Assembly: GCA_905178155.1 (NCBI GenBank)
Contig: CAJINV010000004.1
Coordinates: forward strand, 10,196,381-10,260,380
DNA length: 64,000 nucleotides
From: Amoebophrya sp. A120
Taxonomy: Eukaryota; Protista; Dinoflagellata
Direction of reading: 5' to 3'
In this document: positions 1 to 64,000 of the stretch, piece after piece
Position numbering within the stretch: the stretch's first letter is position 1
Layout: every line of letters begins with the position of its first letter
Translations under genes and position numbers: made by a program
The notes under the pieces: model-generated
Databases searched by the model: none
Told to the model about the DNA's origin: nothing
Seen by the model: the letters and a program-made list of their open reading frames with translations, nothing else

Positions 1-200
1 AACATGGGGGTTTCGGCGCTGGTACGATACTGAACTGTGAAACATTTTTTTCTCACCACGATCTCTGCCGACGGCGAAAGTTCTACTTGTGTGTGAACAT
101 ATTCAGATGAAGGTGAAGCAATCGTCTTCTAAGTTCTACTCATATCTTCCAACTATGCCCCAAATACTGTAAATCCAGTCTCAAAATTATCTCAAAACAG

Positions 201-3200
201 TCCTGGCTCCGCACGTTTCTAAAGCACGTCGCGAATCACACACGGCACCTTTTTCCGGAGTCCATGGCCCACATTCTGATCGTAAACATGCACTGGCTGA
301 TCCGGGCGCCGACAAACACGCTGTCGCGACTGTTTTTGAATCCCGCCACGCTGTACAAGTTCCGATTTCTCTCCGCGGTGGAGGAGTTGCAGGAGTTCCT
401 CGACGTGCGGGACATCCCACTCTACTTGAACGGGAAGAACGCCGACCCCCTCCTCAACCCCGACCCGGTCACGGGCCGGCTCCCCGGGGGCCAGGAGGCG
501 ATTTGGACACAGCAGATGGTGAGAGGGGAAGTAGACGCGAGCGAATATCTAGCCGCGAGAGAGCCTTACGACCGCCACGGAGGATGTAGTAGTAGTATTG
601 TCGGCGCAGGAGGAGGTGGAGGAGCTGCTGCTGCTGCACCTCCAGGGCAGAATATTACTAACTCGGCTGCAACATCGGCCACCACTACGACGAGTGTGCT
701 TCCGGTGGGACGAAGAAGTTCATCTTCGAAAGCAAGCAAGAGCAAACTCACTGTTGCTCGTCCAACCCTTGATGCTCATCGTGGCCCACAGATCATGAAC
801 GCGGATAGTTTTACCAAGGACAGCATCAACCCTCGCGAACCCCCACCGCCGGAGCCAAAAGTGAACGAAGCTGATGGAGTCGTCTTCGGCGACCACTCTG
901 GCGCAAACGTCTCCGTCAATCATGTAGTGGATGAAATATCAAGTAGACCCGGGGGCACCGCCCCCGGCGGAGAACCATCAGCAGCAGCCGCAGCACGGTC
1001 AGCGAATCTTAAAAGAACTTCTACAGGAAGTGGTCCTGCCGATGAAGTGGATGACCCACTCTGCTCGCGGACCCCTAGCACCTCCCGCCCCTCCAGCAGT
1101 GCCAGCGGAATTTCACTCGCGAAAACGATCTCCGTGTCGAGCAACGACCAGAGCGGGGCGGGCGGCCCAATGACAACGACGACCGGAGCTGGTACTAGTA
1201 GTAAGAATATCACCACCAGCACGACCACGTCCACGCAGCTTCGGCCAGTAGAGCACGACGTCGACGTGGTCGTCCCCACACCTCCCATCAACACGAAGAA
1301 CGCCCCCAGCAACTCTGGATATAGTAGCTCCCACTCCCAGCCCGCCCCTGAGGACGCAGTATGTTTAGTACCCTCTAGCAGTTGCGCAACAACGCCTAGT
1401 ACCTCCCAGAAGTCTTCGTTTTTGCAGGTTCATCTACCCAGTTCGTCTACACCGACCACCACCACCACGACCCCAAATTACATCAACCCGATCGAAGCCG
1501 TTCCATTTGGTGCTCCTGAGGATGCGAAAAGCTCCGCATCCACCACCAGCAGTACTGCCCCATCCAAAAAGTCCTGGTGGAACCGGCGCTCCTCCGACGA
1601 CCAAGCAGATGGCTGCTCTTCAGACACTGCTGCACAACAAGATTCCCCCCGCTCCCTACCCATGTCCAGTGTCGCGGCTCGGAAGATTGGGTGTTTCCCC
1701 GGTGCTGGCACCACCTCGCCGTCCAAAGGACCGCTCGTCCGGGGCGGCATTGCGAAAATGGTCTCGAGATCGTCCGCTTCTTCGACTTCTACCAAGGGAG
1801 GGGGTGTTGAGCAGAAGTCTAGTAGTACTTCTTCTAAACAGCCTCTGCCTCACACGACCACCAGCACCACGAACCGAGCATCTTTACTGTTGCAAAACGA
1901 CGCCCAAATCGACGATTTGTTGGACAAGATGGACGCGGGCGTTCTGGCGACTGGCACGGTCCCGGTCGTTGTTTCTGGTAGAAGGAAATCGTCTTCTGTG
2001 TCTGGTTCTGGTAGTTTTGCCGCTCCTGTCCGAAGTGGCAGCAAGGCCGCAAGCAAAAGTGGGACAACATCAACTAAGGAGAAGACTCATCAGACAGATG
2101 CTGCTCGTCGCTCATCAAGTACTAGAAAAAGCAGCAAGGCAAAGTCCGCAGGTAGTTCATCATTGTCTCCGCTGTCCAGCCATGCGTCGTTCGCAAGCTG
2201 TGAGGATGATGCTGGTCCCGACGAACTACAACATGGTGGTGCTCCTCTCGATCTTGAGGAAATTACTACATCAGGAGCCGCAGAAATTACCCGCTACTCG
2301 ACAACCCGAGAGTTTGCCACGGCGCAGGACTTGGAAGAAGGAGATCTTTTGGACACAGATGAACAAGCACGACCACGAGTAAAACAAGATGGAGAGGGTG
2401 ATATCAAGCACAGAAAGACAAATTCCAAAGTTTCTTCACATGACAGTGCCACTTCCACTACAACGTCAGCGGCATTGAAAATTGCTGCTACGTCGAGTAG
2501 TTCCGCCTCTCCTGCTCCGCCGCAGGAGTCCAAACACAACGGCGCGCCTGGCATCGCCCAGGCGGTCCGAGGTTCGCCGCCAAGGAAGCTGCTATCCCAG
2601 GAGAGTGTCATGATATCCAGCACGACGACCTTGCCGTCCGCGGGGGAAGCTGCTGCTGCTGCTCGGCCAGGTCGTGACCAGGGGGCGAATGTAAAAATAA
2701 GAATAACTGAAAGCGACGAGAAAAAGCAGGACAGCTATAATTACGCCACTGGCGCCGCAGTTTCCGGGCCGCATCCGGTCCGAAGTAGTACTAAGGGAAG
2801 TAAGCGCACTAGTAGTGAAAGAACGATCGCATCAAAGGACTCTGTGTCCTCGTCGGTAGACATCTTCAACCAGCAAACTGAACCTGCGCCACCTGGACGA
2901 GGTAGCAAGCAAATAATTCCAGAAGAAAGTCGACGAGATTTGAGGACTTCGGCAGGAGGAGAAAACAAAACTACGGAGAACGCTAAGCTGCGATCGGGCA
3001 GAGAACCAGGAGGAGCATCTGGCCCGCCTCGCGCAAGAACCGCAGGAGTACTCGTAGCCGCGCAAGAAGCGCAAGATGGCGCATTTGTCAGGCCACAGCG
3101 GCAGAGCATGACGAATCTTCGAGCTGACCACGGAGTACAACTAGGGCCACAGGAGCAACACTTCGACCTGCACCCCGTGGTCCAGCAGGAGCAACGCTAT

Positions 3201-3965
3201 AGAAATGATCTTGATCAGTTAGAACAACAACAGTCCGACGATCGAAGAAAAAATCTGCCCGTGCCCTCATCGAAAATAAACTACAGCGCAACTACATCGC
3301 GAGAGCGACCTGTAGTTGTATCAGCACAAGAACCAGCTGCGCAAGAACATCAACAAGCAAAAATGCAAAACGAAAACTCCACAACCTGGATGCGCCAGAT
3401 CGCCAGTCGCTTCGCGGATGTGTCTCGCAAGTTGCCGCCGAACGGCTTTATGTCGGCGATGTCTCCCAGTGCAGCATCTCCATCTGGTGGTCCCTCGTCC
3501 TCCGCACAGCATCTTCACGCCGCGCATCTTCAAAGACACCAGCAAATGATCGTGCAACACCCCCCAAACAGGAACTCTTCCTCCAGAATAAGCGCAACTA
3601 GTATAACAACTTCAGGCCCCCGCTCGTCGCGACTACAGAGACAAGAAGACCAACAGCTGCACGGACCACCTCCGAGCTACTCTCAAGGAAGGAAAAGTCG
3701 CAACTTTCAGGAAACGGAAGAGAACCTGAACGTGACCCAACAGCACCGCTACAATGCTTCTTCTACTAGTACAGCAACACGGCAAGAAAAAGAATCAGAC
3801 CACAGTTCTCCCGGGTTTGATGGACCAATGACCACAGCAACATCTAAGCCGCATCAGAACAAGAGCAGTAGTCGTTGGAGCTTTTCTTTCGTGCGGTCCA
3901 GCGTCAAGAGGAAAGACTATCATGACATTGACGATAGGGAACGGCTAGATATGGCACGTTTGTAG
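201..3965 (+). CDS. CRAL-TRIO/SEC14-like domain protein with long low-complexity C-terminal tail (last exon; gene starts upstream of window)
   Basis: Frame open from acceptor AAAACAG|201. FPESMAHILIVNMHW...FLNPATLYKFRFL...EELQEFLDVRDIPLYLNG resembles the C-terminal half of the CRAL-TRIO domain. The rest is S/T/Q-rich. Upstream exon 1-21 (NMGVSAL|GTACGA). Confidence 0.65.
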   Translation, partial: SWLRTFLKHVANHTRHLFPESMAHILIVNMHWLIRAPTNTLSRLFLNPATLYKFRFLSAVEELQEFLDVRDIPLYLNGKNADPLLNPDPVTGRLPGGQEAIWTQQMVRGEVDASEYLAAREPYDRHGGCSSSIVGAGGGGGAAAAAPPGQNITNSAATSATTTTSVLPVGRRSSSSKASKSKLTVARPTLDAHRGPQIMNADSFTKDSINPREPPPPEPKVNEADGVVFGDHSGANVSVNHVVDEISSRPGGTAPGGEPSAAAAARSANLKRTSTGSGPADEVDDPLCSRTPSTSRPSSSASGISLAKTISVSSNDQSGAGGPMTTTTGAGTSSKNITTSTTTSTQLRPVEHDVDVVVPTPPINTKNAPSNSGYSSSHSQPAPEDAVCLVPSSSCATTPSTSQKSSFLQVHLPSSSTPTTTTTTPNYINPIEAVPFGAPEDAKSSASTTSSTAPSKKSWWNRRSSDDQADGCSSDTAAQQDSPRSLPMSSVAARKIGCFPGAGTTSPSKGPLVRGGIAKMVSRSSASSTSTKGGGVEQKSSSTSSKQPLPHTTTSTTNRASLLLQNDAQIDDLLDKMDAGVLATGTVPVVVSGRRKSSSVSGSGSFAAPVRSGSKAASKSGTTSTKEKTHQTDAARRSSSTRKSSKAKSAGSSSLSPLSSHASFASCEDDAGPDELQHGGAPLDLEEITTSGAAEITRYSTTREFATAQDLEEGDLLDTDEQARPRVKQDGEGDIKHRKTNSKVSSHDSATSTTTSAALKIAATSSSSASPAPPQESKHNGAPGIAQAVRGSPPRKLLSQESVMISSTTTLPSAGEAAAAARPGRDQGANVKIRITESDEKKQDSYNYATGAAVSGPHPVRSSTKGSKRTSSERTIASKDSVSSSVDIFNQQTEPAPPGRGSKQIIPEESRRDLRTSAGGENKTTENAKLRSGREPGGASGPPRARTAGVLVAAQEAQDGAFVRPQRQSMTNLRADHGVQLGPQEQHFDLHPVVQQEQRYRNDLDQLEQQQSDDRRKNLPVPSSKINYSATTSRERPVVVSAQEPAAQEHQQAKMQNENSTTWMRQIASRFADVSRKLPPNGFMSAMSPSAASPSGGPSSSAQHLHAAHLQRHQQMIVQHPPNRNSSSRISATSITTSGPRSSRLQRQEDQQLHGPPPSYSQGRKSRNFQETEENLNVTQQHRYNASSTSTATRQEKESDHSSPGFDGPMTTATSKPHQNKSSSRWSFSFVRSSVKRKDYHDIDDRERLDMARL

Positions 3966-4551
3966 TAGAGTAGAACGCCAGGAGGGCCAGGAGCCGGCCC
4001 CGGCGGGCCTAGATGATATAAAAAATATCGTGGCGCAGGCGCGCCTGCCGAGCAGCAGTAGGGTGGTAGCTTTAATATGGTAAGTATTTTCCTCAAATGC
4101 GACATCGCGGCTCTTCTGAGTGATGAAGAACGTTGAGCACACGCACAGTGCTACCGCTTGTATCATTTTCCAATACGCCAGCTCCTGCACATGACATCTT
4201 CTTTGTGATCAGGCTAACAGTGCGAGAAGCTTCCTCCATGTATACCAATTTCTCAACGGCTGGAGGTGGTATTATGCCGGTCCATGTTCTGTTTATTTTT
4301 ATCTGAAGTTGCTCGTTCTCATTCTCAACCTCAAGTTCGCCATATGCCTATCATGATACCGTTACAAGTAGATTGACGCGAAGGGAAGATTGATAAAGAT
4401 AAACCTGAACTTTTTTCAACAAGTAGGTGCTATGTTGCGCGCGGTGCTGCAACCTACTTTAGTACATTTATACCACGACATGTTGGACATAATTCTGCAG
4501 AGGAGCTAGAGGTAGTGCCAAGTTCGACGATTCTTGTACCAATCTTCATGT

Positions 4552-4706
4552 TATGAATTGCAAAAGTATCGTACTCGCAGTAATTGCGTTTATGCATTAC
4601 AAATCTCTTTCTCAAGGTCAATCAGCATTACAAATTTAATTTGGAATGCTGGGCTAATTTGTAATGCAATTTATACTAGTACGATAGGATACTTTTGCAT
4701 TGCATA
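4552..4706. mobile_element. Introner-like TIR element, family B (155 bp); host gene unresolved
   Basis: TATGAATTGCAAAAGTATC...GATACTTTTGCATTGCATA; TSD CATGT at 4547-4551 and 4707-4711. Confidence 0.9.
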
Positions 4707-6381
4707 CATGTGCGGAGTAAACTCGAAGGCAGCTCCTCATCCGGCAGCGACGCGGCCCTCTACTTTAGCCTCTACTCAAGAGCCAAAAGTAATGTCAACA
4801 TTTACCGCCTCAAGCTCAACTACATGGAACTAAGTACAGCCGCATGGTACGATTAACAGTGCCGAGGATACGAGTTCTTGGTTTCATACAGGCTGATAGT
4901 ACTTCTTGACAGTACCTTCTACGCAACACATGTCATCTTGAAGTCGGTTTTTATGATAGACCAACACGGGACCTACATTCTTGCGACACATGATAATACC
5001 AGAGTCTGCATTCCTTTGGCTTTTGCTGATACAGGGCTGGGGCTGTGTATACGATTATACATGTTCTTGGTGTAGGTGAAACTTAGTCTATCATATAGTG
5101 TTCTTGTGATCAGCTGTGGTGCTGGGCGTCGGCAACCTGTGTCGGGAGAAGGAACATAACACATTGGCATCAACACATTAATGCCTGCTTTGAAAACATG
5201 CGGCAAATGGAAAATAAATCATATCCACGACCACATCAAGCATAAGCAAACGAATCCTTCGCTATCATCAGCGCATGACTCATGAGAAATCTTTGTGTGG
5301 AAGTGTGTTCATCCTGCATCGTTTTCCCTCCAGATTCCGTAGTTGTTGAACTATATTAAGCTGCTCGCAACATCTCGACGCAAGATCAAGAACAATACTA
5401 AAGGTAAAGGTTCTGATGTTCGCGGCTACATCGAAAGGGACGAGAGAAAGGAATGTCGGTGCGACATCGAAATATCTTTTTGTGCCAACTCTAAGTCTAG
5501 CAAGCTGCGACCTCGAAAGAAGGAAAGATAAAGAACAAAGTGTGCTGATCCATCGGTTCACGGCATGTTGAAGGTACTAACACGGTGCAGGCCAGCAACA
5601 TTCTTGGTGTGAAATAGATCATGGTCTGTGATTTCAAATGATAAATCACGCAAATAAAGATCAACGCATTCTAATTCTTGATGTGGGAGTCGGTCAACAT
5701 CAACTTCTCGACACATTTCTGATTGGAGATCTTGATTTCTGTATAAATGCGCCAACGCAACTGAAAAACGAGAGTCTCCTGCAGTGTCCAGTATTTCTGT
5801 ACGCATAAATCAGGCTGCATCTGCAATTGAGTTGATGTGCTTGCTCTAGTTTTTCAATCAATGTTTTTGCAGTATTGCAGAAAACTTCACAGGATTATTA
5901 AACCTCTGGACGTATTCCCCGCACTCTTTGTCTTTACATATTATAAGTATTGCTGCTCATATAGAGGTGGTCACAGAGCTTGCTACTCCCGCGCGGACCA
6001 TTCTAAGTCATTCATACACGTTGAGTTCAGAAGCTTTTTCTCTCTGGTCTGTTGGCACTTCGTCCACGGCCAAACTAGAAGCGAACGACTTTATAATACC
6101 AACGATTGGGAGGTGCATACGTATATTTTCTCTTTGGCGACATTGCTACATAACACACTGCATTCATATGCTTAAAAGTTTTACCTTCCCATCATCCCCA
6201 TTATTGCAACTTCTACTTTATCTACTTTAACTTCTTTCATTCTTTACCTCACCCGGTCTGTGAAACAGAAACTTATTCATTGACAATGCCCCGTCAGCAG
6301 AGTCAGAATTCCAAAGGATCGCCTTCGCCCGTTCTTTTTGTTGTGCCTCCGTTGCTCATCCCCGTTCCGCGCTTCGGCACG

Positions 6382-8702
6382 ATGAGAGGACTGTTGGCCG
6401 CAGCGTGCGGTAGTTTTTTTCTGGCCGGCCTACCGGCATGTCGCGGATTGCAGCTCAAGTCAGTACATCAACATAGTGGTGGTCCTCGCGCACGAAGTGG
6501 TTCCTCTTCTCGGCAGCCTCGGAGCCCAACTGGTGCAGCTGCTCACAACGCTAGCAATATCCACGGGAATTACAAATCGACAAGAGCATCGTTTTTGTCC
6601 TTTGTACGTTGTACTCATTGCTGCAGCAGATGCATGAATTTATCTTGTAACAGTAACGAAGGCTCTATCTCCATTTCGTATATTTTTCTCTATCAAAGTT
6701 GTTGATGTGCAGGACCGTCCTGCACAAAGTACTATGAGAAGCAGCAGTAGAAGTTGTGCAATCAGAAAATAGAATGAAATTGAAATACATGCAGCAAACG
6801 CTGCTCTCTCACTCTCCTGCTGGAAGTAAGTAGCTTTGAGATGACCTACGCGCAGCTAAGGTCACAATGGAAAGCTGTTACTTTTGTTTTTGGGCAATCA
6901 CGGGGCCTCTTTGTCTTTCCATTTCGATATCTTCACCGGACATATTGTTCGGCACGAACACAGAGCAGCAGGCTAAGGCTCTGGTAATCGGTGAGAACCA
7001 CTTCATGGCTCTTTCCGGACCCCTACGCAGCATGCTTCGGAACCTTGCCGAGCGCAAGCAGATTGAGCTCTTCGAAGAAACGTCGGAGGACGTTGATTCC
7101 GAGTTAGAGGACCCTCATCTGTACTTTCTCGCGCATGTTAGTAACCTTGTAGCCAGGCTGAATCAGGCTGAAGTGCCAGATGCAGATGGCATCGGTTTTG
7201 TCCTGCGATGTTTCAAACGCGACAGCACGACATTCGTATCATTAAGTGTTGAGGAGAAGCGGCAGCTAGTGAAAGTCGCAGGTGATGCTATCATGGGCGA
7301 AGCTATGCAGCAGCAGAGCCACGTGCTGGATGGAATTTTTCCATCGGGTTCTCGAGACCAAGAAATCCTGGAAGAGGCCAGCGCTTTAACGAAGGCTCTC
7401 AAGTTAATGCTTTTCCCGGACGCGAGAAGTGACAGTGAGCTTTTTGACGTACGAGACGACATTCCAGTGCTAAGTCTAAGACCAGCCGGTAGGGAGCGCT
7501 GGACGCCCTTTGATGCCGTGGAGTTTGATATTTACCAACTTTCTCGCGGCAAGCGGACGAGGCGCGAGCTGGAAGAGGCGAAGGCTGGAATGTATGTGCC
7601 GACTTATGCCGTCGAACACTACCTGGCTCATGATGTCTCGGAAGGTTTCCTTTTCCGAGAACACTTTTTACGAGGTGCAGACTTTTCGTCTATTGGACCG
7701 ACCAATGCGCACATTCAACAAATCGAGAAGGTTATGCCGCGTCGCGTTGATCTCCTCCGGTGCGGGCTGGAAGCTATCCAGGCCTGGCTGGCGCAGAAGG
7801 TCAACGAAACGTACCTCCAAGGCGCCTGGAAGCTGCCCTCGATTTTTCCGGAGGGATCGAACATGACAGAAGAGGAGCGTGCTCAGATGGAGTTGCTGCG
7901 GGCAAGTTTATCTCCTGATGCAGCACCGTCGCTCCTGATCAAGCAACGTCGCGCTTGTCTGGCTCAAGCAACGTCGACGTCGCTCCTGATCGAGCTCAGA
8001 AACCTTGTCTGGATCCAACGTGTTTTCCAGAAGTGGACCAAGAGAAGCCACGAAGGCCACGTCGACGAGGAGGGTGGCGGTGCTGGTGCCACTACAGCTG
8101 CAACGACTCCTTCTGCCCAGCTACTTCCGAAAGTTTTTGTTATGGGTAACGACCATGTGCCCCATTTCGTTATGCGCCTCAAGCAGGTAGCAGGCGAAGG
8201 CCTCCAAATCGAAACTGCGCGCCTTTTCCGGCAGAAGAGAAGGGAGCCTGCGAGGATTGCTACCAGCAGTAGCGGAGCGGAAGGCGCATCAATGGAGGAC
8301 CCCTATTCGCATAGCTCGGTGCATACCGAGTTTCGGGAGAAATACGAAGAAGAAAAGCGAAGTCTCCGCTCCCGGCCGGCGATGCAGCTTGAGCTTGACT
8401 CGCTCTTGACCAAGGTGACTGACGCGCACCGGGAGATTACTCGCACTTGTGCAGAAAGGCCTCCTTCCCTGTCCTATATTAATTACGCGAGCACGCCCAC
8501 CACCCCTCTCCATGCGCGGACAGAAGGTGACATGCCACAGGTACTGCGCGAGCGCGACGAGCAAGAAGAAAGGGATACAGCCGTGGCCGGGATTTTACAG
8601 TGGGAGATTGACTTTCCTGAATCGCGACTGGAAACAGATACTATCAAACAGAACCAGAAAAAGAAAACGAAAAGTAGACGCTGCTATCTGTTCCCGAAGT
8701 AG
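6382..8702 (+). CDS. Hypothetical, probably secreted protein (two ORFs likely joined by a GT-AG intron at about 6604-6970)
   Basis: Signal-peptide-like MRGLLAAACGSFFLAGLPACRG at 6382, GTACGT donor at 6604, long ORF 6867-8702; acceptor uncertain. Confidence 0.5.
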
Positions 8703-8990
8703 AGGGCCGCCCAGACCGGCGCACCGGCGAAGAGTCTTGATCTTCGATTCTTTTCCCATTCCCCGGAATGAAATAGAAATATTTGCAATAAAAATTGCGA
8801 AGGCCTGCTGGTGCGGCGTTTGCAGTTTTAAGTAGGCAATAATAATAAAAGTTTCAAAGGACTTGCAAGACAAAAAATATCACTAAGACTAAGTGGCTGC
8901 ATTGTCATGAAGTGCGTGCCGCATGGAAATATGATATCGGGACTGTAAAAAAGTTGAAATATGCATCTGCTTTTGTTTTCCTCTGGACAG

Positions 8991-9376
8991 GTGTCGATGG
9001 TTTCCTCAGCGTTCTCCGGTTCCTTGCGGTTGCGACGAAGACGACCAACACGCAGGCGAGCAAAGGTCATGGTAAAGGATCCGGCCAGGAGACCGCGTCG
9101 CCGCGGCGCAGATCAACTTCTGCTAGGGCCGCAAGAAGGAGGCGTGGTAGCCCTTCTGCAGCTCAGTATCGTCGTCCAACCCGGTCGCGTGAAGATCATG
9201 GGATTCGCTTCCCCCTGGACGAGGACAACGTGAACGTGAACGACGACCAAGCTGCAGAAGCTGCCCCCGTGCTGCCTCCTGAGCAGCTGCAGGTGGCACA
9301 ACGTGGTACCCTTCAAGTGCCAGGGGAAGATGACGATGAAGAGCAACATCCTCGGCTTCCGCATTTCTTTGGATGA
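8991..9376 (+). CDS. Possible coding exon of an unresolved gene
   Basis: Pyrimidine-rich acceptor TTTTCCTCTGGACAG|8991 followed by an open frame with coding-like composition. Confidence 0.3.
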
Positions 9377-9696
9377 TGCAGTGAGGGCGAGGAGCAATGC
9401 AGGTGGTCGTACTTTTGAGCCTTTTGATGGGGTTGAAGGTACTGCACCGCGGCGCCAGAAAAAAACATCAAGCAGAACGAAAAGCCCGGGGAGAAGTCGT
9501 AGGAGGTGAGGATGTCAGCAGTCCGAGTCCTTGTATGGCCCATACAAGGCTCTAACTGGAGCTTTCCCATACTATGGGAAAGCTTCTGTTGTGTTCATGT
9601 GTGCTGGATAAATATAAGTACTCCCCGGAGTACATATGTGAAAGCGAATTTTTTTGAAAAAATCGTGATCGGCAGCTTCGTCTCCTGGTACATGTA

Positions 9697-9775
9697 TTTA
9701 CTGTTTTGGACCTTTTTACTGTTTTGGACCTATTTACTGTTTTGGAAAAAAAAAAAAAATTACTGTTTTGGACCG
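9697..9775. repeat. Short tandem repeat TTACTGTTTTGGA(CC), 4 copies, with poly-A interruption
   Basis: Direct reading of sequence. Confidence 0.8.
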
Positions 9776-10827
9776 CCGGGATACCTAACGCATTCCGTCC
9801 TCCCGATGGCGAACATTGGAGAGGTGGATCCCAGGGCGCCACAAGAATAAACTACAGGCGACCAACATACTGATCATTTCCGATACTTGTCATGAAGATG
9901 TAGTAAACACGATCACGAACCCGTAGTACCCCAGCAAGCACGTCGATTATTTTTATTGAACAGCTAGCTCAGCTTCAGAGATGCAGATGACCACGACGAA
10001 CTACAGCTGTGAATTTTTTTGAGAGTGCCTATTTCAAATTCAAACGAGTAACACAGCTTATTGTAGCGCAAATTTTACTTATTGAAATTTGCGCTACATC
10101 ACCTACATAGTTAGAAGAAGTCGAACAAGCACCACTAGACTCACAAGATGATTCAGTGAGTAGAGAAGCCTAGTAATGAGCGAAGGACTCCTAAATACAT
10201 GCTTCTGTTTCATCTGGTTCGAACATGGCCACCAGGTGGAGGCACCTGGTTCACGAATGAAGAATAAAAACGCACCTCAAAAAAACGTTCAACAAAACTA
10301 CCACAAGGGATATTGATATTCTTCATTGATTACCAGCACTCTTGGATGAAGTAAGTACCTACCAAGAACACGCGCTATGTCCGGCGGGCCCGGGGCTCCT
10401 AGTTCTTTACACAGGTCTGACGATTTTGTTCTGTTCACGATGCGATGGACTCTTGTCCGCATCGGTTGTGATGACAACGCGCAAGTGAAATTTTCAATTT
10501 GCCCAGGTAAAAAGTCGCAAATATGTCCTGCTCATTTATGTGTCCACTTTTGCTCATTGCAGCTCTCAGGAAAAAGGAAAAGATAGAAGAAGTTGATGAG
10601 ATGGTCCTCTTTGTTGACAGATCGCAGTCGGAGAGTTCTAGTTCGTCACATAATATCGCCCCCTCTTTCTTGTGAAGATTCACAAGTAGAGCTCTTGTTG
10701 TCGAGGACGAACAGCGAGCGACTTATAATACGCTAACTATGTATCTTCAGGCTGCTATCCAGTAGCGGCGTTTGTTTGTGATAAAAGAAGAGAATCCCAC
10801 GTTTTTGAAATAACGAAAAGTAAAAAG

Positions 10828-12289
10828 ATGCATTCGAGGTCGTCGACGTCGATCCTTCGTCGGCTCGGGTCATTGTTGATTTGCCTATCATCCCAGGCAG
10901 GGTTTCTTTTTCATCTACTACCTTCTCCTGTACAAGCAGTGCTACCGCCGGGGTACGAGGATGAGCTCTATTGCCGTGCGGGATTCTGCATGGTATACAA
11001 GAACCTGGACCCGGGCTTCTGCGGTCCGTCGTCAGCCTTTCACGAGTGCTTCAACAAGGACACAGGATTATCGTTTGGGAAAAATCTATCGAACGTCGTG
11101 TGCACTTCCAATCTACGCACTTCCGCTTTTGCTTCACGACATGTTGTCATGAAAATCAATGCACCTTGTGGCCGTGGCCACCATCAGAAGTGCGGAACTT
11201 GCGCGCCCGGGCGTACCATCTTCAAATCAAAACCTCGATGCACAATGAATCTGTGAATTCTGGCTGCAGATCACTCGTCAATGATATCAATACATGCTAG
11301 AACAAGCATTTTTCAAATGCGACCATGAGCATGATGACACGCGGCTTCAATTTTGAAAATTGGAATCTGCATGCCATGTTTGTGCAGGCGCACGTACTTT
11401 TTCCATAGGATAAACAGAAAGGACTGGAGTAGTGGTTTGGGGGTCAAAATCACACGGAGAGGTAAGCAATAAACATTTAACTAAGTAGGCCAACGTGGGC
11501 GGCACGCATAGCTATTTCATATCTCAGGGGGCAGCGGCTGACGATGGTTATTTAGAGTGCAGTGGTCCCAGTCGATTCTATTTGCCATTAGGTGCTGCAA
11601 AAACTTCGCATTTGAGATGAAAATGTATGATGTGATTCTGATCTTCTATCAGGAGGAGAAGCAGAGGTTGTTGCAGAACGGTCACCACTATCCACTGCAA
11701 ATTTGTCTGGGTCAGGGAAAGTGCAGCTTGTCTTGCGTGTCTTGCAGCATGCATGTAGAACAATGTGTGTTGCATGTATGACCAGCAAAGCCGCACCCTC
11801 GTTTGTTGCACGAAAACGCAATTCGTCACGTGTGCTACAACACTTCAGAGAGCGTAGTTGCCAAAATTTGGCATGTTTGGCTGCAAATATATGGATGCGC
11901 AAGGTAGCATCACATGTCTCCACCCACAGACATATTTCTTCCTGCGGATAACCACACGGAAAATTGCTCCGACGACGTGGCAAACCAGTACCGCGCGTCG
12001 CTGCAGCAAAGGCCACCGGGCGTCCCACTATGCATTGCAAAAGTATCGTACTCGTATAAATGCACCATTACAAATTTCCTCAGCATGAGAAATAAAATTT
12101 GTGATGCAGATTTGCCTTAAGACAAAGATTTGTAATGCAAGACATGCATTTATACGAATGCGATACTTTTGCACGGCAGGATACCCACCGGCCGGCGGGA
12201 AGGGCGGCGAGCCGAGCATTCAGTATGTGGAAAGGGAAACGACTGCACAACGAGTGGATCAACAAGTTGTTCAAGATTTGGATCTGTAG
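10828..12289 (+). CDS. Small Cys-rich secreted hypothetical protein, 163 aa; exons 10828-11067, 11420-11461, 11653-11688, 11956-12028, 12189-12289
   Basis: Hydrophobic N-terminus. Continuous frame after removing one GT-AG intron (11462-11652), two clear TIR elements and one degenerate element; exon sum 492 nt. Confidence 0.75.
11068..11413. mobile_element. Degenerate introner-like element (first intron of 10828 gene)
   Basis: Imperfect TIR TTATCGTTTGGGAAAAA / TTTTTCCATAGGATAA; flanks ACAGGA / ACAGAA; removal restores frame (DTG-RTGVVVWG). Confidence 0.5.
11689..11950. mobile_element. Introner, diverged family A (262 bp)
   Basis: TATCCACTGCAAATTTGTCTGGG...CAGACATATTTCTTCCTGCGGATA; TSD ACCAC; frame restored (NGHH-TENC). 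Confidence 0.85.
12029..12183. mobile_element. Introner, family B (155 bp)
   Basis: TATGCATTGCAAAAGTATCG...CGATACTTTTGCACGGCAGGATA; TSD CCCAC; frame restored (GVP-PAGG). Confidence 0.92.
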
Positions 12290-13524
12290 AGATGCGTGAT
12301 GAAGCGTTTTGTGTGCTTTATCATAGGCTGGCTGTTGCTTGGGTTTGGTGTGATAAATTGAGTACTCAGCTCCACGTGTTTATTCGACGTGTGCATGTTG
12401 AACATGAATGTCGGTATGCACCGCACACTGAGACTTCTGTTGACACCAATAAATGTCATGCTCTTCCTTTTCATGATGCTGCAAATAGTATCATGACAGT
12501 AAGAACTTGAACCACGATACAGAGGCAAAGCCCTTTTATTGTTCCATACTCCGGTCGCAGTCGCTATGGGTGGCAAGGCGGTGTGAAGGCGGAAGTGAAA
12601 CACGACGACGACGCGTTCTGCAAAAATGGTGTTCTTGACCATGGCGACGTGACGGATAGCGTAAAAATGATTGTTCACAATTATAAGAATCGGTGGGTTC
12701 GACTGAATTCAAAATACCGATACACCATCACGACCACATCAGAACGTGAAAGAAGAGATGAAACGAGCATGGCCGTATGGCCGATGCTAATGGACGGCTT
12801 GACACGAGCGTGGCTCTTGTGTTCGACACTCAGTTGAGTGCTGCAGGACCCGTGCTTGCTTGATTCTGTTTTTGACCTGTGTGACCTGTGAGGTAGATGA
12901 TGGTGTGATTGGCAAATTGAAGCAAGGCTACAATTTATCGTAGCTTACAAGAAATGGCACAACAATGCCGTGGGTGTGTAGTTGGCGTTTCCTTAAGAAG
13001 ATTCTTGTCTGAAGAAATTTGTTTTGGGGTTCTTTCTGCAGTGTGCTGCTAAAGAAGAAATTGCCGAAATCTCGTGAAGGTGATGGACACGGCTTCTGAA
13101 GTACTATACGCATTGTTTCGTGATCGTCTGCAGAGCGGTTTCGTTGAAGAAAAAGATGATACGAAAAAGTCATTTAGTAGATCGCGATGTCGTGCTGGTC
13201 TTGGTGGGTCTTGATCCGCAAAACAGATCGCGACACGTGAAGATGAAAATCCTGAACCTGATCCAGTCCCAGTGTCTACCTGGTGGTCGATAGTAAATGC
13301 AACATAGACATAGACATAGTAGAGCAACTGTTTGCATTATTTGCACCATCTTGTCCTCCTGCCTTTGTTTGTAAAAGCGGTCGGCGCAAGTGCAGCAATT
13401 TTTAGACCCCTAGTATAATTCGCTGTAGTGTGTGGCTCCTGGTTCTTTTCAGTGTCGTGCGTCTGGTCTGTCCAGAGGACGATGACGCGCCGGCGCCGAA
13501 GTCATTTGCACAAAAGAACAGAGA

Positions 13525-16500
13525 ATGAGGGCCCTCCGAGCAGATATTAGCACTACTAGCAGCGGCCACTTCTTATCACACGATGGTAAAACTAAAAAGT
13601 CTAGCAGCGGGCGCCATGTTCTTGACACGCGGGTCTTCATTTCCGGTGCGAAACCTTGGACCAGCAGTCTCCCGCGGGGTGGTAGGCTTCTTTTGTCACT
13701 CACGACCGCCGGAGCGCTTTTCTTCTCAGACGAGGATGCGGAGAGCGGGTGTTATTTCGGAAGCGGTCAAGAATCAGAACCGCCTAAAACTAAAACACCT
13801 AGACGACGAGGAGCTGACATGGTGTTCCATTTCGCACATGCCGCAATTTTAACATCCTCGGCACGCGGCTCAGAAAAAGTGCACGACTACCCGAGTGGAG
13901 GTAATGGTGATAAAGGCGGAGATGATACAGCAACCGGCAGTGCAAGAACTAGAGCTGTTTTTTCCAGATCAACCCAGCAGGAGTCACCTCAGCAGGGTGC
14001 CGACGCAAGCGCCAAGTGCTGCTGGGAAGAAGCGCAAACAACTGCTGGGAGTGCGGCGACTGAAAAGATGAACCCGACGCAGTTGCTAAGCGAGGATCTT
14101 CGGGAGCACCATCACCAAGCGGATAAAATTGAAAATTCGCATGCCCGAGCAAATTGGTCAGAAAAAACCTACCCCAGGAGCTGTTTGAAAGAACACAAGA
14201 ATGCAGAACCAGCCGTTACTTCGTCCACCAGCAAGAACAGCACCTCCACCACGACCGCGTCCCGCACAACTCTGGCAGCTCTGAAAAAGGAAATAACTTT
14301 CGTGCGCATCGGAACGCAGGTCGAGATTCTGGGCAGCAACAATACTCTGCAGTTTCGCGAACTGCCGGACTACAGTCCTGCAGAAGACTCCGCTCCTCGG
14401 CGGGGCGTTGGGCGGCGGAACAAAAGAAGCGGTAACTCTAAGCGATCCTCGTCTTCTGGAGCGCGTAGTGGAACAACGACTCGCTGTGAGGAAACATCCA
14501 GTTCGTCTTCTTCTTCATCCTCAACTACGTCATCCTCGGAGGAGGACGAGGAGAGCAGCGACGAAACCAGCTCGGAGTCGGACGACGGTGATTATCAAAT
14601 GCAAAAATGTCTGGGTCTGGAAGGTTGCCAGGTTTGTCATGCATATTTTGCATGACCCATGATCATGATGCTTGTAAAGCATGGTCTAGCATCACAGACT
14701 TTTGGAGGGCATCCTGTTCCTGATGCCTATTCCGCATGAGAAATGCCCTTCCGGCGTAGCACAAAGTGAGTTCCTCTTCCTGGTCATGCAATACAAATGT
14801 TCCTAGGATCCGAAGATAGCATCACAAGTTGAAACCTTCCAGACGCAGGCGTTTTTGCACTTGATAGTGATAGCATCTCATCCAACTCGACGTCGAGCGA
14901 TCATTCTGAGTCGACGACCTCAGGCGGGCGTGATAATGTCCTACCGAAGAACTCGACTTGTATTTCTGCGCCCTCTGCAGCTGGTGCTGGAACAGGACCC
15001 GGATCAACATCCAGCTCTTGTACGTCTCCTAGAGATGCAGCGCAGCAGAATTTGTATTTGCCAGGGAACAAGGAGCATGTGCATGCAGCTCAAGGACGAG
15101 CACAGAGAACCTCCGTCGTGCAGAGTTCTTCTACACCTCTTGCGCAGCTGCAGGGGACTTTCACCACGGCGGAGGTAAAACCAGCTGAGGCAGAAGGGCG
15201 GGAACTACAAACCAGTCCAGTGTTCGATGACGCCGATCGCTCGGACCCACAGCCACACAGCAGCACTCGTGAGGATCTTCGTGCTGATCGACGTGGGTCC
15301 CACCGAAGTTCACGTGGCTCCACCGCCCTTCGCCCGTCTTCAGCATTGTTGGATCATAAGTCGCAAAAAGCAGGGAGCAGTAGCAAGACTTCCGGCAACT
15401 CGGGTCAGCGCTGCAACACACCGCATCCTGGAGGCCGGGTAGTTGACAGGAGTGGTAGGAAGATGAAAGACGATGCTGCAGCTAGTAGTAGTGGAGTGCC
15501 TGCCTCTGCTGAGAGCGTCGAGTTTCTGGTGCGCGATGCAGCTGGAAATGCACGACACCCATACGAAGGCTCGACACCTTTACAAAATGAAAATGCGTCG
15601 GCAACTTATGCTGGAACTGAATTCATGCTGCAGGGATCTTACGTGCCACAGGAACCGCTCCCGATCCCCATGCCCGGTGAGAAAGGTGTTGGTGCTAGTG
15701 CTGCTGGCATGATCTCAAATGAGGTCGGTTGCTCTGGCCTGATTGCTGACGTTCTCGTACGACCATCTCCGCCCAAAGCGCCGCCCCGCGGTAGGCCACC
15801 GCGCGCTAGAAGTCGGGAAAGAAGGAGGACGTTGCCAGTCACTAGCACAACCATGGGCGGACCTGCGGGAGAGGACGGGGTTCCTTACCATCCTCCGGGT
15901 ACCGACGAGAGGCAAATCGGCTCTACTACAGGAGAAGCTCCTAATATGACTTCTCAACCATTTCCGATGCCCGACGAGCTAGAGCCGCCCCCTACCAGAC
16001 CTTCATCAAAGACGCTGGTGGGCGAGGAGCGCTCGACCCTCATTCGCCAGGGCAGTCACAAAAATGACAAAAGCGGCATAACAACGCAGCCGCCTTTGGT
16101 ACTACCACAAATGGCCGGGAACAAATCGAAAAATAAAGCTGTGAAGAAAGGCACGAAACAAGATGAGCACCGCGCAACGACAGAGGCGCGCCAAAAACAA
16201 CCGAAATCAGGTGGGGCAGCCTCTTCAAAGCGTCGAGAGGGCCCGTTGCTAGCACCGGGAAGAAGTCGTCGCGATCACACTGCTCGCAATGATGACGATG
16301 ATGACGAGCTCCTGGAAAACTTACCCAGGTTTCCGTGGTTAAATAGCCTTTGTAGCACTACGCAAGAGGGCGTTCTTGCAGTGTCCCGTGGCGCTATGGG
16401 CAATCTCGAGCGGTTTGCGACCGCCGGCTTGGGTCGTCGCGTCCATGCAAGCGGTGCGTCTGTTCCGAGTTGGCTTTCATTTAGGCGCGGATTAGCTAGT

Positions 16501-19500
16501 GAGGACGCAAGTTCGACTACTTCTCTAGAAGGGCAAAGTCATCTACAACTTCGAGAACGGAGTTGTAGTTCCAAAGACCACGGCCTTCACTTGGACGGCC
16601 ACGGAGCTCCTGCCGCCCCCGATGCTGGCGAGGACATGGATGTGGATGATGATGAGCCCGTCGTGAATAACAAGTTCACGAAGGCTGCGATTGAACGAAA
16701 TTTCCAGCAGCGCCGAGGTGGAAAGAGCCATAGCAAGCCGGGCGGCCAGAAAAGCAAGAAGGCCCTGAAACGCGAAAGGCACAGAAGAGACAGCGAAGAC
16801 AGCACGACACAGGAACAACTACTTCATCACGCTGGAGGAGCTGCTGATGGGGGCCCAAGAGCGACCTCTCTTCGAGGTGGCGGAAAAATGTTGAAAGGCG
16901 CAAACAAGCGACCACCAAAGATGAAAACTACCTCTTTTCGCCGGAAGTTCAGCTACGTGGCCATAAGCCTTGCGTGTTCCACGGTCGCCGTGGCTCGCTT
17001 GATTCACTTCTTTTACGACCTGGGCAAAGCCACCGCGTTCGAAAGTCTGTACGACCTGGGTCAAGCTGTCGCGGACGGATCCATCTGGAGTCGGAAGTCG
17101 CTCTTCGAAACAACTGCGAGGACCGGGGCTGGTGGATCTTCAGACTCGGACAACTGGCGAAATCTCAAAAACGAGCTCTTTCCAACCTTCGATTGGACCG
17201 CGGCATTGAGCAAAGAGGAGAAAGCCGCTCTATCTGACGTGCTGGTCGTCTTCGCGAGCGCGTACCAGCCCAAAGTCAGAGACACTGCTACGGCCGGCGC
17301 TGCTCGTCGTGGGGGGTCTAGTAACCTCTACGCGCCGGATGATCATGACAAAACCGGAGAGGACCCGGAGGCGTGGAAGCTGATCAGTCATGCCTACGAG
17401 CGGGCACAGGGCCTGCGGGAGAAGAAGGTCGCACTGATCACGAACCGCAAGGAGTGGCCCGACGCGAAGGCGGCCCTGGCGGGGGCTGGGTACGCCCGGC
17501 TTGTCGCGCGAAACCTGGTGGACGGAATGGTGGTCGCTGACATGTCGGCGCACGCCGCGTACCTAGGTCCGAAGACGATGGAACTCAGGCAGAAGGACAC
17601 GTTTATAGTACACGACGAGCCCGAAGGTAGAAGTGCTGGTGGTCAGATGCAAACTATCTCCAAACAAGCTGCAAAAATGTTGCTCGAGAACAGCAAGATG
17701 ATGAGAAGCGCTTCGGTAGATGAGAAAGAACAGGTTTGCATGAGCTCTATCGCACCGGCGCTATCTTCGGGCACCCCGCCGAACGAACAAGCAGGAGCGA
17801 TTACCGCAGCATCTTCATGTAGTTCATCAGCATCATCGTCTAGCTCCGCAAGCAGCGGCCATCGAAGTGCCGATACCGTTTCCCGCGAAGATGTTTCAAA
17901 ATCTGCCGGTGCGACGTCAGCAGCCCTGGAAGTAGGGCCAGAGGACAAGAAAGAAATTCTGCAGGTTGCGATGGACATCGCGAACCTTTTCGAAGGGGTT
18001 GTGGACAAAATGCAGCGCTTGTCGCTGAATAGTGGAGTAGCACGTGGTGGACCAAGTAGCAAAAGCGAGGAACAACAGGGACGACCCGGGGTGTTGAAAA
18101 GCGAATCTCAATCTTCAAAGAACCAAGGCGACGAGAAGAACAAGCCCGTTCTGGACGTTTACGTGGACGAAAACGGAAACGAAATCACTCCCAACGCGAT
18201 ACTTGCCAAGTCGAAAATTACTGACACTACTACAGACGAAATAAATCTCATCCGTCCCTTCACGAGGACTTCTCAGCCGAGCGACGAGAAACAAGAAGCT
18301 CAAGAACAGCATAGTCAACAAAGTAGAAGCCGCAAGGACACGGACTACGGCTGGATTCTGCATCCGCAGACCTACAACGCAGAAACTGGCCAGGCGAAGT
18401 GGCATTTCATTGACGTGGCCGCGGATGTGTCCTGGCACCCGCACCACGGAGACCAGCTGAAGAACTGGCGGGAACAGGGACCGGACATCGGGAATGTGAT
18501 GCCTGGCGCGTCGCACGGGTTGCTGGCGAACAGAAAGCATGGGCTTATTGGTCCGGAGGAGTTCCATGTGGTGGTTTTTGACCGCATCCGGGAAGTTTTT
18601 CTCGCGGTGAAAGAGGCAAACCAACTGCAGATCTCCAACCAGATCGCGGACTCCCTCGTCGCCATGGTGGACTTCGAGTTTCTGGGCATCCAGGCGAGAG
18701 ACGGGAAGGCAAGTACAAGTGGTGCGGGTCCACCTCGTGGGGAGCCTCTGCAGCAGCGACCGTCGTTGCAAGAGGTACTAGCTCTTGTGTAAAGAAGTAG
18801 ATGCAGTACAGCTGGTTTTACGCAAGTTTATGTCTGATGTTCCATGTTACTTTCTGTTTCATCTACATCTTCTGCACGCTGGCTGCAAACTCTTTTATAA
18901 GAAGATCTTCAGCTCCCCCTTTCTCAGGACGAGGACGAGGTCGTGCACATAGTAGCTTAACAACATCTACATCATCTTCCCAATCGATAAAAACAGCTTG
19001 CTACAGAGACCGAGCGCATTCTGGCAGCCACCCCCGCCGACCGCTCGGACCCGGTCCACCGGAAGCGCGAGTCGCAAATCGACCTCCTGACCGAAACGTA
19101 CCTGCGAAAGCTCCGTCAGCACTGCCCTATGAACTGCAAAAGTATTGTACTCGTAGTAATTGCAGTCATGCAAGACAAATTTCATTTCCAAGCTAAATCA
19201 CCATGACATATTCCGTTTGTCATGCTGAGCTAGTTTGTGTTGCAATACTACGAGTACGATACTTTTGCAATGCATATGCCCACGAAAGCTACAACTCTCT
19301 CATTTCCAGCGAGCGGCCCGGGCCCCGAGCGTGGACGATTTGTTGCGAATCATCACGGAATCGTGCTACGAAGCGAAAAGCGTTTACAGCAAGAATGTGG
19401 AGAAGAAAAGGCAGAAAAAGCAAAAAGAAAAGGAAAAAAACCTGCCTTTAATCGACTACCGGGCGAGTGAAGACAGTGAATTTCTCGAGATCGAGCAGGA

Positions 19501-22500
19501 CGAAGCGAACAAGTACGGGTTGTTAACCGACTTTGACAAGTACAACAGCCGCAAGGAATCCGACCAGAGACACGCAGATCTACTCAAGGCGCGCTTCTTT
19601 TGCCCCTTGAACTGGGACCACACGCGGTGGCTGTTGCAGTGGTCGAACAAGTTTTACAAAACGTGGAAGACAGATAGTCCGGAAAAGTATCAGCGCGTGC
19701 GGGAGAAATTTTTGAACTACGTGCAAGAAAAAGAGGCGGAATTGGCGCGGAAAGAGTCTCGCAGCATCGCGATGCAGCACGAGAAGCCCTCCTGGTTTTC
19801 CAAATACGGCCACATCGCGCAAGTGGATCCGTTTTCGCTTTTCACCACGCCAAGCCACGCTACGGGACGCCCTTATGCCATTCCGAAGATCAGCAGCAAC
19901 CCGCCGCCGGGCTGGGTGCCGCCGCCGGGGAGTGCAAGTGGGGATAGTAGCAAGTCGAAAGCTAGTTCTGTGGACGATGGCCAGCATAAAGCACCAGAAG
20001 ACGTCAAGCAGGAAGTAGAGAAACAAGACGACAAGACCAAGGCACGACCAGGAGCTACAACGACCTCTCCTACTCCCCCCTCCTGCGCCACTACCGTTAC
20101 CAATGTGTTTCTGAAGGGTCTCCCGTCTTTTATCCCGGAGTTTGCGCCGAAAATCCGAGACGGAAAGATTCTCGACTACGAGTACGACTTGCAAGTGTGG
20201 CTGAAGGCGTTTGAGGCACCTATGGTCGAGCTGCGGGAGCGGATTTTGGACTTGCTGTTCTTGCCAGTAGAGAGAGATAATCAACAACATCATGTGAAAA
20301 ATTCTGGAGTTGACCCATTCGGCGGCGACAATATCAATGCGAGAAGAAGCACAACCGCACAGCAGAAAGACCCGGAAGAACATCAAACAGAGCGGATTCG
20401 AGACATGTGGCGGCAAATGCTTTCTGTCAATGCGTATCAAAAGCTGGTTTTTTGGCACAAGGCGATTTCGCAGCTCTGGTTCCGAAACAGCAAGTGCTTT
20501 TCGGTTGCTGGGTTTCGCAGGGTGTTTCTGACGGTGGCGCACTCCGCGATGCCCGAAGTAGTGCAGGTGCACTACGTGAAAGGTGGACAACAAGGATCTA
20601 CTTCCCGCACGGCAACGAAGCGCAGCGCAACACCGGAGCCCGCCCCTACAGGCGGCCAGCGAGATGAGGAGGAAAGCAGCGGCGATTCCACCTCCATCTT
20701 CGGATCCTGGAGACGCAGAAGAGAAACTGCTGCTCGAGCAGAAAACGAAAATCGAAAGAACAACCACCAAGGTGGAAAAAGTACAATTTCTAAGCCATCC
20801 TTCGATAAAGTCCACTCCTGTCTTGCCGAGCACGCGTACAAGGACGGGTCCGTGCCCCGCGACCGTTTCATTCGGCTTCCCGTGCAGCAAATCATGCACC
20901 AGAAGATCCAAAACCCCACGGACTTTGTGATGCTGCACAGCGATCGGAAAGACTACATTCTGTTACCCTCCCGGAACCGAAAAGTCAGCATCACAAACGA
21001 TATCAAGACGCCGAACATGGACGACACGAACTTTCTGAGGATCTACCTCCCGGAGTACCTAGTCGACGGCCCGCTGCAAAAGCCTGACTTACTCGCGGTC
21101 TTGGGACTCTGTGACGGCAGGCAGGGGGTGCTGGGAAATTTAAACGCACACAGGTTGGAGGTGAAGGCGTATTCATCGAGTGGGTCGTTCGCGTCATCGA
21201 CTTCTGGGGCTGAGCTGTTGAAAAAGTTGAAAAACGTGGCGAAGAGCGAGATGACCTGTGTGGGGAAACTGCCGACGGAATTGGGTGGAGGTTCTTGCAG
21301 CAGTGGCGGAGGAGCGAAAGGCAAAGCGAATCCAAAAAATATTCATATTGATGATGATCTATGCAGCTCAGCTCCCCACGAGAAAAACAAGGTGGAAATG
21401 TACGCCCGACCCTGGCGGAGCTACGACGCTTCGCAGATAAAAAACCACGGGATCTCCGCTTCCGGGGACGAAATTCACGAAGACCATGGTACTGTGGAGA
21501 GCTCCAGCGTCGTTGCCGTGACGAACACGAGAACTGACTCGGAGTGGGTGTCTATCCAAGGCAAAAGTATTCACATACCCGTACTAGCTGTAGTCGCAAT
21601 ACTGCATGATAAATCTACGTTTCTTGGCTGAAACAGCATCACAAATTCCATCTTTCTATCTGAGATGAAGATTTGTGATGCAATTACGACTAGCACGATA
21701 GCAGGACGAGACTTTTGCAATGCATAGTGTTACTTTACGAGCAGTTCCCTGACGTCTGCGACCGGGACGAAACGATATGGTTTTCAAAAATGTCTGGGTC
21801 TGGAAGAATGCAAGATTTGTCATGCATACTGCTCATGACCCATGATGCCTGTAATGCATGACCTAGCATCGCAGACTAGACTTTTAGAGGGCTTCCTGAT
21901 GCACCTTCCGCATGAGAAATGCCCTGTCCGTGCAGCACAAATTGTGCCCCTCTTGCTGGTCATGCAATGCAAATTTTTTTAGAGTCCAAAAACAGCATGG
22001 CAAGTTGCAATCTTCCAGACCCAGACACTTTTGCATTTGATAAACGACTATCGGCGACGATCCGCTGGCCGGCACGAGTCATTTGCTCGTGGGCGAGGCC
22101 CACGCGGACAGAGTGCGGTGGGTCGTGGAGCATTTGCGAGCACAGGATGTAGTTGATGGTGACTCTGACATCAAGCAGGGGTCCGCTCAACATACGTCGG
22201 CGTCAACAAAGCAGGGAAATTCAGCAGAAACAAAAGCAGAAGATACGGAAAGTAAAACAGGGGATCACTCCGATTTCGTTCCGCCCGCAGACTTCGTTTT
22301 CGACCACGCGACGTATCTGAAGCGGCACGTGTGGCAGAAGACCCGCACCGAAGTTACTCCACAGCCGGAGTTTGCAATGTTTCAGAAACCCGTAGCACCG
22401 GCAGGCAGGACTTCTACCAGGGATCATCATGAAGATCATGCAGGGGGCAGTGGTCGTGAGAAAACATCAACCGGTCGTCCTCGAGATGACCAACACGATG

Positions 22501-25500
22501 AACAAAAACCGCCCTTCGCCCAGCCGCTCCCAACTAGCTCGGACTACGCGAATTCCCTCATCGTTCCCGAACTCAGCCCCTACGGATTTCGGTGGCTTTT
22601 ACTCGAAGCGAGCGTGGCAAAAGTCGGCGCAACGTCTACCTACGAGCAGATGCTGCAAGACGTCGAAGATCCTGGAAACAAAACGAGCGTAGAAGAGAAA
22701 ACCCATGATCTCCCGACAGGCAGCACAGCAACCGACAGTGAGATGTTTCTACGCCAACTGCCTGAAGGCCAGAAAGTACAGGCGGAGTGGGAGCTGGAGC
22801 AGGTGAAAAATTTGGAGAACAACGACCAGATTTTCCAGCTGCAATCTGAAACCCTCCGCTGGGTGTTTCTGTTCTCTCTGGAATTAGCAGCCGTTCTCGA
22901 CTCCGATTCGCCTTCCGGAGGGAATAGTGGGTGGAACTCGAAGAGTAGCTCCGACGCGAATTTTCTTGTGTTTGACGATGTCTTCAAGTTCGTATGCAAG
23001 AAAAAAACTGTGTTAGTGTAAGTCTTTTGGGAAAACAGCATCACAAGTTTGTCTGCTATGACAGGCCAAACTTGTTATGCGCAGACACGAAGGGAAAATA
23101 CATAGGAAGCGAGCCGATCATGCATGTCGAGCATCACAAGTGTAACTGTAACTGTTTTGCATTTTCTGCATCACAGATTTACGCTTACACAGTTTTTTTT
23201 TTTGCATAGTTCGCGATGGCGCACTACTACGGGTCCATGGACGAAATGATCCGGCGTCACGCGGAAATGGTGAAAGCGGACCCGCAGATGAAGGAATCCG
23301 GTTTATTAGACTACAAGTTCATCGCCGACCCCTGGAGCAACGCGATGAGGATGAATTTACAGATGGGAATTATAAGCGACGGCGCAACTGGTGCGGGCAG
23401 TATGCCGGCAAATGGGAAGTGGAGAAACATGTTTCACACGCTGCTATATCAACTGCAAAAATGTCTGGGTCTGGGAGATTGCAACTTGTCATGCTGTTTT
23501 TGGACTCTAAAAAAACTTGTATTGCATGACCAGCAAGAGGGGTGTAATTTGTGCTACACGGACAGGGTATTTCTCATGCGGAAGGAGGTGCATCAGGAAG
23601 CCCTCTAAAAGTCTGCGATGCTAGGTCATGCATTACAGGCATCATGGGACATGAGAAATATGCATGACAAGTCTTGCACTCTTCCCGACCCAGACACTTT
23701 TCCATTTGATATGCTATGCGCGCAAGCGGCTTTGCACGCAACCATCGCGGTGCAGAACCACGCGAGGCCGAACCTGTTTCTCATGGACTTCTACGGATTG
23801 TTAACCGGCAGCGCGTCGAAAATGGATGTGGATGTTGAAGATGGGGGAGAAGCGGGTGCTTTTGGGCGGGATCAAAACAGTGGACCACGAACTGACAGTG
23901 CTAGTGCCAAGACGAAAAAAACAACAAGCAACGCGGAACAAAAGGAGAAAGAGCAAGACAGTAGAACTTCTTCCACGCAGGAGGACCAGGACGTCTTCTA
24001 TGCCAAGGAAACAACTTCTGCGGGTGGCGTGTTCTATGCGAAGCAAAGTTCTATTTCCCCAGGTGGGAACAATGCTGACCACACCGTCGCTGATCCACCA
24101 CCACACGTGCCCCTCGCACCACCCAATATTGAGATGTACAGGAGCGAAAAGGATGTGCTGATCCAGCGGCAAATGCAGGAAATGTTCCAAACCGGCACCT
24201 CCACGAACACAAATAGCCGGGGGTCGTGCAGCAAGTGCAGAGGGATAAAGGGTACTAGACAAGGCAGTGACCACGCTCATGGTCGCGGCCCTGGTGGTGT
24301 TCTCCCCTCAGCGTCCTCGTGGTCTGCTGCTTCCGCGGGAGGAGAATCGTCGATAATGATCTCTTCCGCCGAGGGTTTAGCCCGTTTGAAACAGGAAGCT
24401 GCACTCTCGCAGTACGACAACGCTGGAGCAGATGCAGAAAGAAGACAAATATTAAACCAGCAGGAACAGCAGCAGCAGCCCGCCCAACAGGCTACTTTTC
24501 ACTATGACGAAAGAAGCCCCCTCCCCCAGCTCGGCGGCGCGCAGCTGATTTGGTCTGCGATGGTGCGGCAGGTGGACACCGTGTATGCTGTGCAAAAGTA
24601 TCGTACTCGTAGTAATCGCAGTCTTGCATTTACAAATCTCTTTCGCAAGGTGAATCAGCATGAGAAATTCCATTTCTCATGCTCAGGACATTTCTCATGC
24701 GATTTCTACTAGTACTACGATACTTTTGCAATGCATACCGTGGACACCAACACGATCTTGAACATTTTTGAGCATATGGCGTTCTCAAACGTTACATTCT
24801 CAACTGTTACATGAATTTGTGATGCAAAAATGGCAAAAGTGAAAGGAAGGACCTTGCGCGTCTTGCATGACAGATTTGGCGCAGATTCTCAGCCTGTTTG
24901 GCCGTCTGAGAATTTGTCATGCGAAGCAGCTTGATGGCGTTGATAGTCAAGGTAATTCCGCATGACAAATGCATGATGGGCTTTAGTCGCGCAGTCTGTT
25001 AAGCATGACAAATCATGTAACAGTTGAGAATGTAACAGTTGAGAGCGCCATAGAGCAGGAATACCAAGTCGAGCCGGTCTATGGGGGTGTCAGGATTGAA
25101 ATCGACAAAGTTGAAATAACTTGTAACGCATAAAATGGATGAAATAAGTTAAGTTGTACCCAGTTTCCAAGTGGCGCATGACAAATTTGGCTAGAACCGA
25201 AATCCAATTTGTCATGCTGTTTGGGGACAAGAGGTGTCTTTTGTCGTGCTACTTTAGCAGCTCTATTGCAGACCCCGAGCCGGCTGACAGTCTGCCTCAC
25301 TTGCCATCCCTGCAAGAGAGGCACTTCATGCCTTGCAATTTATGCATGAGAAATTATTTCAACTCTCACTTTGTCGATTTCAATCCTGACACGTCTATAC
25401 GGTCGGTTCCGCGTGGGAGATCCGCGCCAGTCTGGCATCGTGGCGAACGGTTTCGGGTTTGGACAAAGTGCCGACCGTGCGAAGTTCCAGTGCGCAAGAC

Positions 25501-28500
25501 ATGCAGACGACGGTGGACTTCTGGTGGGATATGGAACTGTCAGGATTGAAATCGTCAGAGTTGAAATAGTTTGTCATGCATAAAATGCAACGCGAAAATG
25601 CCTGTCTTGCAGAGTAGGCAAGGGAGGCAGATTGTAAGCCTGTTTCGGGGTAGAAATAGAGCTCCTAAAGTAGCATGACAAAAGGCGTCTTCCTTACCCA
25701 AACAGCATTACAAACTGGATTTCGGCTCTACTGAAATTTGTCATGCGCCGCTAAGAAATTGGGCTTCCAACTGGTATCGATTTTATGCATTGCAAGTTTT
25801 TCAACTTTGTCGATTTCAACTCTGACACATCCATATGGGACTTTCAGCAGGTAATGCGCGTGATCATGTTCGATTACATTGTGCAGACGGAAGGAATAAC
25901 GGGAAAGAAGAACACTGCTGGTGGTGCCCCCGGACCTGCTGCAAATAAAAAATCCACTTCAAATTATAGACACGAAGTCCCGACTTCCCTCACCGCCAAC
26001 GCTGCCGCAAGGCACACCGCAACGAGCAACATAAACCGGGTGAAGCAGCGTCTCGACGGCCGCGGGGATGATGAAACCGCGAAAGCGCGACTCCGAAGGC
26101 CCGTCGCACACTGGCCCGGCGGGAAGGACTGGCCCTACTCCCGACAGGCCCAGGACAGTCGCTCCCACATGTCGCGGCCGACTTTCTTCACGGCAACGGC
26201 GAAAACGGGAACGGAGCCGGTCCCCGGCCCGGACATCTCCGACTTTTACAGCAAGGGCCGGCTGGTGTTGCAAATCGCGCCATACGAATTCGGGTTCTTG
26301 TTGCAGACCGGCACGCGGATTGTGCACTACGCGAACTTTTTCTACGACGTCATGCGGGATTGTGGGTTGCAAACCTTCCCCGCCGGGCCCTTCAACATCA
26401 AACCGGGTCGGGCGAGAAAGAGTGCAACTAAGGCGGCGACGAACAAGGGGGTTCAGCAGCACGACGAAGCACACGACGAGGAGAAAACGTCCAATGGCGA
26501 AGATCATAGCGATTCTGATTCAAACAGCCAACAGCAGGCAAACGCAAAGACTAAGACATCAAGCAAAACTGTTAAAAATAACCGAAGAACAACTACATCC
26601 GCCGAGGGCTGGGAGTTGGAAAACCTCGCCGTAGCGAGCGAGAATCCTCCGAAAACGGCTAGAGGTGCAGACATGGACTTCTGGTACCGGAGCACGCGAA
26701 AGGCGAACTTTCTGTTCCAGAATATGATCCTCCTATGAGAGTGCACAACTCCCCCTCCCCCTCATTTGTGTTGCATGAACAGCAACGCAAGCGCTGGCAA
26801 AGATGCTGCTTTTGCATAACAAATTGTTCCTGGGTGATTGTAGTGCTGTTTTGGCTTTCGGAATCTGTCATGCAAAGAGTGCTAACAGGCAGAAGGTAGA
26901 TTTGGGATTTTGCATGACAAATGAGGGGGAGGCGGAGTTGTGCACTGTCATACCTCCCCATCATCCCGCACTTCTCCGTGGACATCCGCAGGATCTTCAA
27001 AGACTACTTGGTCGATGCTATCCTGAGGAAAAACGTTCCCACCCCATAGAAGTCAAGATGGGAAATCTGCTAGACAAATCTCCAAGTTTTGGGAGTTGCG
27101 CATGACAAGTCCTCTGCCTCTGCGTTGTAGTGCTGGAGGTTAGCAAGGGAAGCTGCATGCGAAAGCCATTTCCTCATCCTGTTTACAGCATTACAAATTC
27201 CAAAACACGACTGGAAATGCCTCTCGTCATGGAGCTGCGCATTACAAACGTTCCTGTCATTGCGCATCTGCATGACAACGCTGGGGAGGTGGGGACGTTT
27301 TTAGACAGGATAGATGCCCGGTGTGCTGACACCGTGGTTCGGACAAAGAATCTGAACAAGATTCACGACGCAGCGAGGAGGATGGCAGCTGCGGGGTGGA
27401 CAACGAAAGAACGTCGCACCGGTACTGGACGAAAAACCTCTTCGTCCAAGGATCTTCTACTTCCTGAGTTCCGACTGAAGGACAGTTGCTTGCCGCGTCA
27501 CATCAACCAGGCGCTGGTGAACTTGCTATCGACCATCACTTTTCCGGTTTCTCCCGTCGCATTATGGGAGCTCCTCCACGTTGCCATCGACCTGGTGCAT
27601 GACATGGAGCACTATTGGCTGCCGCCCTTTCATATCAAATGTAAAAATGTCTGGGTCTGGAAGAATGCAACTTGTGATGCAATTTTTGGAATCCAAAAAA
27701 ATCTGTATTGCATGAGCAACAAGAGGCGTCCAGGTTTTGCTCCGCGGAGAGTGGATTTCTCATGCGGGATAGGCATCAAGATGCCCGCAAAAAATTTGTG
27801 ATGCTGGTGCATACATCACAGACATCACGGGTCATGCAAAATGTGCATGACTAAACTTGCAATCTTCCAGACCCAGACATTTTTACATTTGATATTTCAG
27901 ATCATGGAGATTTTGCAATCTACAACTTCTTCTGACGCGGAGGGTAATAAAGACGAGCAGGGACGAAATAGCGGAAATGCAGCGCAGGGGAGTAATGATG
28001 CTGGAAGCAGTTCTAGAAGTCCTCGTGGTGAACAAAAGAAATCGACAGCGACTGGGCGCTCGGATGCGTACGAGACGGTAAGTGATAATTGTGTGCGTGA
28101 TAGTGTTTTTGCTTTAGCCTTTGATATAGGGCGAGAGACGTGCAATTTCCTTTTCAATAAAGTGTAGCAGTGCAAATGCAAAACTCGACGATTACAAAAG
28201 AAAACCAAACATACAACCAGCTCTGGACTCTGGAGGAGATGTATTGGATTCGTTTTCGCACGGCTTTGATCCGTGTCGCCATGCACGCAAGGGCGGGAGA
28301 CGAGGTGCGCGGGATTGGTAGACTGTGCTGGAACATGGTTGCGGGGAAAAATGGCGAGACCGTCGCGAAGCCCGAGATTGAGCTGCTGTCGACGGCGGAG
28401 GAGGTGGAGAGAGCGATGCAAGGAAGTACTAGAATTGGTTCTGATACGACGAAAAAAGCGGGCGCCCCCGAAGGACAAGTTCGAGAACAACCTAAATATT

Positions 28501-28994
28501 CCGACGTCGACGAGGAGGAAGACGACGAATTTCGCACGATCACGCTGAAGAACGCGGAGATCAACAGCAAATCGTGCGCGAAGCCGGGGAATTTACTCGG
28601 TACGATCGTCGGCGTGATGGAGAAGAACAAGGAAGATGCCATTACCGGCGCTCTGCTGGATGAGAAGGAGCTGTTCTTCGACGTTGCTTGGCATGATGTG
28701 AAGTTCAACGAAAGTCCTTCCATGTCTGTGAAAGCGGAAAGTTTAGTCCTAAACCCCTTTTCCAGTCACGGAGCAGGCCCGCGGGAGCGGCCGGGGTTGG
28801 GATCTGTGAAGGACGCTCTGAAGCTGATGAAAAAAGAGAAGTACGACATGGAGGCGCACCCGAATTCGGAAATCAGCGACAAAGTGCGGCTCTTTGCCGA
28901 CGCGGAGCGAGCTTCGGATCGAGTGGGGATGTTTGACGACCCCGTAATTTTGGTGGCAAAAAGCGGGATGCCCTGGCAGCCGGAGTTTTTTTGA
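13525..28994 (+). CDS. Giant hypothetical protein, about 3953 aa, 16 exons (13 introner introns plus GT-AG introns 18775-18996 and 28078-28220)
   Basis: Exons 13525-14592, 14872-18774, 18997-19127, 19282-21552, 21732-21775, 22048-22992, 23214-23446, 23717-24583, 24743-24774, 25058-25079, 25405-25529, 25841-26733, 26958-27018, 27318-27632, 27900-28077, 28221-28994 join in one frame (11862 nt). Hydrophobic segment FSYVAISLACSTVAVARLIHFFY. No domain recognised. The 18775-18996 junction is the least certain. Confidence 0.72.
14593..14866. mobile_element. Introner, family A (274 bp)
   Basis: TATCAAATGCAAAAATGTCTGGGTCTGGAAGG...CCTTCCAGACGCAGGCGTTTTTGCACTTGATA; TSD GTGAT; frame restored. Confidence 0.93.
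19128..19276. mobile_element. Introner, family B (149 bp)
   Basis: TATGAACTGCAAAAGTATTGTACTCGTAGTA...TACTACGAGTACGATACTTTTGCAATGCATA; TSD TGCCC; frame restored (QHCP-RKLQ). Confidence 0.93.
21553..21726. mobile_element. Introner, diverged family B (174 bp)
   Basis: TATCCAAGGCAAAAGT...ACTTTTGCAATGCATA; TSD GTGTC/GTGTT; frame restored. Confidence 0.85.
21776..22042. mobile_element. Introner, family A (267 bp)
   Basis: TATGGTTTTCAAAAATGTCTGGGTCTGGAAG...CTTCCAGACCCAGACACTTTTGCATTTGATA; TSD AACGA; frame restored. Confidence 0.93.
22993..23208. mobile_element. Introner, family F (216 bp)
   Basis: TATGCAAGAAAAAAACTGTGT...ACACAG(T)nGCATA; TSD GTTCG; frame restored (FKF-AMAHYY). Confidence 0.9.
23447..23711. 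mobile_element. Introner, family A (265 bp), opposite orientation to the 21776 copy
   Basis: TATCAACTGCAAAAATGTCTGGGTC...GACCCAGACACTTTTCCATTTGATA; TSD TGCTA; frame restored (TLL-CAQA). Confidence 0.93.
24584..24737. mobile_element. Introner, family B (154 bp)
   Basis: TATGCTGTGCAAAAGTATCGTA...TACGATACTTTTGCAATGCATA; TSD CCGTG; frame restored. Confidence 0.93.
24775..25052. mobile_element. Introner, family C (278 bp)
   Basis: TATGGCGTTCTCAAACGTTACATTCTCAACTGTTACATGA...TCATGTAACAGTTGAGAATGTAACAGTTGAGAGCGCCATA; TSD GAGCA; frame restored. Confidence 0.93.
25080..25399. mobile_element. Introner, family D (320 bp)
   Basis: TATGGGGGTGTCAGGATTGAAATCGACAAAG...CTTTGTCGATTTCAATCCTGACACGTCTATA; TSD CGGTC; frame restored. 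Confidence 0.93.
25530..25835. mobile_element. Introner, family D (306 bp), opposite orientation to the 25080 copy
   Basis: TATGGAACTGTCAGGATTGAAATCG...CGATTTCAACTCTGACACATCCATA; TSD TGGGA; frame restored (FWW-DFQQ). Confidence 0.93.
26734..26952. mobile_element. Introner, family E (219 bp)
   Basis: TATGAGAGTGCACAACTCCCCCTCCCCCTCATTTGT...ACAAATGAGGGGGAGGCGGAGTTGTGCACTGTCATA; TSD CCTCC; frame restored. Confidence 0.93.
27019..27312. mobile_element. Introner, family G (294 bp)
   Basis: TATCCTGAGGAAAAACGTTCCCACC...GGTGGGGACGTTTTTAGACAGGATA; TSD GATGC; frame restored (LVD-ARCAD). Confidence 0.9.
27633..27894. mobile_element. Introner, family A (262 bp)
   Basis: Perfect TIR TATCAAATGTAAAAATGTCTGGGTCTGGAAGA at both ends; TSD TTTCA; frame restored (PPF-QIMEI). 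Confidence 0.95.
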
Positions 28995-30317
28995 ATCGTT
29001 GAAAAATATTAACGGCGCACAATGTTACTAACGCAGCTACTGACAATTTTTCGTTTTCGAGTTGCTGTGCCGTGAATCTGAGCTCGATTTTGGTTTTATG
29101 AATGTATCATGCCAATAGAACGAAGTACAAACAACGGGCTTATATATCGTGGTCCCGTATTGATTGACTCTATTCGTACCTTTTGGTCATTTCGAGAATA
29201 CAGATCAGTTTTAGTTTTCTGACGACAGAAAAGTTATGATGTACTCTGACCGAAGCAAGAACATATGTGCAACTTGTACTTGTTGACTTGTTGATCATAT
29301 TTGCGCTGAGCTCTCACTTACTTCCACTTGAGAACACAGCAAAACGCATTTTTCTGAAATATTTCTGAGCATCAGCGACAGACAATTTTGACTTTTGGTT
29401 TTGTGTACACATGATATCCTCATGTTTCCTTCCTGAACTTCTACTCGCGCCAATACTAAGTAAATCATCATGTGGGTGCGTCGCTTGTCTGCAGCATCAT
29501 ACGAACGCGAAAAGGATTTTTTGTTGATGTTGTCGAAATGCACCCGAAGTCAGCTGTTGAAGAAAACTGCGACAGGGCACGAAGATCCCTGGCACCAACA
29601 TCAAAACGCAGCACATCCTGGTGTTGTTCATCGCTTCATCTTTTTTTTTGTCTTCACGCCGACAGGTTTGCATTGTTTCTTTGGAGGATTGTATTCAATT
29701 GAATTTGAAGTCACATGCTTTTCGTTTTCAAACACCATTTTATTCTTATTGCACCGGGCTCGGACAACATTCATCGACATTTTCCAAATGCCATATTTCT
29801 ATTTAGTAGGAGGTCGAAATAGGTGTTTATCAAACTGATTTTGATCGAGAACAAAAGCTTTCTCATTTTAATAAGTACCTGTATACTTTTGCATTGATCA
29901 TCGCGCTTTTTTTTGTAAGAACAAGAACTGAATTTCTTCTATCTCAAGAGCTCACTTATACTTTAACTTTTTCAACTAAACTTGTACTTGATCATCTTTT
30001 TATAAAATGTTATTCTTGACTGCGACGCTATTAAGGCGCTATTGAGTCATCTCGCCCAATATGATATTGTCATATCCATCACATTCCACCTTCCTCCACC
30101 AGCCTTACTTTGGCGCGTATTTTGCCGGACCGGACGAATCACGAAGGACGACGGAATTTTTATCCAAAGACATTCCGAAAAGATGAAAATCTGCGAGCAG
30201 CACCGGCAAATAACAAGCGGTTACGGTAGCTAACAGGCAAAATAAAACGTAAATGTGACCACAAGCTGCAGCAGCGCCTCCACTGACTAAACGCTTCTTA
30301 CTGACATCTTCACGAAG

Positions 30318-33300
30318 ATGCTAGCAAGGAAACGAACGGGCTTGATGATGCACCTCCGTCCGGTTCTTACTTGTTTCCTCTTGGTCGCCATCGGCTGCAG
30401 CACGTTTTATTCCCCGCCAGTCCGAAGTGCAGGTGCAGCGCGCAACTATCAACAAGCGCAAATAAATCCGGATGATTCCTTCAGCTCCGCCGCGGTCGGG
30501 CCCGATGTGGATCGCCGCGGGGCGATGATTCCCTTGAACCCAGGGATAACAGAGAACGACCTTTTGCAAAACCCAGATGCGGTGGAGGAGCACGTCGTTT
30601 TTCCCGCGCCGCAAACGCAGCAGCCACCGCAAACAACCGTGATTCGCAATATTTCGCAGTTTCGGGCACGGCAGTTTTTCGGAGGTGGTGCTGCAGGAAG
30701 CGGTGGTCAACAACAACAGCAGGTTGTACAGCGCGAAGCGTCAGAACGCGGCATGAACGCCTACCAAGCAACTACCGCAGTCGAGAGTAATGATCAAGCG
30801 GAAGCGAGTGCGCAAAACCAACTTTTGGCCCGCCGAGGACGGCGGGGTGTAGTAGGAGGAGCTGCTGCTGCCGCAGGGGGAGAGGCGACTGCAACACGAG
30901 CAGACCGAGCAGCGGCTGCAACTCCCGCTAGTGCAAGAGGACCGCCGCCGAATAGGGGATCAACATCTACTTCGCAGCAGGCACAGCAGCTTCAGACGCA
31001 GAGGCCGCTGACCGCACGGGCAGAATCTTCGCCCGGTTCTAGTACTTCTGCACCCAATGCTAGGGCGACGTCCACCTCGTCTTCTGCATCGTATCCCGCA
31101 TCAACATCACAAAACGCACGTCAACAAATTCCGCTTCTGGCCCCGGCGCCCCCGAGCCCGATTATACGCCCATCACAAGATGACCAGCGTAGTATTGACG
31201 ACGGAACGTCGCAACCAGGAGCAGAACTAGGGCGGCGAGGAACTGGCACGACCCATACCGCCGCCCAAAATCGCGGAAGGTCGAGGCCTACTGGTGTAGG
31301 AGGAACCACAAGAACGAGGGTGCCAACCACAGAGGACACTGTCGACCTCCACCTGCCTCCTGCGATCGAAAATATGCTGGCGCGAGCAAAAGCGCCACCC
31401 GGGCGCCCCAACGCGCCGAGGCGACGGCCGCAGCCGTCTAGTACTTCTAGAGGCGCTGGAAATGACGACGCCGCCGCCCAGCAGCAAGACCGCGGGGGCA
31501 CAAGCTCCGGCTGGCGCAGGGGATGGACAGGCGGGTTGCGAACTGCGGAGCCCACCATGTTGACCAGTGCCGCTGCAGCTTCAACATCTAATTCCAGTGC
31601 TGCGGGCAATTATCCAGGCACAACGGCGATGGGAGAGACGGGCGAGACACCAGGTGCTTTTTACGCGGGGGCTGTAGCGTCGGTCTCAGGAGGACCAGCA
31701 GCGGGGGTTTCGTCTGGGCTGTCGTCCGGCTCCAGCAGTGCAACAGCCGCGGGGGCGTCAATCCCAGAACAAACGTCCCTGCCTTCCGTCGTAGCACCTC
31801 CGCCAAATCGAAGAGTGGGGGGAACTACTAGCACAACTTCCGGGGAGCAGGCAGATGCAGGGACAGCGCCACCGTGGTCAACATCCTCGCAACCGCAAGC
31901 ACAGGAGCTGCACCAGGGGAATGCTGAAGCTGCTGCAGCCCCGCGCATAGGGACTGCCCGGCCAACCTCTACGTCCCCCCAACACCCCCCGCCACCTCCG
32001 GAGCAGCTACCGCCGCAACGCCGCGAGAGACCGGTCTCTTCCATCGGTACGACGGTCTCGACCTCTTCCGGCAACAGTCAGCAGAGTGGCTGCTCGCCGG
32101 CGGAAGATACTAACACCATCCGCCTTCCCGGTGTGGTCGCCCGGGGGACGAGCGGCCTTGGTAGCGGCACCGCCGCGGCGCCCCCGTCCGTCGGGGCTGT
32201 GACCCCGTTCGGCCTCGTTGCCGAACGGAGCGGCCCACACGAGCTGGAAAGCCATGCGCCTCTAACGTACTCCTCAACCGAAATGACAATGTCAAGACAA
32301 TACCTGTCCTCCGAAGAATCCAGCCTGCAATTCAGCCCCGCGCCCAGCTCCTCGTCCTCCAAAGGGTCGTCGATTGTGGGCAACAATTCGAACATCACCA
32401 TATGCATTGTTCCTGAAAATAAAGTTTTCTTCTGTCGGACGCGTACCAAAAAGAGATATCAAATGTTCACACTTACAGTCGTGCTGGGTATACGCATGAC
32501 CAAGCTCTTGTTCATTTTCGACCTGACGATGACCCAGCATACTTAATGAATTGCACAAAGATAAAGAACCATTGTTTCAATTTGAGAAACTCAAAGTTAT
32601 ATTGCGACTTCATGATCGATATAGTACGTAACTACATCGATAAAAATATAAATACTTTTGCAATGCATACACCACTGACCAAAGCAATCTCTCCCTCTCC
32701 GCTCCTTCGGACGCGGAAAACCTTCTAAAATTAGCCGAGCTGCAGCAGTGGGGGCGCGGGTTGGCGGCCGAACAGGTCGAGTACAATAAGCGGAGGGTGG
32801 GGCGACAAGGAAAAGAAGATGCTGGGCCGCCCGAACTGTCGTCTAAAGGTAGTAAAGAAACATCATCGAGCAAAAAGAGCAGTCGCGGCAGCAGCAAAGA
32901 TAAAGAAGCCGAAGCCGTTGTAGTGCAACAAGCAGGGTTGACCACAGCGGTAGCTGCTGCATCGGGAATGAACCAACGCAGGAACCACGAAAGGCAAGAA
33001 CATGAACAGAAAAGTCTCGAGCGAGAACCACCTAATCATGCAGTTGTTATGTACCATAATCCAGAACACGATCGCTGGAAATCACCAACGCCCTTTCCTG
33101 TAGATAATTCGAGAGCTACGGATCCATACGACTATTACCTACACGACAGTTGTCCTCGTGTAGAATTATCGAGCAGCGGCGCACGAAATACGAATAACCC
33201 GCTTGTTTCTCGCACAACCGGCGTTGGACAACATCACACGACATCGTCAATCGTTTCTGAACGTCGTCAATACCAGGTTCTCACCGAGGACCGGCTGAGT

Positions 33301-36300
33301 TACGTAAACACGCACGGGGAAGATCAAGATGCGGACCGCAGTGGGAACTCGTGTTGCGAGGACTCGTCGTGCCAAAGCACTGCAGACAATGGCTCGTCGA
33401 CCGGCGGTGGATTTTCATTTTTTGGCTCAACAGCTTCTGAGACCACGACCCCATTACATTACACACGGGCGGGAAGGGGAACAGCAACAACCAGCGACGA
33501 GACCAGCGAAGAGACCGCCACTCCAGGAGGTTTTGTGCAGAACACGGAGTCGGAAAAGTCGAGTACTGTGATGACTCGGAAAAAAATAGCTGTGATTGCA
33601 GGACGAGTCGGAAATGGTGATATCGACGGAAGATCAACATCAAATGCAGGCAACACCAGCAACCAGTCAACGACGACCGGGACATTAACTAAGAATAATA
33701 TCGACTTGACGAGTCTGTGCTCAAGTGGTCACACCGACACCACGATGGACACCCCGAATCTCGGTCCGTGTCCTCACGAGCCAAAAATCGTCCACACACC
33801 GTTGTCCTCCTCCTGTTCTCGCTCTGGTTCGCTTGACAACAGCAGCATGGCGATGACGCCGCGCGCGGGGTCGACTTCCGGAAGGGCGCCGCCCTCGTTC
33901 AACCTCGGCGCTGCGGCAGTTGGCGTTGATGTCTACTCACGAGCTTGTAGTTCGGCTGCGGGCTCCTTGTCTGTCGGGCTGCCCTCTTGTTCTGCCAGTT
34001 GCGCGCCCACGCCGGTCGTGAACCGACCCTCGGTTGGCTCGTCGGCGGCGTCCAGCTGCATTTTTGACGGCGGTGGTTACTTTGCTGGTGCTGGTGGTGC
34101 TGGGGGAGGTACGAACTTTCAACATCATGAGCATCTTCACCATCATCCGGAAAAGTTGTACGACACAACCTACAACAGTCAAATTTTGCTCCAACCACCG
34201 GTTGTTGTGGACGGAGTGTTATTGGTGCCCCAACTACAGGAAAACCAACAAGCCGAAAGTTCTTGTGCAGCGGATCCGGATCCTCGCCAGCACAGTCACA
34301 CGTCTTTCAAGTCCGCCGCAGATTCTCTATCCTGCCGACAGGAGAAACAGCAAATCTCCGCGACCACGGCGGCGGAAGCGCAAGAGGACGCCGGCGGATC
34401 GTCACCGTATGGCGTTCTCAACTGTTACATTCTCAACTGTTACATGGATTTGTGATGCAAGAATGGCAAAAGTGAAAGGGGTCACCTTGCGCGTCTTGCA
34501 TGACAGATCTGGCAAAGATTCTCAGCCTGTTTGGCTCTTCGAGAATTTGTCATGCGAAGCAGCTCGATCGTGTCAATTCTGATTGTGATTTTGCATGACA
34601 AATCATGTAACACTTCAGAATGTACCATTTGAGAACGCCATACACCGGTGGATGTGGATGTGGAAATACAAATGGACGAAAGTGGGGCCGAAGATGAAAA
34701 TAAAGACGATGCAACATTTGAGGATAGTGCCGCGAAAATGCACCAATTGGCCCAGCACCTGGAGACGCTACTTGTCGTGGGGAATAGTAGGCACCACCGC
34801 CAGGGGGTCGCAGCACTCGCAGCGGAAAATGTGAATGACCGCAACTACATCAAGATGCGAGAAAAAGCACCTGGAGCCGCGGGTCGCGCGGCGTCGCCCA
34901 CCGAGCAGAACAAGAGGCAGCAGGAGGATGAGAAAAATAAAGCACCAACACCGACGGTGAGCAGCAGTTGTCCACCAGATGCTGGATCCCAGCACCAGCA
35001 CAAAAGAGAACGAGAGCAAAGACAAGGGTCGAAAAGTGGCGTAAGACCTCCCTCGGCAAAAAAGACGCATCGTCGCACGGCGTACCAAACCCCTGCAACT
35101 TCACCCAAGAGTGGCGCTGCGGAAGCACGAGGACCAGATGAGACGCACGGACCGCGACCTCAAGGTCAAGGGAGTAATTCTGTTGGCGCTGGTGCTGCCG
35201 AAACTTTTGTTGAAAAGGATCATCCACCTGGTGCAGAAGTAGTTGTAGATCGGCCCCTTGGTGGTGCTGGTCGTGCACGTGAAGAACCTTCGCGCCAGCC
35301 AGGTCACGCAGAGCGAGTAGAACCTCCTGCAGCTGCACCGGTTTGGGCGTACACTCCGGGGCAAGCCAGCTCTAGCGGGTTAGGCGCAGAAGAACGACAG
35401 CAAGGGCCGCGAATTGTGCAAGAACATCATGCTGTTGATCACTTTTACAATACACTGCAGACAACTGGACGAGCCAATGAAAGCAACTCTTCGGGAGTAG
35501 GACCTCCTACTTCCAAAAGTAGACGACCCCTAACAGCAGGAGGCGCACCAGGCGGAGCGCCGCGCATGAGCATGGATGCCTCCCCTACCGGCGCGTCGGT
35601 CGAGGTTGAGGACCGAGCGGAGTCGGAGGATGTTGTGGCTGATCTTGCGTTGCAAATGCGAATTACTGGTATGTTTGATCATCATCATGATGGTAGTACT
35701 CCGGGACAAGAACATCATCAAGTCGTGACCGAAAAATTTACAACTTCCGGAAGTAGTTGTCACACGACAAACGATGGAAGTGACAACTCGCAGCGACCGC
35801 GGCAGTTCACGCAAAATGACAAGCGCAGTTTGTATGGAATCGGTAGTGCTGCTTCACATCATCATCATGGTGCAGTTCTTTATTCCCACCCGTCGTCATC
35901 GCCCCCGACCGCAGAAGACAACGAGCAGCACCAGCAGGCCGCCGCGGCCAGGAAGAGCATCGATGAGCTGATGATGCAAGTCCCGACCGCCGCATACGGA
36001 GGCATCGGCGTTGGGTCACCCTTGACTGCAGTGCGTGCGGGGAAACGGCGCACGAGTGCTGGTACCAGTGGAAGTTCAAACGACCACGACGTGAGGACTG
36101 GCACAGGGGCGGGGGCGGGTTCAGGCGCAAGAAGTAGAACTGCTTCCAAGTCGAGCTCCTCGAAATTCCACTCTACGCAGGGGCAGAGTGGAAAGATGTT
36201 TCAAACTGGTGCTGACGTGGGATCGTTATCGTCTTCTCCATCTGCCACGGTCGGCGTACCAGGATCAGGAATAGGAATTGGAGTTCCAGTACAACATCAA

Positions 36301-38998
36301 GCGTCCAACACGAGGACCACAGCACTAGTCACAGCCGCGACGAGAGCCGGGACGCAGACCATTACAGAGGACATCACTAGTTTCCTTCATCAGGGCGGCC
36401 ATAATAATCCCGAGCACAGTTCTTCTGAAGAAGGGGATCAACAACAAGATTTAGAGGCGTTTGCTGGGAACAATGGAGGAGTAGATGCTGGTGACGAAGA
36501 CCAGTCTGGCACAGTTATGTCAGCATCAGGATCATCGTCCGCAATTATAAATACTGCATCTGCATCTCTTTCTCTCTCCGGTAAGTCGGTTGTTCAACAT
36601 GATCCTACAAGGCATACGACTACGAGCAGTAATCTTCAGCACCCCGACGCGAAGCCTATCGGGTTGATCATAAACGAATTGGTTGACAGCAAGAAGGCAA
36701 ACGCGTTCATTATGCATTGCAAAAGTATCGTAGCTATGTAGTGCTGACGGTAATCTTCGCAATCATGCACGACAAATTCTCATCGTGAGCTATAAATGCC
36801 AATGCGCATTACATCAAAGTTTATTTCTCATGCTGAGACCACTACACCAGTGCGATACTTGTTTGCACAGGATATTTATTGAGCAGCAGCAGCACCTGTT
36901 GCAAGATCATCATCTTCAGCAAGGGAAAAATCTTGTCGCTGACACAGGGTCCACCTCCACCTACCACGGCACCAGCGAGCCTGCCGCTCCGCACCACGAA
37001 GAAGATCTTCAGGCCAGGAGCAGGGAAATAAAGGATCACGACAAAGAACTTCGCAAAAAAGACAAGAAGGAAAAAAAGCTGAAGAAGGAGCAGAGGCGGT
37101 TAGAGAAGAAAGAGAAGAAACGGCTTAAAGGAGAACAGGACACTTCTGAAGACAAGTTGCGTGAAGGAACTTCTGTGCTTGCCGGGGGAGAGACTGACCC
37201 TGACGGTTCCAGAAATGCACCACGACCGGAAGGCGAGATTCTGGTGCGTTCACCGCAACCAGGTACAACGACTAAGACAGGCGGCCAAGAACAATTCTCA
37301 AGTGGTCCACCCTCTGCGCGTAGCTCGCGCTTTTCTTCGTCGTACGACTGCAAGCCAAAAAGTCCGGCTGCAAATAGTTGTGCAGCAGCAGCAGCTGGTG
37401 CACGACCGACTAAAGTCGACTTGGGGCCGAGTTGGACAACCGGCACCACGAACCAGTTTACTTGCTCACGGGCCGCAAGTAAAACACGGAGCAACTGCAA
37501 CCAAGCCGCTGGACAGGGATTCCACGCCGGTGGAATTACATCAAAAAGAGATGATTTAGCACCTGACCCGCCTACGGGAGAAACAATGAGGACCATCTCG
37601 ATGCGTGCAACGCACCCGTCGATGGGATTTCGACAGCAATTGAACCCCGCCAGTGTTGCGACCGCGGACAGCACAAGCCCCAGCAAGGACTTGCCGGAGT
37701 ATCAGCCCCGGCCAAGGAGAACAGCGACTCCGCGAGGAACAGGAAGTGCGGCTGGTAGTTCGACGGCCCGCGATTTGATGATGCTGCGCATGCAGCGCGA
37801 TGGAACGATAAATACCGGGATGAACACCGGTGCTGTAGATCCCGATCTGGCGGACGCGAAGGCGCCTGCTGCAGTGTCGGGACCAGTCCCCGCGCCCCCG
37901 TACGAAGTGGTACAACCGTTAGAAGCAATAGCAGCCGAAGCCGCCGATGCAGCCTTCGTGCAACCAGCTGCCCCTCCACCTCCCGACGGTAGTACGCGGA
38001 CTGCGTCCAGCACACTGATCGGCACAACTACAGGCAGCTCCAGTGGAGACGACAGCACGTCGTCGCAGATCGATCCGCGTGCTGAAAATTTGAATCCCCT
38101 CGAACTGGCCACTACAATCAAGGAGATGGAGCAGCAGCTCATATCTACTGCGGGTTCGACCCCGTCCAGTGCGGGGACCAGGAGCAGGCCCTATATGCGG
38201 CCCTCCGCCAGCGGAATTTTTAAGGTGATTGCATCTTCGGGCGCGGCCAATGCCGGTTTACTTGAAAATCAAGGACGAGAGGGAGATGAGTCTGGGAGCG
38301 GAACTGCGGTTGCGCAAGAGCAGGACATCACAAAGTTGGAGCAACAGGATCTTCCGGAGAAACAAGAGAACTCACGACCTTTTGAAGGTGCGACGAACCG
38401 TCAGCATCCTCTTCCTGATGTTTCGGCCCCATTGTCACCTAGTAGAGCTGTTGGTGGGGAAAAAACTTCACCTAGCATGGCTGTGCCAGCTACTGGGTCG
38501 TCGTCCCCCACCTCCTCACCAAGCTCTAAATTCGCGCCTTCGATGCCCAAGTTCCGGTGCCCCGAGTCTCCGCGGCAGATGGGAGCGAATGGGCGTCCCC
38601 GCACCCGCCCACTGCCCATCGACCAAAAAGTGTTGGTTTTTCCGGAGGATGTCAGTAGTACCACTGTAGCAGCCAGCGTACCGACGCCGCCACCGCCACC
38701 GACGGGCAGTAAAAGTCTTCATGAAAGTATAAGCCCAAATGGTCCCTGGCCTGAGGACTTAGTGCCTCCTGAAGCAGCGCACGAACATGCAGACTACACG
38801 TGGATGTGGAATGAAAATGCAGGGCCATCTCCACCGACGCATTTATCCCAGCCTGGTGCCGCAGCGTCAAGGACGAATCATCATCATGCTGCTGCAATTG
38901 AATCTGATGAAGCTGAACCTGCTCAGCCGAGCCAGCAACTGCATCAGGAAGTAGGAGGGCCGTGGCGGCCATGCGCACCGCCACCTGAAACTCAATAA
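30318..38998 (+). CDS. Large low-complexity, probably secreted hypothetical protein, about 2665 aa; exons 30318-32400, 32675-34407, 34648-36710, 36880-38998
   Basis: Signal-peptide-like VLTCFLLVAIGCS. Four long ORFs join in frame after removing three TIR elements plus TSD (7998 nt). Confidence 0.8.
32401..32669. mobile_element. Introner with B-type termini and atypical interior (269 bp)
   Basis: TATGCATTG...ATACTTTTGCAATGCATA; TSD CACCA; frame restored (NIT-TDQS). Confidence 0.85.
34408..34642. mobile_element. Introner, family C (235 bp)
   Basis: TATGGCGTTCTCAA...TTGAGAACGCCATA; interior similar to the 24775 copy; TSD CACCG; frame restored (SSP-VDVD). Confidence 0.93.
36711..36874. mobile_element. 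Introner, family B (164 bp)
   Basis: TATGCATTGCAAAAGTATCG...CGATACTTGTTTGCACAGGATA; TSD TTCAT/TTTAT; frame restored (NAF-IEQQ). Confidence 0.88.
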
Positions 38999-41071
38999 AA
39001 TAAAGGCGTCTGCAAGAAAAGCCGCAGCCCCTGGCAGGCTGCTCAGTTGATACACTTAAACGTAGCCTTGCATTTCTTGTTTCCAACTGCCACAAATTTG
39101 GCAGTGGCGAGGCTGATTTTCACCAGTGTCTTTCTACGCTTTTTAGAGATAGTTTCTTTTTTTGGAAAAGTTTGAGCAAAAGGGCTCGACAAATCCAGTT
39201 CGTTCTGGCTTCATGATTTCTGATCGGAGTACGAGTACCGAATATTCATACACGTTCATATGATCAACAAGAACTGTTTTTCTTGCTTGCTATGCGTGGC
39301 TACGTCTAAGTTGTCATGGGCATAAACAATAAAAATAAGATCTCTTGAGCTTACAAGGTAGACTGTTACTTTTTTTTCATGATGACAAAACTTAAACTAC
39401 AACTAACTACGCACAAAATTGTGCCATATTTATCAGTACTGTACTCACTAGCGCGGAAAAATGTGCCACTATGTCTTTTTTGCATTATTCCTACCGCGTT
39501 TTATATCTATGGCTTGAGCTGCATTTGCTTTTTCAACTTGGTTTGTTGATAATGTCTCTGTACGATTACAACTTCTGGCACCACTGGAGTAAATACCTTG
39601 ATTGATGATACTTCTCCCTCACGAGTTCGACCCTGACGTCTTGTTCACCAATACTACCAAATCACAGAAAATGAAAAACTACGTACAGAAAACATATATA
39701 AAACACGAAAGCCGTTTTTCAGACTGAAAAGCCTGAGGTGGAAGTGGAGGGAGCAAGCATCCTTTCACTTTCTATAATCATCTCTCCATTTCTTCATTTC
39801 TCCACTACCACTCCTGCCGATATTATCCTCACATAGGCGTTGATAGCAGGAGAAATTCATACCATCATGCCATTTATTGTCTTGAAGATGGTGGTCATGC
39901 CTATGGTCTTGTCGTGAGGCGACGCAATTGACATCAATCTCGTCTACCATACAATCTTTTTTCGATAATTACGATTTCGTAAATTAACTATGTTGTATTT
40001 CTACAGTTTTGGATATGTGCAGGTAAGTATTTGTAAATTAGATCGTGTGGCGGTTCGATCTGGGTCGCCTCACTTTCAGATTGGAGGTCCGCGAAACCCA
40101 AAGACAAAGAAAGTTGCAAAGCTTCAGCCGGATTACGGTTATGAAGGTTTGTAGATGTAGCAAGCTGTGCATTACTTTGTTGTTATGTGCTGTTGTTTAG
40201 AAGTAATACCCCTGCGCGGGTACAACAACATCTGTAGACATAAATCCTAAGGTGGGTGGATGATTATTTCCGCCTCGTTGCTCGGCCGGCGCTTGCCGTA
40301 TTAGCTGCGCGGTGGGCTCTCGTCTAAATCGGAATCATACCTGTTCGGGTGCAACACGATTTTGTCGTCTCTTGCTGCAGTGTCCTCCGGAGAGGATCTT
40401 CAGGACTTTCCCTGACGCTACTAACTCCACCGAGAACGAGATAGGATCACTACATACAGGCCTTTTTGCTCTTGCTCAATCATTAGATGACGTACACACG
40501 ACGACAATGATCACATCTGTATGACCACCCGATATCGTTGTCACTCGTTCACCCGCTCGTGTGTAGTATGATCCTATCTGAGCCCCCGGTTTTCGCAACT
40601 GCAGTCACAGACTTACTTATTCATACGAAGATTCTTGTTGTTTCCTTCAATTGAGCAGCAGCGAGCAGGCGCGGCGAGCAGGCCTTGGTTGCGTCAAGTT
40701 GATCATGATGTTGAGCTGCACAGTGAATAGCAGTGGTGAAAAATATTAAAGCCACGTACTTCTAGAGACAACTGTCGTGGCAGTCGCTGCAAAACTCTTT
40801 CGTGCATCCCCCCCTCCCTGCCATAGTAAAAGATACTTATCCAGGACGGGGGCCGATGCCGAACGTCAGAAATCGAGAACAAGTTGAAAAACCAATCCCA
40901 GTACAGGTTGTGTGCAGACGGTCATAAGTACCAGACTATCTATCAATCGTGGTTTGTGATTCACGTTATTGCCAGGAAGTTGCATTTTTTCTTGAGTTAG
41001 ATTTCACGTCGCTCTACTCGTTGGTGAACTACTCGCATGTAAACATCTATCTTGAATGATCTGCAAAGAAC

Positions 41072-44000
41072 ATGTTGGTCATAAGCGCCAACCAGCGGAT
41101 GGCAGTTGTGAGCCACAAAACGCCGCCGGGTCAATCACGACTCCATACTTCGTTTACTACACTTTCTCGATTTCTATACCCGGTACTCGTTTTTTTAGCA
41201 CTTGCATTTACAACAGAATTCGCCGAAATTGCAACCGCAAGCGCACCAGCATCAGCCGCGCAACAAGCGGTTTCGGAATCGTCCTCCCGTGGCACAACCT
41301 GGGCGGCTTTCTGGCGCCGGCCACGACTTCCAAAAACAGGCAGCGCAGTACCATCGCCAACATCGGCCTCCAATCATTCATCTGGTGACAAAGATTCACC
41401 AGCCCCAGGCGCAGCGACAGAAGGTGATTCTTTTCATGAAAGAGCAGATGGCTCGTCGTGCCCGAAGGACGGAAGCGGCGCGGGAACTACAAAGGATGAT
41501 CAAAATACGGCGAACTTGCTGAAGCAGGTGCGGTTCCTTGAGGCGCTCGTGGAACAAATCTATGAGTACGAGGCGGAAGATAGCACGTCGCCGGGAGAAG
41601 ACGATGATGAGACCACCAGCAGTTCCTCGTCTGCATCTAATTCAGATGAAGATTCTTCGTCCTCGTGCAGCGACACAGAAGATGAAAATCTTGCGAAAGA
41701 CGAAGGAGGTAATATCGAGGAGCGGTTCGAGCCGGCGCATAGAAGTTCTTCACCGGTCGTGTTGCCAAGAACTTCGTGTGACTTGTTGACACCGGTAGAA
41801 CAGTTGTCAGCGACACCTCCGACGCCTGGCAACTACAGCAGCGAACCAGCGGCGCAGCGCTCGTGTTCATACAGCTCGGCTTTCGATGACAGAGGGAGCT
41901 ATCTGGCTACGACATCACCCGACGCAACTTCTACAGATGTTGGTCCGCCACCGCGGCCCCCGTATGTGGAAAAATCGTCCGCTGCGAGAGAGGTTTTTGA
42001 TGGGTCTTGTGCTTCGGAGCTACTACAAGCGCCTCTGCTGACAAGGTGTAGAGATGGAGCCGGAACTGGTGGAGAAAACCACCCCAATCACGAGTCGAAT
42101 ATCGGTGTTTCTGCGAGCGACCCCGCACAGCTTCCGATCAGACCTCGGAGGAAAACTACGGCTGAGAGATCCGATCACGTCCCATCAAAGCCGAAAAAAG
42201 AAAAGCACAAAGAGATAAAGAATAAAGATAGTCCAACCAAGCAAGTGGCCCAAGTTCCAAGACCAGCAGGTGCGGCGCGGTCGCGTGCTCCGACTCCGGC
42301 GCCGAAGAAGTTTCTTCGTATGTAGTGAGGTCACCGAACGGTTCTAACCGGGCAGTTTTCTTGCCATGTCCCGGCAAAAACGACCGGCAGTTTTGAAGCC
42401 TACAGAGAGTTTTTTTGCATGAAAAATCTCCCAGCGTGCAAGCCTGTTTGGCTTTGTTGGCAACGAATCGCCTGCGGAAACTATCGGTCGCCGCTTGATA
42501 AAACGACGCAGGGGCGCCGGCAAAAGGGGCGCCCTTCTGAGGCGCCCACCGCCGTAGTTTCTGGCGATTTGGGGTGCCCAAAAGGGCGCCCGAAAAAAAC
42601 GCGCCAAAAATCAGAACAGCGAAGCCGCATGGCACGGCCGCGATCTCGGAGCATTTTGGGCGGCCGCGAAAGCGGTGGCCTTTTCGCTGGTTTCAGAGCC
42701 TGGGAAGCTTCGCAAAAAGCGCCGGCGCGAAAAATAAAAACGCAAAAAAGAAAAAGCGCGCGAGGCGCGCGAAGCCAATCCGCATGGTATGGGCCCGATT
42801 TTTCTTCGGTTTTTGGGCGCCCCCCGTGGCACCCGGATCGGCCCCATAGCGTCGGGGCTGGTTTCCGGACAGGAATTTGGGGAATTTGCCAAAAATCTGC
42901 CATTTTTTTCAACCGGCCGCCATGCCGTGCGGCATAACCTTACCCACGGCGGCACGGCGGGCCCAGAAAAAGCAAAGCCGTGACAAGGGCAACGGTCGGC
43001 AAGAAAACGCCACCGACCTCACTACCTCCGCCCCGGCGGCTATATTTGGTAGTGGTGGCGCGACGTCAACAGGAGGGACAAATCAAGCTGATGAACCGGA
43101 AGATGCTGAAAGAGAGCCTTGCCGCACCTTCCACGGCAGTAAAGGGGATGCAGGCTGCACACCGGCATCAAGCGGTGGCGGCGCAGCAGGAGCCATTGGG
43201 ACGTCGACGTCGTCGAACAATGCCTCTAGTACAACTTCTCGTTCCCGTAGGACGAATTCGCGCGGACCCCGGCGCGCGAACAGCCGCGGGAGGGATCCGA
43301 ATCCAGACTTGGGGACATCTGGGACGTCCAAAGGGCGGCAGTGCGATGACGAAGAAGACTTCGAAAAAGTTTTGCAGGAAATGGCGCATCTGGACCTCGT
43401 GAGCGATCACGACTGCGCCGCCGAGGATCGTGGCCCACGCAGGAGTCGCGCCAGTAGCAGAACGCGTAGGCGCTCGACTTCTCGCGGAAGAAATAACAGA
43501 CGAGATTCGTACAATAGTGCGGCTGCCGGAGCTACGCCAACAGCCGCAAGAAATGACGAAACTGATGGGGAGGAGAATGCTCCTAGTGAGCACTACACGA
43601 CAGCTGCGCACCGGAGCAGGAGTGGAAAAGAGAGTTCGCAGCAAAGAACAAGCGAGTGCGTTGACCTTTCTGCCGCAGAACTCCTCAAAGATGCCAAGGA
43701 TTTCGCGGCTATGTATCGTGCACGCGCGAGCGATGCTAGGAACCGAGCTGAAGCACGGAGAACTGCTGAGAGGACAAGTAATTCTGATGCCGGTCGTACG
43801 AACCAGAAAGTAGCGCCGACGGCTAGCTCGAGTAGCAACGCTTGTGGTTGCTCCAGTGGAGGTGGGAAAGGGCAGGTGCAAGACGGCGACGTGCTTATAG
43901 TCCCAGTCCGGAATACTAGTGGCCAGGAGGACCACATTCTCGAGCACCCTATGGACAATCAAGAGGCTATTCACGTGAGTCTGAACGCGTTCAGTGCGTC

Positions 44001-47000
44001 TGTGAAGGTTCTGTGTCTCTACCCGTCGCCGAAATGGGTCGGCAGATTCACCGACGTTTTGCACTCAGCATGGCACAAGAACAACTCCGACCAGCAGCAG
44101 GGACGAGGGCAAGAAGAACATCGTCAAAGCCGACCACTTCGGCCGTTGATCCCCGATGAGAGCAGACTGAATCAGATGTATCTGCTTCCCCTCGCCTGCT
44201 ACTACCTCTCGAAGTATCTTTGTTACTGGGGCGAGGCAGATCTGGCCGCACCGGACGACATCTCGGAGTTTCGGGACTGGGCCCGCAGGTTCTTCATGTG
44301 GCAGGCCCTGTACAAAGACAGACGGGGGACAGGATCTAGAGATGAAGGAGCGGCTGCAGCACAAAAAGCACCAGGAAAAAACAAGCAAAAGAAATCGATC
44401 CTCCGAGGTGGGGGCTCAGCATCAGCAAGTAGTTCGTCCACCTCGCAGGTGGACGGCCGCCGTAACTGCTCTTTGGTAGCGGCCTCCTCTTCCTGTAGCT
44501 TCAACACCGTATCGCGTGTGTCAAGCGACTCTCTTTCCGAGTCCGGCTTGCAGCTCCCGCCAGAAGCCGACGCGGAAATTGCGATCTCGTCCAAATTTGC
44601 GAAAGCCGCGGCGAGAGTGGACGACAAAGTCAGTGCGAACATCCGGCGGACACCGAAATCCAATGTGCAGAAGGCCGCAGAGAAGGCGGCGAAGCGGAAG
44701 TCGAACCGATTGAAGAAGAAGGAACAGCAACAGACTCAGCAGGACGCGCAGGAAGCAGTGCTTGCCGACGAGCGTGCCACAGCACGCCTGATGTCGGTGA
44801 GAAATTTCGCAGAGTACAAGAAACTTTCGCCGGAAGAGAAAATCCGGCATCTGAAGCAAGTTCTGCAGAACACGGGGTACTATTCTCACAGCACAGCGTC
44901 GAAAATGCGTATGCGGAAAAGGTCTCGTTGCACGCGTCTCTGTCTCGGTTTGTTCTGTGGCTGCTACTATCAAATGCAAAAATGTCTGGGTCTGGAAGAT
45001 TGCGAGATTTGCCATGCTTGTCTGGCATGACCAAAAAGTTTGTGATGCGTGTCCAAGATAAGACCCTGTTGCCTGTCATGCAAAAACCCAGTTTGTACAT
45101 GCGAAAAACGCAACACAAATAAGCGCAGATATTTCTCATGCTTGCCTGTGCATTACAGAGCATTCACTATTCCCAACGCACCATTACAAGTTTCCAGACC
45201 CAGACATATTAATTTGCATTTGATAGTTACGGGTACGTGGAATCCTGGTGGGAAATTCCCTGGCACCTCCGGATTATGCACTGCAAAAGCATCGTACTCG
45301 TATACATGGATTACAAATTCTCAGCATGAGAAATAAAATTTGTAGTGCGGATTTACCTTGAGATGAAATTAAAAATTTGTAATGCATGATTGCAATAATT
45401 ACTACTCCCCAAGAGATTTGAGTCGAGCACCGCCCGAGATTTTAGGTGATGAATATTTGAAAAAATGAAAAGAGTAACTCTTTTAATTTTTGCAGCGCGC
45501 GCAAGCTTGCGCTGCCGGGGGGCTTCGCCCTCCCCATGTTCGCGAAAGGCTTGACTTTGCCCTGCCCCTTCGGCGTTTTCTTTCTTTGCGTGTAGTGTAG
45601 CCTCGGCAGGCGATTNNNNNNNNNNNNNNNNNNNNNNNNNNNNNNNNNNNNNNNNNNNNNNNNNNNNNNNNNNNNNNNNNNNNNNNNNNNNNNNNNNNNN
45701 NNNNNNNNNNNNNNNNNNNNNNNNNNNNNNNNNNNNNNNNNNNNNNNNNNNNNNNNNNNNNNNNNNNNNNNNNNNNNNNNNNNNNNNNNNNNNNNNNNNN
45801 NNNNNNNNNNNNNNNNNNNNNNNNNNNNNNNNNNNNNNNNNNNNNNNNNNNNNNNNNNNNNNNNNNNNNNNNNNNNNNNNNNNNNNNNNNNNNNNNNNNN
45901 NNNNNNNNNNNNNNNNNNNNNNNNNNNNNNNNNNNNNNNNNNNNNNNNNNNNNNNNNNNNNNNNNNNNNNNNNNNNNNNNNNNNNNNNNNNNNNNNNNNN
46001 NNNNNNNNNNNNNNNNNNNNNNNNNNNNNNNNNNNNNNNNNNNNNNNNNNNNNNNNNNNNNNNNNNNNNNNNNNNNNNNNNNNNNNNNNNNNNNNNNNNN
46101 NNNNNNNNNNNNNNNNNNNNNNNNNNNNNNNNNNNNNNNNNNNNNNNNNNNNNNNNNNNNNNNNNNNNNNNNNNNNNNNNNNNNNNNNNNNNNNNNNNNN
46201 NNNNNNNNNNNNNNNNNNNNNNNNNNNNNNNNNNNNNNNNNNNNNNNNNNNNNNNNNNNNNNNNNNNNNNNNNNNNNNNNNNNNNNNNNNNNNNNNNNNN
46301 NNNNNNNNNCTTTTAATTTTTGCAGCGCGCGCAAGCTTGCGCTGCCGGGGGGCTTCGCCCTCCCCATGTTCGCGAAAGGCTTGACTTTGCCCTGCCCCTT
46401 CGGCTTTTTCTTTCTTTGCGTGTAGTGTAGCCTCGGCAGGCGATTCGTTTTCCCCGCCACCGGCTCGCGTGCTGACGTGGGCGCCTTTGGGGTGTTGTGC
46501 GTTTTTTATGTTGCCCGCGCGGCGCGGGTCTCCATGTCGGAGCTAAGGCGCGCGGCTCCGTGGCGCTTTGTGCTTTATTTTGCCGGGGCTTTTTTTGCAT
46601 TTTTGCTATTTTATGGCAGTAGGAACATGAAGAGCAGCCCGCCTCTGCAGTTGGCGCCCCGTTCCTCTTTTTCGTGTCGAATTTTTCGCGGGGCAAACCA
46701 CGCGGCGCCGGCTGTGTCTTTCGCACTTTGCTTCCAGAGCTAGTGGCGCGACTGCTTCGCGTAAGCGCCCTGAATTAGCACCAAGCGAGGCTCTTCGTTG
46801 GTTTTCCATGTAATGCAACCCCGGAGGCCGGTTCGGCGTGTCAGCCAGCGGCCTGCTTCTTGTTGCGGGCATTTTATTTTCTGGCGTTTTTCGTTTCGCG
46901 CGTTGGTCGTGTGGCGTTTATCTTCACTTCAGGGCGCAGAACAGTGACGCGGCGGCGTTTTTCGCTCCTTGTCTGCATTTGTGGACTTACTATCCTTGCT

Positions 47001-50000
47001 GCGCTGCAGTGCCAGCGCCGACTTACCAAGCATCCATGAGAGGCGCCGCGGTTGCTAGGGTTTTACGCTAAAAGTGGCAACGCTGTCCATGTTTTGCCTT
47101 CGTCTTCCTTTTTGGGTGTCTTTCCGCTGCTTTTTTGCCGTACTTCGTTCATTTTGTTGCGTTTTTGCGCCTTTTCGAGCTACGCGGAGCTTTTCCGGCG
47201 CATTTTGGGCCTAAAAACGAACAAACTGCCTGGGGCTGGTTATTTTCGCCGCCTGCTTGCCGTATCTTGTTCACTTCGTCGCGTTTTTGTGCCTTTTTAA
47301 GCTGGAGGAAGTTTTTTTGGCGCATTTTGGTCCTCAGAACGGCCAAACTATCTGGAATCGACCTGGCGGATGCGATAGCGCCACCGCTCTGCGGACTTGC
47401 TCCTGCAAAATCATCGGCGCGCGCCTTGTCTCGCTTCTGCGCCTTTTTGGAGAATTTGCAAAGTGTTGCACTTTTTCGCCTATTTCGATGGCTTTGCGAC
47501 CGTTTTTGCTTTGGTTTGCGTCTGTTGGTGCATTTGCGCACCTTTTTGAGCTGATGGGAGCTCTTTTGGCGCATTTTGGTCCTAAGTACGACCAAACTGT
47601 CGGGAGTTAGCTCTACGTGTGCGACAGCGCCAACGCGCTGCGAACCGCTGCAAAATCATAGGCGCGCGCCTTGTTGCGATTTTGCGCATTTTTGGAGAAT
47701 GCGCAAAGTGGCGCACTTTTGTGCTTATTTTGAGAAATTTGCGCCCTTTCCGCCTTAGTTTTTGCATTTTGGCGCATTTGCGCAATTTTTAGGCTTAACT
47801 AGGTGGCCCCGCCGTGCGCTTTTCCGTCCATTTCGTTCTTTTTGACTTAACAAGGCCTGTTCTGCAGTGAAATGAGCCGAATTAGCACCAAAAAGGTGCG
47901 TTTGTACCTTAAGAAAATTGGCATTTTTTTTCGAATTTCGCAGCTCTTTGCGAATGTGCCCTTATGCGCACTTACGTCGTTACTTTCATCAGTTCGCGAC
48001 TTTTTTCCTTTTTTTGTCGCATTTTCGCACATGGGGGCAGTTTTAGCGCTTAACTAAGTGGCCCCGCCGTGCGCTTTTCCGTCGTTTTTGTTGTTTTTGA
48101 CTTAACAAGACCAGTTTTGCACTAAAATGACTCGAATTAGCACGAACGACGTGCGTTTTTACCTTAACAAAATTGGAATTTTTTTTTCTGATGTGATGCA
48201 TGTTTGCAATACAAGTTAAAGACGAGTGCGATACTTTTGCACAGGATACGGATGCTCCGGACTGTCGCTGCGAGCTTCCGCGTCGCCACGATGTTGCTTG
48301 CGATGTCGGCTGCTACGCACATCAGGATCTATGCTTGCTACGCGGCGCGGTATTACGAGATACCGTTCCTAAGCGGTTCCCAAAACGTGATGCGTGGGCA
48401 GCAGGATCTGCTGAGCATGTCGGGTGCGGAAATTCAAGAAGTCTGGGACAAAAACCCCGTGGAAATGTTTTTCCCCGGCATGGGCTTTTCCGACATGGGG
48501 GAGTGGGTTATGGCTTCGCTTTTCAATTTCGAAAACACTGGTGAAAGTGAACAGCACGGATCTTCTTCGGCTGCACAGCAACAAGTTCCTAGTAGCAGCA
48601 GCCGCGCTTGGATGCAAAACGAGGTGGAGCAGTGGTACCAACGGATTCCCATTATGCTGGATGAGAAGGGCATAGCGGATGAAAACAGCAACAACCTGCG
48701 CCTGAACAAACCGGGTAGTACCATCACGGAGATGGTTGCGAGGGAACTGCAGAAGGACAAAGGCAGCAGAAAAGCTGCACACGGAGAAAAGCACGATCCA
48801 AGCCGAGGCGGGAACAACCCGGTCGTGTACCATCTGATCAGCCCGGACGATGCGGCGATGGATGCGAATAAATATGGAGGATTCGTGAAAAAGTTTGAAG
48901 ACCGCTTAGCCGGGCCAAATTCAGTCCGGAGCTTGCCGAAGATGCGGAAATTGCTTTCTGCGGACGAGTTGCTGAACCGGTTTGCAAACATGGCTGGAAA
49001 AAGTAGAACAACCGGAGTTTTCGGAAGTGCAGCTAGCAGTACTCTCTACAAACCGGTAGCTGCCGTGCACGAGGGAATCAAGACAGTGTTAACAGGCTTT
49101 CACAACTACTGGACACATGCCATGGACACCGTGACGCCAGGCGGGTTAGGACTTGAGCAACAAGGACGAGAAAGCGGAAGTGCATCTGCAGCATCTGCCG
49201 TGCAAAGCCAGAGTGGTCAACAGCGAGGAAAGAAATGCAAAAAAAAATCAGCTGCAGCTTCACCTTCACTTTATCAAAGAAATGGGAAGCAGGAGGATCA
49301 TTACACCGGGAGTGGTGCAGCAGCTACTTACAGTTCTGCCCAGCAATCATCCACTTCCAAGCTCGAACTAACCCTCGACACCCCCAACACCGAAGAGATC
49401 ATGCTGCAGCGCGCCGAGTTCTATCTCCGCAAGTGGAGTTACGCGTACGCCTGGAAGCCGCAGGTGGATTTATTACTCGAAAAATCGAAGCGTTTCGATG
49501 GCGACACCGCTGCCAGACGTGCGGGCGAGTGGGGACTGCTTTCCCGCTACTGGGCGGAGCGGGACGCTTTACTTGGGGAAATGCGGCACCAGGTCGAGGC
49601 GACGAGCACGCGGAGCGTGTTTGGCATCAGCTTAAGAATGCTGCACTACTTTACGGACGCGACAGTGAACGTCGAGCGACGGGCGATCATGCGGCTGGAC
49701 CACTTGCAAGACGATGAGGGTTTCGGTCGTGTGAAAGTGAGGAAAGCTGCAGGGGAAGTTGTAGGTGGTGCCGGAATATGCACTGCAAAAGCATCGTACT
49801 AGTATATATAAATGGCATGACAAATTCCCTCAGTATGTTATGAGAAATGAAATTTGTAATGCGGATTTAACTTGACAGAAAAATTTGTTTGTAATGCAAA
49901 AATGCGATTAGTACGAGTACGATACTTTTGCAGTGCATACGGAACTACAAATCCTCAGCCTCCTGCTGACGCAGGTGACGAGGGAGAGATATGTGACGAC

Positions 50001-53000
50001 GATGAAGATATTAATGCTGAATTTCAAGCTGAAGGGCCGATAGAAGTAGACGCGAACGGTGCAGAAGCAGCCCGACGACTACCACAACAGGAAATTCGGT
50101 ACGACGGATCATCTACATCTTCTGTGGAGAGTGGCGACGCCAGCGTTTTGGATGGTAGTGGTGCAGGTACAGCCCGTTCGGGAAGTCACAACTCTTTCAT
50201 GGCCGGAGCTCACTTGAGCCCTCTGCAGGAACTTTCGTCGACGTTCACTTCCACTTCAGAACTTTTTCATCCTGATGCGGAGGGACCGCAGCTGCCACAC
50301 AAGAACCCTGTTGTAAGTGCACCAGTTGGGGCGCCCCATGCGGAGGATCATGGGAGCGAAGATCTCCCTGAGATTGATGATGAATCTCCGGATCATATAA
50401 AACCCGACTTTGTCGAAGACCCGAACAGGCTGATGAATCACGACAGCTACCTGACATTCGTCCAAATCACGGCAATCCAGTCCGACAAGCATCAAACACA
50501 CGGTGCAGCAGCTTCGTCCGGTAAAGCAGATCATGGCGATGGCAAAAAACAGAAACAGAGAACTGCCGGCGGACAGTCTAGTACGCTCTACCCGTGGGCC
50601 GGTTTTGTCGATTGCAAAAACGCATTGGAAACTGCAAAGGAGTTGGTCGTTGATCACGGCTACGACACGGTCCTGATTTCCAAAGTTCGGACAAACACGC
50701 CATTGCTGGAGGTGAGTAAGAGTCAAAACTACGAGGAGAACGGGGGGCATTTGATTTGGAAGCAAGCTGTTGCGCTGAATGGCGCGCAGGCCGCCGCGGG
50801 AACAGCAGCTTCTGACTCTTCCACGCCTTTCCATTCAAAAAAAGAATCCGTTGTCGATGACCTGACCGCTCTTCTCCGTCACTTATCACCCGCCGAAGTT
50901 CTCGCCGCCGAATGGGACGAAAATCTCCGGAAGCATCTGGTCACGAAATTTGATTTGCTTGAGCCGCACCTCCGGAAGGCGATCCACGAGGAAGCGGAAA
51001 AGGACGAGAGGGTGAGGCAAGGCGCGTTGCATCCAGCGGGCATTTTGAGACAGCAAGGCGATGTTGGTGGAGCTGCAGCTGGAGGGGGCACCAGCGGAGT
51101 TGTAGAACTACGTGAACCAACTTTTTTATCTCAAGCGGCGATGCGTGACTACGAGAAGGGATTCGCTTCGGGGGTGACGATGGTTCGCACGGAGCAATTT
51201 GCGCAATTCGCGAGGGAGGAGCAGTTTCGCCTGAGGCCGAGTTCGGATCACCATCATGCGGCGCAGCGTGCTGACAAAATTACTTCACCGGCTCCTCACG
51301 AAGTAAATCCTTTTGCCGGATTTCGTGATGTTTTGTCGGCGGGACCGATTAGACCAGAGAAGCCGATCCCAGGATCTTCATCCACACCGCGTGCAGCCGC
51401 TCCAAGCAGCCTGTACTCCTCTTCCCGCACCAGTAGTTCCTCTCCACCAGCATCTCCAGCGCCGAAACTGAGAGTGATCGTCGAAAAGTTTCAGGCGAAC
51501 ACGAAAAACAGCAGACTAGCCCTCGCCTGGAGCAAGTACGTCTTTGAGAGGACCCAGGCGCTCGCCGCGGAATTTTTGCAAGACAAAATCGAGGCCCCGG
51601 TGTTGGCGGAGTTACACGCGCTCGCAGCGGTTGGGGAAAGAATCGGAAATGAAGAAAACGCTTTTCTTCCGGAAGATGTTCTTGGGAGAAAGACTTCCAA
51701 GAAAGTAGACCCCGCCCACTTCACCGGCGTCCAAGGACTTCCGAAGGTGCTGGAATCGGAGCTGTGGCCAGATGCGTTCTTCGGATCACCTGGGTATGAA
51801 GAGAAGAAGAAGAAAAGCCTACCGCGGATCAAAGAGTCCGAGGCGTATAGGCTGTTACACAACGCGGTAGAAAACAACAAGAACTCCATGGAGGACAAGT
51901 ATAGTGCGAATGGAAAAATAGACGAAAAAACAACATCTACGAGAAGTACTAGCGACGTGGAGACAATTTTGTCCGTCGTGAAGGAGGAAGCAGTGGCCGC
52001 GAGGGATTTGTTACAAACGCCAATTTTGATCCTGACTGAAGACGAAACTTTATCCGTTCTCGTGCAATTAAACGTCGAGGCGGTGGAGTGGCAGAAACGG
52101 TGGAAGCGAAGGCAGAATAGCAAAAGACACAAGCAAGTGCAAGAAAAAAGCGCTAATAAAGATCCTGCTTCATCTACCTTTGCCCACCCGACTTACAGCG
52201 GTCCCGCTGAGCTTCGTGATGCATCTGCGATTGCGGCACCGTTTGTGTCCGAAGATGACGAAGACTTCCGCGGGTCGTTTCTGCGCATTCTCTCCGCGAC
52301 TCACAAAGAGAAAGATTTTACCGCCGATCCGCTTCAAACTGCGATAGAGCCAAGGAGTAGCACGTGCAGCAAAGCCGAAGGGGCGCAGCTGCACAAGACG
52401 GCGTCGTCTTCGTCTGACACGAGTACAACTCGGGGGAAAAATCAAGATCACAGCAAGCAACAGCAAGAGCAGGGTCTAGATCAGTGGCGCCCCCTCTGGC
52501 CAGAGTTCGCAAAGGATTTACCCTTTACGCCCTTACCAGGGGTTCCACCTCTTCCAGTCGGAGGCGGCGTCATTGACGGCCGTGCGACTTCTTCTGCTTC
52601 GTCGACCACTGGCAACACAAAAACTGCTCCGTACATCTTTACCTGGCCAGAGACATACAACAACCCAGGAATACTCGTGGAAGGCGGCTTTTTCGCGGAA
52701 ACGGCCGGTGCAGAAGCAGCTGGTGCAGCTTCCCAGGTCAAGCACAAAAAGACGCCTCTCAAAACGGCCTACGATCAACGACGCTATGCGCAGGATACTT
52801 ACGATAAGATGATGAATCCAGACGAAGTAGAGGGGACTACTACAGCAGCCTCAAATGGCGACGAACAAAAGTCTACTACTGCTTCATCAGCTCGTGATGA
52901 AATGAGCAGGGAAGAGCGCAAGATAGAACCCTGGCGCCAGGTCCCGAAACCCCTGCGCCAGCCGGTCACCCCCCGTGTTTTGATCCAATGTAAACAACAG

Positions 53001-56000
53001 ATCCCGGACTGGTGCATCGGGTCCAAAACCGACCTCCTGCCGACCAGCCAGACCTATCAAATGTAAAAATGTCTGGGTCTGGAAGAATGCAACTTGTCAT
53101 GCTGCGTCTGCATTATCCAAAAATCTGTATTGCATGAACAGCAAAAGAGGTCTGGTTTTGGCCCCGGCGAGAGGGCATTTCTCATGCGGTAAAGGCATCA
53201 GAAAGCCCTCACAAGATCTGTGATGCTAGGGCATGCATCGCAGGCATCAGGAGTCATGCAAAATGTGCATGACAAACCTTGCATCCTTCCAGACCCAGAC
53301 ATTTTTGCATTTGATAAGACCTTCCGCTTAGCGATTGAAGCCCGCTGCATCTCCACGAGCGGGGAGCACGTGGCCAACCAGTGCGACCGGTGGGCGAGGT
53401 ATGGAGAGAAAAAAGTTTGTCACAGTCACTAACTTGCAGGCTTTCCATTACAAATTTTCTCAGCATCACACACTTTCCTTGTATTGCAGAAACACTAGGG
53501 AAATCCCTAATGAAGTTTGGCTGTGATGCATTTTTACGCATGACAAACAATTTTGTATTGCAAAAATGCGCATGAGTGATCGTGACGAACTTTTTTCCTT
53601 TGATACGAGGATGGGTGCGGATGGGGCGCTGCTGTCCTTGGATGACTTGCTGAACGAGATGATCGACAAAACCAACGCGGTGGGCGCGAAGTTCAACCCG
53701 ATCGACGGCGACCCGCAGGACAAAACCGTTTGCCGCAAGTTTCGCCCGACGGAGGATGCGGCGGAACAAGAAGTACAACCAGAGGGAACAAACACAAAGA
53801 ACAAGCACGTTGGGCGGATGAAAAACATGATCTTGCTAGTGGAGTCCTTGTTCAAGGGAGCCAACAAACCCTGGAAGCACACGCCGCCCAGCGCGAGTGA
53901 GGCAGAGAGGGAACGAAACCAAATTGTGCAGGAAAAGGCCCTAATGGAGATTTTGTTGGACGAACTGCTGTTGCCAAAGATCTTTGTTCTGGAAGAACAG
54001 TCTTCAAGTACATCAACTACCGGTGGCGCGACTGCAACCGGAGCTGCAAGTCACACAGACCTGCACCAAATGTTGAAGATGAGAAACTACAAAAAGGAGC
54101 GTGCACAGTGGATCCGCATGTTTCGGCTTTTTCGCAAAGAACTGGTCTGGCCGTTGTTCGCGGCGGCACTGCGGTTCAAAGATTTGTGCATCGACCGGCG
54201 GGTTTTTCGGGTCGTGTTGGTGGAGGTGTTGGAACGGGTTTTGCGGATATTGCCGGAAGACGAGAAAACGCAGGCGGAGGAACAAGATGGTGGAAGAATG
54301 AACATTGAAGAAGTTGAACCTGCTTCGCCCAGCCTAGTTTTGTCGCGGCTGCAGAGTAGAGATGAAGCGCGTGCAGATGCTGCTGTGGTCCATCAGGATG
54401 AGTATGAAGAGACTCAAGTTTCGGCTTCGCATGATACTCCTGGCCCGTTGTCGGACGATGCAGATTATCATGCAGATTCGCTAGTTAAAAACTTCCGCCG
54501 CCTCTCCCTGGTCGGACACGGGCCAGAGACAATTACCACCGCAGCGGATCCAGAGGAGCAAAATCAGCAAACGTCTGCGCACTTCTTGGACACATTTCCA
54601 GGGCGACCCTCGGGAAGTAGAGGTACAGGTACGACTTCTTCCCAGCACAGAAAACTACATTCGGACGTGCACGAAGACTGGTCACTTGGTGAACAACATC
54701 CAGACGCGCCGCGTGGAGCTACTACTACAATGAACCGCGCCGAAGAGCATACCGCAAAGCTGGCTTTTGACAATCTGCATAAGCTTTTCACCGCAGATAC
54801 TGTCCAAGACATTCTCGCCTCTTCCTTCTTCAACGCCGCTAGCGCGCCTCCGCAGCGCGCGCCGGTGGCTCCGGTTGTTGTATGCATTGCAAATATGTCT
54901 GGGTCTGGAAGATGAAGAATGCAAACTTGTGATGCGCGTTTCACAACACATAAAAGTTTTTCATGCGTAGGCAGCAAAAGCTGCCTACTTTCTGTCACCT
55001 CCAAAGTGGGGCGTTTGTCATGCGGATTCGGCATTGCGGAAGCTTCTCGAAACCTGTGATGCTAGAGATTCCATGCCAGACCTTCTGCGTCATGCAAAAG
55101 CAGCATGACTCTTCCAGACCCAGACATATTTGCCTTATGATATGTCGGCGCCGGGCACGACAACTCGGTAAAAGCCGCCGCAGCGATTTCGAGTGATTTG
55201 ATGCAGAAACTGGTGGACGCTTTACCTCCCTCCGCGGTGACAGAAACCAGGAACAAGCTGGCGATAGAGGAACAGACTGCGGGGGGTCACACAATGAACA
55301 AAGAGAAGACAAGTGGTTCAACATCTACTTCCGCCAGGAGTAGCAGAGCTTCTAGTTCTTCCGAGATGTTGACCCACCCATCCGGGAGCGCGATCCCGGG
55401 TGCAGCTTCTCCTCCCGACGGGTACGAGCGCGTCGCGGATTTGGCGAATGTCAAAGATGAGGAACTGAAAACTGCGGTCAATAGTTGGATCCGGATGGAG
55501 GAGACTGTGGATAAGAAAAAGAGCATTCTGGAGGGGGATTTCTCCGTGAACGACAACGATCCGAACTTTCTTGTTGGTGAAAATAAACAGGACAGCAGTG
55601 CAGCTCATCTAAGCCACGTCCTGCTCCCCGAGTACGTGACGAGCGATCGTTCTATGGAAGCGTCAGGTTTGAAATCGTCAAAGTTGCAAATAATTTGCAA
55701 TGCATAAAATGCATGGCCCGAGGCACGTGTGTTGCAGAGCAGGCAAGTGAGGCAGATTGTTAGCCTGTTTGGGGTTACAGCTCGAGCTGCTAAAGTAACA
55801 TGAGAAAATCGCTCTTCTTTGCCTAAACAGCATGACAAAGTGGATTTAGGGACCACCGAAATTTGTCTTGCGCCATTTAGAAACTGGGTTCCAACTGGCA
55901 TCCATTTTATGCATGACAAATCATTTCAACTTTGTCGATTTCAACCCTGATGCTTCCATACGTTCCGCCCCGCAGTTACAGCTCGACTTCGCAGTGAAGG

Positions 56001-59000
56001 AAAAAGATCGGAAAACGGTATCAAATGTAAAAATGTCTGAGTCTGGAAGGTTACCATGTTTGTCATGCATATATTACATGACTCAGGATGTCTGTAATGC
56101 ATGATCTGGCATCACATATTTTTAGAGGCCTTCCTGATGCCTATCCCGCATGACAAATGTACTCCCAGCGTGGCACAAACTGGGCTCCTATTGCTGGTCA
56201 TGCAATACATATTTTTTTAGAGTTGAAAGTTAGCATCACAAGTTCCAACCTTCCAGACCCAGACATTTTTACATTTGATAAACGGGCGAGGCAGTCAAGG
56301 GGAAAAAAGCAGCTGCTGGGCGGGAAGTTCGGATCTTCATTAACAGCCGGAGCACGGCCCGGGCCGCGTATGCGTTTCACAAGGGTGTGACGAAGAAAGT
56401 TGGGAGGGAGGAGAAAGAGAAATTCAATGCTGTGGTGAATGCGGTGCTTTTCTCTCCATCAGCTGCATCTGCTGGTACGACGGGGACCACTTCTCCAGAG
56501 GACAAAGTTGCGGCTAACTCGCCCCCATCATCAAGCTCGCAAGAACATCAAGAGCTCGCTTCGATCCGCAACACACTGACAAAGTGGCACAACAAAAGGC
56601 ACACGAAATACCAAAAAGAAAGGGAGAAACTTGAGGACAAGTTCGAAAACAAGCCCATCGATTTCGGCGAACGGGTGGAGGAGTTGAGTGCGAGGCTGAT
56701 AGCCGGTGCCATCGTTTTCTCGTTGGAAACGGCTGGCCGCGCACCGGCATATGGTAAAGTGTGGATGGATGCTTTTCGCGGCTTGTCAAGGGTGTATTGC
56801 AGCAAGAAGGACTGGGCGTTTTTCAACAAGATAAAAGGCCTCGGCGCTTCTCAACAGGACAATTCTGGTTCTGCTTCCTCGGCAGAAGCTAGTGCACAGA
56901 GAACAAGTGCTGGTGCCAGCACACCGAACAGCGAGGCGCTGCAAAGACTTTCCGAGGAAGAGATTCACAAGGAGGCCGCGCACAACCTCGAGCAGGTTGA
57001 CGCGGCGCTTTCCCTCGCGCAGGTGATCGCGACGCACGCGGATCCGCGGGAGGTCGCGCACGATACGTTTTCCTCCATACTGCACATCTCCGCACCGGTG
57101 ATTGCCGCGGAACAGATGAAGATGATGAAAATAAGCGGTGCTGGAACTTCTACCAAAGAACGGAAAAATGGACAAGAAGGCACGACTTCGGGGACTAGTA
57201 CTTCGTTCTCAGACTCTTGCTCCGGGTCCTCATCCTCGGCAGCCTGCAATAAAGTCTCTTGGAACGAGTGGTGGTGGAGCAAGGTTTTCGGAGATAGAAA
57301 TGGAGGTGAAACCACTACTACTGCCCCCGCCCCACCTCCACCTGATGCACCACAGAGTCCACCGCAATCCCTAGCCGATTTCAACCTGAGATCGGTTCTC
57401 AACGCGTATTACATCCAGGCGGATGCCGCTTGGTTTGCCGCAATTGTGGAGAAAAATTGGGATCTCAAATTGAACACGATGGAAACAAGGAAACTCGTGT
57501 TGTTATGGCAACGCCAGAGCAGCGAGTTCCTGCACCAGCCGATTTACTCGGAGTACGATTCGGTGAGAAAGCAGAGGAGAATCGATTTCTTGTGGGATTT
57601 TCAGGAAGCGTTGGGGTTGGTGGTCAGACACATGGTACACACGAGAAAACAAGTTCCTGATTCATCTGTTGGGGATGATGCTCCTAAGAAGTCGGACGCA
57701 CCAGGACCAGATGGCGCTGCATCAGGTACTACTACTTCCATCGCGGGTACTGGTAGCGCTTCCTCCACCTCGTCGATCAGAGATGAAAATAGCAAAGATC
57801 AACGTCGGCGCTCTAGTACATCTTCAGGTGGGACGGCGAGCGAGGACGCGAAGTCCTCACAATCATCTTCCAAGATGAAACCTCCCGGAGGAGCTGCAGA
57901 GATGAAAAACAAGGGTAGTTCCAAGTCTTTTTTGTCCGAGAAGCTTTCTGAAATTGAGAAGGAAGTCGTCAAGTCCTGGACGGTCGGAAACGAGTGGTGG
58001 ACCGCGGTGATTGTCGCATCACGCGTGGTGGAGTACACAACCGCCTTCTTGGCGGTCGCAAGAGCGAACCCGGAGGATTTTGGCGCGAACGAAGCGGTAT
58101 GGATTGCAAAAATGTCTGGGTCTGGAAGATTGCCAGACTTGTCATGCAGGTTTTCCATAACCCAAGAGGTCTGGTATGTAGGACATAGCATGACAGATTC
58201 TGCGAAACCTTTCCAATGCCTATCCTGCATGAGAAACTGCCTCTCGATTAGGTCAAAAGTGCACAACCTTTGGCAATCATGCAACACAGTTTTTTGCCTG
58301 ATTCAGATTTAGCATGACAAGTTGCATTCTTCCAGACCCAGACATTTTTACATTTGATAAGCGGGGGCGGCTTTGTTGGAAGGACCTTTTGCGCAGTTGG
58401 CGGTGGATATGACAGTACACAACTTCCCCTCCCCCTCATTTGTCATGCAAAATCTCAAATCCAGTCGCTGCCTTGTGGCACTGTTTCCATGACAAGTTCT
58501 GGTAGCCCAAATAGCACTACACTCCAGTGTTAATTTGTCATGCAAAACCCACATTCTTCCTGATGTTTGTGTTGCCATTCATGCTATACAAATGAGAGAG
58601 GGGGAGGGGGAGTTGTGCAATCTCATAGTGGACACAGGCATCATTTTCCGGGATCTGCTGGGGGATCCGAGGTGCCCGGTTGCGGGGGGTGGGGATGACA
58701 GGTACGTCTATTTTTTTCGTAGTAGCGGCGCCCCGGATGTTTTCTTCTGTAGAAGTAGACCCCACAACCAGAACCACTGAATAAAGTGTGACGACGAGGA
58801 GGTCCATGATGCTTCTACGCTAGAAGTAGTAGATTAATTTGGATATGGATTTGACCATAAATGAGTCCAATCTCTTGCACTTCCACTTGCTTGCTTCCTC
58901 GCAGGTCCCAGACCGGTACAACGACTAGCAAGCCCCGCAAAAATACTCGAGTCCAGTTTTCCCAGTCCTGTCTCACGTCCCATCTGTCAACCGCCCTGCT

Positions 59001-60521
59001 CGGCCGGCTGAACGGAGGAAGGTTGAAATGGTACCCGTCGCCGCAGTTTGTGTGGGAAACAATGAACTTCATGGTCACCGTCGCGAGCAAGTACGAGAAC
59101 GGAATTCTCAAAAAATTCTTCGACCAGGGGATTGCTTTGAACCAGCGGTCTTTGTTTTCCATCGAAGCAAGCTACTTGACGCCCTTGGTTCTACACGACC
59201 AAAGGCGGTTCATCTCCCCCGGCATGGAGATCGCGCCGTCGCACCGACTCTGCTACAAGAAAACGGGGTCGGTAGAAATGTTCTACAAGAGGGCGTCGCA
59301 GTGGGGCGGCCCGTGGACAAGATGCTTGGACACGACGGAAATCGGTATGAGAATTGCGTATACTAGACAAAATATGGTGTTGCCACATTTGATGGATTGT
59401 CACAACCGGTAGAATGTGCGTACGTACTAACTTAGAAGTTTAAGTCATGACAACACGAGACAAATCTATCGCTTTTATCAGGTACCATCATCGAAAAAAT
59501 CCCGTGGCGCAACTTCCAGAAGCAGCACTTCTGCCAGCACTACCCGTGTCTCTGGAACCGGGAGGATGCGAACAAACTGCATAACGAAGTGGAAGAAAAC
59601 AACCGCCAATTTCTCGCGCAATCCGCCTCCGCGTCTCTCCGGACCATTTTCCCCGCCCGGGAACTGGAGGTCGTGCGAGTTCTGTTCAAAGATAATAGAA
59701 GGGAAGGAGATGCAGACAACACTGTACTGGAAGTTTTTCTCCTCGACCCCGATATTCGGATCCACAGCACGCCGGTGGAAGCGAGCTCGAATTTTTTCCT
59801 AACGAGCTTGGATAGGCAAATCAAGGAATTAGCGAAAGCGGTGAAGCATGGCACGAGAGTCCCGAAGCCGCAAGTCTTCCCCCCGGAGATGGCCGACCAA
59901 GCGGAGCAGGATGGCCAGTTTATCAACGATGCACAGGAAAGACTGCAGAGGGCGCGAAAGGTGGCACTCCAGGTGCTGGATCAGAGACACGCGGGAGCTG
60001 CTCATGTTGTTGAGCAACAGGCACTAGAACAAGACTCGCCAGATGAAATCATGGCGATGCGCAGCGGCGGAAGCAGTACACATGCAGGAGCACAACAAGC
60101 ACAACAAAACAAACTAGCCTCGGTCCCAGCATCAGATAATGATGAACAACACCACCAAACAAAAACTCTTCTCGAAACCTACACCATCGCTTACGAGTCA
60201 ACCATTACTTCGCTTTCGCACAGCGGCAACCCGATAGCGTTGTCCTTTCTGTCGGACAAGAGAAATCTGCAGAAAAAGCCCATCGGACTGCGTGAGCTGC
60301 AGTCTATGTTTCGCGACCCGTTGGTGATCACGCTAAGGAGCGAGTTTGTGGAACAAATTTCGAAACATCTGAAAAAGCCCCTGAAGATCGTTGACGCATA
60401 CATCACCCGGATTGGAATCAAGGCGACTTTAGAGGTGTTGGGGAAGATCAAAGTGCCTCAGGAATACGAGACTGCGGTTTATTTCAAACAACCCTGGCCC
60501 CCGTATCTGGCGAGGGGGTAG
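41072..60521 (+). CDS. Giant hypothetical protein, about 4392 aa, 14 exons (10 TAT..ATA introners, 1 atypical insert, GT-AG introns 58702-58904 and 59345-59481)
   Basis: Exons 41072-42321, 43026-44967, 45231-45274, 48254-49776, 49945-53054, 53322-53399, 53611-54880, 55148-55652, 55966-56018, 56286-58097, 58365-58407, 58633-58701, 58905-59344, 59482-60521 join in frame (13179 nt). N-terminal hydrophobic FLYPVLVFLALAF. First junction least certain; no domain recognised. Confidence 0.68.
42322..43025. mobile_element. Atypical 704-bp GC-rich/A-tract insertion with 11-bp perfect TIR, no clear TSD
   Basis: GTAGTGAGGTC...GACCTCACTAC; exact removal fuses ORF 41072 to ORF 42877 in frame (FLR-ISAPAA). 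Confidence 0.6.
44968..45225. mobile_element. Introner, family A (258 bp)
   Basis: TATCAAATGCAAAAATGTCTGGGTCTGGAA...TTCCAGACCCAGACATATTAATTTGCATTTGATA; TSD GCTAC/GTTAC; frame restored. Confidence 0.9.
45616..46309. other. Assembly gap (694 N)
   Basis: Run of N; 136-bp near-identical sequence on both sides (45480-45615 and 46310-46445). Confidence 0.99.
47793..48188. repeat. Diverged ~140-bp direct repeat inside nested insertion (about 47793-47932 and 48048-48188)
   Basis: GCTTAACTA(G/A)GTGGCCCCGCCGTGCGCTTTTCCGTC...TTTTTGACTTAACAAG...GAATTAGCAC present twice. Confidence 0.8.
49777..49939. mobile_element. Introner, family B (163 bp)
   Basis: TATGCACTGCAAAAGCATCGTACT...AGTACGATACTTTTGCAGTGCATA; TSD CGGAA; frame restored. 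Confidence 0.93.
53055..53316. mobile_element. Introner, family A (262 bp)
   Basis: TATCAAATGTAAAAATGTCTGGGTCTGGAAG...CTTCCAGACCCAGACATTTTTGCATTTGATA; TSD AGACC; frame restored. Confidence 0.95.
53400..53605. mobile_element. Introner, family H (206 bp)
   Basis: TATGGAGAGAAAAAAGTTTGTCAC...GTGACGAACTTTTTTCCTTTGATA; TSD CGAGG; frame restored (WAR-MGAD). Confidence 0.9.
54881..55142. mobile_element. Introner, family A (262 bp)
   Basis: TATGCATTGCAAATATGTCTGGGTCTGGAAGA...TCTTCCAGACCCAGACATATTTGCCTTATGATA; TSD TGTTG/TGTCG; frame restored. Confidence 0.9.
55653..55960. mobile_element. Introner, family D (308 bp)
   Basis: TATGGAAGCGTCAGGTTTGAAATCG...CGATTTCAACCCTGATGCTTCCATA; TSD CGTTC; frame restored. 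Confidence 0.93.
56019..56280. mobile_element. Introner, family A (262 bp)
   Basis: TATCAAATGTAAAAATGTCTGAGTCTGGAAGGTT...AACCTTCCAGACCCAGACATTTTTACATTTGATA; TSD AACGG; frame restored. Confidence 0.95.
58098..58359. mobile_element. Introner, family A (262 bp)
   Basis: TATGGATTGCAAAAATGTCTGGGTCTGGAAGA...TCTTCCAGACCCAGACATTTTTACATTTGATA; TSD AGCGG; frame restored. Confidence 0.93.
58408..58627. mobile_element. Introner, family E (220 bp), opposite orientation to the 26734 copy
   Basis: TATGACAGTACACAACTTCCCCTCCCCCTC...GAGGGGGAGGGGGAGTTGTGCAATCTCATA; TSD GTGGA; frame restored. Confidence 0.93.
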
Positions 60522-61313
60522 GAGTTGTTGTGAATAAAGCAGGCGGGAATTCATAATTTTGCATCGCAACAACAATGAAAATCAAAATCTAATGACAGAG
60601 AGAATATAGTAAAGGAACCTTTGACGTTGACATGACAAGGCATATATATCGACCACTAATATCCAATGATGAGAAAAAGTAAAAGACTGAGTTTCAAGGA
60701 AAGCATACAGCTCTAATACAGAATACAGGTATTGTTTATCAGAGAATGCAGGCGTCTACTTTGCCTTTGCCGAGATTCTGTCATGTTTGCTCCGTGCAAT
60801 TTCATCATGTGAATAAAAATAACGTTCTATGTATGAGAGCATTGAACATATCGTGCAAAATTGTGACTTCAAAACTTCTCAGAGCAGTGCAGCAGTAACA
60901 GGGTCGACATCAACCCAGTGTGTCAAACAAGAGTGTTCATTTGGCAGGCACGTGCCGTTCGCATCTTTAAAGCTATCCTTCAATTATTTCTGGTTTCAAA
61001 GATCAAGTCGGTCAGCACTAGCTTTTCGCTGAACCTAGTACGGAACACGTTTTCGGATACTTCCTTATCGACACAATAAAAGTAGTAGCTAGAGATTTCC
61101 CATTTCTACATGATTGCCATCAATTTCAACTAAAGGCAGGTTAGAAATGCACCAGCGGTTTTTCATGCGTGCTTCCCTCGTTCTCGTCTACCCACCCCCA
61201 GACATGATCATGAGGATGATCAAGAACTAGCCTACCCTCCTAGAAGTTCCAGCCATCGTACAGATTTCCCCCTTCATCTGCTACTTCCCAGAAAATAAAA
61301 ACCGTTTCCCAAG

Positions 61314-61823
61314 ATGGACTCCGATTGTCTGTACGACCAGGACTGGGTTGCTCTGGACGGCAGTCCGTCTCCCAAACACCTGAAATCTGCTTCAAAATCC
61401 AACATGGATTGGATCCCGGTCGAATTGGAGTTTCATGATGATGATGCCAGGAGTACGACTATTGGAACGAACGCAACCGTTACGCCGGTGGAAGAGTTGC
61501 ACCATGAAACAAGCTGTAGTACCAACGATGGACTTTTGGACAAAAACTCATCTTCCAGCCTGATGATCCAGAAACACCAACCTGTAGTTGGAGAAGACCC
61601 TGCTGCAGCGCTGTTGCGTCGAGGCTCGAAGAAACAGCTCCTTGTGGAAGGCTACTCAGAAGCAGCCGGCGCTAAAAGTAAAGATAACGCATTTCCAACC
61701 GATTTCAAAAGTTTCGGATTGACGGCCTTCCTCCCTTATAACAGAAGCAAACCATGGACCGCGTGGGACACTCAGGGCGACGCTTTTGCGCCCGCTCGAC
61801 GCCACTCATGGGCAGCGTTCTAG
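61314..61823 (+). CDS. Hypothetical protein; probably the first exon of a gene whose 3' structure is unresolved
   Basis: 169-aa ORF with ATG; part of it is repeated in frame at 62821-62889. Confidence 0.45.
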   Translation: MDSDCLYDQDWVALDGSPSPKHLKSASKSNMDWIPVELEFHDDDARSTTIGTNATVTPVEELHHETSCSTNDGLLDKNSSSSLMIQKHQPVVGEDPAAALLRRGSKKQLLVEGYSEAAGAKSKDNAFPTDFKSFGLTAFLPYNRSKPWTAWDTQGDAFAPARRHSWAAF

Positions 61824-62163
61824 GTTTCCGCTGGATGGGGCCCGAGGGTGCCATGTGTGGCCCATTTCGCCTGCCTTTTCAGCCGTCATCCACTTTGGGT
61901 TCAATTGTTTGCGGCCGTTTTTAAGGGGCCGCAAAGTCATTTGGGCTGCTCTGGCCGCGAGATGATTCGGCCCTTGTCGAGCTTTTTGCCCCCGGCGCGC
62001 AAGCCTACGGCGGCTTCCAGCTTGCACATCTTCTTCTATTTCTTTTGCAAAATCTTCGTCGCTGCCATTCAGCCGATGACTTCCCACCGTAATCCCAACC
62101 TTTTGGCGTGTCTGCTGCAGTAAGGGTTTTAACTCGGGGCCGCGCCAACTTTTTTCTCGGCGG

Positions 62164-62292
62164 CCCAATTTCAAACGGTGATCGAGATTCGGTCAAGAAG
62201 TTGGTCCAAAATCGGTCCGGACACAGATTCTAATATACGGACCGAATTTGGACCAATTTCTGACCGAATCCCGATCACCGTTTGAAATTGGG
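62164..62292. repeat. Long imperfect inverted repeat (arms about 56 bp, loop about 18 bp)
   Basis: CCCAATTTCAAACGGTGATCG...TCGGTCCG / CGGACCGA...CGATCACCGTTTGAAATTGGG. Confidence 0.9.
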
Positions 62293-62300
62293 GGATGGAC

Positions 62301-62400
62301 TCGATCGCCGTTTGAAAATCTCGATCACCGTTTGAATATCTCGATCACCATTTGAATATCTCGATCACCATTCGAAATTCCCGATCCCAGTTTGAAATTG
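62301..62400. repeat. 20-bp minisatellite, 5 copies (TCGATCACCGTTTGAAWATC)
   Basis: Exact 20-nt period read directly; unit matches the arm of the adjacent hairpin. Confidence 0.9.
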
Positions 62401-64000
62401 CCGATTGGCGACCTGGGGGGGGGCGCAAAAGGCCGGCCTGAAGTCCGAAGCTCTATCGTATAGCGTGGCGCAACATAGTGGTGGTGCCAGGCGGGGCCGC
62501 CCAGTGGCGCCGATCTTCCCCCAGCTGAATGTGGCGCCGTGACGGTCCCAACAGGAAGAGCCACAGGAACACTCTTGGGCTTCCTTGGGCAGACCGCGTG
62601 CCCCCGTGCCGTTCACAGTAGGCTTTTTTGCCTTGCGCTCATGAGCATGGTCCCTGCCTCTTGGCCCGGTGCCTAATTTGGCGTCACTCGCTCGGATATA
62701 GGCTCTGAGGCTGGTAGAAATAGTGAGCACCCATCCCATAGGAGTGTGAAAGTATGAAACTTTTGAAATTGGTTTGAATTATGTTCCAAAAGAAATTAGT
62801 GCCCGTTTGCTTTTGAGTTACAGAAACACCAACCTGTAGTTGGACAAGAAGACCCTGCTGCAGCGCTGTTGCGTCGAGGCTCGAAGAAAACCCAACTATC
62901 GAAGGAAAAAAGTGTTACAGTTACACACGACAGCGAAAATAGCGTATTTTTTCAAGGGCAGGCTAGAACTTTTTTCGAGCCGCGGCTACCTGTCACGCCT
63001 ATTGCGTTTTCATTTTCGTGTCAGGCAAAAAGGAGGCCTCCACGTAGCTGCGGCTGCTTCAGTTCACTGGAATAGCTAAGAAGGCAAGCTGCTACATGTC
63101 GCGGACCTCATTGAGAACTACAGTGACTGATAGACAGGGCGGCGGCAGAATGTCTCAGCGAAACAATAGAGCGGGCCAAGGTCAAAGCGATGCTTTCGAC
63201 CTTGTGAGGGACAATGCCTGCTGTTTCACTTAGTCGCAAACCTGACGAACCGCAGCGACCGTTTTTATTGCCTCCAGGCCGACTTGCGCAACGGCGACAC
63301 GCGCGGGAGCGAAAAGTGCAGGACGGCGCTCGCTGGCATTTGACGCGACGAGCGGGCGCCTTTGCAGTGCCAGCCTTTCCCTTCCCATCGTGGTCATGAT
63401 GGCTCTACGTAATTCGCACTTTCCTGGCCGAATCGACGCCCTGTCCCGAAAGCCAACTTTCCACCCGGATTGCAAAAAAAAGTGATACGCACTGCATTTT
63501 TTTGAGGGGTCAAAGCAAGGCCAGAAAAAATAGCAACTGTATCACTTTTTTTTCCATGTGTAACACTTTTTTCACCGGGCGGAAACCAACTTCGATACTT
63601 TTCTCCCCGAGCGAAATCTTGATACAACGCGAAATGTGTAACACAGTAAATCGCAGAATTCCGTGGGGCTTCGCAAAAAAACTGCTGTGTTACACACCAA
63701 AAAGTGTAACTTTGGCCAGCCCTCAAGGGAGGGTCAAAATGTGGGTGATTTTGCGCAAGAGATTGCCGTTTTTTTTTCGAAATGTGTAACACCTCGACTG
63801 AAAGCAAACACGCGAAAGCGCAAGCCTTCAGCTAGAGGCTCTGCGTCAAGTTTGCACACCACGCAAAAGAAGCTGGCCCCATGTCCGTGATTGACTTGCA
63901 GGGATCCTGCGAGCGCAGCCTGCTCCGTGGGTGTCTGAGAACATGTCTCGCATACAAGTCAAGCCGCGCATGCTTGATAGCGAAACACTCGGACTACAGG

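Follow-up and report, generated by a model that had tools for sequence, protein, structure and literature searches.

Transposon-like elements in an Amoebophrya sp. A120 locus are missing from transcript-type contigs together with five flanking bases, and are probably cut at a fixed register

Introduction

The 64,000-nt stretch of Amoebophrya sp. A120 DNA analysed here (the window) carries elements that start with TAT, end with ATA and lie between short direct repeats inside coding sequence. How are such elements removed without GT-AG ends, and between which bases does the cut fall? A first-pass annotation had placed them in a class already published for Amoebophrya. This was right, as TAT starts and 5-bp repeats are both given by Farhat et al. 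(2021), cited throughout from excerpts (PMC7789003). The window is therefore an instance of the class and not its discovery. In those excerpts the exon/intron border is described as unknown, and the splice sites are said to shift in position with respect to the hairpin. No paper fixing the border or the removal mechanism was found in the openly available literature. Here mismatched repeats put the border, probably a fixed one, at N|TAT...ATA-NNNN|.

Census and anatomy of the elements

The window was scanned for TAT...ATA pairs of 60–800 nt with an exact flanking 5-bp repeat, yielding 28 pairs, 23 of them with a terminal inverted repeat (TIR) score of at least 25. Each of 20 dinucleotide shuffles yielded 1–7 TAT...ATA pairs, none with a TIR and 0 at that score. 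Twenty-four of the 28 pairs are elements (11689 at a score of 23.5), and four are chance pairs (score at most 13.5). A further exact-repeat element (45275–48248) crosses an N gap, four elements (21553, 36711, 44968 and 54881) have one repeat mismatch, and a degenerate one (42319–43044) has two. The window thus holds 30 TIR-bearing TAT...ATA elements, with 25 exact 5-bp repeats, four with one mismatch and one with two (Table 1). The 29 elements annotated earlier were recovered (presumably the same set), and the degenerate element is a thirtieth. The 5-bp repeat that had been claimed for every element is exact in 25 and inexact in 4 of the 29. 'About 8' TIR families had been estimated, close to the five multi-copy families and about five singletons found here.

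TAT was present at 60/60 element ends, and A occupied positions 11–14 in 41–51 of the 60. End-to-end pairing was predicted in 26 of 27 folded elements. The traits of MITEs, or non-autonomous TIR transposons, are present: TIRs, a target-site duplication of constant length, no coding capacity, many copies and both orientations. The GT/GC...AG ends of U2-type introns are not a feature of the elements. When the junctions of all 30 were tabulated in six registers, GT-AG occurred solely at 53400 and AT-AC solely at 4552, reproducing the earlier result. GT-AG splicing of the 42319 element through an AG near its end is disfavoured: the only in-frame AG (43003) lies 41 nt inside, and it might still be used. 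In other copies of this element the match runs a few bases beyond ATA.

Outside the window, 309 unique full-length copies were collected from 153 loci, and window elements matched outside copies at up to 97.6%. Summed contig depth in X1 was far higher for elements than for exons. Among 209 outside copies with TAT/ATA ends, the 5-mer repeat was exact in 170 and one base off in 28; exact repeats of other lengths numbered 19 (2 nt), then 6 and 2, with 0 for 6–10 nt. The same families occur on contigs that encode a protein identical to the A120 Rab GTPase P0005. No ortholog of the window locus was present among the outside loci. GT-AG was possible in 1/30 window elements and in 17/303 oriented copies, and at register 4 (the cut that leaves the first four bases of the upstream repeat in the transcript) in 10/303.

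Only two outside copies exceeded 600 nt, the longest ORF being 137 aa. No transposase was found in elements of the window or the outside loci (ORFs of long copies, Pfam). Pfam gave no match in 9 ORFs inside two long elements or in 6 ORFs of the insert in 45275–48248. The single mobilising enzyme proposed earlier finds no support here: no transposase was seen, and Gozashti et al. (2025) report diverse origins of A120 introners (PMC12130899, excerpt).

Table 1. Elements, host reading frames and canonical intron, in window coordinates.
Feature	Position	Strand	Direct repeat(s)	Remarks
Element, ~155-nt family	4552..4706	.	CATGT	No host gene assigned
Element, ~262-nt family (divergent)	11689..11950	+	ACCAC	Short host frame; no bridging piece among matches listed
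Element, ~155-nt family	12029..12183	+	CCCAC	No bridging piece among matches listed
Host frame, 1675 codons minus 1 element	13486..18789	+		No Pfam match
Element, ~262-nt family	14593..14866	+	GTGAT	Inferred intron 14592-14870; X3 contig joins 14587 to 14867 = 274+5 nt
Canonical GT-AG intron, same transcript as elements	18775..18996	+		Contig arithmetic; present in DNA run X1
Host frame, 2070 codons minus 12 elements	18991..28164	+		ORF after deletion, contig joints
Element, ~155-nt family	19128..19276	+	TGCCC	128-nt contig gap = element+5 plus GT-AG intron
Element, ~155-nt family	21553..21726	+	GTGTC/GTGTT	Mismatch position 5; downstream base kept (inferred, piece ends)
Element, ~262-nt family	21776..22042	+	AACGA	Exact fit of 43-nt gap shared with 21553
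Element, singleton in window	22993..23208	+	GTTCG	234-nt gap (X3, X6) fits jointly with 23447
Element, ~262-nt family, opposite orientation to 14593	23447..23711	+	TGCTA	Contig gap shared with 22993
Element, ~155-nt family	24584..24737	+	CCGTG	180-nt gap across four elements fits exactly
Element, 235-278-nt family	24775..25052	+	GAGCA	Contig gap
Element, ~310-nt family	25080..25399	+	CGGTC	Contig gap
Element, ~310-nt family, opposite orientation to 25080	25530..25835	+	TGGGA	Contig gap
Element, ~220-nt family	26734..26952	+	CCTCC	61-nt gap in X6 fits jointly with 27019
Element, singleton in window with numerous relatives in outside loci	27019..27312	+	GATGC	Gap shared with 26734
Element, ~262-nt family	27633..27894	+	TTTCA	Perfect complementarity between the arms over their first 30 nt
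Host frame, 2674 codons minus 3 elements	30291..38995	+		ORF after deletion, contig joint
Element, degenerate TIR	32401..32669	+	CACCA	Frame restoration
Element, 235-278-nt family	34408..34642	+	CACCG	Frame restoration
Element, ~155-nt family	36711..36874	+	TTCAT/TTTAT	Mismatch position 3; upstream base in transcript
Host frame, 3920 codons minus 11 elements	41060..58777	+		No junction bridged by RNA contigs
Element, GC-rich, 726 nt, degenerate TIR	42319..43044	+	CTTCG/TTTGG	Right boundary uncertain; restores 3920-codon frame
Element, ~262-nt family	44968..45225	+	GCTAC/GTTAC	No bridging contig
Element, ~155-nt family, nested 2-2.8 kb insert over N gap	45275..48248	+	CGGAT	
Element, ~155-nt family	49777..49939	+	CGGAA	No bridging contig
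Element, ~262-nt family	53055..53316	+	AGACC	No bridging contig
Element	53400..53605	+	CGAGG	GT-AG only in register keeping 4 upstream bases (53399-53609)
Element, ~262-nt family	54881..55142	+	TGTTG/TGTCG	No bridging contig
Element, ~310-nt family	55653..55960	+	CGTTC	No bridging contig
Element, ~262-nt family	56019..56280	+	AACGG	No bridging contig
Element, ~262-nt family	58098..58359	+	AGCGG	Frame restoration
Element, ~220-nt family	58408..58627	+	GTGGA	Frame restoration

Reading frames and removal from transcripts

Deletion of element plus 5 nt restored frames of 1675–3920 codons, and retention placed a stop in the best frame for 30/30 elements. Rejoined frames had been claimed for 28; restoration is strong for 27/30, within four long ORFs, and weak at 11689 and 12029 (a 150-codon frame). 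A canonical GT-AG intron lies alongside the elements, as had been annotated. Pfam searches of 19 ORFs returned a CRAL/TRIO domain in 117–3962 and one sub-threshold match. Rfam and a viral contig scan each gave 0 matches. Searches with two window exons returned no homologues within length limits that probably exclude full proteins.

Contigs of X3–X6, whose RNA label is a guess, were treated as presumed transcripts because they are without the GT-AG intron that X1 holds. Among the matches listed, X1 (DNA) contigs contain the elements with 0 differences, and X3 contigs are without both the elements and that intron. Exactly element+5 nt was absent from transcript-type contigs at 13 of the 25 elements compared, in both element orientations, in agreement with the earlier proposal that the elements act as introns of this length. 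At 36711, for example, an X6 contig joins 36708 to 36878, a skip of 169 (164+5). Another X6 piece ends at 27627, to the left of element 27633, its far side not being among the matches listed. Raw RNA reads with the same species label (X9) gave 31 partial reads at element ends and none on exons. The gene at 41060–58777 has almost no contig cover, so that transcripts are silent on the mismatched repeats of elements 42319, 44968 and 54881.

A hairpin flanked by a direct repeat is a classic setting for template-switch artefacts. The gaps could accordingly be reverse-transcriptase template switches, or excision at the DNA level, rather than splicing, and the guessed label of X3–X6 leaves room for this. 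We consider it very unlikely: a retained element brings a stop in all 30 frames, the Rab GTPase gene needs four removals to equal P0005, and the GT-AG intron is missing from X3 along with the elements that X1 holds unchanged.

Position of the cut

Where the two repeat copies differ, the transcript reveals which copy's base is kept. At 36711 the upstream base is kept at repeat position 3, and at 21553 the downstream base 5 (indirectly, from piece ends). In a Rab GTPase gene of another assembly (element L043:1743–1896), Ala is encoded only if base 4 comes from the upstream copy; homologues have Ala at this site in 82/89 and Asp in 0/89. The spliced gene agrees with P0005 at 230/230 residues with upstream base 4, and otherwise at 229. 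Four such removals are required for a protein identical to P0005, which is conserved in orthologues. At L050:219–481, upstream base 5 gives a stop (loose frame call). A copy at L017 no longer carries its TAT end and now reads GT-AG; the proteins matching it are unspliced predictions or a paralogue.

The three informative sites have a single register in common, N|TAT...ATA-NNNN, in which the upstream copy supplies four repeat bases. If one register applies throughout, the sites at hand (three firm and one weak; two from the window, two from the other assembly) make the intron likely to be N-U-A-U-[GC]...AUA-NNNN. The cut might instead vary within the repeat by copy or molecule, the agreement at register 4 being a coincidence of few sites. 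Informative sites number 3–4, L017 gave no information, and variable sites are what Farhat et al. report (PMC7789003, excerpt). Yet every informative site intersects at a single register, the net removal is always exactly 5, and the most frequent A120 motifs in the excerpted Table S4 (NT-NN 9/9; A25, TT-NN 9/9) all fit register 4, which makes a variable cut improbable. The Table S4 motifs may reflect aligners biased to GT-like ends.

Strand-specific signals

Among the 303 oriented copies, none had a substitution at the first T of the transcript 5' end (303/303 intact); the last A at the 3' end was intact in 292 and substituted 11 times (binomial p=0.001; p=0.012 with one doubtful orientation reversed). 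With 10–11 events at one of 30 positions examined, this asymmetry is borderline after correction. The remaining 29 arm positions showed no 5'/3' difference. Six to seven of the 3' substitutions are A to G, which would preserve a U.G pair. In 4 non-wobble cases a change on the 3' side disrupts the terminal pair, and no change on the 5' side does so. Within the intron the invariant T occupies +2, where GT donors have theirs.

Candidate signals in the repeat were rejected, with no preference for G at +1 (95/303) or for a terminal AG (24/303). Enrichment of G at +5, suggestive in the window alone, was absent from the 303 copies, and no branch-point signal was identified. Strand-specific selection on the hairpin RNA was likewise rejected: G.U and A.C arm pairs (227 vs 200, p=0.21) gave no transcribed-strand bias, and sense and antisense strands folded equally. 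The sole strand-specific signal is sequence-like, the T at +2.

Removal mechanism

The best explanation overall, in which we place about even confidence, is excision at a fixed register by a probably modified U2/U6 spliceosome; the spliceosomal nature of the catalysis itself is also put at an even chance. The cut would fall one base before TAT and four after ATA. The spliceosome would require U at intron +2 and no longer +1 G or a terminal AG; the 5' end of the element would imitate donor positions +2 to +4, and the 3' site would depend on how far it lies from the paired arms and not on AG. Because the 1+4 flanking bases would equal the 5 duplicated, an insertion in any orientation or phase would be erased from mRNA. 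The elements are very probably non-autonomous TIR transposons with the 5-bp repeat as target-site duplication, the work, probably, of a DDE transposase of integrase-like type whose gene lies elsewhere. More tentatively, and at somewhat less than even confidence, the spliceosome may need only U (and A) at +2/+3, ignore the first G and last AG and count four bases on from the inverted repeat to its 3' cut, so that every 5-bp-duplicating TAT...ATA transposon, whatever its orientation or phase, would be born a seamless intron.

The same elements and register could be served by a hairpin-guided pathway of their own, resembling the one in Euglena: two cuts, offset at 1 and 4 bases outside the stem, would be followed by exon ligation and release of a circular or linear intron. 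Such a pathway would suit the end-to-end folding of 26/27 elements, their removal in both orientations and their ends without G or AG preference. The spacers of 1 and 4 share their stagger with the Euglena N3 and N5–6, where circles are reported (PMC12501133); the 3' spacer is here 3 bases the longer, and this similarity tells against the spliceosomal reading. So does the predicted pairing of bases +2 to +4, which would need unwinding. That U1 snRNA went undetected by Farhat et al. also suits the hairpin pathway. On the side of the spliceosome, A120 has U2, U4, U5, U6 and the U1 proteins, with snRNP27 undetected (PMC7789003); in yeasts, loss of SNRNP27K accompanies +4 U donors (PMC10581693), and in Fritillaria a spliceosome is reported to process transposon introns without GT-AG. 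Against the hairpin pathway stand the absence of a G.U-over-A.C strand bias and of a sense/antisense fold difference, a terminal pair broken only from the 3' side, T at +2 in the commonest motifs of both strains (PMC7789003, excerpt), and the lack of a known enzyme. The absence of strand-specific selection on pairing, together with T at +2, therefore slightly favours the modified spliceosome. The separate structure-guided excision proposed in the first-pass annotation is weakened by these results and is a live rival, to which we give roughly one chance in three.

A fixed border with an invariant +2 U makes exact predictions for lariat or circle ends, for a mutation-sensitive base and for redrawn A120 gene models. 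If the spliceosomal reading is true, the terminal G and AG would be dispensable genome-wide, and the flooding of coding exons by transposons without cost to the protein would be explained.

Comparison with known systems

Euglena nonconventional introns (PMC12501133, PMC11282704) are alike in their TIR-paired ends, direct repeats at the junction, fixed spacers with a longer 3' one and GT-AG introns alongside. Their rule, N3-CDG...CH'G-N5–6|R, differs from N1-TAT...ATA-N4 (PMC12501133); no preference for a purine after the junction is evident here, and the pairing that matters genetically in Euglena has no strand-specific counterpart here. Introns of Fritillaria borealis (PMC11282704, PMC13326754) are likewise derived from TIR/TSD transposons and have non-canonical ends, with an altered U2 spliceosome reported. 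They retain a conserved U1 and end for the most part in AG-AC or AG-AT, whereas here 3 of 4 terminal bases come from a random target repeat.

Among DDE transposons, IS481EU, IS3EU/GingerRoot and Ginger2/TDD have termini TNT..AYA or TA..TA with short TIRs, and TDD-4/5 have a 5-bp TSD. In the excerpts available (PMC10045372, PMC2836005) no single group combines TAT..ATA with 5 bp: the TSD is mostly 4 or about 15 in IS481EU and 6 in IS3EU/GingerRoot, and Ginger2 has TGT ends. For A120, Gozashti et al. (2025) describe massive intron gain, tens per gene, by families of TIR DNA transposons, one TIR-flanked family having integrase-like ORFs reminiscent of Ginger (PMC12130899, excerpt). These families were compared by description rather than matched one by one, and no ORF-bearing copy occurs here.

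The elements are very probably Amoebophrya A120 introner elements. In the excerpts of Farhat et al. (PMC7789003), these have an inverted repeat that starts with TAT, followed by about seven variable bases and an A run, direct repeats of 3–5 nt (5 bp in the Fig. S19 legend), no GT-AG, a mean length of about 240 nt, no internal transposase and canonical introns alongside. The window elements are the same in kind, sharing the TAT start, A run, repeats, non-GT-AG removal and families. The published repeats vary in length and position, whereas those found here have a uniform length of 5, with the border probably at N|TAT...ATA-NNNN|.

Results

TAT and ATA pairs 60-800 nt apart with an exact flanking 5-mer numbered 28 in the window. 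Clear terminal inverted repeats (TIRs) were present in 23/28, and 20/20 shuffles contained zero such pairs, so the elements are not chance products. Twenty-four of the 28 are elements and four are chance pairs; one long copy and four copies with one-base repeat differences complete the 29 elements counted in the first-pass annotation. The 5-bp repeats that it placed around all of them held as a general rule, but those four copies have one mismatch, and a degenerate 30th element was added. There were five multi-copy families (about 155, 220, 235-278, 262 and 310 nt) and about five singletons, with family copies mostly 65-90% alike and present in both orientations. Positions 4-10 at both ends carried variable blocks recurring in unrelated families; inner arm positions were family-specific.

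Features in the window, with one copy from another locus (L017)
Feature	Coordinates	Remark
Elements with one repeat mismatch	21553, 36711, 44968, 54881	named by start
Degenerate 30th element	42319-43044	
Long element copy	45275-48248	
T-rich insert, 2-2.8 kb	45400-48200	internal repeats; nested in ~155-nt element
Tiny-exon sites	21727-21775, 24738-25079, 45226-45274, 58360-58407	also in loci
Element-free ORF	117-3965	1282 codons; CRAL/TRIO domain at N-terminus
Canonical GT-AG intron	11462-11652	directly upstream of 11689 and 12029; backed by loose end of contig from run X6
GT-AG intron	18775-18996	
Direct repeat, ~65 bp	61570-61635, 62820-62890	copies ~1250 bp apart
Strong inverted repeat with short tandem units	62171-62400	surrounded by the direct repeat; not a TAT element
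Apparent 53400-family copy	L017:1929-2136 (minus strand)	TAT end lost; now readable as an ordinary GT-AG intron

The nested insert gave no Pfam match and nothing similar in the loci; its N gap may be an assembly overlap, since its 136-nt flanks are identical at 135/136. Tiny exons between neighbouring elements were in excess (8/23 gaps ≤80 nt versus 2.4 expected, p=0.00035), and short gaps in the loci peaked at 30-70 nt, with none <21 nt. The excess fits linker-biased or local insertion, reported for algal introners (PMC9860276).

A pattern scan yielded 160 stretches (153 loci), every one of them in a single assembly, with 309 full-length unique copies of the window families, up to 97.6% alike. 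TAT and ATA were both intact in 209 of the loci copies; of these, 170 had an exact 5-mer and 28 a 5-mer with one mismatch; other repeat lengths were near background. The class is already known, as had been recognised: in the consulted sections of Farhat et al. 2021 (PMC7789003), the introner elements of A120 number 29,850 copies and have TAT-initial inverted repeats followed by an A run, with direct repeats of 3-5 nt. Strains AT5 and Kv are described as mostly canonical (PMC12005148, in part).

Deletion of an element plus one repeat copy (element+5) gave frames of 1675, 2070, 2674 and 3920 codons, together containing 27 elements, for which the annotated rejoining of the frame stood; 11689 and 12029 fell in a short frame, and no clear host frame was found for 4552. 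Retention introduced a stop codon in 30/30 elements. A Rab GTPase gene in the loci contained four elements, and its spliced product matched A120 protein P0005 at 230/230 residues.

The proposed loss of exactly element+5 from transcripts was borne out for 13 of the 25 elements compared with public runs, which contigs bridged among the matches listed; the remaining 12 had no bridging contig among those matches. Elements 14593 and 36711 each had one single joint of exactly element+5; for 11 others, contig gaps of 128, 43, 234, 180, 234 and 61 nt matched the predicted lengths to the nucleotide, in some cases with 2-4 elements taken together. The second GT-AG intron in the table was missing from X3 and present in the DNA-type run X1. 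Transcript support was counted as one line of evidence because X3-X6, whose RNA label is a guess, belong to one study and X1 is possibly the source of the window sequence.

The exon/intron border, called unknown in the text seen of Farhat et al. (PMC7789003), was located via elements whose repeat copies mismatch. Upstream base 3 was kept in the transcript of 36711 and, judging from the end of a left-aligned piece, downstream base 5 in that of 21553. In a Rab gene element, Ala arises only with upstream base 4; it occurs in 82/89 homologues and the alternative Asp in 0/89. At locus L050, where the frame call is loose, a stop arises if base 5 is upstream. Given a fixed register, the intron is N-TAT...ATA-NNNN, and the transcript takes its first four repeat bases from the upstream copy and the fifth from the downstream copy. 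GT-AG arises at 53400 in no other register. Table S4 of PMC7789003 implies the same register, its nine commonest A120 motifs all having T second, a pattern that aligner bias could cause. The L017 copy, taken as a fifth register site, was uninformative without its TAT end; it may show how an element can turn into a canonical intron.

Oriented copies (n=303) comprised 276 of 377 unique loci copies, assigned by reading frame and codon use, and 27 window copies; two were oriented by hand, and 101 loci copies were excluded as unoriented, with repeat match <4/5 or (four) with unclear ends. At the transcript 5' end the first T was intact in 303/303, whereas the last A at the 3' end was substituted in 11/303 (by G in 7, C in 3 and T in 1; p=0.001, rising to 0.012 with a doubtful L006 copy reversed). 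None of the remaining 29 arm positions differed between ends, and with 30 tests corrected for, the asymmetry is borderline. In the inferred register the first T falls at intron +2, where spliceosomal donors have their most conserved base.

Discussion

The elements would have spread as non-autonomous TIR transposons with 5-bp target duplication. No empty site was found among the loci and no transposase in the copies and ORFs examined. Integrase-like DDE groups have termini and repeat lengths resembling those of the window elements (PMC10045372, PMC2836005, both in part). In the sections consulted, Gozashti 2025 reports a TIR-flanked, integrase-like A120 family, yet diverse introner origins (PMC12130899), and the single mobilising enzyme first suggested is not established.

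For removal we favour a modified U2/U6 spliceosome, with about an even chance of being right. A simple spliceosomal picture is disfavoured: the oriented copies showed no preference for G at +1 or for a terminal AG and no +5 G bias, and the +2 to +4 bases lie inside a predicted stem in 26/27 elements. A Euglena-like pathway, akin to the structure-guided excision proposed earlier, is the less probable candidate, though a serious one; genetically defined Euglena spacers have the same 3'-longer stagger (PMC12501133, in part). Removal guided by the hairpin alone is disfavoured by the balance of G.U and A.C pairs across strands (227 versus 200) and by sense folding no better than antisense (153/300), in a test whose power is limited by inherited mismatches. 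Neither the rule for the border nor the asymmetry at +2 U was found stated in the literature searched, where unviewed figures or datasets may say more; together they make the question of removal testable.

The modified U2/U6 spliceosome would act in a strain for which the available account lists U2, U4, U5, U6 and U1 proteins as kept, and U1 snRNA and snRNP27 as undetected (PMC7789003). SNRNP27K loss accompanies +4 U donors in yeasts (PMC10581693, in part), and the excerpts seen for Fritillaria provide a precedent for a modified spliceosome (PMC11282704; PMC13326754).

What the first reader, a model, noticed from the sequence alone, without database searches (positions are those of the whole stretch)
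21776..23711. Same element inserted in both orientations within one gene, frame restored either way
Seen: family A copies at 21776 and 23447 are reverse complements across their interiors. The same holds for family D (25080 vs 25530), E (26734 vs 58408) and B (24584 vs 49777). All the host genes are on the + strand. Known: spliceosomal donor, branch point and acceptor signals are strand-asymmetric. Inference: removal depends on symmetric features (TIR stem, TAT/ATA ends, direct repeat) rather than a directional branch point, or it happens at the DNA level.
Basis: partly seen in the sequence, partly recalled or inferred. Interest (0 to 1): 0.8.

Follow-up and report, generated by a model that had tools for sequence, protein, structure and literature searches.

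The report
Mobile introns removable in either orientation
Small transposon-like inserts sit inside genes of what is likely a marine parasitic dinoflagellate, facing either way and mostly without normal splice signals; this intron class is already described, but its indifference to direction suggests the cell likely cuts the inserts out of the RNA by their mirror-image ends.

Summary
Observation confirmed. 21776-22042 matches the reverse complement of 23447-23711 (interior 170/190 against 113/204 forward), and the B, D and E pairs are also opposite. The window holds 29 catalogued elements bounded by TAT...ATA, with terminal inverted repeats and a 5-bp target-site duplication. Removing each element plus one duplication opens frames of 1,675 to 3,567 codons on the + strand. 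The anatomy matches the published non-canonical introner elements of Amoebophrya A120 (Farhat 2021), so the class is known. In a related Amoebophrya assembly, both orientations restore the frame alike (24/28 and 20/22), nearby canonical splice pairs occur at chance level, and copies interrupt invariant motifs of RPB1, ABCF and ABCG, where only exact removal fits. I found no report of orientation independence for these non-canonical elements; it is known for introners with canonical sites. No RNA reads were seen. Best reading: RNA-level, end-defined splicing, likely by a U1-less spliceosome. The scan noted similar hairpin introns in other genomes, none on orientation.

The parts
21776..22042 (+). 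Family A element, orientation 1, 267 bp, TAT...ATA, duplication AACGA at 21771-21775 and 22043-22047; positions 4-9 of the 5' arm do not pair with the 3' arm
   Evidence: no in-frame GT/GC-AG pair near its ends
23447..23711 (-). Family A element, orientation 2, 265 bp, duplication TGCTA
27633..27894 (-). Family A element, orientation 2, same gene, duplication TTTCA
25080..25399 (+). Family D element, orientation 1, duplication CGGTC
25530..25835 (-). Family D element, orientation 2, same gene, duplication TGGGA
24584..24737 (+). Family B element, orientation 1
49777..49939 (-). Family B element, orientation 2
26734..26952 (+). Family E element, orientation 1
58408..58627 (-). Family E element, orientation 2
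18991..28167 (+). Host frame 1: 2,070 stop-free codons after removal of 12 elements (19128, 21553, 21776, 22993, 23447, 24584, 24775, 25080, 25530, 26734, 27019, 27633); exons as short as 22, 32 and 44 nt; no family or homologue found for the exons tested
   Evidence: searches
19128..19276 (+). Family B element, orientation 1
21553..21726 (.). Element with B-like ends, duplication with one mismatch, interior unassigned
22993..23208 (.). Element single in the window, with relatives in the related loci
24775..25052 (+). Family C element, same orientation as 34408-34642
27019..27312 (.). Element single in the window; its family occurs in both orientations in the related loci
13486..18792 (+). Host frame 0: 1,675 codons after removal of the family A copy 14593-14866 (orientation 1)
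30291..38998 (+). Host frame 2: 2,674 codons after removal of 32401-32669, 34408-34642 and 36711-36874
42850..58780 (+). Host frame 3: 3,567 stop-free codons after removal of 10 elements, with family A in both orientations (53055 and 54881 orientation 2; 56019 and 58098 orientation 1). The first ~200 nt of the frame lie inside another repeat (42319-43051)
45275..48248 (-). B-type ends with a CGGAT duplication around a nested insert of about 2.8 kb that includes an assembly gap; its removal joins the frame
4552..4706 (+). Family B element with no long host frame; likewise 11689-11950 and 12029-12183

Best explanation
These inserts have mirror-image ends and a 5-bp duplication, lie in both orientations inside genes, and are likely non-autonomous DNA transposons of the Amoebophrya A120 introner type that are likely removed exactly from the pre-mRNA by end-defined splicing, probably on a modified spliceosome. 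Step 1 (anatomy shown, enzyme inferred): a transposase acting in trans inserts the element at a site of no fixed sequence, either way round, duplicating 5 bp. Step 2 (predicted): in either orientation the transcript folds a 25-40 bp stem that brings the two ends close and shows the same UAU...AUA termini. Step 3 (net result inferred from frames and orthologues, chemistry untested): cut and join fall inside the duplication, so the element plus 5 nt leaves and the old coding sequence returns whatever the register. Step 4 (inferred): the stem and termini stand in for U1 and the AG rule, while the symmetric subterminal GCAUGACAA-type motif could supply a branch adenosine in both orientations.
For: Exact removal opens the window's frames. 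In the related loci it is the best removal length for 49 of 55 and 31 of 32 elements with long flanking frames, and with frames called independently on each side 58 of 64 are in frame, 24/28 in one orientation and 20/22 in the other, Fisher p 0.68. Family A copies found without requiring a duplication have an exact 5-bp one in 119 of 134. In RPB1 (L029) three elements, two of them family A orientation 2, give gap-free joins against 12 orthologues, in the DTAVK-TSETGY and GTIA-AQSVGEP motifs, while each of the five nearest canonical alternatives listed per element adds or deletes residues. In ABCF (L071) seven elements align without gaps at the junctions to the A25 orthologue; one family is in both orientations (200 same; 87 and 86 opposite), and 5 of the 7 have no exact canonical register. 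In ABCG (L046) an orientation 1 copy splits LSGGE-RKRL, nearest canonical option -1 residue. Only 13 of 103 copies offer an exact GT/GC/GA-AG register, and near pairs match simulation: 23 vs 23.1, 38 vs 42.9, 70 vs 70.9. Nested inserts of 0.7 and 2.8 kb are tolerated. Both focal copies fold far below shuffles, z -8.1 and -10.0. Published for A120: RNA-seq-supported non-canonical introns, U1 not found, U2/U4/U5/U6 present.
Against: No RNA reads were examined. There is no sign of selection on a sense-strand RNA stem: G-U vs A-C mismatches 93:86 (p 0.65) and sense more stable than antisense in 57 of 102 (26:19 and 16 of 28 in the window). The predicted stem of 21776 starts at element base 10 and leaves the termini unpaired. 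The branch-like motif is no better kept at the 3' end than its mirror at the 5' end (p 0.52) and is missing from the -25 to -70 zone in 5 of 6 family B copies, so it may be only a transposase-binding repeat. Exact GT/GC-AG registers are slightly above chance (11 vs 6.3, P 0.025), so a minority may splice canonically. The window's own exons gave no homologues, so its host genes and its species are inferred. No transposase was found.
Confidence: 0.55

Rival explanations
1. Removal is at the RNA level and exact but not spliceosomal: a nuclease and ligase read the stem and termini and release a circle, as proposed for euglenid nonconventional introns.
For: Near mirror symmetry of the two ends; no conserved branch motif in family B; exons as short as 22 nt in the window and about 11 nt in L071; euglenid stem-closed introns leave as circles without lariats (review section).
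Against: Canonical GT-AG introns sit in the same genes (three in L029) and A120 keeps nearly all spliceosomal proteins; Fritillaria transposon-derived non-canonical introns are spliceosomal. No such enzyme was looked for here.
Confidence: 0.28
2. An ordinary spliceosome uses cryptic GT/GC/GA and AG sites in the inverted repeat, duplication or exon, leaving small in-frame scars, as in Polarella and Aureococcus introners.
For: Family A arms carry GT at +16 and AG at -18, a 13-residue scar that is open in 23447 and 27633; 13 of 103 copies have an exact canonical register; both-orientation introners of this kind are published.
Against: No in-frame GT/GC-AG pair exists near 21776 or 54881 (GA donors were not tested there); near pairs are at chance level; scars would break invariant RPB1, ABCF and ABCG motifs.
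Confidence: 0.06
3. The elements are cut from the DNA of expressing nuclei, like ciliate internal eliminated sequences.
For: It needs no strand-specific signal, which fits the symmetry; the ends look like transposase substrates.
Against: The class was defined by RNA junctions against genomic DNA; a second assembly keeps the elements in RPB1; copies have diverged by about 10-35% and so persist; no separate germline nucleus is known in this parasite (recalled). Stage-specific DNA was not tested.
Confidence: 0.06
4. The inserts are not removed in vivo: hosts are dead genes, and published junctions are reverse-transcriptase jumps across hairpins at direct repeats.
For: Hairpin plus direct repeat is the known recipe for such artefacts (recalled); the window's hosts have no homologues.
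Against: Frames of 1,675-3,567 codons carry no other break; RPB1 and ABCF with elements stay 86% and 93% identical to Amoebophrya orthologues in the exons searched; retained elements carry stops.
Confidence: 0.03

Closest known systems
Introner elements among the non-canonical introns of Amoebophrya sp. A120 (Farhat et al. 2021, PMC7789003; sections 10-12, 16, 32, term passages and supplement text read; figures not held)
   Same: Inverted repeats starting TAT, seven variable bases, then a run of A; direct repeats at the borders; mean length near 240 nt; many families; mostly non-canonical borders; hosts without annotation.
   Different: The paper's four uses of 'orientation' concern genes, not elements. 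Here the duplication is a constant 5 bp directly outside TAT/ATA, the arms run 25-40 bp, and orientation independence is measured.
Amoebophrya A120 introner families in Gozashti et al. 2025 (PMC12130899; section 6, passages and 19 of 58 rows of supplementary file 8 read)
   Same: TIR DNA families of about 149-340 bp with roughly half non-canonical annotated sites; one family given a 5-bp duplication by manual inspection.
   Different: No orientation statement in the main text for these families or in 12 of 14 supplements searched; no sequence match to named families was possible.
Both-orientation introners of Polarella glacialis and Aureococcus anophagefferens (Roy et al. preprint 10.1101/2020.10.14.339549; passages read)
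   Same: Transposon-derived introns created by insertion in either orientation.
   Different: Those recruit GT/GC/GA and AG from a constrained duplication or the element end, with a bias to one orientation; here the duplication has no sequence rule and most copies have no canonical register.
Euglenid nonconventional introns and Fritillaria non-canonical introns (review PMC11282704, section 6 read)
   Same: Likely MITE origin, inverted ends, duplication at the junction, non-canonical borders.
   Different: Other lineages and other end motifs; euglenid introns leave as circles, Fritillaria ones by the U2 spliceosome; which applies here is untested.

Membership tests
Amoebophrya A120 introner elements | Inverted repeat beginning TAT + 7 variable bases + at least three A | tested here: met
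   Base counts of 103 copies; families C, D and E depart from the A run
Amoebophrya A120 introner elements | Direct repeat of 3-5 nt at the borders | tested here: met
   Exact 5 bp in 119 of 134 family A copies found without that filter
Amoebophrya A120 introner elements | Repeated families, about 240 nt, no coding capacity | tested here: met
Amoebophrya A120 introner elements | Mostly non-canonical borders | tested here: met
   13 of 103 with an exact canonical register; this assumes exact removal
Amoebophrya A120 introner elements | Absent from mRNA (RNA-seq junctions) | not tested
   No reads seen; indirect support from frames and orthologues
Amoebophrya A120 introner elements | Host is Amoebophrya | tested here: inconclusive
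   Met for the related loci (best hits AT5.2 and A25); for the window only through shared element families at 74-97% identity
MITE (non-autonomous TIR DNA transposon) | Terminal inverted repeats, fixed-length duplication, both orientations, also outside exons | tested here: met
   one copy lies inside a canonical intron of L029
MITE (non-autonomous TIR DNA transposon) | Cognate transposase with the same ends | not tested
   No genome held; the long elements found were not searched for a transposase
Canonical-site introners (Polarella, Aureococcus) | GT/GC/GA and AG supplied by element end or duplication in every copy | tested here: not met
U2-type spliceosomal intron | Lariat at a branch adenosine | not testable with these tools
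   Only a candidate symmetric motif
DNA-level eliminated sequence | Absent from somatic DNA | not testable with these tools
   Two assemblies keep the elements; no stage-specific DNA

The most novel reading that the evidence does not exclude
Amoebophrya has evolved a strand-blind splicing route that reads transposon ends, not splice sites: any element with TAT...ATA inverted ends and a 5-bp duplication is cut from the RNA in either orientation with a sliding junction inside the duplication and no branch point, which makes a whole transposon class harmless anywhere in a gene. The excess of silent differences between the two duplication copies (9 of 14) would then mean that either copy can end up in the mRNA.
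Probability: 0.25. Interest if true: 0.85.

Novelty: already known. Interest (0 to 1): 0.45.

Why it matters
How Amoebophrya removes tens of thousands of non-canonical introns without a detectable U1 is an open question in the papers read. Orientation independence narrows it: every needed signal must exist on both strands. Opposite copies in one transcript (21776 and 23447; ABCF elements 2, 3 and 6; RPB1) are ready-made internal controls for lariat or circle mapping. It also gives gene finders a simple rule for this lineage: remove TAT...ATA plus one 5-bp duplication.

Tried and rejected
A splice pair inside the family A arms (GT +16, AG -18, 13-residue scar) was rejected as general: it is listed as open for 23447 and 27633, but 21776 and 54881 have no in-frame pair at all. 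An apparent bias for G at position 4 of the 5' end seen by eye in the window vanished in the larger set (21 vs 17). Selection for a sense-strand stem was not detected. The duplication-length count was circular and was redone without the filter. A 92% match between window 42318-43051 and L076 first looked like an orthologous gene but is another repeat, so no empty orthologous site was found. No Pfam family for 16 of 17 window stretches (reading frames of those references were checked for only some), no homologue for two exons of host frame 1 (one search covered only 553-2,000 residues), no Rfam match. Ten family A copies with altered ends gave coding scores too weak to say whether TAT/ATA is required. 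Literature searches that found no statement on orientation of these elements: with term look-ups. Huff 2016 and Henriet 2019 were seen only as cited by others; figures and two supplements of PMC12130899 were not seen, nor the preprint's supplements.
Full report
Observation. The focal pair is real. 21776-22042 aligns to the reverse complement of 23447-23711 at 238 of 270 columns against 182 of 284 forward, and with 40 bases trimmed from each end at 170 of 190 against 113 of 204. The D, E and B pairs are also opposite, B least strongly. I catalogued 29 elements in the window, each bounded by TAT and ATA, with inverted arms mostly 25-40 bp long and a 5-bp duplication directly outside, exact in 25. 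Family A has four copies in each orientation; B, D and E have both; the two C copies agree.

Frames. Removing each element plus one duplication gives stop-free + strand frames at 13486-18792 (1,675 codons, 1 element), 18991-28167 (2,070, 12), 30291-38998 (2,674, 3) and 42850-58780 (3,567, 10). For the second, no excision gives 800 codons, other uniform removal lengths 776-888, and 1 of 2,000 random mod-3 choices reaches 2,000. All 23 retained elements tested meet a stop inside the element. This shows insertion into genes that have stayed intact. It does not by itself show splicing. The exons tested from the focal gene have no Pfam family and no homologue.

A larger sample. A 22-base motif from the family A arm found 133 loci, all in one assembly, out of about 260 stretches estimated by a scan that stopped early. 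They hold 300 distinct elements, with none in shuffles of 40 loci that really hold 130, and share most window families at 74-97% identity. Two conserved genes there have Amoebophrya proteins as best hits: RPB1 86% to AT5.2 and ABCF 93% to A25. The window's own species is inferred from these shared families and from the published A120 motif. Among family A copies found by arm homology alone, 134 of 153 had both termini at the expected place and 119 of those 134 had an exact 5-bp duplication. Of 250 elements scored, 64 had clear coding signal on both sides with frames called independently; 58 were in frame after exact removal, 24 of 28 in one orientation, 20 of 22 in the other and 14 of 14 unassigned. 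The other 186 were dropped for weak signal.

Canonical sites do not explain it. In 103 host-oriented copies (26 from the window), 13 offer an exact GT/GC/GA-AG register against 5 on the other strand. Against simulated insertions, near in-frame pairs are at chance (23 vs 23.1, 38 vs 42.9, 70 vs 70.9, 96 vs 96.5), with a small excess of exact GT/GC-AG registers (11 vs 6.3, P 0.025). The duplication has no sequence rule and the two ends mirror each other. In RPB1, exact removal of three elements gives gap-free joins against 12 orthologues in near-invariant motifs, and each listed canonical alternative changes the length; two of these are family A in the orientation of 23447, one with a nested insert of about 0.7 kb. 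A copy in the orientation of 21776 splits the ABCG signature. In ABCF seven elements within about 250 codons join without gaps, one family in both orientations; two of the seven happen to have an exact canonical register.

Mechanism. The data say removal is exact, depends on the ends and ignores orientation. They do not say how. Both focal copies fold strongly (z -8.1 and -10.0), but that follows from the inverted arms; there is no excess of G-U over A-C mismatches (93:86) and no sense-strand stability bias (57 of 102), and in 21776 the predicted stem leaves the termini unpaired. All families share an internal repeat, about 28-fold enriched; a copy with a U-n-A-C core lies 35-54 nt from the 3' end in 69 of 103 sense copies and 73 of 103 antisense readings. 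Differences between the two duplication copies are silent in 9 of 14 cases among 109 elements, against 24-30% for random changes (p 0.002-0.008) and 33-46% for a fixed register with constrained exons (p 0.02-0.13): a weak hint that the junction slides. I rank a modified, U1-less spliceosome guided by the stem and termini first (0.55), because canonical introns share these genes and A120 keeps most of the spliceosome; a nuclease-ligase route second (0.28); cryptic canonical sites and DNA excision low (0.06 each). No RNA or DNA reads were examined.

Comparison. Farhat et al. 2021 (PMC7789003) describe this class from RNA-seq junctions, with the TAT + 7 + AAA motif and direct repeats, and leave the mechanism open; their uses of 'orientation' concern genes. 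Gozashti et al. 2025 list A120 TIR families of matching sizes. Introners that work in either orientation are published for Polarella and Aureococcus, with canonical sites, and Gozashti et al. 2022 allowed for opposite-orientation copies in their method. Seven literature searches found no statement that the non-canonical Amoebophrya elements work in both orientations; subscription papers, figures and some supplements were out of reach.

Verdict. A true observation on an already described class, adding one useful and apparently unreported constraint and good test cases for an open question. Interest 0.45.

Noticed in passing
window 42319-43051; L076:495-1214: A 720-733 bp repeat, 92% identical in two places, with short subterminal inverted repeats, a GC hairpin near the 3' end and no 5-bp duplication, resembling a Helentron-type element (label recalled). 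In the window it interrupts the frame upstream of host frame 3; both copies follow a G, which makes a GT donor.
   Followed up: partly
window 45275-48248: B-type element holding about 2.8 kb of repeat-rich nested DNA; the 136-nt direct repeat at 45480 and 46310 flanks an N gap and may be an assembly artefact.
   Followed up: partly
window 21776, 54881, 58098: Positions 4-10 of the arm vary as a block and some family A copies carry caps like those of family B, suggesting exchange of ends between families.
   Followed up: partly
L023, L047, L094, L109: Four family A copies have TGT in place of TAT at one end, the terminus typical of integrase-like transposons (recalled); with the 5-bp duplication this hints at the mobilising enzyme.
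   Followed up: partly
L071:843-2917: Seven elements in about 250 codons of an ABCF gene, with exons down to about 11 nt.
   Followed up: yes
window 117-3965: 1,282-codon frame with a CRAL/TRIO domain near its start, free of elements.
   Followed up: no
window 62164-62400 and 62905-63573: A 20-bp tandem array with inverted copies, and other inverted repeats not of the TAT...ATA type.
   Followed up: no
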